This document shows positions 1 through 64,000 of a stretch of 64,000 nt of DNA, one piece after another. Origin of the DNA: Stylophora pistillata (lineage: Eukaryota). Position numbers and translations under genes: made by a program. Location of the stretch: assembly GCF_002571385.2 (NCBI RefSeq), contig NW_019218091.1, positions 213,963 through 277,962 of the forward strand, in the 5' to 3' direction. Each line of letters starts with the position of its first letter. Positions within the stretch are counted from its first letter, which is position 1. Below the pieces are notes generated by a model. It was not told where the DNA came from and searched no databases. It saw only the letters and a program-made list of their open reading frames with translations.

Positions 1-11401: not shown

Positions 11402-12448
11402 ATGTTCTCTAAACTGAGCCCAAGTTTCGCCCGCAAAGGACACCAACAACTCACATGCAGTGACGCGGACGAGAAAGATCGAGTGATTGCTGGAGTACAG
11501 TACAGCGTACGTTACATTGGATCCACAGAAGTTGCAGGAGCAAGTGGGACTGGCAGCGGAAAGACGGAAAAACCTGTAGCCACAGTATTTGAAGAGCAGA
11601 GGAAGACTGGCAACGGCAAGACGCAGAAGAAAATGATCCTGAACGTGTGTTCGAAAAGCTTGAGCGTCAGTGAGGAAGCGAGCGGAAAACTGGTCGCAAA
11701 TTTCGCGATCTCTAAGGTAACCTTCTGTAACATCGACAACTTCCACGAGAAAGCGTTTGTGTTCATTGCACGAGACAAGGCAGAAAGTCCATTTAAGGCA
11801 TTTGTCTTCACCTGCGAAAGCAAAGCAAAGGCACGGGAACTTTTCAAGGCACTTTCCTTGGCTTTCATGATCAATTACGAAAGTTATCAAGCGTCATTGG
11901 CTCGTGGTTGGCCAAACGGCGCAACGCATGTGCGCAACGATGAGAGCAAACAAACGTTCTTCAATGGAATAGGCGGTGAGTGTTTGGACGAAGCGCAGCC
12001 CGCAAAAGCGAAAGCGGAACATTTGAATGGTGCGTTCACTTCGCAGAAAGAATCTCACCTGCTCAATGTAAACGGTTTTCGATCCACTCAAGAGACAGTT
12101 CCGAAGAAAATGACACCCATACCGAATAAAAACCTTCTACGCGTTGCAGATTACCGCTTGCAGAGCTCGTCGAATCCCCCGCACGGTTTGAAAACAAACG
12201 CATCAATCGTCCCCGACTCAGAAACTCGTCCGTCTTCGCTGCATCCCCCGAAGATAAAAAAGAATGATGAAATGGAAGAGGAGTTTACAGAATTTGCTGA
12301 ACTGAGGTCGAAATGTCGCTCCAATTCGGCGCTCGAAGCCCCATCAAGCAGACATCCCGGAAATGTTTTTCATGGCTTCCAAGGCTGTGACAGTGCCCCG
12401 AATGTGTGGGGCAGCTTCCAAAACTACTCTTGCCCGACGATTTATTGA
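11402..12448 (+). CDS. PTB/PID-domain endocytic adaptor (LDLRAP1/ARH- or FAM43-like), single coding exon, 348 aa
   Basis: PTB hallmarks GVQYSVRYIGSTEV, FAISKVTFC, AFVFIAR, AFVFTCESKAKAREL...LSLAF. C-terminal EMEEEFTEFAELR. Coding-like GC content. AATAAA at 12782. Confidence 0.88.
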   Translation: MFSKLSPSFARKGHQQLTCSDADEKDRVIAGVQYSVRYIGSTEVAGASGTGSGKTEKPVATVFEEQRKTGNGKTQKKMILNVCSKSLSVSEEASGKLVANFAISKVTFCNIDNFHEKAFVFIARDKAESPFKAFVFTCESKAKARELFKALSLAFMINYESYQASLARGWPNGATHVRNDESKQTFFNGIGGECLDEAQPAKAKAEHLNGAFTSQKESHLLNVNGFRSTQETVPKKMTPIPNKNLLRVADYRLQSSSNPPHGLKTNASIVPDSETRPSSLHPPKIKKNDEMEEEFTEFAELRSKCRSNSALEAPSSRHPGNVFHGFQGCDSAPNVWGSFQNYSCPTIY

Positions 12449-12939
12449 ATACTCTTACCTTGCCCGAATGGTTTATTTAGAGTTCTTTTGAAGTAACAGG
12501 TTATTTATTGTTAAATCGTAAAGGATGGCGCTTGCGAATTTCCCTCGCGGTCGGAGAACATGGTGCGATTAGTAAAGGAAATCCTGGGTCAACTATGCCC
12601 GCAATTTGCTCCAAAAGCTGTCAGCCTGTGATAAATGAATTTCAATCGTTTTTGTTGAGATAGGTATGTTTGTGTCTTAAGGAATGTTAGAAAGAATTTC
12701 AGTTAACGTGTGACTGTACTGAACTGCTCGGGAGAAGAAGAAGCCGATTGTAACAGCTTTTTCTAGAACGATCTCCAACAAAATAAAAAAACTTTGGAAT
12801 TTTGATCTCGTTTAAACTCCCAACTTAACTTATGCATTATATTAAGGTTAGAAAAAGAAGATGACTTTCTCATATTTCTGGAGGACCAAGTCACCTCGAA
12901 AGACCCTCAACTGTCGTAGTAACTTTCTCCCAAGAGATG

Positions 12940-13072
12940 CATAAAGAGGTGCCGGTGAATTATAAAAAAACAAAAAAAACATGCTGGGAATAGTCCCGCG
13001 ATGGCCTCACATCCCACTCTGGGGGGAGGGGGAGGATGGTCGCAGTAATGCCGCTGAAACCGGGATAAGCTT
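12940..13072 (+). mobile_element. Degenerate SINE 3' part; a related copy at about 14930-15150
   Basis: GCGATGGCCTCACATCCCACTCTGGGGGGA...GAAACCGGGATAAGCT resembles a common cnidarian SINE tail (from memory). Confidence 0.4.
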
Positions 13073-14268
13073 AGACAGGATAAGTCGTGTATCGCGAAAG
13101 CTGTCTTAAACTTGCCCGTTCTTTAGGTTTGTGCGTCCAAGCTTAATCCCTACCCAGGACAAAGACACTTTAAACCCAAATCCGGCCCGAATCCGATATC
13201 AACATCTTAGGAAATCAGCATTGTAAGAAGTCGACAAACCAAAACCTAAAGTGGGTGTAGAATTATTGATCGCTGATAACTCTTTAACTCCCAGAAGTGA
13301 TTCAGTAACATGTAACTTCTCCCTAGAATATCCGGCAAACAGTTAATGGGAATATTTAAAGTTATCAAGGAGACTCTATGTTTGGTATTGGATCAACTAA
13401 TCCCTAATTGAAGTTTTTGTTTATTCTCATCACTTTTCTGCTTGATATTGTATTGATACTGTCGGAGAAAATCTGTCTTGGTCACTCATGGTAGTTACTG
13501 ACAGTGTTAAGCTTTTTCTTGTGTGCACCATTTGATAAACGTCTGTAGTTATCACCATAGGTCATTAAAACTTGGTAAATTTCTGGAGCAAAATATTTAG
13601 GACCTATTCCAGGTGGAAACCGGCATAAAGGTGTATCACGCAGAAAAAGAATTCCTTCTAACCTGAGGTTCAATGTTGCTAGCCAAAACCAAAAATTTCC
13701 CGAGTCCTTTTCTAATAAGATGGCTCTACGTCAGTCAAGATACAGGATTTTTCATCATTATTTTATTATGTATTCAGACATGATTACAAAGCATCGATGT
13801 ACTTATTCCCGGATGGTTACTAAATTGAACTTGTTCCAGATATTATGAAAATGATAATAAAATAAAAAGAGACCGCAATGGCCTTTAAAATTATTAACAC
13901 ATTTTATGTGCATTTGGTCGGTTGAATGCGTCGTTAGCTGATATTTTTGATAAGCAATACGCACCTTTTAATGAAACCTATAATTGGTAATCCTAAAGCC
14001 AGAGATCGAAATCGCAACAGACTGACATTTATGGTGAGGAAAAAACCATGAAGGTAGAGGAGTACATTTAAGAAAACTAAGCTTCTCTTAACGTTAAAAT
14101 AAGACAAACAACATTGCGGAAATTGTGGCTATCCAATCAACTACAGGAAACGTAATCAGTTTAGCACAAAAAATGCATCGTTTAAATTATGAACTTAATT
14201 TGAAGAATGTAAAATGAAATGCATGACAAAAATGGGTCTTCTTTCTTATGTTTCCACCGGTGTGACCT

Positions 14269-17200
14269 TTACAACTCATCGTTGAGGTGATAGTCATCCA
14301 CTCCAGCATCGTTGCTCACGCTATCGCTAAAGAGAGAACAAAAAGCATGAAGGTTAGCAACGGATGTTAATTATAAAGTCAGCCATCCATTCTACGCGGG
14401 GTTGCACGAGGATCGCATCGTGTAAGATTGACCATTTCATACGATTTTTTCAGGGAGACTCGCTGGCACTGTCATTTATTCCTAGTCAATCAGATGTAAA
14501 ATTTGCACCTTTAACTTCTCATAAGTGATGTGAAATTGACCTTTTTCCTGGTCGATTTGATAACTTCGGTTGTCAAGCGAAAAGCACGTTGGGGCGTTTG
14601 TTACGTAGAGGAAATCTAGGGACTCAAAACATATGTTCTTAGAGGGGGTCTTGATGGGTTGGCTTTTACGGCTAACGGTGGACGTTATTCCAGTGTTGTC
14701 GCCAAAAATGTTTTTTTGCGACGAACGGTTAAAATTTGTCAATTTTTATGTCCAGCGGTTAAATTTAAGGCTGTTTTACAGCTCTCGGTTGACCCCAATG
14801 AGACCTTCTTAAAACCGATAAGGGTTCATTGTGATTGGGTTCCTTTAGATACAACTCACGTTTCACAGTTATTTCATAAAATAATACAACTTGTTTGGGT
14901 AGAATCTTTGATTTATAATATTTAGGTATTGAATTAGGTTCCCGGCCCTCCTTGTCGAAAACATCATAGACAAGACGCTTTATTCTCAAAGTACCTCAAT
15001 GCACATAGGACAAGAGTGCGAAAGGGCATTGGATAACTACCATGCGAACGACCAGCCATCCGGGGTTTAATACTTCTCATCGCTAACTATTATGAAAACT
15101 GGGATGAGTTGTGAGTGTGTGAGGGCCACCGACCCCTGTGCAGACGTCTCAGTTCCAGTTTCTTACTCTTCCAGACTGTTACTTCAATTATGAATGATGT
15201 TGGGTGATGAAATACATGTCTTACCTACGGGCTGGGATATTGCATCTGTTTGTTGTGAACACCTCGAGGTCCACTTCTGGGAGCTTTTCACAGGGAACAC
15301 GTACTTTTGACTGTATAAATCCAAACCTCGGTACAGAAGGGATGTCCATGTTGTCACAGATAATCTTGGAAATCCTGATTTTTCTGATTTCGCGAAGTTG
15401 GCATCGTGTAAATGCTGTTCTATCGGTGTTAAGGGTTTCATTTGGTGCGTTTTCATGCCAAAAACGATCTCCCAGTCGAAGGCGTTGGAACCCGTTTGCT
15501 ATTAGACACTGCGCGGTTGGCCCCAAGAGTCCTCCGCTGACCATATCGGGTTCCAACATTGCTGTCAACGGCAAAATAGTAAACATTATCAGAGACAGCG
15601 GCGTAGTGTAGCGCAGCTCTTACTTTCCTAGCCTTTGGATTTTCATTGTCTTTCTAGAGTGTAGAAATTGTGACTGAGAATCGAGAAAAGCGACAGGATA
15701 ACCACACCCCTTCCCTTGACACGATAAGTAGGGTCAATGCTTTGGAAATGCACTTGCTCTGTTCTCCGGCCTGTCGCCCCTCCCCTTTCAAACTGTTCTA
15801 CTGATAGTTTGTAATTGAAATTCAGAGACCAACAATATGAGGGTGGGGGGGGCTGAAAGTACCCCCCAACAAATGTGTCTGGGAGTGTAGCTATCTAAAA
15901 AAGTTATACACTATATTTAGTCTAAATTTTTGAGTAGAAGGCTCACCAGTGAGTTTGCTTTAGTATACTGCCGCCGCTTTCGATGGCTAACATTTAAATA
16001 GCTGAAACCCATACAGATTAATCACCCAGGTTAACCAGTTGCTTTCCAGCCTATAAGTGAATTTCTTGTCTGACTCATTGTTCTGCAATGGGCAAGTGAA
16101 AATCGAATGCTCGCGAACGAAACGTGAGCATTAATGTCGCACCGATAAATTCGTTCAAGGTCTACCATTGCTAAAGTTAGAACTAGGTAGCCGAGGTTAT
16201 TTGCTTTTTTACTTTGAATTCTCCTGGCTTGCGATATTTTTCCGTGTTTTGATTGGCCGTGGTGTGTTGGTTATAGCTTTCCACTACATTCAATATTAAA
16301 GCGCTCTCTTAGTAGCACAAACCTACCTCCGGTAAAAACATCGATGTCTTCAACGTGTTTGTACACTTTTTTTAAGTTTTGTACGTCCTTGGGATCGAAG
16401 CCAGCTTTCAAAAGGTCGCCGAAACTGTTTACCTTAGGTTGAATGTTGCACAAATCGAGGTTACGGTAAACTGTGTAGCCGGCAACACCACGTTCACGAC
16501 CTCTGTTGTTGTTGAGGGCTATGAGATCAGACGTATCGCCCGCACCTCGCCTGAGCTGTTCTTGCACCGCACTGGAAAAACGCCTACAATGAGAAAAGAA
16601 ACATCAGAGAATGTCTTTACACAAGACGGAAGAAAGTTAGCAAAGCGAAAGCCAAAGAGGAAGTTAATGGCCCGTATATTCATACTGCAGAGGCCCCTGT
16701 AGCTTCGTTTCGTTATAAGCTGGGAAGCTGCCACAAAGTTCTCAGAACATGGAGCCACGACTACATCGCACAGTGAAATGAAAGTGACACTATGGTGAAC
16801 TCGCTGATGTACTCCACAGAATTTAATTAGAATTAACGTGATTGTACTAAGAGCCAATGATTCTGTGATTCCAAGAAACGGAACTGAGCCGTTATCCCCG
16901 TATAAGTCCTTCCAAATTGATACGCCATATTTAGCTATACGTCCCCGTCTTTAAGAAGATACATGCTCTCCCTAGACCCCTAAGGCCGTGCTAATTCAAC
17001 GGGATTTGCCCAGCGAATCCCTACCGTACTAGTTCCTATGTGTCGCATTACCCCGAGTAAAAAGGAGCGAAATTGGAACGACGGACGATATGCGCACTTT
17101 GGCCTTGGACTTTGACCAAAACTAATCTACTTCCTCTATTGATTGGATGGCGTAATTGTCGCGAGGATGGAAAAATTATCCTCACTTAAAGTAAGATCTT

Positions 17201-20200
17201 GCTCTACCAACACGGGGCACTGACAGAACCACGTCAGGCTTCAGGGAGAGAGGATGGTCTTTTTGATTCACCTTATGTTCTCAGGGGTTAGGTGGAATTG
17301 TCATATTTTTCTTTACAAGGGTCTTGGGCCTAACTGGAGAAGATCATTTAAAATGCAAGGCGTAGCTCCGGAGGGTCGATAAATTACAGCTTTTGCCAAA
17401 TTCTGCTTTGAACGGGATTTTGTCCTATCAAACTTACCTTAAGGGTCTAATGTTACCCAATTAGAGTGCTTTTCGATTGAGTGTTAAAATACCAAAACCA
17501 AAGTAACCAAAGCAGCTAATCAGAACGAAAGAAAACATCTCTAGGAGCCAATGAGAACTCGAAATGAAATCTAGCGTGAGAAACGACCCGTGACTAAGTC
17601 ATGACTGGTGTTTGTTTTCATTCTGATTTGCTTGGAAGGCAATGCGAATTTTCTGGATCAACCACATAGCGAACTGAGGCAAAATCAAAGCAATCCAAGA
17701 TTATTTTATGACAGCCAATCAAAAATTTCCCAGCACTTTTCTTTAGTCAGTTAGCTCTCTGTAAGTTTCACTCACCCATCAACTTTTGCAGCAGGGTCTT
17801 TCATCAGGCCTCTAAAAATAGAATTAAGTCCTCCGTTACACAGTTGATAAAGGAAAGTTGGATCGCCAAACGTCTTTACTGGGATGTCGGGGAACTCTGC
17901 CTTTGAATTTTTGCCACAATTGTGTTCAAAGCCATCTTGAGTAAAACGTCTGAACTCTTCTTGAACCAAACTGTGGCCAAAGCGGTATGCAGCCGTTGAG
18001 AAGACCTGGGTTATTTGGGGGTGAACTTCTGGGTCATAGCCTTCAAAATAATTTGTCCCTCTTTCCAGAATCAGGTCAAAGTCTCTCCTCTAAAAACACA
18101 ACGAGAAACAAAGTGAGACAAAAAGAGACAAAGAGATCCTTTAATTTGATTTAATATAACTTCTGGTGTAAATGGAGTATTAATATAACTTCGGGTGTAA
18201 ATGGAGTATTAAATCCCACTATTAACCGGAATGAGTGAGAATGCGTGCAATAAGTATGCGCCCTAGTCAAAGTGGGGTTAAAAGTCAGGCTTTAGTGAAG
18301 CAAAGCTTCTTATGGTTCCGCGTTCTACCTAAAAACACTGCAGCAATCCGAGAATAAATCGCGCTGAGCACAAAGCTGCCTTATCTCTTAATTACAGCAT
18401 TACTGTAGCGCTACCAAATGAAGTATTCTCCTTACCGTCCTTGTGCTCAAAATTAAGGGCAGAAATTCAGCGTATGTGATGCGTTGCAGGTACGCACCAA
18501 TGATTCTCCTTGTTTCTTGGTAAATTCGCTCTGGGCCCCATAAAGTCTTTTTACCGAAGAAAGTTGCGATTCGATTGTGCTCACGTATTAGCAGAGTATG
18601 AACTGACATGAGACCTGCGACAAAAAAGGTTGAAAAATATGAAGAAATAAATCAGCACATTCTTAAAAACTGACTACTTTTCAGTGTTTTTAATATATAT
18701 ATATATATATAAGGCTACAAGGGGTTTAAAGCCAATAAGAACTCCGAGAAATTGAAATTTTGCGTCTTAATTGTGCCAGTAAACTTAACAGTAATTACTC
18801 CCTTTCAAATTAATTTTTTTCACTAGTTGGATGATTAAAAACCAGCTCTTTTCTGCGCATGAGTGACTTAAGTCGCAACTGGTTTAGCATTATTTGTGGA
18901 GGGGGGGGGGGCATTTTCCATCCAGATCAAGCGCAAAGCATAGTGATTTATAACCAATGGCAATCCCTCGTTTCTTTTCACATTTAAATGAAAATTGTTC
19001 CATTTATAAGACTTTGGGAACCCGTATACATTTATTAGATATGAATTATTTGCTGGGTTGTAATCAAACATCTTCTAGACCTATCTAAGGACTACCCGCG
19101 GGAGACTCCAATTCTAAAACGATAGGGTTAGGGTTATGGTTTTCTCAAAAAAAACGTTGATTGAATCCCCGTACGGGGACCCAATCTGGGGACCCAATCT
19201 GGGTATGGCTAGAGTTTTATTCGTTCCTTCAAAGATGGCATTTCATTTGCAGCCTTAAACGAGAGTTTTCTCTTCTTCTTCATTCTAGACCCAGGCTCCT
19301 CGCCTCTGATAAACTGTTGTGTGCTCTTACCTTGGTTTTCGTTTACGCGCTCGTCTCCTGCCAAAAAGCAAGGTGTATTGTCATCCAATGACGGGCAAAA
19401 CGTGCCGGGTTGAGCTGCTGGTAGAAAGTCCCCGAGGGGGCAGCCCTGTACGGGTTTCATAATTTTCATTAACCCATCTGGGGCCCTGAGCAGCGCCTCT
19501 TCCTCCTCGCTTGAGCCGTAAACATTGGATGCATCGATATAGGCTGTTATGACGTTGCTGTGTCCTCGTGGAGCCAGTCTGCATAACTTCTCTGGTTTGT
19601 GAGGTGCGTCTCGCTCCATTTCAATCTCATGGATATCCCGATCCAGAAAGATTCTGTCACCCTCTGGAATTTCAATGTTGATACACTCGGGGTCTTCGGT
19701 TGGAGGTTCACAGTTAATACCCGGAAACTCTGCCAGCGTGACGTCATGATCCATAAACTGTCCCCAGTTCATCGACAAGTGGGTGAGCAATTGGGAATCA
19801 GGATTGGTTCTGTCTGCGTTACTTCCGTGAACTTCGAAACTCACTTCCCTCGGGTTCGGTAATTCTTCTCCCTCCTTTGTTGTGCGAAGTGACGAGACGC
19901 AGTCTCCGTAAGCATTGGGCACCAAGCGTAGAAATTGATCACCCGCTGACCCACGTCCAGGATTTTTTAAATTGTTGCATGTTCCGTCGGCTGTTCGGAA
20001 ACGAGCGTTTTCATTGCACGTTATGTTGTCATCATGGGATTCGTCTTTTTCAAATATATCAAAAATTCTCAGTTTGCATTCTTTTAATCGCTCCTCACTG
20101 TGAAGAGATTAAGGGGAAGCAACTTTAGATCATTTAGGTCGTGGTATTTTGAACAAATAGTAGAATGTAGAATTTCTGCTCTCGATCCATATGCGTCATA

Positions 20201-20811
20201 GTTGATTCTGGCCCCGCCCTCGTCAACTCCCTTTCACACGATAGAAATCAGAAGCTTATAAAATTCTATTTGTTAAACATGAAATTCTTATTGAAGGCAG
20301 TTCATAACTTTTTTCCTTACCCACTCGAAGTAACTCTGAGTGCTGTCAGAATTCCTTGATCCTCACAAAGTTTTTCTATAACACAAATAGTGCACTGTTC
20401 ACTTTGTTTTGCTTCAAGCCACACTTTGCCGGGCTGGAGAGATTTTTTCCCATGCTGTAATGCTTGGTAGAATTTACGTAAGGCAAGTTTCTGCCTTTTT
20501 TCTTTTTTCTGCAGTTTGCTCGCTCCAAATTTTTGTATGGCTTCTAGCAAGCATGTTTTCTGTAGAAGTACAGCTTTTGTTTCAATTTGCCTCCTCACTG
20601 CCTGGTCGTCTCGCTTTTTCAGTTGTTGTTCTCGTTTTTTGTCTATACCCCTTACGCTCAACTCGTCTAACTTCGTCATCTCATCAGTCATGTCCTCCAG
20701 TGTTTCCTCTTCCTTGTTGGACGGGTATGGGTCATCAATAATGTAAGAAGATGTCATCCCCAAAGCGAGGATCAATAAAAAGACCAATCCACCGTGGATA
20801 CGGCCCAACAT
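14269..20811 (-). CDS. Secreted animal heme peroxidase (peroxidase-cyclooxygenase superfamily), paralog A, 800 aa
   Basis: Exons 20811-20321, 20097-19331, 18614-18436, 18089-17776, 16583-16327, 15561-15225, 14326-14269 (TAA); 2403 nt in frame. Signal peptide MLGRIHGGLVFLLILALG. Motifs FRTADGTCNN, WGQFMDHD, TAYIDASNVYG, GDERVNE, REHNR, AAYRFGHS, GDRFW. Confidence 0.93.
17460..17730. mobile_element. MITE of the TAGAG(C/T)G...AAAACCAAAGTAA family; remnants at 16210-16312, 32540-32780, 49510-49730, 49900-50036
   Basis: Repeated within the window in both orientations, with shared CCAATGAGAACTC / CTGATTGGC motifs. Confidence 0.55.
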
Positions 20812-22655
20812 GTTGACTAAAGTCAAAAGGAAAAAGGCACAGTATTAGGTTAGGTAAGACAGTTGAGCGCTTTAAACAATTTCATCGATAAAAGCTTTGC
20901 CACACTTTCTCCTCAAGAAAAAAGAAAAGCCCCTTGCAGGTCTTGGGTGTGAGACCATGTGAGTAATAAAACGGTCGTGATGCGAGACAATGGCAAAGAA
21001 AAAAAATTAAGAAGATTCACAATATTAGAGTAGTCATTAAAAAAAAAAAAAAAATTAGAAGTTCGACAGTTCTTAAGACATTTGCATGATGGAAGATAAA
21101 ACTTTGTTCTATCCTCTTTGTTTGAACTTTGTTCTATGGAAGATAAAACTTTGTTCTATCCTCCCTAACAATTCTTGCTATTTTATCAAAAGGAAGCTAA
21201 CCCTTAATTTTCGCCTTTGAACCTCTACTTACGTTTTTTATTCGATTCATGACCCTTCAAGGGAATCTAATTACCGTGTTGTGATAATCAGAAACGCTAA
21301 TGAAAGGGAAAGCTAGAATTGGCTACTTTAGCGATCAAATTATCCGATGGCGGCTATTTTGGATCATGTGACCAATGAGGTCTCCCTAGAAAATAGTATG
21401 ATTTAGCAACGAGCATTTTCACTTTTCCGAAAGGGGGTGGGGAGAGTGGAAACTTTTTCCGGTTCTCTTTTTTTTTTTCTGACAAAAGTAGCATCGAATG
21501 AGAAAAATAAAAATTACTGTATAGAGGTGTGCGCGGATGCGAGAACAATGCATGTGTACGTTTGACTTCGAATGACCATTTTTTTGAAGTTGTGTTTTGT
21601 TGTCATTATCGCTTGGCAGTCACTTGCTCAAGCATAACGACTATACTTTTTTTCCTGTTTGAGTGATATGCATTTTTTGGGCGCACAATGCCTAATGAAA
21701 ATACCTAGCGCATGAGACGTGATCTCTAAAGTGCACGGAATTCGTGCTCTGCTTTGCTCACTCAACATGCCGGAGGTAGTTACTATCCTAGAAAACGAAA
21801 ATGGTCGTGCTTTGAAAAACCCACAACCGAATTTGATCGACTCTCATCTTTGTCGAGGCCTTTAAGAGGGATTTAACATTTTATCTACTTTTAAGTTTCA
21901 GTAAGTTTTTCTTCGCTTTTTTAAAAGGGATCTCATGGAAATTGTTTCGATTGCTCTTCCTTACTAGAGTCATCTAACAGAAATCGTATGTGAGGGCGAT
22001 GTGTTGAAAATTGACTTCGGGGATGTTAAACAAATTCTCAGAAAACGATGCAGTGATAAATTATACGAATGTAAATTTGGGCTTAAAAATCGTAAGACAA
22101 AAGACTTGGGTATAAGGTTACCAAGAACTACACTCATGAATAACAAAAGCTTTCACAATGCTTACATTACTTTTGGAATTCCACTGAAAAAAAGCACAAA
22201 ACGGAATTTTAAGGGTAGCGGACAGTCAGAGGCAAACAAAATGCATTGAGTCAATGTTGGTTGGGATGAAGTTAGATTTGGCTGGCGTATTTGGTAAAAA
22301 TATAGGTGATACTCTCAATATGTGCTCATAAAAGCTGAAACCCGACAAGTCCAAAATGATTTTACCGCCGTAAGGTCAGCTAATACAAATTGGAAAAGTT
22401 TGAAAGATGTCCAAGAAGTGCCATAAATGCAACTTTTAAAAGCCATCAAGACTTTTACGCTCGATGAGCAAATATGAAATCTCTTCGGCGTCCACTAACA
22501 GATTACAACCAACTAATTTTGTTTTTGTGTGTATGTTCATAGTTAGAACTAAAATAGTGGTACAGCTTTTGAACCGAACGCATTGGAAAATACTTAAGGA
22601 AGAGTGCAATTCATCTCAATAAATTATAGGAAAATCCAACATGAAACTTAATTAC

Positions 22656-22755
22656 CTCTAATAATCCCTGTTTCTTCTGCTCAAAAGTCAGCTGCTTCTG
22701 GTAGAACTCCCTGTTTCTGACTTAAATCCCACTGTTTTAAACGGCTCATTTTATA
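22656..22755 (-). promoter_or_regulatory. Probable TATA box and non-coding first exon of peroxidase A
   Basis: TATAAAA (minus strand) at 22755-22749 and donor AGAG|GTAATT at 22655. The ATG exon begins 5 nt after an acceptor (TTTAG|TCAACATG), which implies an upstream exon. Confidence 0.55.
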
Positions 22756-24190
22756 TCAACAACCCGGAACTTTTCTGAGGTCATTACTGCCCTTTTGTTT
22801 TGTAGCCCTTGAATTAACAAACTCATTTGTATTGTTTGAATATTCGTGGGCGCATCAACTCCCTTACGTAGGCCTTGTACACGCGAATTGTTTGAGGAGG
22901 TTCGTTTGTTTCTGATATCGTAACAGAAACGTTTTTCCTGCGATGTTTTCACGCATTTTATTGAACGTGATTATGTTTGGTGAGACAATATTTGAATTTG
23001 TTTTCACGTTATTTTTTGAATTGTGTTTGTTCTACGTGAATGATTTTTCCGGAATGGTATCGTTTTGTTCACGTTTCTGATAACCGTTTTAACAAGTCGT
23101 TTGGGGTAAAACTCAGGGGGTAGCTGCTTTTATGGTTTGACTGAGGTGTTTCGAGTATCAGTTTGCAGTCATGTTGCACTTTTTAAAAACAGCAAATGGG
23201 AGAGGTAATTTTATCGACATCTACAAGGAAAAAAGTAGTTTCGTGTCGCAACCCAGTTTTAGTTAAGTATTGTTTAGAATTCTAAAGAGGTTAAATGGTT
23301 GGAAAAGCATCTTTGTTCAATTAACATTGCGGTTGAGTGCTCTGTTTTACGTAAAATAAACTGAAGAGAAAAAGGAAAAACCTATTCTTACGATTTTTAA
23401 CTTCATTTTCTTGAGACATGCATCCTTTCAGCAAGTTCACGTCGAAATAGCTCTCAGTAAAGCGTAGAATCGATAAAAACTACTTGAAGTATGATAGGGG
23501 ATAGGTATTCTGTATTGTAACAAGGTTGTAAAAAACAACCGATGAGTGGATAATTTCAATACAAACAATAGATAAGATGTCAATAACCAAAACATGTACT
23601 TCTTTTTTAAATCTTTGAGCCAATTCTAAATGCATCTTTTGGAAAGTTAGAAGGTTAATATGAACAGATGTGATTGTTCTTGACTTTAATGACTTCAAAC
23701 ACCCCCGTTACCACAGCATTAAGGAGGAAAACAGATGGGTAAAATTATCATAAAAAAGCGTTTTCTATATGCGATGTATATGGAATGTTCCTCTGAATTT
23801 TTATCTGCAGTTCTGGTTGTGATGAACTTTCTAATGATGATGAAGTCTGTTTTTTCACTGCTTGTCGCTGTGGGTGATGAAAAATTTTCCTGTTTGCAAA
23901 TTAGTATAATTACAAACTAATTGACGTCTAAATTAGCGAGAACCAAGCCGTTCGCTGTTGAGTTTTGAGCTTTTGATGAAAAGCGTTCAACAACAGATCA
24001 CTAGCTTCAATATAAATCGGCTTTTTTACGCAGATACTGGCCTTGTTTTTCACATGACGCGCTCTACCCACCAAAAAGCGGAAATTGCGAAGCTGACCGT
24101 GGTTCAGTCCAATTTTCCGCATTCCCACATCTAAACAAGAAAGGTCAGCGGAACTTATCAAAAATAAAGCGTTTTATAGTAAACTTGAGT

Positions 24191-24587
24191 GCTAACTCGG
24201 AGGTTGATATTACAAACCAGATGGTGATATTGTGGACGATGTTTGTAAATAGAAAACAGTACTCATGGCTTTCCTTTTCTTGTCATCATACAAATTCGTT
24301 TCGTATCCAAAAAAAAATTCCCTTTTATTCCATATTTTTCCGCTTTCGTCCGAATAGCCGTAGGGCGTGCTTTAACATGTGGACTGGCTAACTCAGAGGT
24401 TGTTATTAGAAACTAGATGGTGATATCGAGGACGATGTTTGTAAATAGAAAACAGTGCTCATTGCTCTCCTTTTCTTGTCACCATACAAACTCGTTTCGT
24501 ACCCAAAAAAAATTCCTCTTCATTCCATCTTTTTCCGCTTTCGTCCGGTTGAATAGCCGTAGGGCGTGCTTTAGCATGCGGACTGCC
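24191..24587. repeat. Tandem duplication, 2 x about 197 bp
   Basis: GCTAACTC.GAGGTTG...GAATAGCCGTAGGGCGTGCTTTA.CATG.GGACTG occurs twice. Confidence 0.9.
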
Positions 24588-25413
24588 AATATTGAAATGA
24601 TAACTAATAACAACTGGAAACTTGTCCCTCTCATGAACAATTGCAAAAGATGCATGCTGTTTTCTACACTATCAAGATAAAATCTAATGGTTAGTGTTAC
24701 AATTTCCGTGGATCTCTGCATGTTGTAAAACTAAGTGCCATTTTTGTGCTTTGCTTTACGCTTTTTTTATTTAACTTTGCTTTTAAAGTCTTGCTTAATT
24801 TACGACTTAATTAGGATAGATAAATGAATACAAATAATTTGTGCCGGTCTGCGTGGTAACCGCAAGCAGGAGTGGTAAAATCTGGGTCAGGTAGATGACG
24901 TTATGATGGTTACCTCTTTTGTGGAAGCATCGGTTTAAATAATTTCCAAAAACCCTCATTTTTTGCGGTACATGACGCATGTTTGTTGTCTTGTTGCCTT
25001 AATAAATAAAGGTGCAGTGAGGCGATAAGCGACTGCCTGTCGATTTCTGATAATGCTATGTTTAGCTAGGATATTGCACTTGCAGAGACACTGATAACAT
25101 CCCAAATTTCTGGAACGAATATTTGCTTGAGTTGATTGCAGAAGATGTCGGAAGTCGATCCGTAAAAACTAGCAGGGCCGATGCTATAATAGACTACTGC
25201 GTTCATTATATGATCGATGTTAGAAGGTAAGCGGTGCAGGTAGGGTTGGTGCTGAAACTGATGAAAAAGAAAAAAAAGACCAAAAAAAAAAGAAAAAAAA
25301 AGCCATCAAATAAGACAAAACCGCAAAAACACCAAATAACACTTTTGTTATTTACCTGTGATTAGCCCTGGTTATGTAAATTGTAGTGCTCAACCATTGA
25401 CAAAAATAGAATT

Positions 25414-25720
25414 AACAAAATAACGCGTTTCGTTAATTTGATAATTCTCAAGTTTATTTTCTTTTTTATTCCGAAAACTTCATTTACTATACGTGTGTAG
25501 GAAAGATGCGTCGTCTGCGAACCGAAACCGCGACGGCAAATTATTTTAATTTCCATTTGGAACTCAACGGCTACTTTATACGTCCTGCTGAAGTTGAGCT
25601 GCGGCGCTGTATGAGACAGTAAGCTCCTGCAGCCATTTTTGAAATTCTAACTAAGAGTAGAAATTCATTTTTTAATCGAAGTCTTCCTTGGCGTCGCCGT
25701 CGTGGTTTCTTAAGGTCCCT
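25414..25720. mobile_element. Truncated Harbinger-type MITE (right terminus only)
   Basis: Ends GCGTCGCCGTCGTGGTTTCTTAAGGTCCCT, related to the termini of 30634-31001. Confidence 0.55.
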
Positions 25721-25871
25721 AACAAATCCTACGTGACGGCAACACAGTCACATTTCGTTTACAACTGCGTGCTGAGTGACTCCAAGTGAGATGTATTTTC
25801 CAGCTTTTTTGTGTGTGAATTTAGTTAAGGTTAGCGTGGGATGCTTTTACGTCCGAAGTTTTATTTGCTAG

Positions 25872-26066
25872 TGCGCGCTGCGCAAAATACTAGAATCTAA
25901 CTGGCTAAGGCAAATACGTCAATGGCCTATTATGCACAATTTCCATGTAGCAATCACTTCTTTTTCCGGTGCGCGCTGCGCAAAATGCTAGAATCTAACT
26001 GGCTGACGCAAATACGTCAATGGCTTGTTGTGCACAATTTCCATGGAAAAATCACTTCCTTTTCCG
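25872..26066. repeat. Tandem duplication, 2 x about 97 bp
   Basis: GTGCGCGCTGCGCAAAAT.CTAGAATCTAACTGGCT...AATCACTTC.TTTTCCG occurs twice. Confidence 0.9.
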
Positions 26067-29000
26067 TGACCAAAACTCTCTGAGCTTTGACCCCAATTTA
26101 GCCAACGCAACCGCTGAATTTTTCTCCCTTAGAAAGTTAATTTTTTATTCATATACTTGGCTATTTGAACATGGAATGACAGCCATTTTTTTTGCTATCA
26201 GTGTCGATATCATCACTTAGAAAATAAAGGCTGTGTCCTCTGTGATTTGAGACCTCTTGTAAATTATCCGTTGTCAAACGTATTTGATGACTATAAATTT
26301 TACAAAAGTTCGATTTTTCACTTTTTGAAATGCCGTACCTTCCACGGCAAGTGCGTTCATTTATTACGAGAAGTCACCAACAACTGTGGAGACTAACCAC
26401 ACATTTTCTGTTTAGGAGACCTTTAGTCTCAGAACAAATTTCGGAAATGCCATTTCTGATGTATTGTATTTCTTTTGAGTTTTATTCACTCGTATTCCTA
26501 ATCACCTTTCACAGTTTCACCTTATCTTGGCATAAGAAGAAGTAGCGCAAATTGTCGTCAAGAAACGGGAATTATACCTTTGCGTGTTCGCCTCTTGCAA
26601 AAAATTTATGTGTACTTATTGACCTAAAGGGAGGGAAATTATTTGGCTTGAGTTCACGAAAAACTAACACAGCGCAGTGAGGTCTGTATATCATGACCGA
26701 GAGCCAAACCAGTTTCCCTTCTTACCCGACCGAACCCAGAGAAAGAAAAATATCACATGACCTGTGCTTTCTTCTTCTCTTCTTCTTTTAGCTCGTACTT
26801 TGCGCGCACCGCAAAACTTTTTCCGACGCTGCTCGCGGTAACATTTATGGCCCTCTTACGGGGTCGATTTTTATTTGAACAAAACTGCGCGGGATGGAGA
26901 CCCTGCGGGTTGTATGTTTATTCCTGATATTTTCAGTTTGCGTGTGACTGCTGGATCAGAGTCACCTGTGAATCTGGTAGATATTTACTGGTTATGCAGT
27001 ATCGTCAGTAAGAAAACCTGCAGATAATGTGTCCTAAATTGGTCTCATCAACTAGGGCCTCACTGAAAACCGCGAAATAATTAAAAATAAAACGACCAAA
27101 TTAAAAACCTGCCCTGCGTCTGTTGTTTCTGCTGACTCACTTAGACTCGTTGAGGTATTCTGTAAATGCAATACTGTATTCACAGATCAAAATAGCCGCG
27201 GAAATGCGGCGAAAACCACTAAAAAAACTGCAACCAAATATGTAAAATACCGCAACTCCACGGCGGAATACATCCCCGGCCCTTCGGAGACAAATACATG
27301 TGTTTTATTTCTAAGTTTATTTTTGAAATATCTAAAGGATATCGTCTGATTCAAAGTGCAATAGCATAATATAAGGTTTATTTGACCTAAGTTTCTCATT
27401 TACCCTCATCTGAAGATAATCTCTCCACAAGGTTAAAATAAAACTACTTTTCATCTAATTTACCGAGAGGAATCACTGCTGGCTCCAAAACGACGAGTAC
27501 TATCTATCGAAAGACGCAACTTCGAGCAACAAAACCCTTGAATTGTCCGGCACTGGTTTTGAAAAAATTCTAGCATTAATTAACAGATTAACAAGCCTCA
27601 GTAAACATTTGCGAGAAAGTCAAAACATGAATTCTGCTTCGTAGTAAAAATATTTTAGGACATTACAAATTAGAAGTGCCTGATTCGGATTTCTGGTGAG
27701 TGGAAACGAGCGATAAAACAAGTACCATTTTCCTTCTAAAGCACCGCCTTTTGACGCTCGCTCGCACTTTCGCACGCCTACACTGACTATGCTAACTGGC
27801 GCCTCACACATGATGGCCCAAATCTGAGCAAACTTACTACACGTTGATAAATAATGAGTCGATTTTAAGCTTCGCTTTGTGAACAACATTTTGCATAGAA
27901 CTATTAGAAGAGCTGTTAGCTCTTTGATGCGATATTTTGCACTCTTCTCGAGATTAGTCGTGTATCACTAACTTTAAACAACATAGCTATGACGCAACTT
28001 CCCGCTATCTTGAGGCTAATTGCTTTGCATTATGACGAAATCAGAAAACACGAAGTTGCTTGCCATTACTGTCACGTGCATCAATAAACCTTCGACAATT
28101 CGATTTCTTAATTTCTATATTATTATGTGATTATCACAGGTTTATTTTTAGCTGCTTGGGTTATATTTTCTAGACCTTTCTGGGCAATGCGGTGCGAAAT
28201 CGTTTAACCGCATTTTCACAAAACAGTTTCTGACACGCTATCCTTTGGTAAAATTCTGCCGGCAGTATATTCAGCGGGGTGTCCGAAGTTCATTAGCGAA
28301 AATATTGATATACAGGCAGAGAACCATGGATAATTTTACTTGGAGAAAGGGATAAAATGCTGAAAAAGTCAAGGATACAAAAGCAATTGGATGGACGAGA
28401 GTTCAAAAATTAACAAACAGAGCAAGACATTGTATGAAATGCTGCACACTAGCATATACAATGATATCAGCAACTACTATCAAATATCTTCCACGGCAAT
28501 TATACGTCTAAAATTTAGAATTCAAAAGGAAAGCCGTTCAGTCGGTTGTTTTTCCTTGGGAAATTAATTTACTCTAGCTTGATAACAAAGCCAGACTTCT
28601 CCAATTTACACGCCTAGCAGTTGAAGAGAATTTGATATGACAATTCGTCGGCCAATTTTCTGCCACTATCGTTCTTCTTAAATACAGTGAGTACGAGCGA
28701 AGACAGAATGCACAAGCGAGTCTTAGACGGTTTTCTTGTATACAAAAGTCGATAACGAACCAAAACTAGCAACGAGTTCTCGGTCAGTCGGCTGGGCTTT
28801 CATCACTGTGATCTTCGTTTCTTACTCCATCAAGTAAACAATTTGGTGTGCTCTTTGATTTTAAGGCACAAGTTATCCGTTTGCTTGACATAACATCAAA
28901 TAATCCTTCAAGGAAAAATTGTTTTTGGACTCTTTGTTATCGGAGGATGCGTCCGGCTTAGCTGATGAGCTCTTGTCTTTTAACGTATGCCTCTTTGTTC

Positions 29001-30633
29001 AGTTCGTCCACCTCTCCTAACCCTATACACCCTAACATCAGTATGCATATTCTCCATACTGTTCTCTATATATTTTCTAAGCTGTTGATAAGAAGAATTT
29101 GTTTAGCTATTTAGTCGGGGATCATTTCCTCTATTCCCGTGACCTTAATGTTTGATTCAAGGGTGCTACTGTAAGGAGAAATTAGAAGCTAGTCACTGCT
29201 AAGGATTAAAGAGTCATAAATGTTGCATAACACCATAGTTAATAGATAAAACTCCAATAATTATCTCTATATAATCAAAAATCTACGTTAAGTATCGCTT
29301 CTTGTCAATGTCTTCCCCATGCGCTCTGTATTCAGCTGGTTGACTGTGCCCTCTCGTGGTGACGTCACAAGGCCAAAACGAAAACAAAGAGATACTCCTT
29401 TGATCTTCGCCGGGTCTCCTAACAAGTACCCTCTATTAACTATGATAACACTAAACTGTGGAAACATATACCCTTAGTTACTCAGCTATCTCATTAGTCG
29501 TGTAGTTCGAGTATTCATGCATATCTACTGAGTGGTTTGTCAACAGGGCTGGAAAATCAGCACTGAAATCGGAAGAACGAATAGTGGCCATTTATTATGT
29601 ATTTATGCCCTTTGTTTTGTTTTTAAAAGTTTGACGTTCTACCAAAGCTTCCAGACTTTGCTGATACTCCAGAATTCAAAATCAAACTAACGAATATTTT
29701 GCCCATTTCTTTGTTTGTCGGGCAAATATCACTTGCACTATTTTTTCAGAGTTAATTTGCACCTCAGTGAATTTATTCGGATATAATTGACAGGTCAGTC
29801 TATCGGCGCAATTTAGATAATGGAAACCTTTTCTTTCAGTGGTTTGTGACCAATGTGTCCATATTTGTTTGCCTCTATATTGGTCGTTGGCGAAACAGGA
29901 AAAATTGTATTCATGGCCATGATGCATTTTTTCCTATACGTGACAAGCGAACGGTAAACGAGTCATTGGTGGGCTACGGACAATTAGTGTTCGAAAGAGC
30001 AATATGACCGAATTCCCAATTTATTCAACAATGCGTTGATGATTACGCAAAAATTGTCTTCATTTCTTAGTTGTTTTGACAAGAGTTGTTTTAAAGAAGA
30101 AACGTTTCGATAAAGAGTGATGTCGAAAGCGTAGTTCACGTTATTTTGTAGCTTCTTGCGGGTCTATCTTTTGCTTTAAGGACCTACAACTCTTTGAATC
30201 ACTCGACTCTTCTATTTACCCACTAAAGATTCTAAGTATTTTAGGACAGGGTTGAAGCTCCAGCTCGAAGAACAGACTACTCTATAAGGAAAGTGGATGA
30301 GTAAGAAATTCTTTCCCGATCATTTACAACTTAAAAGGATTGTCCTCTAAACTAAACTCGCTAGGGCCTTATACTCTGGCTCATAACCACTCATTGAGAC
30401 CTTAATGAGGACTACTTGTACAAGAGATGGTAAACGAACGAATGATAATCCTTCTATTATCGATTAATGCGAAAGCACTAAGATTAAGTTTAGGTGCAAG
30501 AGAGATCGAGGTAAAGACAAAAGAGGGNTTTTTTTTTTTAACACACAAGAAAAACAAAATCGTTTTGTTGAGTCCAGTGATAGTGGTATTAAAAAGCTGG
30601 TCGCATATACTCATCCGCCGTTAGATCAACACT

Positions 30634-31001
30634 GGGGAGCTTTAGCAACGACGACGGCGACGGCAACGAAAACGGCGTGTCGAAATCTAACTTTTCGTTT
30701 TTGTAACTCTTTCGAGGTTATTCTGATGTGTTTCACTTGGAAAATGCTGGCGAACTATTCAGGGACTTTATCACTACGAACGGCGTTAAAGTAAGGAGAA
30801 AGAAAGAAAAATTAACCGTCATGCGCTCACGTTCTCGAGAAAACCTAAAGTTTGGTTATTTCACGTTGTTGTTTTGCCGAGAACGGCAAAGAAATGTACC
30901 AAAATGTTAAACGCACGTGCAGGGCGATTGTTTTTGCTAATTAAGCCTATTATTTTCTGCCGTTCTCGTTGCCGTAGCCGTCGTCGTTGCGAAAGCTCCC
31001 T
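30634..31001. mobile_element. Harbinger-type MITE
   Basis: TIRs GGGAGCTTTAGCAACGACGACGGCGACGGCAACGA / TCGTTGCCGTAGCCGTCGTCGTTGCGAAAGCTCCC. Superfamily inferred from the termini. Confidence 0.8.
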
Positions 31002-31510
31002 AAATCTTTGTGCTTTGAGACTGAAAGGCCAATACTCAAAAAGGGATTCGCTCCGCACGTGTAAGTTGGTAGTCAATAACAAGACAAGATTGATGCATCA
31101 ATAAAGTTTACTACCCCAATAAATAAAGCAAAATACAGCAGGCTTCCAACATAGTTGACCTAGATGGCCTTGTTGAAATTACACATGAAACAAACAATAA
31201 CAACAACGACAGCTTAATGCCTCTCAGATACACCAACGGCAATATATCTTTAGGCTATAACTGGTAAAAAATAAGGCGCCATCCCCGGTAAGTTCAGCCA
31301 GCTACACAGAAGCGTTACGTTTTCTAAATATGCTATAACCACGAAAATTCTTCTACTCCATTTCAAGATTTTGACTCTTCAAACCGCTATCTACTTCTTG
31401 CGCAAATCAAGCTTAAAACATGAAACACCGGTAGACTGAATCCATATAGTACAAATCCTCGAAACGGAACCAAGAAGCCGATGAATTATTCCATGTTCAT
31501 GGACAGGTTA

Positions 31511-34500
31511 CTAATTCGATCCTTCGTCATTTTCATCCTCAAGGTCTGGAGCGTCACCCGTGGCTCTGTCGGAAAATAAAATAGTGAAAAAACAGTTAAT
31601 CAAAGTTGAGAAGGAAATAAGATGAATTTTTCTTTCAAATCATTAATAGTTACAACATACCTTTTCCGTCGGCATCTAAAATCTGGTGTAAATACATTCA
31701 GGTCCATTTCGGGCAGCTTGTTACAATCGACGAGTATCTTTGACTGTTGCAATACCCTCCGGGAGATAGAAGGGATATTCTCAGAATTATCGCAGATAAC
31801 TTTGGCCAGTGTGACTTTTCTTATTTCTTGCAGTTGGGAACGCGTGAAAGCTGTTTTATCAGTGTTCAGTTTTCGGTTCGGCGCATTTTCATGCCAGAAG
31901 CGGTCACCCACTCGTAGGCGTTTGAACTGCTCGGTTAATAAACACTGAAAAGTTTTCCCTAGTGCTCCTCCCTCTGAATCTGCAGGCTCCAACATTCCTG
32001 TGAAGAGTCATGCAAATAGCAATTATTAGAAACGGTATACTAAGCCGCCCCCTCCTCCTTCTGAGCTAAGTTATTTCAGTTGTAAAAGCTAAACAAAAGT
32101 GGAATACAAAAGTATTTTAGTGTCTAGCGTGATAAGTCTGACTGGATCCTCGAGGGGGCATGATGAAGAGAATCCTTCGTTATGATTGGCTACCAGAGCG
32201 AGGAGGGTTCGGAATTCCCCCGCACCGTGATTCCGCAAAAAGGAACAAAGAGCCTATACCCGGTTCACATTCGTTGAAAACTTTTGCAGCATTTTGGCAA
32301 CAAGAAAGTCACATACACGTCTTCAGGTGGTCAAAACAAAGAAAATCACCGTAAATTTACCGAAATTATTGGGAAATTACTCAGTGCAATCTCTTTTTTT
32401 TTTATGTGATAATTTTCTTTTCAAACAAGCTTATCATAAACTTTGAATTGAGTTTGATTCGCTCGCCAAAAACGTAAAGTAAGGAAATTAGCTAATATGC
32501 AGATATCTCAACCTCATACACAGTAAATAATTCAACACAAAGTATAAATAGTAATTTGGGGCTGCTTTGGTTTTTCTTTACTTCGCTCTGTGATATGATT
32601 GGTCTAAAAAACTCACAGGGCATCAAAAAGTAAACTTCAATCAGTTTTCTTGCTTCACCCCTACCTCCTTTTTTGAGTTCTTATTGGCTCCTTATAATAT
32701 TTTATTTTATTCTGATTGGCTGTTATGATTACTTTGAACTTGGTTTCGAATTCATAATACACAATCAAAAAACGATATTTGGCGGCATTGGGCCTGCGCA
32801 GACATACCTCCTACAAAAAGATCGATGTCCTGTACTGACTGGTACTGGCACTTCAAGCTATTTATATCTTTTTGGCCAATTCCACCCTTTTTCAGATCTT
32901 CGAAGCTGTTCACTGCTGGTGTAATTTTACAAAACGTGTTTCGATATGTCGTGTATGAAGGCACTCCGCGTTCGCGTCCTCTTTGGATGTTGATGGATAT
33001 GAGGTCGGACAAGTCACCGGGGCCTCGAAACAGGTTTTCATGTACAGAACTTGAAAAACGCCTGGAGAGAGAATCAGGTCAACCCAAGGAACAATCCTGA
33101 GAATCATTATCTTGTATTGGGTTACTAATAATTCTACTCATAAGTAGGGATCTATGCTCGATTTTGACTTCTGACTAACTGTTTTGTTTTTCGCACAACT
33201 ACCACTCCTCATCTTTCGTCCTCCAAGTATCCCCCTCCCTTCCCCCCACCCCTACCTCCCTCCCTTCTCCCCATCCCACCCCGTACCCCCACCCCATCCT
33301 TCTTTGGATAAAGACGTATCTTATGGCTCTCCTTTTCCAAACAAGAGATGCGAACAAGAATGTTCTATTAACCTTTTAACTCCCACGAGTGACCAAGACA
33401 GAATTTCTCCTTACAATATCAGTACAATATCCAGCAAACAGGTGATGAGAATAAAAATATATCAATTAGGGGATTATTAGTTGATTCAATACCTAATTCT
33501 CCGAACTAATGACGTAAGAGTTGTATAGCAGACCGTATGGAGAGTTACTAATAAGATCTTGGGAGTGAAAGTGGTAAAAATCATCTGTTACTCACCCATC
33601 AACTTTGGCTGCGGGACTCTTCACCAGGCCTCTAAAGATGGAATCGACACCCCCATTACACTTATCATATAGGTAGGTTGGATTACCAAAGTCCAGTACT
33701 GGGATGGGAGAGTACTCTGAGATAGAATCTTTGCTGCATTTGTGTTCAAAACCCTCTTGAGTAAAACGTAGAAACTCCTCTTGAACCAAACTGTGGCCAA
33801 ATCGGTAAGCTGCCACAGCAAAGGCTTGGGACACTTGGGCATTTACGCCAGGGTTGTAACCATTGAAATACTGTCTTCCTTGTAGCAGAGCAAGATTGTT
33901 GTCTCTGATCTACAAAACAAAGGGAGGCAATAGTAAAAAAAGTCAGTTGAGAGAGAAAAAATTGAAAAAAAAAAAAAAAAAACAGAGATTGAAATGGTTG
34001 TACTTACAGCTTTGGGGCTGAGAAGCAGTGGCAGAAATTCGTTGTAGGTAATAACTTGTAATTCCGCCCCAACGATTCTCCTGGCCTCCTGGTAGATCTG
34101 CTCTGCTTCCCAATCTGTGTTTTTACCAAAAAATTCTGCTATTCGGTTGTGTTCCCGGACGAACAGAGTATGAACTGACATAAGACCTGTTGTATCCATG
34201 AAATATATATATCATTAGGAGGAAGATAAAAGAGTTATTCAATATAGGGCGAGATAGAAGGGCTTGTGACAAGAAGATGTCCGACAAACGCCAGCACAGG
34301 ATACTCCCTATAATGCTGTGGGCATGGTTTATGATGACCAAAAAGTAGTTTCTCCTCACAAAATGAGTACTCCCTCAAGCAGAAAGATGACAAGAATAGA
34401 GAAATATATCAACAAGGGTGTATTATTTGATTTACTAACAAATTCCAAGAACCAACACCATGCGAAATGTACGGCAGACATTTAAGGAGTAATAGTATTG

Positions 34501-36682
34501 AGATCTTGCGACGAAAGACGTTAAAAAGGGCGTATGTGCAATTTGATCACTTAAGTCGCGTCTGAGTCTGTGAACAAACCTTCAGGGTGTGAACTTGACA
34601 ATGCGTTGTCTACATGTGTGGAAGTAACAATATTCTACAATTTTATTGTAAATATTCTACCGGAATACGCTATAGACGTGGTTAAAAAAGGTCGATATAC
34701 CACAACCTTTGACAATTGTTTTTATCTTGAACAGGTAAGCGAATGAAAGGATTTGTCGACCTCACCTTGATTCTCGTTCACACGTTCGTCTCCGGCTACG
34801 AAACAAGGTCTGTTAGGATCTCTTGATACGCATGGTATCTCAGGATCTGTTTCTGCAGGTAAGAGATCACCCAAAGGGCAGCCGTGAGTAGGTTTCATAA
34901 TTCTCATTGTACCGTCGGGAGCTCGAAGCTCTTCGGCCTCCTCTTCGTTAGAGCCGTAAACGTTGGAAGCGTCGATGAAAGCTGTTATTATGTTGGTGTG
35001 TTCTCTTGGTCCTGGAGAACACTCTGGTTTAAACTCATGGGGAGCATCTCGAATCACTTCGAAAAATTTAACTTCCCTCCTCTGGAAGACATCATCATCC
35101 GCCGGAACCTCAACGTTGAAACACTCTGGCTCGATAGAGGGCACAGTTTCACAAATAACTCCTTGAGTTTCTGCCAGTGTTATGTCATGGTCCATAAACT
35201 GACCCCAATTCATGGCCAAGTGTGTCAGCCTTGGAGAATCAGGGTTTTGGCGGTCTGCATTGCTGCCATGGACAAAACGACTCACGTTTCTCGCGTTGGG
35301 TAACTTGTCTCCACTTTGTGCCACACGAGGTGACGAGACCATATCTTCATAATCAGCTGGTTGTACTCGTCTGAATGGAGTATGGGCTGCTCCAAAAAAG
35401 GGATAACGCACATTATTGCAAGTTCCATTAATCGTTCTAAATCGGGCATCCTCCTCAGACTTATCTGGACATTTAATGTCCTTTAACGGTCGGTGCTCTA
35501 AACATTCAATAACCTTCTTCCTGCATATCTTTTCTGCGAGTCTCCTGGAAAAAAAAGCAAATACGGATTGTTTATTGACATAGTTTTGTTAGAAATTCAA
35601 ACACCACAAGAAATTTCAAAACGCAGTAAAGTAGGGAAGACACGAAGTCGTCAACATAAAGGAAAATTAGGTTATCAGGAAGTTTAAGGTCCCGTGAACT
35701 CGGATTGGATTTACTTTTTCAGTTTCTACGTAACAAATGTCGTTTAAAAGAAAGGATGGGTGTAAGTTATATAGTAAGATATCTTCTTGAGAGAAAGAGT
35801 TCAGATTTTCGTTTAAAAAAGAGTTAATAAGGAATTAAGGTTATCCAAAACCTTGCGGGTGTCTTTACAGTTTTTAGTAACAGTGATATGACTGAGCGGA
35901 GTTCAATTAAGACTGAATTCGGAGAAGCTGTTTGCCGCCGAAAGGCCGTTAAGGAGTTCCCACCTAACGGAGATCATGACGCCTTAAAAGTTATTAACTC
36001 TTTTTGTATGAAAACACATTTTTCTCAATTACTCACACGTGTTTTAAGACGTTAAGTTAATATTTCTAATAATGTAATTTAGGTAATTAACTTCGATTCA
36101 ATGGCCGGGAAAAAAATTAATTTTTTTCCTCCAAAGTTGACCCGCAAAAGTTTGGAGTAACCTTAAGAATCCAAATTTTGCCGAAGGGCTGACTGTGAAC
36201 GTCTTTTTCTGTTCTCTTGCTGGGAACACTTACCCCTTTGGAGGTATTCCTAAAAGATCCAAAACCTTCCTCGTCGCACAAATGTCTCGTATGGCATATT
36301 TGACACAAGCTTCGTTCTGTAACGACCTAAGCACTTTCGCGTCGTCAACCACTGATCTTTTAAGATGTTGTAGTATCTGAAAGAATTTTCTGAGACCTGC
36401 ACTAGATGCTGCCTTTCTCCTTAGTTTTTCTTTTTTAGCTTCAACCATAGATTTTTTCGCCACGGCTTTGAATTCAGCTTTGATCTGTTCACAGACATTG
36501 ATTGGCACGCTATCTCGCACCTGCTCCTTGCCCCGGTCTTTCAGCTCGACAAGGTCATCCGTCACGTCTGCTGGGCTGTAGGTGTCTCCTAACCAGTCTG
36601 GGTCATTTAAAACAGAAGAGGATCCCTGATCTAATCCCAGAACCAATAGAAGCAGTAAAGCACTGAGTAAACGTCCTGCCAT
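31511..36682 (-). CDS. Secreted animal heme peroxidase, paralog B, 788 aa
   Basis: Exons 36682-36234, 35544-34766, 34186-34008, 33909-33596, 33061-32808, 31997-31661, 31565-31511 (TAG); 2367 nt in frame. Signal peptide MAGRLLSALLLLLVLG. Motifs WGQFMDHD, TAFIDAS, GDERVNE, AAYRFGHS, INIQRGRERG. Confidence 0.94.
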
Positions 36683-36965
36683 GTTGTCTAATGAAGAGAT
36701 GGATAAAGAAACTTGAGGCAGTCCACATAAAGCTCAATTAATTCATAACTGATTTATTACTGCTAAATAGTTGTTGACCGCAACATTCTCTTAGTAAATC
36801 CTTTTTGTTCCCCTTGGATTTGAGTGATATGCCGTGCGTAATCCCACGAAATATGACTGTTGTTAAACAGCAAAATCAATTTGTGAAACTCAGTCTTTGA
36901 AAAGTGAACGTGAAATCTTGGTTAGCATCTTTCATATTTGCAGAATACATATTTCAAAAACTTGC

Positions 36966-37109
36966 TCTGATTCTTTTTTAGCGCAGGGCTAGATTCTTTC
37001 CTTGGTGATTTCTGCGTCATAGCAACATAAAGCTTGATTAACACTTAATTCTTTAAAATAGAGGTGAGTAGCGTCTGAAAGAAAACCACTAAAATTCGAT
37101 CTTTTTATA
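36966..37109 (-). promoter_or_regulatory. Probable TATA box and non-coding first exon of peroxidase B
   Basis: TATAAAAA at 37109-37102, conserved with C. Candidate donor GCAAGT at 36965. Acceptor ATTAG|ACAACATG at 36688. Confidence 0.55.
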
Positions 37110-40100
37110 GATCAAGGCCACCAGCGCTTGAAATGTCACTTAGGTCATGACTCTCCAAAAATTAGAGCAACTCTTTGCAAATTTGTGACTGACACGGTAA
37201 TTTAAAAGAAATAGTCAAAAAATTATAGCGGAAAATCTGCATAAGAACACATCTGGACAACTCATTGAAAGTGCTTCGAGGAATTATCAATGAAATGTTT
37301 TAGCAACAAACGCCGAAGACATCTTCGCATGCTCCGACGTACGACTTTGGCAATCGTCGTTGCAGATTTAAACTCGTCGTTACATCTATGGCCTGTGAAA
37401 GCGAAAATATGGAGAGTTTTCATATTTTCCGACAGGAAACCATCGATGGTACTTACGGTGATATGACCTGACCAAGTATATCGTGGAAGGAAGGCTTCAT
37501 GTGTGGCTATAACGAAGGTGTTAATGGCGGCGTTCTCCAATTGAAGTAAGCAAAACTTTGTTGCTAAATCCCATGTAGCTGACAAAATTATTAATTGCCG
37601 CGAGGACAAGGGTCTATGGTAACTGGTAACGAAGGTAAAGAAATTTTGCATGCCAATTAATTGCAGTGTAAGCTTTTAAAACGTTTAGACGGTTTCAAGA
37701 ATTGAAAGTCGATTTGCATGTGTTTTATTGAAATGCTTAGTAAAAGAATTTTCGTATAAGGCCATTCTTCTCTATTGCATATACTTTTTCGTTAATATAT
37801 GCACGTTTTTTATTCTGCCTAGAAGTTCTCAATGGTCGCACCTTAAAGCTTAGGATACATGGAAAAATGTTCTAAACGTAAATGTGAAATGTTCTGCAAG
37901 CATAAGTTAGGTTTCATTTATTATAATCTTGAACTTTTATGTCTTTCCGTGTAATAAATATGCATGCGGACCTTATGACACTTGCACGGTTTAACATTTT
38001 CTACTATCAAGATTACTTTGGCAATCCGAAGTCCAAAAAGATGTTTACCAAAATTTATTCTCGAGGCATGTATAATTCCGTTAGTCGTTGGTTTGTTTTA
38101 AAGGTCCATTCTGATTTCCGCGTTCATGGGTTGAAAAAAACGCAGTCGTAATGTTATCTAAATTAAGACAAAATAGCGATACTAAACTCTGAAGTCGTAG
38201 AAAGGTTATCAGCGAAATACCATCGACATCAAGGTTTTCGTCGGGAAAATCTTTTGTCTATCTTCTTCCGCTGTAGTCAACAGACCAACTACATCAATAA
38301 ACATTTTACAAATTCTTTTCTAGAATTCTCGAGCTTTTATCGGCCATTCACAACCCATCGACTTCATTTTCCGCGTGTTTCAAGTTATAAATCACAATTG
38401 TTCTCTCAGTTTGGTTTGAACAATAGATATGGGCGACTGTTCCTTACTATGTGAGCTACTATATTTTGGCAACTGCCTTGATATTTGACTGAGCTGCAAT
38501 ACGAAAAAATCAATGGTTTCCTCCTTAACAGCTAAGTATCGAAAGTAAATCAAATGCAAACAAACAAATAAACTTCTCGTTCTGTTTCTGATCTCGAAAA
38601 ATGCTAAGGTTTAGCTTAGCCTGTTTTTAAAACCAGTTTCTTTTTTATACTTGTAAATAAAGCCAAAAGTCGATGCTCTGATAATTCATTGGCAAAGATC
38701 TTTCACTGAGGAAGTATTATCCGGTTCATTCTGATAACGGATTATCGGTCTGACATAAGGCCTTGCAAGTCCCTAAGAAAGTTGGCACCGTTTTTTTAGT
38801 GCTGCATGATTGAGTTAGTAAAAGCCAATTCAATCTTGGTCATTTAAACATAGTCATTGCCGGTTTGGTTCACACTTGACTATTCTTTTTAACGCTATGA
38901 TCATCTCAAATAACCTTAAAAAGGCAATTTACCAGTAATTACGATCACGTCTTTAATTTGAGAACAACTGATTCTCATCGAATGAAAACGACCACGATAT
39001 CGCTTAATCTTATCTCGTCTGGAAACTATTCTGAAACCCTTGGAATAATTTCATCTGTTTATTATGAGGCGAGAGCGATGCTTTTAAACCAAAGTTGTAA
39101 AGACTTTTTGATGCTCACAGACCTTAAAGTTAATAAAAAATGTACGAAATATTGATGAAGCTATTGATACTGAGGACTAAAGCACACAATCCATTCTTAC
39201 CTTCAATTCAGTTGGTTCTTCGAAATAGAACAACCAAACAGCTCTGACTTTTCCGGCTTAAAACCTTTCGGTCTTATAGCTCGAAACAGGAACTTTACCA
39301 GTTCATTGTGTCTTTTGTTGCGATTATTTTGAATGCAATTTGAATAAATATTTTCCCAAAACAATAGTTTTTTTTATTGATCTATTCTTTAGACTGGGAA
39401 AATACTTGATTTATATCACAGTATATTTTTAGAAAAGGTTGCTCTTTAGAAGGGTTGTTGTTAAAACGATTGCATACTGCCAAGTAAATTTCACTTCTAA
39501 CATTAGTTTAGCAATCTGAAATCCCAAAAGATGTTGACTTCAATTTATTCTAGGGTCATAAAAACTCTATTTACGCTTTAATGTAGCTCTAATTCAATAG
39601 TTTTTTTTACTTTAGAAGGTAGGTGTGTTCCAACAAGGAACTCGCTGTTTTTGTTGTTTTTTTTTTTTTACGTCAACACTATTTTCCGCTTTTATAAGCT
39701 TAAAAAAAAAACGCGGCGGTAATGTTAGGTCAAGTAAAACAATGAAATAAAGTTGAAGAAAGGTAGTCAGAGAAATATCAACAAGTACCATGGAGATCAG
39801 ATTTTTGTCAAGAGGCCGTTAAAGTCCAGAAAACTTTTTTTTTCCTTTACTTCTTCCTCTTTCATCAGACAAACCAAACTAAATTGGATTTTGTAGAATT
39901 CTCGCGCGCCCATATTGATCATTTCGTTTTCCGTATGTGTGTTCAGTGATACTGAGATTAAAACTGAACAGAATTTGAAGTGCTTTAGATCATATTCAAG
40001 TGAGTTTCGCGCAATATAGGAATATAGGTAAGAGAGTTATTATTATCATGTCATAGACCACATATATGGTACGAACAAGGAAGTGGGACATGAGCTGTGG

Positions 40101-43100
40101 GTGACATTTCCTAAGGTGTGTAAGCTTGTTTGGCGACTGCGTCTTGACCTTGGGCTCAACCACAATACGGAAGAACGCAATGGGTTTGTTATGAGCAGCG
40201 ATATATTGCAAAAAGGAAAAAAATCAATACAAACTTCAAACGCAAGCCCTGATCTCAAAAGGTTATCTTTACGTCAGAGTGCATTCAAAGCAAGTTTCTT
40301 TATAATACTCGTAATAGATGCAGAGTGTCATTGCCCTAATATATCATTGGCAAAGATGGCTTCATCGAGTGAGCTGTATTCAAATCATATCATAATTTAT
40401 CAAGCTTTTGATCAGACAAAAGACCTCCTTAGTAGGTATGAAAAGGGTGACTCGTACGTCAGCACTGTGGTAACATAACTGCATGATCGATCGATGAAAA
40501 ATAGTCTTGTTTTGTTTGCGTTTACGTGTTAATGTTCATGTTAACGCTGCGCTCATCCCCAGGCAGAGAAGGATAATTAATATCCATTGAATACGGTCGG
40601 GTCTCCATGTAAAAGCCGAACAACTTATTATTTTCGAAAGGAAAGGAACAAAATGTACCTTAAATTCATCTCGTAATTTTTCTTGCTGAGTTTTGCTCGG
40701 GGTTGTCTTCCAACAAGAAACTTGCTGATATTTTGTTTTGTTTTCTTTTTAACATCAATTCCAACGACCCGCGTTCAGAGTTTAGAAATAAATGCAGTGG
40801 TGATACTAGGCTTTTTAGGTAAAACAAAATTCGATGCTCAACTCTCAAGAGAATGTAATATAAGGTTTGAAGAAAGGCAATCAGAGAAAAAAATAGCAAA
40901 TAACGTGGAGATCAGGTTTTTGCATAAAAAAAAAGACAAAAATCTTACAATCTTCAGTTCGAACTCGTAAATTGTTGGGTTAAACTCAGTCAGTCTTTTT
41001 AAATCAGACGAAAGGGCTCGTAAGTCGTTACGAAAAGCGGGACTAACAAGTTATATGGCACCATATAACTTGTTAGTTCCGCAGTTATGGCACCATAACT
41101 GCACGATCGATTGAAGAAAGCGAAATTTTAAGAAGAATAAAATCTTTCTTGTTTGAACGTAGCATCTAGGCATTTATCAGTGAGTTTAAATTTTCATTTT
41201 AGCCTTCCGATCGTCACTAGTATCCTTAAAAGGGCTAACAAATGCAGTGATTGTGGTTCGGTTTTCATATGAAGAGAGTGAACTCTTCCCGATACGTAAA
41301 AAGGAACAAAATATTCGGCTTAATCTGACCTCAGCAGGAACTTATTCGAAAATGTTACTGGTCTATTTTGATACTCAAAGACGAAGCGTTTCTCTGACTT
41401 AAAATTTGATTAAAATGTTCAAAATATTGGTGTAATCATGGGTATTAACAAATAATTTACAAAGTTCACTCTACCTTTAAGACGGTTTGATTCTTCGCAA
41501 TGAAACTACTAAACAGCTCTAGCTTTTCTGGCTTAAAAGCCCTCACTTTATACCCTCAAACAGGAACTCTGAGGGGCCGTTGTGTCTCTTTATTTTGGTA
41601 ATTTGAAACGCAATTAGTCTAATTGATTTTCTAAAACAATAGCTACTGATCTATTTGTCGACTCTTAAACACGTAAAATGATAATAATTGCTTTTTGTGC
41701 TTTAAAAAAAAAGGCAGTTCGTCAAAAATATTTACAAAAAGTTACGCATTAGCAGAGTCGGAAGCAGTATTATGGTAGAATTTGTCAAGCGTTGTTAAAG
41801 AGAATTTTTCAATTTGGTTTTCTTTTTTTCATTGATTGTAATGGTCGCAAATGATCTTTTTTTTTTTTTGATGATATTACTCAGACGAGCAATACGACGT
41901 TAAACGTTGACCTGCCCAGTTTGCCGTCAATCTCCTTGCAGGTTGAGGCGATAGAATGGAGAGACTTACACTCTGATTCTCATAATTCTAAATGATGAAC
42001 TCAGTTACAATTAAATGATAAGCTCAGTCAAGACTTCTAGGCCTTGTAGAATAGGGTCATAGATAGGATCGATGGAATAATGATTTCGTGTTCCAAAACA
42101 GAAATACTAGATCAAACTTTGTAAAAGACACTTGTAAGCTGAAGAGTCTGCTATGGTTCTCCACACCCTTTGTTTCGTTGACTTCTCCGGCTATGTTCAA
42201 GCTTTCCAGAAAGCAAAGCTGTTTTCCTTTTACTTTTTCCGCTATCGTCAAACAAACGAAAAAGCCTCACCATGGCTATCTATGGCTTGACAAGAAGGCT
42301 TTCTTTAGCTTTTGTCAGTGTAGCTGTCAATAAATCTCTATTTCATTTTCTACCAGCGCAATCAAGAATATTAATGTTTGAACAAGCTGTCAAATAATCT
42401 GATAACACTCATAGAAAATGATAGCAGCATTCGTTTTTCATCAAATAAACGCGTCATAAGCGTTTTGCGCAAACAACCAGGGACTTCGTTTAAGGAAAAT
42501 TGTGGTCGACATAGAAAAAAACGGCTCCAGGATACTACAATTTCTTACAGATGTAAACCACGGTTCATTGAAAGATTGCCTTACGAAATCTTTTACGCAC
42601 TTAAGTAAACTCTAGCATCAAAAACTATAGAAACGAGTGCATCCTTAAAAAAATTAATCTGATTAAACTGATTACCTAACACAAAAGAGATGATTTTGTA
42701 AACCTTCAAGGTAAACCGATTCTACGCATGATCATTCGATTTCTTGATGTTCCATAAGAGCTGGAAGGAAAGCCCTATAAGGTAATACCAAATGAACATC
42801 AAAAAATGATTTATGATGAACCTTTTAGAAGTTAGTTGATGCTTTAGTTGCTAAATAGCAGTGATTTAAGTGTTGCAGGTCGTAACTGAGTTGTTTCGCG
42901 CAAAACATTAAAATCAATTTATGTTTTCATGAGATTAAAAAAAAAAAAAAAAGAGCGCAAATACATGTTAGCTCCTCGTCAAATCGTCTGGTTGATTAGT
43001 TCTATGAATGAATTGTTAGGAATCATGTTTTAGATTTGACAGATAATACCAAACGAACATCAAAAAATTATTTATGACGAGCCTTTTAGGAATTTATGGA

Positions 43101-43572
43101 CACTTTACGTTGCTAATTAGCAGTAATTTGAGTGTTGCAGGTCGTTAGTTGTTTGCGTAAAACGTAAAGAATCGTCAATTCCAGTTTCCTGCGTTCAGAT
43201 TTAAAAATAAACGCTGGTTAGGTGAAAGAAAATTCGACGCTCAACTCTCAAGAGAATGTAAGATAAGGTTTCAAGAAAAGTAATCAGAGAAATATAGATC
43301 AGCATTTTTCAAAGAGGCTGTTTTAGTCAGGAAAGCCTTTACTTTCCTTTACTTCTTCTGCTATCGTCAAGCAAACCAAACCAGTGGTTTTATGTATTAA
43401 TTAAACAAACTCTAATGTAGAATTCTTGTGCGCTATTCGGTCCGTTAAACCCATGAACTACATATCCTCTGAGATGTGTGTCTTCAGTTCTAGACAACGG
43501 ATGACGCTTGATGCGTTACGAACAATTGGTTGCCACAGCAGTCGTGGGTTTGTGTCTCTTTGGTGTGTTATG

Positions 43573-43905
43573 AAATGTGTATCATTGGGAAGAAGAGAAA
43601 AGAGTTATTAAATATAAGTTAAGTTAGGTAGGCTCATAACAGGAATACGTTCCACAAACACCAGAACAGGATACTCTCTATAATGATGTGCCCATGGTTT
43701 ATGAAACCTTTCAATACTTGGAATAACCAAAAAGTAGTTTCTTCACACAACATGAGTACTCCCTCAAGCAGAAAGGTGACAAGAATAGAGAAATATATCA
43801 ACAAGGGTGTATTATTTGATTTATTAACAAATTTCCCGAACCAACACCATGAGAAATGTACGGCAGACATTTAAGGATGTCAACTTGACAGTGCGTGGTT
43901 TACAG
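43573..43905 (-). pseudogene. Intron-only relic of a peroxidase paralog (homologous to coding intron 2 of B and C)
   Basis: Colinear with 34200-34487 plus 34590-34614 (B) and with about 51332-51625 (C), including non-MITE flanks. No exon remains. Confidence 0.65.
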
Positions 43906-46900
43906 GTATACACGGTAAAGCCTCGTCAAATCGTCTGGTTGATTAGTTTTATGAACGAATTAGTAGGAATCGTGTTTTAGAGTTGTTAGATAACACCAAA
44001 TGAACATCAAAAAACTATTTAAGACGAACCTTTTAGAAATTTATGGATACTTTACGTTGCTAATTAGCAGTGATTCGAGTATTGCAGGTCATTGGTTGTT
44101 TGCGCAAAACGTAAACATCAATTTAAGCGTTCATGAGATTAAAAGAAAACCAAAAAAAAAAAAAAAACGCAGATACACGGTAGCGCCTCGTCAAATCGTC
44201 TGGTTGATCAAGGAATTGGTAGGGATCGCGTTTAAGAATTGTTAGATAATGCCAAATGAACATCAAAAGAATGATTCATGATGAACCTTTTAGAGGTTTA
44301 TGGATGCTTTACGTTGCTAATTAGCAGGGATTTGAGTGTTGCAGGTCGTCAGTTGTTTGTGCAAAACGTAAAGAAATAGAAGATACTTAGCAGTGAACCC
44401 ATTCCGAAACCCTGAGAGAATTTTTCCGGTCTGTTTTGATGCTAGAGAACAATGCTTACAGACTTAAAGGTTTATAAGGCTAATAAAGAAGCGTTTGAAA
44501 CAGTCATTTAAATATTGGTATTCATAACTAACTGTGCTATTCTTACATTCAGACAGTCTAAATCTTCGCAAGAGAACTTCCAAACGGCTTCAACTTCACT
44601 GGTTTAAAACATTAGCAACTCTTAAGGGCCATTGTGGCTTTTAATGTGATAATTTTTTTCAGTCAAGTTATTTATACACGACTTTAGGTCACTTGCATAG
44701 CTTTATAGTTTTCTCTTCCAAGATTACTTTAGCAGTCTGAATTCCATAAGAAATTTACTAATTTCTATTTTCTAGGCATGAATACTATAGTAACATTATT
44801 TGGGGTTGATTTGGCTCAGTCTGAGTTTTGCTTGTGGTTTTCTTTCAACAAGAAACTTGCTGGTTTTTTGGTTTTTTTTCCTTTTAACGTCAACTTCAAC
44901 GCCTCGCGTTCAGAGTTTAGAAATAAATGCAATGGTGATGGGGTAAAACTAAACTCGATGGTCAACTCTCAAGAGAATGTAATATAAGGTTTGAAGAAAG
45001 GTGATCACAGAAAAAATAACGGATAACGCGGAGATCGGGTCCTTTTGTTTCCTTTACTCCTTCTACTTCCGGTATCGTCAAACAAATCAAACCAGTCGTT
45101 ATACGTATATATTAAACAAATTTTATCGTAGAATGCTCGTCCGCTAATTGTTCGATTTAACTCACCTACCTCAATCAAGTTGCAAAATAGCTGTGTGTGT
45201 CTCTATGGTCTGTTTCCTTCATTTAGCGACTGTCTTGAATAACTAAACTGGGCATTCGGAAATGCTATGAACTTTCTTTTTTTTGAACAGCGAAATATAT
45301 CCCCCCATTATAAAAAACAACCTATCAATCTTCAGTTGGAACTCGTAAACCGTTAGGTTAAATTCAGTTTTTTGTAAAACCCGATTCTTTTTTATATAAA
45401 ACGTGTCTGTTCTCTAATCGATCATCGGTAAAGACCTTTCCCATAGCGAGTAGTATTCAATGCATCTATAACAGGCTGTAGATCAGACGAAAGAGCTCGC
45501 AAGTCGCTACGAAAAGCGGGACTAACAAGTCCATAACTACAGGATCGATTGAAGAGAGCGATTTTTTAAGAATAAAGTCTTGTTTGATTAAACGTAGCAT
45601 CTAGGCGTTTATTGATGAGTTTAAATTTTCATTTTAGCCTTCCGATCGTCACTGATATCCTTAAAAGGGCTAACAAAATCGAGTGATTGTGGTTCCGTTT
45701 TCATATTAAGACAGTGGACTCTTCCCGATAGAAAAGGAACAAAATATTCAACTTAATCCGACCTCAACAGGAACTTATTCGAAAATGTTTCCGGTCTGTT
45801 TTGACGCTCAAAGACGAAGCGTTTCGCTGACTTAAAAGTTGATTAAAATGTTTAAAATAGTGGTGTAATTATTGGTGTTAATAACAAACTTACGAAGTGC
45901 GCTCTTACCTTTGATACGGTTTGATTCTTCGTAATGAAACTACCAAACAGCTCTAGCTTTTCTGGCTTGAAAGCCCTAATTTTATCCCCTCAAACAGGAA
46001 CTCCCAGGGGCCTTTGTGTCTCTCTATTTTGGTACTTTTAGATGCAATTAGTCTAATTGATTTTCTAAACAATGGTCATTTATTTATCGACTCTTAAACA
46101 GAGACACACAAAAAAATTGCTTTTTCTGCATTTACGAAAAAGGCAGTTCGTCTTCCGCGTCGGAAGCAGCACCATAATAGAATTTGTTAAACGTTGTTAA
46201 AGAGAATTTTAAATTCGCTTTCCCTTTTTTCATTGATTGTAATGGTGGCAGATGATCCATTTTTTTTTAATCATATAACTTAAACGAGCATTATGACGTT
46301 AGATGTTGACCTGCCTAATTTGCCGTCAATCTCCTTCCAGGTTGAGGCAAGAGAATGCAAAGACTTACACTCTGATTCTCATAATTTTAACTAACAATTT
46401 ATTGATAATCTAACGACTTCTATTGCATTGGAGAATAGGGTCATGGATACGATCGATGGACTAATGATTTCGTGTTGCAAACCAGAAATACGTGATTGAA
46501 CTTTGTAAAGACACCTTTAAGCTGAAGAGTCTGCTATGGCTCACCGCAGTGTTTCGTTGATTTTTCCCGCTATGTTCAAGCTTACCAGAAAGCAAAGCTT
46601 TTTTACTTTTACTTCTTCCGCTATCGCCAGACACACGCAAAAGCCTCACCATGGCTATGTTAAGCTTTTGTTCGTGTAGCTGTCGATAAATTTCTATTTC
46701 ATTTTCTACCAGCGCAGTCAAGAATATTACTGTCAAAACAAGCTAATAACCCTCATAGAAAATGACAGCAGCATTTCTTTTTCATCAAATAAACGCAGAT
46801 ATTATATGAAGCGTTTTTCGCAAACAACCAGGGACTTCCTTCTAGGAAAAGTGCGGTCGTATAAGAAATAAACCGCATCTCCCACCACACTAACTTTCTT

Positions 46901-47162
46901 CTAAATGTAACTGACCACGGTTTATTGAAAGATTGCCTTACGAAATCTTTTACGCACTTAAGTATACTCTAGAAATTGGACAAGGGTTTGAGAAAATCAC
47001 AAATTCTCCAGCATAAAAAACTATGGAAATGACTGCTTCCTAAAAAAATTAATCCGATCAAATGATCACCTAACACAAAAAGGATAATTTTGAAAAACTG
47101 ATTCTACGCATAATTGTTCGATTACTTGACGTTCCATAAGAGCTGGAAGGAGAGCCCTGTAA

Positions 47163-47887
47163 GCTAATACCAAATGAACATCAAAAAAATGATTCATAAT
47201 GAACCTTTTAAAAGTTTACGGATGCTATCCGTTTCTAAATAGCAGTGGTTTGGTGTTGCAGGTCGTTAGGTGTTTGTGTAAAACGTAAACATCAATTTAC
47301 GCGTCCATGAGATTAAAAGAAAACAAAAAACGCAGATACATGATAGCGCCTCGTTAAATCATCTGATTGATTAGTTCTATTCATGAATTGGCAGGAATCA
47401 TGTTTTAGAGCTGTAAAATAATACCAACTGAACGTCAAAATATTATTTATGATGAAACTTTTAGAAGTTTGTGGATGCTTTATGTTGCTAAGTAGCAGTG
47501 ATTTGAGTGTTGCAGGTCGTTAGTTGTTTGCGCAAAACGTAAACATCAATTTACGCGTTCATGAGATTAAAAGANAACAAAAAAAACGCAGATACACGGT
47601 AGCGCCTCGTCAAACCGTCTGGTTGATTAGTTTTATGAATGAATTGGTAGAAATCGTGTTTTAGAGTTGTTAGATAATACCAAATGTACATCAAAAATAT
47701 ATCTATGACGAACCTTTAGAAGTTTATGGATGTTTTACGTTGCTCATTAGCGGGGATTTGAGTGTTGCACGTCGTTGGTTGTTTGCGCAAAACGTAAACA
47801 TCAATTTACGCGTTAATGAGATTAAAAGAAAACAAAAAAAAAAAACGCAGATACAGGGCAGCGTCTCGTCAAATCGTCTGGTTGACT
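47163..47887. repeat. About 255-bp tandem repeat (about 3 units); more units at 42783-43168, 43905-44372, 63303-63550
   Basis: Marker GCCTCGTCAAATCGTCTGGTTGA-like at 47348, 47604 and 47863. Confidence 0.9.
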
Positions 47888-48482
47888 AACTGATGCTATG
47901 GTGTAGTGGTTAAGCCACTAAGAGAGCTGGGTCATAAAGCTGGTGAATTTAGACTCAGGGGCGTCTACTTGAAAAGTGATCAGCTGTGCATTTAGATGTT
48001 CATAGTCAATAACGTGACACTGATTGATGCCTCAGTGAAGTTTTTTGTATTGATATCTAAATAGAAATACGGCGAGCTTCCAAAATGATTGACCTAAATA
48101 GTTTTGTGTAATGAAACCTCTCTACATAAAAACTACGAGCAACAGCAACAATAACAACAGCTTAATGCCTCTCAGATCTACCAATGGCAAAATCTTTTAG
48201 GCTAAGACTGGTAAAAATAAGGGCACCATCCCCTGTGAGTTTGAAAACAGCAGAGTCAATTACAAAGAAGTGTTAAGTTTCGCAGACAGGCTTATCCGTG
48301 CACATTATCCTATTGCATTGCAAGAATTTTAATCAGTTTTCCTCAAACCACTCTCTACTTCCTGCGCAAATAAATTCAAAAATTATATACTAGTAGACTT
48401 AACCTAAACTGTTTTCTAACAAAGTACAAATCCTCGAATCGGAGCCAAGAAGCCAATGAATTATTTCATTTTCGTAGATGGA

Positions 48483-51400
48483 TTATTCAGTAAATTCTTC
48501 GTCAATTTCATCCTCTTGAGTGTCAATTTCGTCAGTTTCATCCTCTGGGGCGTCACTCTTGGCTCTTTCGGGAAATAAAATAGTTAAAAACAGTTAATCA
48601 TAGATCAGACGTAATTTAGATAAAATTGTTTTCAAACCAGTGATAGCTGTAAACATACCTTGTCCCACGACATCTGAAACCTGGTTTAAACACATTCAGG
48701 TCCATTTCGGGCAGCTTATAACATTCGACGAATATCTTTGACTGTTGCAATACCCTCCTGGGAATAGAAGGGATGTTCTCAGCATTGTCGCAGATTATCT
48801 TGGCCAATGTTACTCTTCTTATTTCTTGCAGTTGGCATTGCGTGAAAGCTGTTTTTGTCGTGTTTAGTATTCCGTTGGGCGCATTTTCATGCCAGAAGCG
48901 CTCACCCTCTCGTAGGCGTTTGAACTGCTCGGCTATTAGACATTGAAAGGTTTTCCCCAATACACCCCCCTCCGGATCTGCACGTTCCATCATTCCTGTA
49001 AGGAATCATAATAATAACAATCACTATAAACGCTAAATTAAGCCCCCACCCCCCTCCTCTAGTGCTTAATTGTTTTAGCTGTGTTAGCTGAACGATAAGT
49101 TTTAGTGCCGAGCGTGGTTTATATGGCTGTGTCCTCCAATGGGTATAATAAAGCGAATCCGATGTTATGATTGGCCACACGAATAAGCAAGGTTCGGGAT
49201 CACTCGCTTTGATCCCGCAAAAGGAAACAAAGAGCTTGTAGGTGGTTCACATTTGTAGTGTTTAGACATTTCGTTACTGTTATATAGAGTTATCTGTGCG
49301 CTAAGAATCATGGTACTGTAACATGGCGTGCTCGCCAGGTGTAGATTAAAGAAACCGTTGAGTTTATCTGCGCTTATCTGGGTATTAACAGGCCATCATT
49401 ACAACATTCCTCAAAAAAATATTGCAGCATTTTGGCACCAAGAAAGTAAAAGATTTGTCTCCAGACAGTTGATACCGAAAACAGTACTACAAAGTTACTG
49501 AAAAGCTTTATTTGAACGTCGACATTAATTCGAGATTGCTTTGGTTTGTATTTTCTTTGCTCTTTTATTGATCCAATCTCTTGGTAAGTAGCGTTTCCCG
49601 CGCTCCAGTCAGTTTGATCACCTACTTAGAGTTCTTATTGGCTCCTTGTGATATGCGCCTTTTTTCTCATTGGCAGGTGCGATTGTTTTGGTTTTGGTTT
49701 TACAACATTCCATCGAAATGCACTCTATATAGTAGAACAGGATTGCATTATTTTTCGATTTTCTTTGTGGCCGGTCAGGAAAAGTTGTGTCGCCCTCTTA
49801 ACTGACGAGATAAATAACTTAATCCAAATGTGACTTGATCACTTGCGTTTTCATTCACTTTAGTCAGTTTTCTTGCTTTCTCCCTCTCCCCCACTCCCTT
49901 ATGTGAGTTCTGATTGACTCCTTATGATAATTCTCTGAGTTCTGATTGGCTCCTTATGATAATTCCTTGAGCTCTGATTGGCTGTTGTGATTACTTTGCA
50001 CTTGGTTTCACGCACTCAATCGAAAATCAGTGTGTAGCGGCATTGCGCCTGTGCAGACATACCTCCAACAAAAAGATCGATGTCCTGGACAGACTGGTAC
50101 TGGGACCTCAAATTATTTATATCTTTTTTGCCAATGCCAGCATTTTCCAGATCTTCGAACTTGCCTACTTTTGGTGTAATTTTACAAAACTCGTTTCGAT
50201 ATGTCGTGTATGAAGGCACACCGCGTTCGCGTCCTCTTTGGATGTTGATGGCTATGAGGTCAGACAAGTCACCGGGGCCTCGAAACAGATTTTCTTGTAC
50301 AGACTTGGAAAAGAGCCTAGAGTGAGAATAAGGTCAACCGAAGGATCAATCGTATGAAAATCATTATCTTGTATTGAGTTACTGGTAATCCTACCCATAT
50401 GTGGGGATCTATAGAGATCGGATATTTTTAATTGCGGTATTAGTCGCTTTTTCGTTTTAACTCTTCCCTGAAACAAACCTGATCGGGGAAGATCTTTTTT
50501 TAACGAATATTCTAGCAAGGATTTTGTCTTTCTCGAGGGAAAAAGTTTAAATCAGATATATTTGGGTAAAATGATTTTTCACTCGATTTTGACGTTTAAT
50601 TAACTGTCTTGTTTATTTCCCAAAACCGCCGACCCTCTTTCACCTAATAACTGCTCTCCCACTCTATCTCCTTCGTATCCATTGGCTCGCTTTTTCTAAA
50701 CAAGAGATATGTAAAACTATCTTCTACATAACTTTTATCTCTCACTCACCCATCAACTTTGGCTGCGGGACTCTTCACTAAGCCTCTAAAGATGGAATCG
50801 ACACCACCACTACACTTGTCATAAAGGTAGGTTGGATTACCAAAGTCCAGTACGGGGATGGAAGGATACTCTGACTTAGAATCACTGCTGCATTTGTGTT
50901 CAAAGCCGTCTTGAGTAAAACGTAAAAATTCCTCTTGAACCAAACTATGGCCAAATCGGTAAGCAGCCGCAGAGAAGGCTTGGGACATCTGGGCATTGAC
51001 ATCGGGGTTGTAACCTTTGAAATACCTTCTTCCTTTCAGCAGAGAGAGATTATTTTCTCTGATCTACAAAATGAAGAAAAAAAAGTCAGTTTGAAACTAA
51101 GAAAAAAAAAAGAGAGAGATTTAGAAACTGTTACCTACCGTTTTGGGGCTAAGAAGCAATGGCAGATCTTCGTTGTATGTAATGAATTGTAATTCCGCCC
51201 CGACAATTCTCCTGGTCTCCTGGTAAATCTGCTCTGCTTCCCAATCTGTGTTTTTACCAAAAAAATCTGCTATTCGGTTGTGTTCCCGGACGAACAGAGT
51301 ATGAACTGACATGAGACCTGTTGTATCCATCAAATATATATCATTAGGTGGATGATGCAAGAGAGTTATTTGATAAAGGGTAAGATAGAAGGACTTATGC

Positions 51401-53982
51401 CGACAAACGCCCGCGTAGGATCCTTCCCACATTTCTCAGGGCATGGTTTTAGAACCCCTTCACCACTTGGAATTACCAAAAAGTAGTTTCTCCCCGCAAC
51501 ATGTGTACTTCGTAAAGCAAAAAGGTGACAAGAAGAAAGAATTATATCAACATGGGTGTATCATTTGATTTTTACTGACAAACTCCCAGAACTATCACCG
51601 TGAGAAGTGTATCGTAAACATTTAAAGAGTAATAGTGTTGAGATCTTGGGAATAAAAGGGTTAATCAGGGCGCATGTGCAATTTGATCTTTCCAGTCATG
51701 TCTTAATAGGGATGTCTGTGCACAAGCGTTGACAGGGTGTCAAGTTGACGATGTGTTATCTACATAATTATGTAGCAGTAACAAATTTTACAGTTTTATA
51801 TCAAATATTTGGTCTGAATACGCTATGGGCGTAGTTGCAAAAGATCGATAGACCACAGTCTAGTCTTTTTGTCTTGATCAAGAGTGAGAGGTGACCTCAC
51901 CTTGATTCTCGTTCACTCTTTCGTCTCCGGCATCGAAACAAGGTCTGTTAGGATCTCTTGATACGCACGGCACCTCAGTATCTGTTTCTGCTGGTAAAAG
52001 ATCCCCCAAAGGGCAGCCGTATAGAGGTTTCATAATTCTCATTCTCCCATCGGGGGCTCGAAGGTGTTCAGCCTCCTCATCGTCAGAGCCGTAAACGTTG
52101 GACGCGTCGATGAAAGCTGTTATCGTATTGGTGTGCTCTCTTGGTCCTGGTGAACACTCTGTTTTAAATTGATCGGGAGCATCTCGAATCACCTTGAAGA
52201 ATGAAACACCCCTCTTCCGGAAGACGTAATCATCGGACGGAACCTCAATGTTGAAACACTCTGGGTTAGTGGAGTTTGGGGCTTCACAGTTAATTTTTTG
52301 TTCTTCCGCCAGCGTTACGTCATGGTCCAGGAACTGACCCCAATTCATGGCCAAGTGTGTCAGCGTTGGAGAATCAGGGTTTTGGCGGTCTGCATTGAAG
52401 GCAAGGACGAAACGACTCACGTTTCTCGCGTTGGGTAACTTGCTTCCATTTAGTGCCTCACGAGGTGTCGAGACCTGATTTGCATAATCAGCAAGTTGTA
52501 GTCGTTTGAAGGGAGTAGGGGCTGCTCCAAATAAGGGTTGTCGCACATTATTGCAAGTTCCATGAATTGTTCTAAAACGGGCCTCCTCCTTAGACTGATT
52601 TCGACATTCCGCGTGCCGTAATTGTCGCGGTTGTAAACACTGAAGAACCTTTCTCCTGCAGATGGTTATTCTCTCCTCCCTGAAAAACAAAAAACCAAAT
52701 ATGAATTATTTAGTGGCAGAGTACCACTTGAAATTCAAACACCACAAGAACTTTGGAATGCGATTACTGAAATAAGAAACGCACTAGTAATTGTAAAGGA
52801 CAACTGAGGTATTAGCAAGACTGAAGTACCGTGGCTTGAATTGAATTATTCAGTATTGGCTTAACAATGTACGATGAAAAGAAAGGGTGAGCGTAAGTTT
52901 CAGAGTAAAATATCTTTTCGAGATAAATATTTCAGATTTACTTTTAACGAAAAGTTAAGGAATTAAGGTTAATCAGAAATCTTAAAACGGGCGTGAGTAA
53001 TTGAGAAAAATGTGTTTTCATAAAAGAAAAAGTTTACTTGATAACTTTCAAGGGTCCATGAATTGCAATTCCCTGGTTAGTGGTTACATTCATTAAATCC
53101 TTAAACCAGAGTAGCTTCAAACTATGTCTAGCTTTGAAGGTGTCATAAACTCCGTTAAGCGGGAACTCCCTAGCGACCATCGGCGGCAAATAGCCTCTAC
53201 GAACTCAGACCGAAATGGACTCCACTCAGTACTATTTCCTGCAAATAACCTTTTCAATGCAAAATAGTTTGGGGTGATTTCTTAAAAAGCAGAGCGTGCA
53301 CGAGGTTTTTTTTTTCGTGAAGGCACCCGCGAGGGTTTAACTTAATCTTTCTGAAAGTGTAAATTTTAGTAATTAACTTCGATTCAATGAGAAAAAAAAT
53401 TGTCTTTTTCGTCCAAAGTTGAAACGCAAAAGTTTGGAGTAACCTCAAGTATCAAAACTTAGCCTTAGGGCTGGCCGTTAACGCCTCTTTGTGTTCTCGT
53501 GCTGGAAACACTTACCCACTTGCAGTTATTTTTAAAAGGTGCAAAACATTTTTTTTCTCACAAATGTCTCGAATGGCACTAATGACACAAGCTTCGTCCT
53601 GTAAAGCCCTAAGCACTTTCGAGTCGTCCGCCTCTGATTTTTTACCATGTTGTAGTATCTGAAAGTTTTTTGTCGGACAAAATGTATATTCTGCCTTTCT
53701 CTGTTTTAGTAAGCTATCAGGTTTTTCGCTTTTGGCTTCAGCCATGGATTTGTTCGCCACGGCTTTGAATTCATCTTTTATTTGTTTGCAAACATCGGTC
53801 GGCTCGCTTTCTTGCACCTGTTCCATGTCCAGGTCATTCATTTCGGCAAGGTCATCCACCACGTCTGGGGTAGTGTGGGTGTCTCCTTCAAATCGGTCTT
53901 GGTTATTTAGAACAGAAGAGGATCCCTGCTCCAATCCCAGAACCAAGATAAGCAGTAAAGCACTGAGTAAGCGTTCTGCCAT
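48483..53982 (-). CDS. Secreted animal heme peroxidase, paralog C, 803 aa
   Basis: Exons 53982-53516, 52679-51901, 51317-51139, 51063-50750, 50316-50063, 48995-48659, 48564-48483 (TAA); 2412 nt in frame. Internal exon lengths identical to B (779/179/314/254/337). Motifs WGQFLDHD, GDERVNE, AAYRFGHS. Confidence 0.94.
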
Positions 53983-54309
53983 GTTGTCTAATGAAGGGAT
54001 GAAAACATTAACTTGAGACCGTCAAGTCAGTGCAACCAAGAACCTAATTGTAAAGGTCAATCAATTTATTAGTGATGTTATTGCTAATAATGTTGACAAC
54101 ACCATTCTCGTCATCCCCTTTTATTCAAGGGGAATAAAATTGTTTTTATTCCCCTTGGTTTTAGGTGGTATGTCATGTGTGATCCCGCGAATTATGCCTT
54201 GATTGTTAAAAAATAAACTTGATTCTGTAAAAATGATGGACCTGACTCTTTGAAAACTAAATCTAATATCTGGATAAGCAACCTCAAAATGCAGCCCCTA
54301 CTGACTTGC

Positions 54310-54436
54310 CGTGATTCTCGTTAGTGCAAGGCTAGATGGTTTCTGCGTCAGAGCGACATAAAACTGATTAAAACTTATTCTTTAAATCGAGGTGAATAGT
54401 TTGCACAAAGAAACCACTAAATTCGACTTTTTTATA
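54310..54436 (-). promoter_or_regulatory. Probable TATA box and non-coding first exon of peroxidase C
   Basis: TATAAAAA at 54436-54429 in a block conserved with B (AAACCACTAAA.TTCGA.CTTTTTATAGATC). Candidate donor G|GCAAGT at 54309. Confidence 0.55.
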
Positions 54437-57400
54437 GATCGAGGGCCACTGGCGCATGCAACTTCATTTAAGTCATGCGCATTAAGACGTGACAGTCCGA
54501 AATTATAGCAACTCCTAAAGCTGACTGACACGTTTATTTAGAACAAATTCCCAAAAACTACGACGGAAAATCTTCATCAGAATAACAGTGTTTCAAGAAA
54601 TTATCGAAGAATGTTTGATCAACAAATGCCAAAGACGCCTTCACATGCTCCGACGTCCGTCATGGATTCGAACTTGTTGTTGAATTTAATTATGGCCAGT
54701 GACAGCGAACGTAGAGAGAGTTTTCATTATTTCTGAAGACAAACCATCGACGATGATATGTCCCGATTCAATTTATTGTGAAAGGAAGGTTTTATGGGGC
54801 TCTTGCAGAGGTGTTAAAGGCGGCGCTCTCCGATTGAGGTAAGCTTTGCTTTGTTGTTGAATCCTTTCGCTTAGCTAACAGGATTGTTGTTGAATAGTAA
54901 TTGCTGCAGGGTTAGGAGTTAAGGTCTAAACTCTCCTGTAACTTAGAGAGTCGAAAAGAAATTTTGCATCCCAATAAATTGCCATCAGTAAACCGCTTAT
55001 CAAACGTTTGAACGGTTTCAAGTTGATAACGAAAATATATTCGCATGAGAGAGCTGTCTGTAAATATAAAATGTAAAACGCAAATGTAAAATGTTTTGCA
55101 AGCACGAGTTTGGTTTTAACTTTTAAAAATCTTAGATGATTTCTGTCTTTTCACATAGTTGTAATACATGGCTTAATGATCCTAGCATAGTCAAACCGTT
55201 CGTGTTCACTTCCAAGGTTACTTTGGCAATCCGAAGTCCATTAAAAAATGTTTCTCAAAATTTATTCTTGAGGCATAAATAAATCCGTCACATCATTATG
55301 TCACAGAGATATAGCTGTTGAAATTTAGTGCGTGGGTGTCCTCCTACAAGGAATTCGCAGATTATTTATTTGAAAGGTCAATCCTATTTCCGCGTTCATG
55401 ATGGGTTTGAAAATAACCGCAGCCCTAATGTATAAGGTAAATTAAATCGAAATACTGTAGCAAAGACAACTGAATCTGAAGTCGTAACAAGGTAATCAGC
55501 GAAATACCATAAAAATCAAAGCTTTGGTCTGACTTCCCTATCATCACACAAACCAACGGTAGCAGCTAACTCTTGACGAATTCTCGCTCGCTAATTGGTC
55601 TCTTTAGCCCGCGTGTAAACCATATTTGACGTCAACAATTTGATTTGAACCAGTTTGAGCAATAACTGTGGGTGAGTGTTCCTTGAGGTTCCGCGAGGTG
55701 TATCACAATTTTGGCGAATGCCTTGAACTCTGACTGAGCCGTATTATGAGAAAATAAAATGCATTTCTTCTGCACCGTGAAATTAAGCCAAAAAAACAAA
55801 CTAAGAAACAAACGACGAAGAATATTTGGTTTAGCGTAGCATGTTTTTAAAGCCTTTTTCTTTTTCATACTAGAATGTCGGTGCTCTGATTGATTATCGG
55901 CAAAAACTTTTTGTTGAGTGTGCAGTTTTCAATTCACTTTGTAGCAGGCTGTCGATCAGACAAAAGACCTTCTAAGTCGTTGTAAAAGTTGAAAATAAAA
56001 AGCTCACACCGTGGTACCATTGCATAATGATTGAAGAAAGCCAATTTAATCTTATTTATGTAGAATTAATGGTCTAGATATTTATTGCTGCGTCTGTATT
56101 TACCGCTCATTTGAACACTGTGATCATCACCAATATCCTTCAAAGGGCTAATTAATCCAGTGATTTTGATCAGCTCTTTGATTTGAAATCAAGCGATTCT
56201 TTTCAAATGGAAAGCATCAGAATATTGCAAAATCTGATATTGTCTGGAACCTATTCCGAAGCAATTCGAGAATTTCTTTGGCAATCTGTTCTGACGCGAG
56301 AATAATGGTCACACACCAAAAAGTTTTAGAGACCTTTAGATACTTATAAACTTAGATGTTCATAAAAAAAAGGACGTACACAAAATATTAATGCAAGGAC
56401 ATGCATTGGTATTGATAACTAATTGACATAGTTCATTCTTACCTTTAAGCCACTTTGATCCTTCGCATTGGGAATACCACACAGCTCAAACTTTGGTCTT
56501 AAAACTTCTTATTTATACTCCCAAACAGGAACTTTATAAGGTCATTGTGTCTTTTGTTATGGTATTTTTGAACGCAGTTGAAATAATTGTTTGTCCCAGA
56601 CAACGGTTTTTAATCGATCAATTTCATCACACCGGGAAAATACATGATTTGTATTTATTTTCAGCAAGGGTAGCTCGTCAAAAAGGTTGCAATTAAAATA
56701 ATTATGCTTGGTCTACATTTACTTGCATTGCTTAATAGTTTTTGCATTTAAAAGTACTATAGAAATCTAATGCTTAAGTCCCAAAATGTGTGGACTTAAA
56801 TGTATTTTAGGCTCCTAAAAGTGCACTTACTTCATTACGGAGATTTGATTTAATAGTTGTTTGAGTTTACTAGGTGCGTGTCTTCCAGCAAGGAATTCGC
56901 TGGTTTTTTTTTTATCATCATCATTATTATCATTATCAAATCGAGCTTAAACGTCTTAAACTAAATTCCGCATTCACGAGTTTAAAAATAAACACAGCGA
57001 TATTGTAAGATTTAGAAATACAAATTATCAATGCTCAACTCTCAGGGGAAGTTGACGGTATTGACAAATCCTTGCCGAGATCGGGATTTTGTGAGAGGCA
57101 GTTAATTCTGGAAACCCCTTTTTTTTTTCTAAAGCGTCCACTATCGTCTTGAACAAATTTTGATGAATAATTAATTCGATCACTAGTTGTTTGAGTACAT
57201 GGATGTGTCCCAACAAGGACCTCGCTGTTTTTTTAAAGGTCAAAACTATTTTCCGCGTTTATACGAGATAAAAAATTAAAACCGGTGGAAATGTTAGGAA
57301 AAATGAATCAGATATGAATGAGCAACTCTCAAGAGAAAGCAAAACAAGGTTTAAGAAAAGTAAATCAGTGGCGATCAGCGTTTTCACAAAGTGGCTGTTT

Positions 57401-58754
57401 TGGTCTGAAAAACCTTTAGTTTGCTTGCAGTATTACTTCTTCTTTTGTTTGCTTCTTCTTTTGTTTGCTTCTCAGTATTATCGTCAAACAAGGGGTTATT
57501 TCATGAAACAAAATTTATTATCGTGCGCTCACCGACTTAATTTTTCCGTGTTTGTCATGTCATAGTAAACCTCGTTTGCCGTCTCAATTTGGTTTTAACA
57601 ATGGCTGTGGGTCAGTGTTCCTTGAATTGAGTGTGTTACCTTATTTTGGCGACTGTCTGGACCGGTGATTGAACCCCAATGAAAATTGATTTGACAACAG
57701 TACAGGCTGTAGACCAGACAAAAGACTTTTAAGTCGCTATGAAAAGCGACAATAACAAGTGAGCATTGTGGCACCATCTTAAAGAAACGTGAGCGAATTC
57801 AATTTTGCTCGTTTAAACTCAATGGCAGTCATCCATTTAATGTTTTGTTCTCATTGACGGTTCAATCAAGGTTCATCTGAATGCTGCCATCATACTATTA
57901 TCCTTAAAAGGGCTAATTGATCCAGTGATTACGATCAGGCTTTCATGTAAAAGACAAATTCCTACGAAAATAATTGGAATAAAATGTAGTTTAATCTCAT
58001 CTTGTGAGGAACCCATTGCGAAACCGGTTCTCGAAATCATTTCCGGTCTGTTGACGCTTAGACAGCAATTCTTACAGACTTAAAAATTTAAAGACTCTTT
58101 AACACCTACAGACTTAAATGCCAATAATTGTTCATGTAAAAATTGATATTAATGTCTAACTCACATGGTATACTTTTGCATTCAACTTTGCTGGCTTAAA
58201 ATGTCCTATTTGATAACCCCAAGAAGGAACACTAAAAGGCCATTGTGGCTTTGATTGTAGTATTTCTAATCAAACAATGTGCATAATTATGCAAAGGTTA
58301 TGTCACTTGCACAGCTAACAGTTTTCTCGACCTAGATTACCTATGCAATCCGAAGTCCATAAATACTTTTATATAGTTCTGTCCTCGCGGGATAGTTACT
58401 GCGGTTATATCATCAAGTAGCGGTGATTTAGTTGTTCGAGTTTGATTCGTGGTTTCCTTCCAACAAGGACTTCACTTGTTTGTTTGTCTTTTAGTGTTTT
58501 TTTTTTTTTTTTTAGTGAACGTCAATTCCAATTTTCCGCGTTCAGATTTAAAGATAAACGCAGGTTAAGTGAAAGAAAATTTGAAGCTCAACCCTCAAGA
58601 GAATGTAATGTAAGGTTTGAAGAAAGGCAATCAAAGAAAAAAATAGCTAATAAAGTGATCAGGTTTTTGCATTTAAAAAAAGACATATCCTTGAATCTTC
58701 AGTTCGAACTCGTAAATTGTTAGGTTAAAGTCAGTATCTTTTTAAATCCGAATT

Positions 58755-59621
58755 NNNNNNNNNNNNNNNNNNNNNNNNNNNNNNNNNNNNNNNNNNNNNN
58801 NNNNNNNNNNNNNNNNNNNNNNNNNNNNNNNNNNNNNNNNNNNNNNNNNNNNNNNNNNNNNNNNNNNNNNNNNNNNNNNNNNNNNNNNNNNNNNNNNNNN
58901 NNNNNNNNNNNNNNNNNNNNNNNNNNNNNNNNNNNNNNNNNNNNNNNNNNNNNNNNNNNNNNNNNNNNNNNNNNNNNNNNNNNNNNNNNNNNNNNNNNNN
59001 NNNNNNNNNNNNNNNNNNNNNNNNNNNNNNNNNNNNNNNNNNNNNNNNNNNNNNNNNNNNNNNNNNNNNNNNNNNNNNNNNNNNNNNNNNNNNNNNNNNN
59101 NNNNNNNNNNNNNNNNNNNNNNNNNNNNNNNNNNNNNNNNNNNNNNNNNNNNNNNNNNNNNNNNNNNNNNNNNNNNNNNNNNNNNNNNNNNNNNNNNNNN
59201 NNNNNNNNNNNNNNNNNNNNNNNNNNNNNNNNNNNNNNNNNNNNNNNNNNNNNNNNNNNNNNNNNNNNNNNNNNNNNNNNNNNNNNNNNNNNNNNNNNNN
59301 NNNNNNNNNNNNNNNNNNNNNNNNNNNNNNNNNNNNNNNNNNNNNNNNNNNNNNNNNNNNNNNNNNNNNNNNNNNNNNNNNNNNNNNNNNNNNNNNNNNN
59401 NNNNNNNNNNNNNNNNNNNNNNNNNNNNNNNNNNNNNNNNNNNNNNNNNNNNNNNNNNNNNNNNNNNNNNNNNNNNNNNNNNNNNNNNNNNNNNNNNNNN
59501 NNNNNNNNNNNNNNNNNNNNNNNNNNNNNNNNNNNNNNNNNNNNNNNNNNNNNNNNNNNNNNNNNNNNNNNNNNNNNNNNNNNNNNNNNNNNNNNNNNNN
59601 NNNNNNNNNNNNNNNNNNNNN
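58755..59621. other. Assembly gap (867 N); single Ns also at 30528, 47575, 61656
   Basis: Directly visible. Confidence 0.99.
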
Positions 59622-59934
59622 CTATTCCATATTTTTATAAATGATCTAGAGATCTATTTAGATACCCTGCCAGTGTTATTCTAGTATGCTGCTGTTTCAA
59701 ATATCATTGCTCCTGTTTACAATTTAAAGACATGTCTGAGACATTGGTCAAACATTTCTTAGAGTGGATAGAAAAAATGGAATGTTATTTAACCCCAGCA
59801 AATGTAAGGAGCTTACAGTCCTTGAAAGGCAATCATGAATTGTACCCTCCTGTGTTAGGGATCCCTAGTTGTACTTATGTGAGCATTCTAGGTGTCACCT
59901 TTCAGAGTGACTGTAGGTTCAATACACATGTTAA
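59622..59934 (+). mobile_element. Degenerate non-LTR retrotransposon (CR1/L2-group-like) reverse-transcriptase fragment
   Basis: Translates LFHIFINDL...LF*YAAVS (decayed LFxIFINDL...YADD) and, after frameshifts, SILGVTFQSDCRFNTHVK. Confidence 0.7.
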
Positions 59935-60545
59935 AGTGCACCTAAACCCAAAATTTTTTTTTCGCTTAACGAAATAAGCTTATTTTTTGGAGTATTTCTG
60001 TGCAAAAATTTTTTAATTTGCTCAAATCTTTAATTTTCTATGCCCAGTCAAAATACGGAAAATCGGCCGCCATCTTGCCCCACGACCGAGTTTAAAGAAG
60101 AATGGCTCTAGCGGGTAATGTGACGTCAAATCGAGAACACGAAAGTCTGCATCTCACACATTTTCACTTGTTTGGGAAGATTGTCGTCGATATTGTCCGA
60201 AATATGCCGACTAGGTGTGTTGTATGAAGAATGTATGAAGCGCGATACCCTCTTGCAAATTTCGCACGTTGCTACATCCTTCTACAACACACTTAGTCGG
60301 CATATTTTCGGACAATTATCGACTACAACCTTCCCAAACAAGTGAAAATGTGTGAAATGCAGACTTTCGTGTTCTCGATTTGACGTCACATTACCCACTA
60401 GAGCCATTCCTCTTTAAACTCGGTCGTGGGGCAAGATGGCGGCCGATTTTCCGTATTTTGACTGGGCATAGAAAATTAAAGATTTGAGGAAATTAAAAAA
60501 TTTTTGCACAGAAATACTCCAAAAAATAAGCTTATTTCGTTAAGC
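59935..60545. mobile_element. Palindromic Kolobok-type MITE, right terminus truncated
   Basis: Left end TTAA|AGTGCACC (TTAA target, RR terminus). About 270-bp near-perfect inverted arms spanning 59964-60545. Confidence 0.75.
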
Positions 60546-60547
60546 TT

Positions 60548-61655
60548 ATAATGGTCACACACCAAAAAGTTTTTGAGACCTTTAGATACTTATAAACTTA
60601 GATGTTCATAAAAAAAAGACCTACACAAAATATTAATGCAAGGACATAAATTGGTATTGATGACTAACTGACATAGTTCATTCTTACCTTTAAGCCAGTT
60701 TGATTCTTCGCATTGGGAATACCACGCAGCTCAAACTTTAGTCTTAAAACTTCTTATTTATACCCCCAAACAGGAACTTTATCAATTCATTGTGTCTTTT
60801 GTTTTGGTATTTTTGAATGCAGTTGAAATAATTGTTTGTCCCAGACAACGGTTTTTAATCGATCAATTTCATCACATCGGGAAAATATATGATTTGTTTT
60901 TATTTTTAGAAAGGGTAGCTCGTCAAAAAGGTTGCAATTAAAATAATTATGCTTGGTCTATATTTACTTGCATTGCTTAATAGTTTTTGCATTTAAAAGT
61001 ACTATAGAAATCTAATGCTAAAGTCCCAAAATGTGTTGACTTAAATGTATTTTAGGCTCCTAAAAGTGCACTTGCTTCATTACGGAGATTTGATTTAATA
61101 GTTGTTTGAGTTTACTAGGTGCGTGTCTTCCAGCAAGAAATTCGCTGGTTTTTTTTTTATCATCATCATTATTATCATTATCAAATCGAGCTTAAACGTC
61201 TTAAACTAAATTCCGCATTCACGAGTTTAAAAATAAACAAAGCGATATTGTAAGGTTTAGAAATACGAAGTATCAATGCTCAACTCTCATGGGAAGTTGA
61301 CGATATTGACAAATCCTTGCCGAGATCGGATTTTTGTGAGAGGCAATTAATTCTGGAAACCTTTTTTTTTTCTTTCTAAAGCGTCCGCTATCGTTTTGAA
61401 CAAATTCTGATGAATAATTAATTCGATCACTAGTTGTTTGAGTACATGGATGTCTTCCAACAAGGAACTCGCTGTTTTTTTTAAAGGTCAAAACTATTTT
61501 CCGCGTTTATACGAGAAAAAAAATTAAAAGCGGTGGAAATGTTAGAAAAAGTGAACCAGATATGAATGAGCAACTCTCAACAGAAAGCAAAACAAGGGTT
61601 AAGAAAAGTAAAGCAGAGAAATACTGGTAAATCACGTGGCGATCAGCGTTTTCAC
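60548..61655 (+). repeat. Near-identical duplicate of 56302-57387 (possible haplotig)
   Basis: Colinear, roughly 95% identical by eye. Ends at a single N (61656). Confidence 0.9.
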
Positions 61656-64000
61656 NACAGATTAAATCAAGTGAAATCGGTAAAATAACGACACCAGGAG
61701 CAAGCAACACACGTATGGAATAAGGTAAGCCATTTTTGTTTAATATTTTCACTTTTAACTATCTCTATGGCTATCTTGAAGAAAATCCCTTACAAATCCT
61801 TATATATTGGTATGCAAATTGTGTTCCTTGTGTGGTTCTCAAAAAGAGCTTGGGCCGCCTGTGGTATCCTCAAAAGGGCTAACAAAATCGAGTGATTGTG
61901 GTCCGGTTTTCATCTGAAGACATTGGACTCTTCTCGATAGAAAAGGAACAAAATATTCGGCTTAATCTGACCTTAACAGGAACTTATTCGAAAATGTTTC
62001 TGGTCTGCTTTCACGCTCAAAGACGGAGTGTTTCACTGACTTAAAAGTTTATTATTAATAACTAACTTACAAAGTTCACTCTTACCTTTAAGACGGTTTG
62101 ATTCTTCGCAATAAAACTACCAAACAGCTCTAACTTTTCTGGCTTAAAAGCCCTTATTTTATACTCTCCAACAGGAATTCCAAGGAGCCTTTGTGTCTCG
62201 TTATTTTAGTAATTTTAAACGCAATTAGTATAATTGATTTTCTAAAACAATGGTTATTTATTTATCGACTCGCAAACACGCACACACAAAAAAAATCAAT
62301 AATAATAATAATAATAATAATTGCTTTTTCTGCATTTAAAAAAAAGGTAGTTCGTCAAAAATGTCTTACCATGGTAGAATTTGTTAAGCGTTGTTAAAAA
62401 GAATTTTAAAATTGGTTTTCTTTTTTTCATTGATTGTAATGGTCGAAAATGATCTAAATCTCCTTCCAGGATGAGGCAAGAGAATGGAGAGACTTAAATG
62501 ATGAACTAACAGTTAAATGACAATTTCAAGACTTTTATTGCATTGTAGAATAGGGTCATAGATACGATCGATGGACTAATGATTTCGTGTGGCAAAGCAG
62601 AAATACGTGATTGAACTTTGTAAAGACACTTGTAAGCTGAAGAGTCTGTTGTGCCACACCCTTTGTGTGGAACAGAAAGCAAAGCTGTTTTCGTTTTACC
62701 TTTTCCGCTATCGTCAAACACACTAAAAAGCTTCACCATGGCTATCTATGGCTTGACAAGAAGGCTTTTTTAAGCTTTTGTCAGTGTAGTAGTCGATAAA
62801 TTTCTTCTTCATTTTCTACCAGTACAATCAAGAATATTAATATCTGACCAAGCTGTCAAAATTAGTCTGACAACCCCCATAGAAAATGACAGCAACATTC
62901 GTTTTTCAATAAATAAACGCGGAAGTTATCAGAAGCGTTTTGCGCAAACAGCCAGGGACTTCCTTTAAAAAAAATTTGTGGTCAAATACGAAGTAAACCG
63001 CATCACCCAGGACACTACACTTTATTATAAATGTAAACCACGGTTTATTGAAAGATTGCCTTACGAAGTCTTAGATGAACTTAGGTATACTCTAGAAATT
63101 AAATTGGACAAGCGTTTGAGGAAATTACAAATTCTCCAGCATCAAAAACTATAGAAACGAGCGCCTCCTAAAAAATTAATCTGATTGAATGATTGCCTTA
63201 CACAAAAAAGATGATTTTGAAAAGCTTCAAGGTAAACCGATTCAACGCACAACTATTCGATTACCTGACGTTCCATAAGAGCTTGAAGGAAAGCCCTGTA
63301 AGCTAATACCAGATGAACATCAAAAAATGATTTATGATGAACCGTTTAGAAGTTTATGGATGCTTTCCGTTGCTAAATAGCAGTGATTTGAGTATTTCAG
63401 GTTGTTAGTTGTTTGCACAAAACGTAAACATCAATTTATGCATTCTTGAGATTAAAAGAAAACAAAAAAACGCAGATACATGGTGGCCTCTCGTCTAATT
63501 TGTAGTGATTTGAGTGTTACAGGTCGTTGGCTGTTTGCGTAAAACGTAAGGAACAAAATATGCTTCGTAAGGAACCCATTCCGAAACCCTCAGAGATTTT
63601 TGCCGGTCTGTTTTGAAGCGTAGAGAACAATGCTTAAAGGCTTACAGGTTTACAAACTCTTTGACGCTTACAGACTTAAAAGGCTAATAAACAAATGTAT
63701 GAAATATTCATCTAAATATTGGTATTGATAACTAACTCATTAAGCTATTCTTACATTCAAACAGTCTAAATCTTCACAATGCAACTTCCAAACAACTTCA
63801 ACCTTTCTGGTATAAAACATTTTATTTCATACCCCATAAGGAATTCTCAGGGACCATATGCATGTAGCTTTTAATGTGGTATTTTTAATTAGTCATTTTA
63901 ATTATACACAGCTTAATGCCACTTGCAGAGCTTAACAGTTTTCTCTTCCAAGACTACTTTGGCAGTCTGAATTCCTTAAGATATTTAGTAACTTCTATTT

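Follow-up and report, generated by a model that had tools for sequence, protein, structure and literature searches.

Heme peroxidases belonging to the peroxidase-cyclooxygenase superfamily are recognized by a GQxxDHD motif, an RxxE motif, a proximal His with Asn and a Ca-binding loop, and the single-domain peroxidases of invertebrates frequently occur as tandem paralogs (PMC4420034). In the sections of PMC5787809 that were available, chloride was oxidised at reasonable rates by MPO alone, and enzymes with two ester bonds and without the sulfonium link, such as LspPOX and peroxidasin, oxidised bromide. The expansion of 'peroxidasin' homologs in corals is already published: excerpts of two reports give five copies in S. 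pistillata versus one in A. digitifera (PMC5730576) and tandem clusters in Porites australiensis (PMC8691061), and tails and ER signals are not discussed in those excerpts.

The window analysed here is the whole 64,000-nucleotide stretch of the Stylophora pistillata contig NW_019218091.1 that was examined, and gene models for three peroxidase genes were built from it by hand.

48483..53982, minus strand: gene A, 803 aa, hand-built model, 97% identical to P0004; exons 53982-53516, 52679-51901, 51317-51139, 51063-50750, 50316-50063, 48995-48659, 48564-48483
31511..36682, minus strand: gene B, 788 aa, hand-built model, identical to P0001, AF2 model with MPO/LPO fold; exons 36682-36234, 35544-34766, 34186-34008, 33909-33596, 33061-32808, 31997-31661, 31565-31511
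14269..20811, minus strand: gene C, 800 aa, hand-built model, 6 introns joined in RNA, 95.5% identical to P0007; exons 20811-20321, 20097-19331, 18614-18436, 18089-17776, 16583-16327, 15561-15225, 14326-14269
20816..22656, minus strand: 5' UTR intron (gene C); the exon upstream of 22656 is non-coding
31015..58751, no strand: collinear duplication of ~17 kb, B unit (31.0-41.0 kb) versus A unit (47.9-58.8 kb), blastn offsets 16.9-17.8 kb

Each gene has seven coding exons, all introns are GT..AG with cumulative phases 2,1,0,2,1,2 in all three, and neither internal stops nor frameshifts were found in the models. The earlier note had described three intact same-strand genes with identical intron phases, which the models bear out, and its outer ends were exact (53982 is the ATG of A and 14269 the stop of C). 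The product of gene B matched P0001, annotated as 'peroxidase mlt-7-like [Stylophora pistillata]', letter for letter, and the counterpart of gene A, P0004, is a full-length ORF on a 2.6-kb contig. An odd EDLP and a divergent stretch in exon 1 had made gene A a candidate decaying copy; this was rejected because EDLP is common to P0004 and P0003 and the frame of A is open.

RNA contigs of four runs (X3, X13, X12 and X15) were compared over 14250-34200, a range that gene A lies outside. All six coding introns of gene C were joined in X3, X13 and X12 and not in X15, and the same three of four runs joined the 5' UTR intron of C and the tail intron of gene B (31565/31661). Genes A and B carry an AG acceptor-like site 5 nt before the ATG, the same distance as in C. 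Joints across the inner introns of B had non-canonical ends, probably came from paralog transcripts, and were left out of the splice counts. Some RNA contigs retained the last intron of C, and their predicted product lacks the C-terminal NDEL described below. Contig depth was higher for C, but contig depths cannot rank expression.

The duplication of A and B takes in introns and flanks, which are 67-84% identical by blastn, and their dS is about 0.3. Gene C, 51-55% identical to A and B with dS near saturation, is by sequence divergence an old paralog, so that the array had been correctly described as lineage-expanded for A and B only. The catalytic domains have a dN/dS of 0.14-0.35, indicating purifying selection.

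All three proteins begin with a hydrophobic stretch (Kyte-Doolittle maximum 1.6-2.0 over 19 residues), and they lack a TM segment, since no 19-residue value exceeds 1.21 elsewhere. Pfam identified PF03098 alone in exons 2-6 of B, and likewise in P0001, and no family in exon 1 of A, B or C. The Pfam and hydrophobicity scans thus agree with the earlier proposal that the LRR, Ig and vWC domains and TM segments are absent. Q91, D94, H95, D96, T168/D172/S174, R239, E242, R333, H336, N421 and R424 (MPO numbering) are retained in all three genes, which confirms the earlier reading of the catalytic residues, Ca loop, proximal H336 and both putative heme ester-forming residues (D94 and E242). GQxxDHD, RxxE, the proximal His with Asn and the Ca-binding loop are all present and, together with PF03098 and an MPO-like helical fold, place the proteins in the superfamily. 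The AlphaFold (AF2) model of B had a pLDDT of 89.4, and its best Foldseek match was MPO (7oih; E 9.5e-41, target TM 0.89), with LPO at 0.87; the resemblance to alpha-dioxygenase (TM 0.67-0.68) and COX (0.61-0.64) was much weaker, and GQxxDHD is kept. A second AF2 model, with P0007 first among 16 sequences, was poor (pLDDT 54.4) and was not used.

Position 243 is Asn in A, B and C, as in all 16 clade rows, and the Met243 of the sulfonium link is lacking. The earlier note had pointed this out for the three genes; the trait does not distinguish them, since Asn243 is also found in 110/324 non-clade domains. Asn243, Tyr332 and RERG were all rejected as special traits, being common among homologs. 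At the MPO F366 column Gly was found in 15/16 clade rows versus Phe in 250/324 others, and at the F407 column Phe was kept in 6/16 versus 287/324, the 16 rows containing near-duplicates. The replacement of one Phe of the F365/F366 pair by Gly suggests a more open substrate pocket.

The pro-domain matched none of the 416 outside homologs at E<0.1, belongs to no Pfam family, and could not be aligned to the proMPO propeptide; in B its model is helical and of high confidence. Its ESM Atlas matches (0.80-0.84) are leads only.

In two trees, A, B and C belonged to a clade of single-domain peroxidases from stony corals, to which Actinia P0120 was sister, and cnidarian and bilaterian peroxidasins formed their own clade (SH-aLRT 100) without them, so the earlier conclusion that the genes are not peroxidasins holds. 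The deep nodes that bear on a grouping of the coral clade with arthropod and nematode peroxinectins were weak (SH-aLRT 52-79). The trees left out vertebrate enzymes (MPO/LPO/TPO), and 'short peroxidasins' were not identifiable in the sample. No study or enzyme assay of the coral clade was found in the open-licence literature. With LPO and MPO the three proteins share the fold (target TM 0.85-0.90), the arrangement of signal, pro-region and single catalytic domain, the distal and proximal residues, the Ca site and two potential heme esters; they differ in being only ~30% identical, in lacking Met243, in the Gly at the Phe366 column, in a pro-domain without detectable sequence match, and in an extra acidic tail exon, which in C ends in NDEL. 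Peroxidasin (family 2) has the same PF03098 catalytic domain and likely the bromide chemistry in common, and its LRR, Ig and vWC domains are missing here. The members of family 3 (peroxinectins, chorion peroxidases, MLT-7, DdPoxA and squid halide peroxidase) are likewise stand-alone and 35-45% identical in the catalytic domain, whereas the coral clade is separate and has no KGD/RGD integrin-binding motif (0/13 clade proteins). The published coral expansions are a candidate match to the array, in that they concern the same or related corals and tandem same-strand copies, and the Stylophora number accommodates A, B, C and P0002, a minimum of four copies; the expansions could just as well concern another coral clade of stand-alone enzymes, that of P0248, P0262 and P0299.

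The new point of the array is the tails.

14272..14283, minus strand: C-terminal NDEL of gene C, predicted KDEL-type ER-retrieval motif (gene model; also in P0005, P0006 and P0007)
48483..48564, minus strand: tail exon of gene A; without a KDEL-like end and, at 14 D/E in the final 25 aa, the most acidic
31511..31671, minus strand: furin-type RRKR of gene B (gene model), aa 768-771, spanning the exon 6/7 junction (spliced in 3/4 runs), followed by the acidic tail exon 31565-31511

NDEL is invariant in the four C-class sequences, and P0005 and P0006 keep it at 75-77% identity to C. Against these two, the C tail exon (15/19 identical to each) equals the catalytic domain (456/578 and 447/578) in conservation and exceeds the pro-domain (117/168 and 113/168), whereas the B tail was 7-12/18 identical to its relatives for a catalytic domain of 474-481/582. 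Among 416 non-clade homologs, none ends in DE[L/F] and two end in E[L/F]. Gene C combines a putative signal peptide, no TM segment, a KDEL-like C-terminus and a spliced tail junction. In the part of PMC2140024 consulted, Asn at -4 was as effective as K/R/H for ER retrieval in a HeLa reporter, and NDEL was tested only in mammalian cells, with binding lacking for one of the three human receptors. Human peroxidasin given a KDEL end was kept in the cell, and its extracellular cross-linking was abolished (PMC8533639, excerpt); a natural KDEL-tailed animal heme peroxidase was not found in the open-licence literature. The product of gene C is predicted to be held in the ER by NDEL and is probably not secreted. 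The earlier note had all three proteins secreted, which is likely for A and B and probably wrong for C because of the conserved NDEL that is absent from the ends of the outside homologs. An RRKR-type site is found in B and P0004, with RGTR in the window gene A and none in P0003, and the acidic tail of B is possibly cut off there, comparable to the C-terminal convertase processing of PXDN (PMC8533639, excerpt). Acropora and Montipora orthologs have an acidic stretch and a Trp at the C-terminus, and P0107 is without an acidic tail. The idea that the paralogs are routed to different compartments gains support from the predicted signals of C and B.

The residue pattern, two ester residues and no Met243, fits the LPO-like oxidation of Br-, I- or SCN- rather than chloride that had been proposed, as far as the excerpt of PMC5787809 goes. 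We give roughly even odds (about 0.5) that the array encodes LPO-type bromide/iodide oxidases, of which A and B are likely secreted and C is predicted to stay in the ER. The heme would be tied by two ester bonds (D94 and E242) without the Met243 link, and compound I, formed with H2O2, would therefore oxidise Br-, I- and SCN- but hardly Cl-. Given the halide concentrations of seawater, bromide would be the likeliest substrate. A and B would be exported and produce HOBr/HOI at the surface or within the matrix as an antimicrobial defence; a secondary task would be to halogenate or cross-link matrix tyrosines. The KDEL receptor would retrieve C, which would carry out this chemistry on ER or early Golgi cargo.

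The substrate is not fixed by this residue set, which is also known from peroxidases to which cross-linking or phenol oxidation is ascribed. Matrix hardening, mainly by one-electron tyrosine/phenol cross-linking of matrix proteins (mucus, cuticle-like or skeletal; compare MLT-7, chorion peroxidase and ovoperoxidase) and with C modifying cargo not yet secreted, is a doubtful alternative: the lost pocket aromatics could admit bulky substrates and the acidic tails resemble skeletal matrix proteins, but Q91, which binds halide, is retained along with the two ester residues, and A, B and C are not orthologous to the nematode or arthropod cross-linkers in either tree. It would also agree with the Stylophora 'Peroxidasin' ISH marker of the epidermis (PMC8162421) and the calicoblast gene XP_022794431.1 (PMC8913943), which may be other genes than A, B or C. 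We likewise hold only a tentative place for the view that all three proteins are secreted, with the NDEL of C an accident of its acidic tail and the tails just tuning charge or surface binding. DE is common in D/E-rich tails, and the motif is restricted to the C class, other clade members being acidic-tailed without it; against this, the C tail is conserved at the level of the catalytic domain while the A and B tails drift, and all four C-class sequences have an end absent from the 416 outside homologs.

A mainly antioxidant function, in which H2O2 is removed by a peroxidase or catalase-like cycle and C works in the ER of cells that are stressed or harbour symbionts, appears improbable. Oxidative folding in the ER yields H2O2, which would fit such a location. 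Coral 'peroxidasin' genes respond to heat (PMC8691061, PMC9316358), but these genes could not be tied to the A/B/C clade. Oxidant production is the role better suited to an intact halogenation site, and coral proteomes are rich in catalases and glutathione transferases. Least probable by far are COX- or alpha-dioxygenase-like fatty-acid oxygenases acting via the Tyr before the proximal His. COX enzymes are ER-luminal, and A, B and C have Tyr at MPO 332 and the RERG motif; however, Tyr332 is found in 113/324 ordinary homologs and Arg428 in 59/324, the paralog P0002 has Phe, and both sequence and fold resemble MPO/LPO far more than COX or alpha-dioxygenase.

Papers on coral stress, immunity and calcification often explain 'peroxidasin' genes by the collagen IV chemistry of mammals. 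In our tree, at least two coral clades labelled 'peroxidasin' fall outside the peroxidasins, and such readings may therefore be misplaced. If C is not ER-retained, the array would be an ordinary tandem family of invertebrate peroxidases. If it is, C would offer a clean test of an animal halogenating peroxidase working inside the secretory pathway, and also of a coral host making brominated or iodinated products. An unlikely, wider version is a haloperoxidase family split throughout stony corals, in which secreted A/B-type enzymes brominate at the surface and a soluble, ER-resident, NDEL-tailed C type modifies secretory cargo that awaits export (mucus or skeletal matrix proteins) by bromination, iodination or cross-linking; if true, protein halogenation would include a step based in the ER, and coral organohalogens would have a source encoded by the host.

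The three heme peroxidase genes of the window (A, B and C) were modelled from six-frame translation, with splice sites read manually.

Heme peroxidase genes in the window
53982-48483, minus strand: gene A, 803 aa in seven coding exons
36682-31511, minus strand: gene B, 788 aa in seven coding exons
20811-14269, minus strand: gene C, 800 aa in seven coding exons

The array described in the earlier note is real: these are three intact same-strand genes with identical intron phases (2,1,0,2,1,2 across seven exons), with GT..AG at every intron and unbroken frames. Exon 1 of each gene encodes a hydrophobic signal and a pro-domain; the PF03098 domain spans exons 2-6, and the short tail contributed by exon 7 is acidic. 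Apart from the N-terminal signal, hydrophobicity never exceeded 1.21 in A, B or C, in agreement with the claimed absence of a transmembrane segment. A and B are 75% identical, and C is 51-55% identical to them. B is identical to the database protein P0001, named 'peroxidase mlt-7-like [Stylophora pistillata]', so at least one window gene had been annotated before. Convergent with gene C is a 362-codon open frame (11360-12445, plus strand) with a PTB/PID phosphotyrosine-interaction domain (Pfam PF00640, E 3e-15).

Contigs of four sequencing runs (X3 and X13, RNA on record; X12, presumed RNA; X15) were compared over 14250-34200. All six coding introns of C, its upstream 5' UTR intron (20816/22656) and the tail intron of B (31565/31661) were joined in three of the four runs (X3, X13 and X12), and none of these joints was seen in X15 contigs over this stretch. 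Gene A lies beyond it and is supported by P0004, whose uninterrupted ORF on a contig of 2.6 kb is 97% identical to A. In each of the four runs, contig depth was very high over short high-copy repeats at 25500-25600, 29020-29200, 30640-30900 and 33370-33500.

The units that contain B and A are collinear, ~17 kb apart and 67-84% identical in introns and flanks, and the catalytic domains of A and B gave a dS of ~0.3 and a dN/dS of 0.35. At a dS of 1.6-2.2 from A and B, C is a paralog much older than the A/B split. Stylophora has a fourth paralog, P0002 (~79% identical to A and B). It lies on a contig equal in length to that of P0001 yet fully matches no window gene, so the array probably continues beyond the window; the P0002 model, outside the window, lacks its C-terminal part. 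A tandem family of ~250 bp units (42780-47885, more copies at 63296-63553) is located upstream of B and of A. The assembly may be uncertain around 58755-59621, where a run of ~867 N lies beside an inverted repeat (59964-60545, 93%) and near the copies of a 1.07-kb duplication (56302-57368 vs 60548-61616, 95%).

Close relatives were found in Desmophyllum, Porites, Montipora, Acropora and further contigs; only two representatives in the 50%-identity library matched over the pro-domain. Trees of 91 domains (FastTree) and 68 domains (IQ-TREE; rows hand-picked among the matches, vertebrate enzymes absent) agreed in placing A, B and C in a clade of stony-coral proteins (SH-aLRT 97.5), whose sister is Actinia P0120 (SH-aLRT 100). 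A larger clade (SH-aLRT 98.6) takes in this clade and a second coral group (P0248, P0262 and P0299). True peroxidasins, cnidarian ones included, form a separate clade (SH-aLRT 100), and deeper nodes are weak. The phylogeny proposed as a check thus sets the stony-coral clade apart from true peroxidasins. The second coral group consists of stand-alone peroxidases, also labelled 'peroxidasin'; a C-type lectin domain is present in the member from Stylophora.

Genes of the A/B/C branch are often mislabelled peroxidasin. Excerpts of earlier work define the superfamily, with paralogs frequent among peroxinectins (PMC4420034), and report five peroxidasin homolog copies in S. pistillata vs one in A. 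digitifera (PMC5730576), tandem heat-responsive 'peroxidasin' clusters in Porites (PMC8691061), 'peroxidasin' genes in epidermis and calicoblasts (PMC8162421, PMC8913943) and brief peroxidasin mentions (PMC13581030, PMC12960093, PMC7655939, PMC9316358); the coral genes concerned may or may not be those of the window. In searches of open-licence papers we found neither a characterisation of this clade nor a natural KDEL-tailed member.

Residues were read from alignment to myeloperoxidase (MPO, whose numbering is used) and to 240-340 homologous domains. A, B and C share Q91, D94, H95, D96, T168, D172, S174, R239, E242, R333, H336, N421 and R424, which bears out the claimed retention of the catalytic residues, Ca-binding loop and proximal histidine. 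The fold of B, modelled with AF2 from 77 sequences (pLDDT 89.4, pTM 0.89), best matches MPO and lactoperoxidase (LPO; target TM 0.85-0.90). Asn243, which the earlier note had singled out, is present in 16/16 clade rows and is not distinctive, occurring in 110 of 324 other domains. Tyr332 and Arg428, considered as special traits, proved ordinary (113/324 and 59/324 other domains). Two of the MPO active-site residues F99, F366 and F407 (table note in PMC8615004) set the clade apart more clearly: the F366 column is Gly in 15/16 clade rows and Phe in 250/324 others, the alignment being ambiguous by one residue so that the missing Phe is F365 or F366; the F407 column is variable in the clade (Phe in 6/16 vs 287/324). 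In the Acropora/Montipora-type orthologs P0010, P0011, P0108 and P0109, RGRERG is altered to Tyr forms, e.g. RGYERG. The catalytic cores are ordinary and the superfamily is well known; the branch of it that these genes form is specific to corals.

The tails differ. Gene C ends in NDEL. The ending is shared by P0007 and by P0005 and P0006, which are 75-77% identical to C. The 19-residue tail exon of C is identical at 15/19 positions to each of P0005 and P0006, compared with 79% and 77% in the catalytic domain and 70% and 67% in the pro-domain; by these identities the tail is conserved at the catalytic-domain level, above the pro-domain. The B tail matches A-type relatives at 7-12 of 18 positions (catalytic domain 81-83%). 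RRKR directly precedes the acidic tail of B, with RRRR in P0004 and RGTR in A; a sequence check of the relative P0003 found no RRKR-type site. None of 416 non-clade homologs ended in DEL or DEF, and two ended in KEL. NDEL is not found throughout the clade, since the Acropora and Montipora orthologs finish with acidic residues and a terminal Trp.

According to excerpts of PMC5787809, bromide is oxidised by enzymes with two ester links, LspPOX and peroxidasin among them, and reasonable rates of chloride oxidation are reached only by MPO, which has a sulfonium link; the LPO-like chemistry proposed earlier for A, B and C is therefore a fair inference. We give a probability of about 0.5 to a reading in which the heme would be held by two autocatalytic ester links and H2O2 would be used to oxidise bromide or iodide, with A and B exported and yielding hypohalous acids on the surface or within the matrix, and C retrieved to the ER to act on secretory cargo. 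Tyrosine cross-linking as the main role is a weaker candidate, and removal of H2O2 is weaker still; COX-like oxygenation is very improbable, as COX and alpha-dioxygenase folds fall far behind MPO and LPO as matches to the B model.

The earlier claim that all three are secreted would hold for A and B under the halide-oxidation reading, but not for C, predicted to be ER-retrieved. In HeLa cells, Asn at -4 directed ER localisation as effectively as K, R or H did, and NDEL was unbound by one of three human receptors (excerpts of PMC2140024). Human peroxidasin given KDEL became cell-associated and lost cross-linking (excerpt of PMC8533639), indicating that a member of this superfamily can be rerouted by a tag of this kind. 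An alternative about location, partly independent of those about activity, takes NDEL as incidental and A, B and C as all secreted; it seems unlikely, at roughly one chance in four. The last intron of C (14327-15224) was kept in RNA contigs of X3, X13 and X12; a transcript keeping it would end without NDEL, and may simply be unspliced RNA. Of all the features of these genes, only the conservation of this predicted ER-retrieval tag in one class of paralogs might surprise a specialist.
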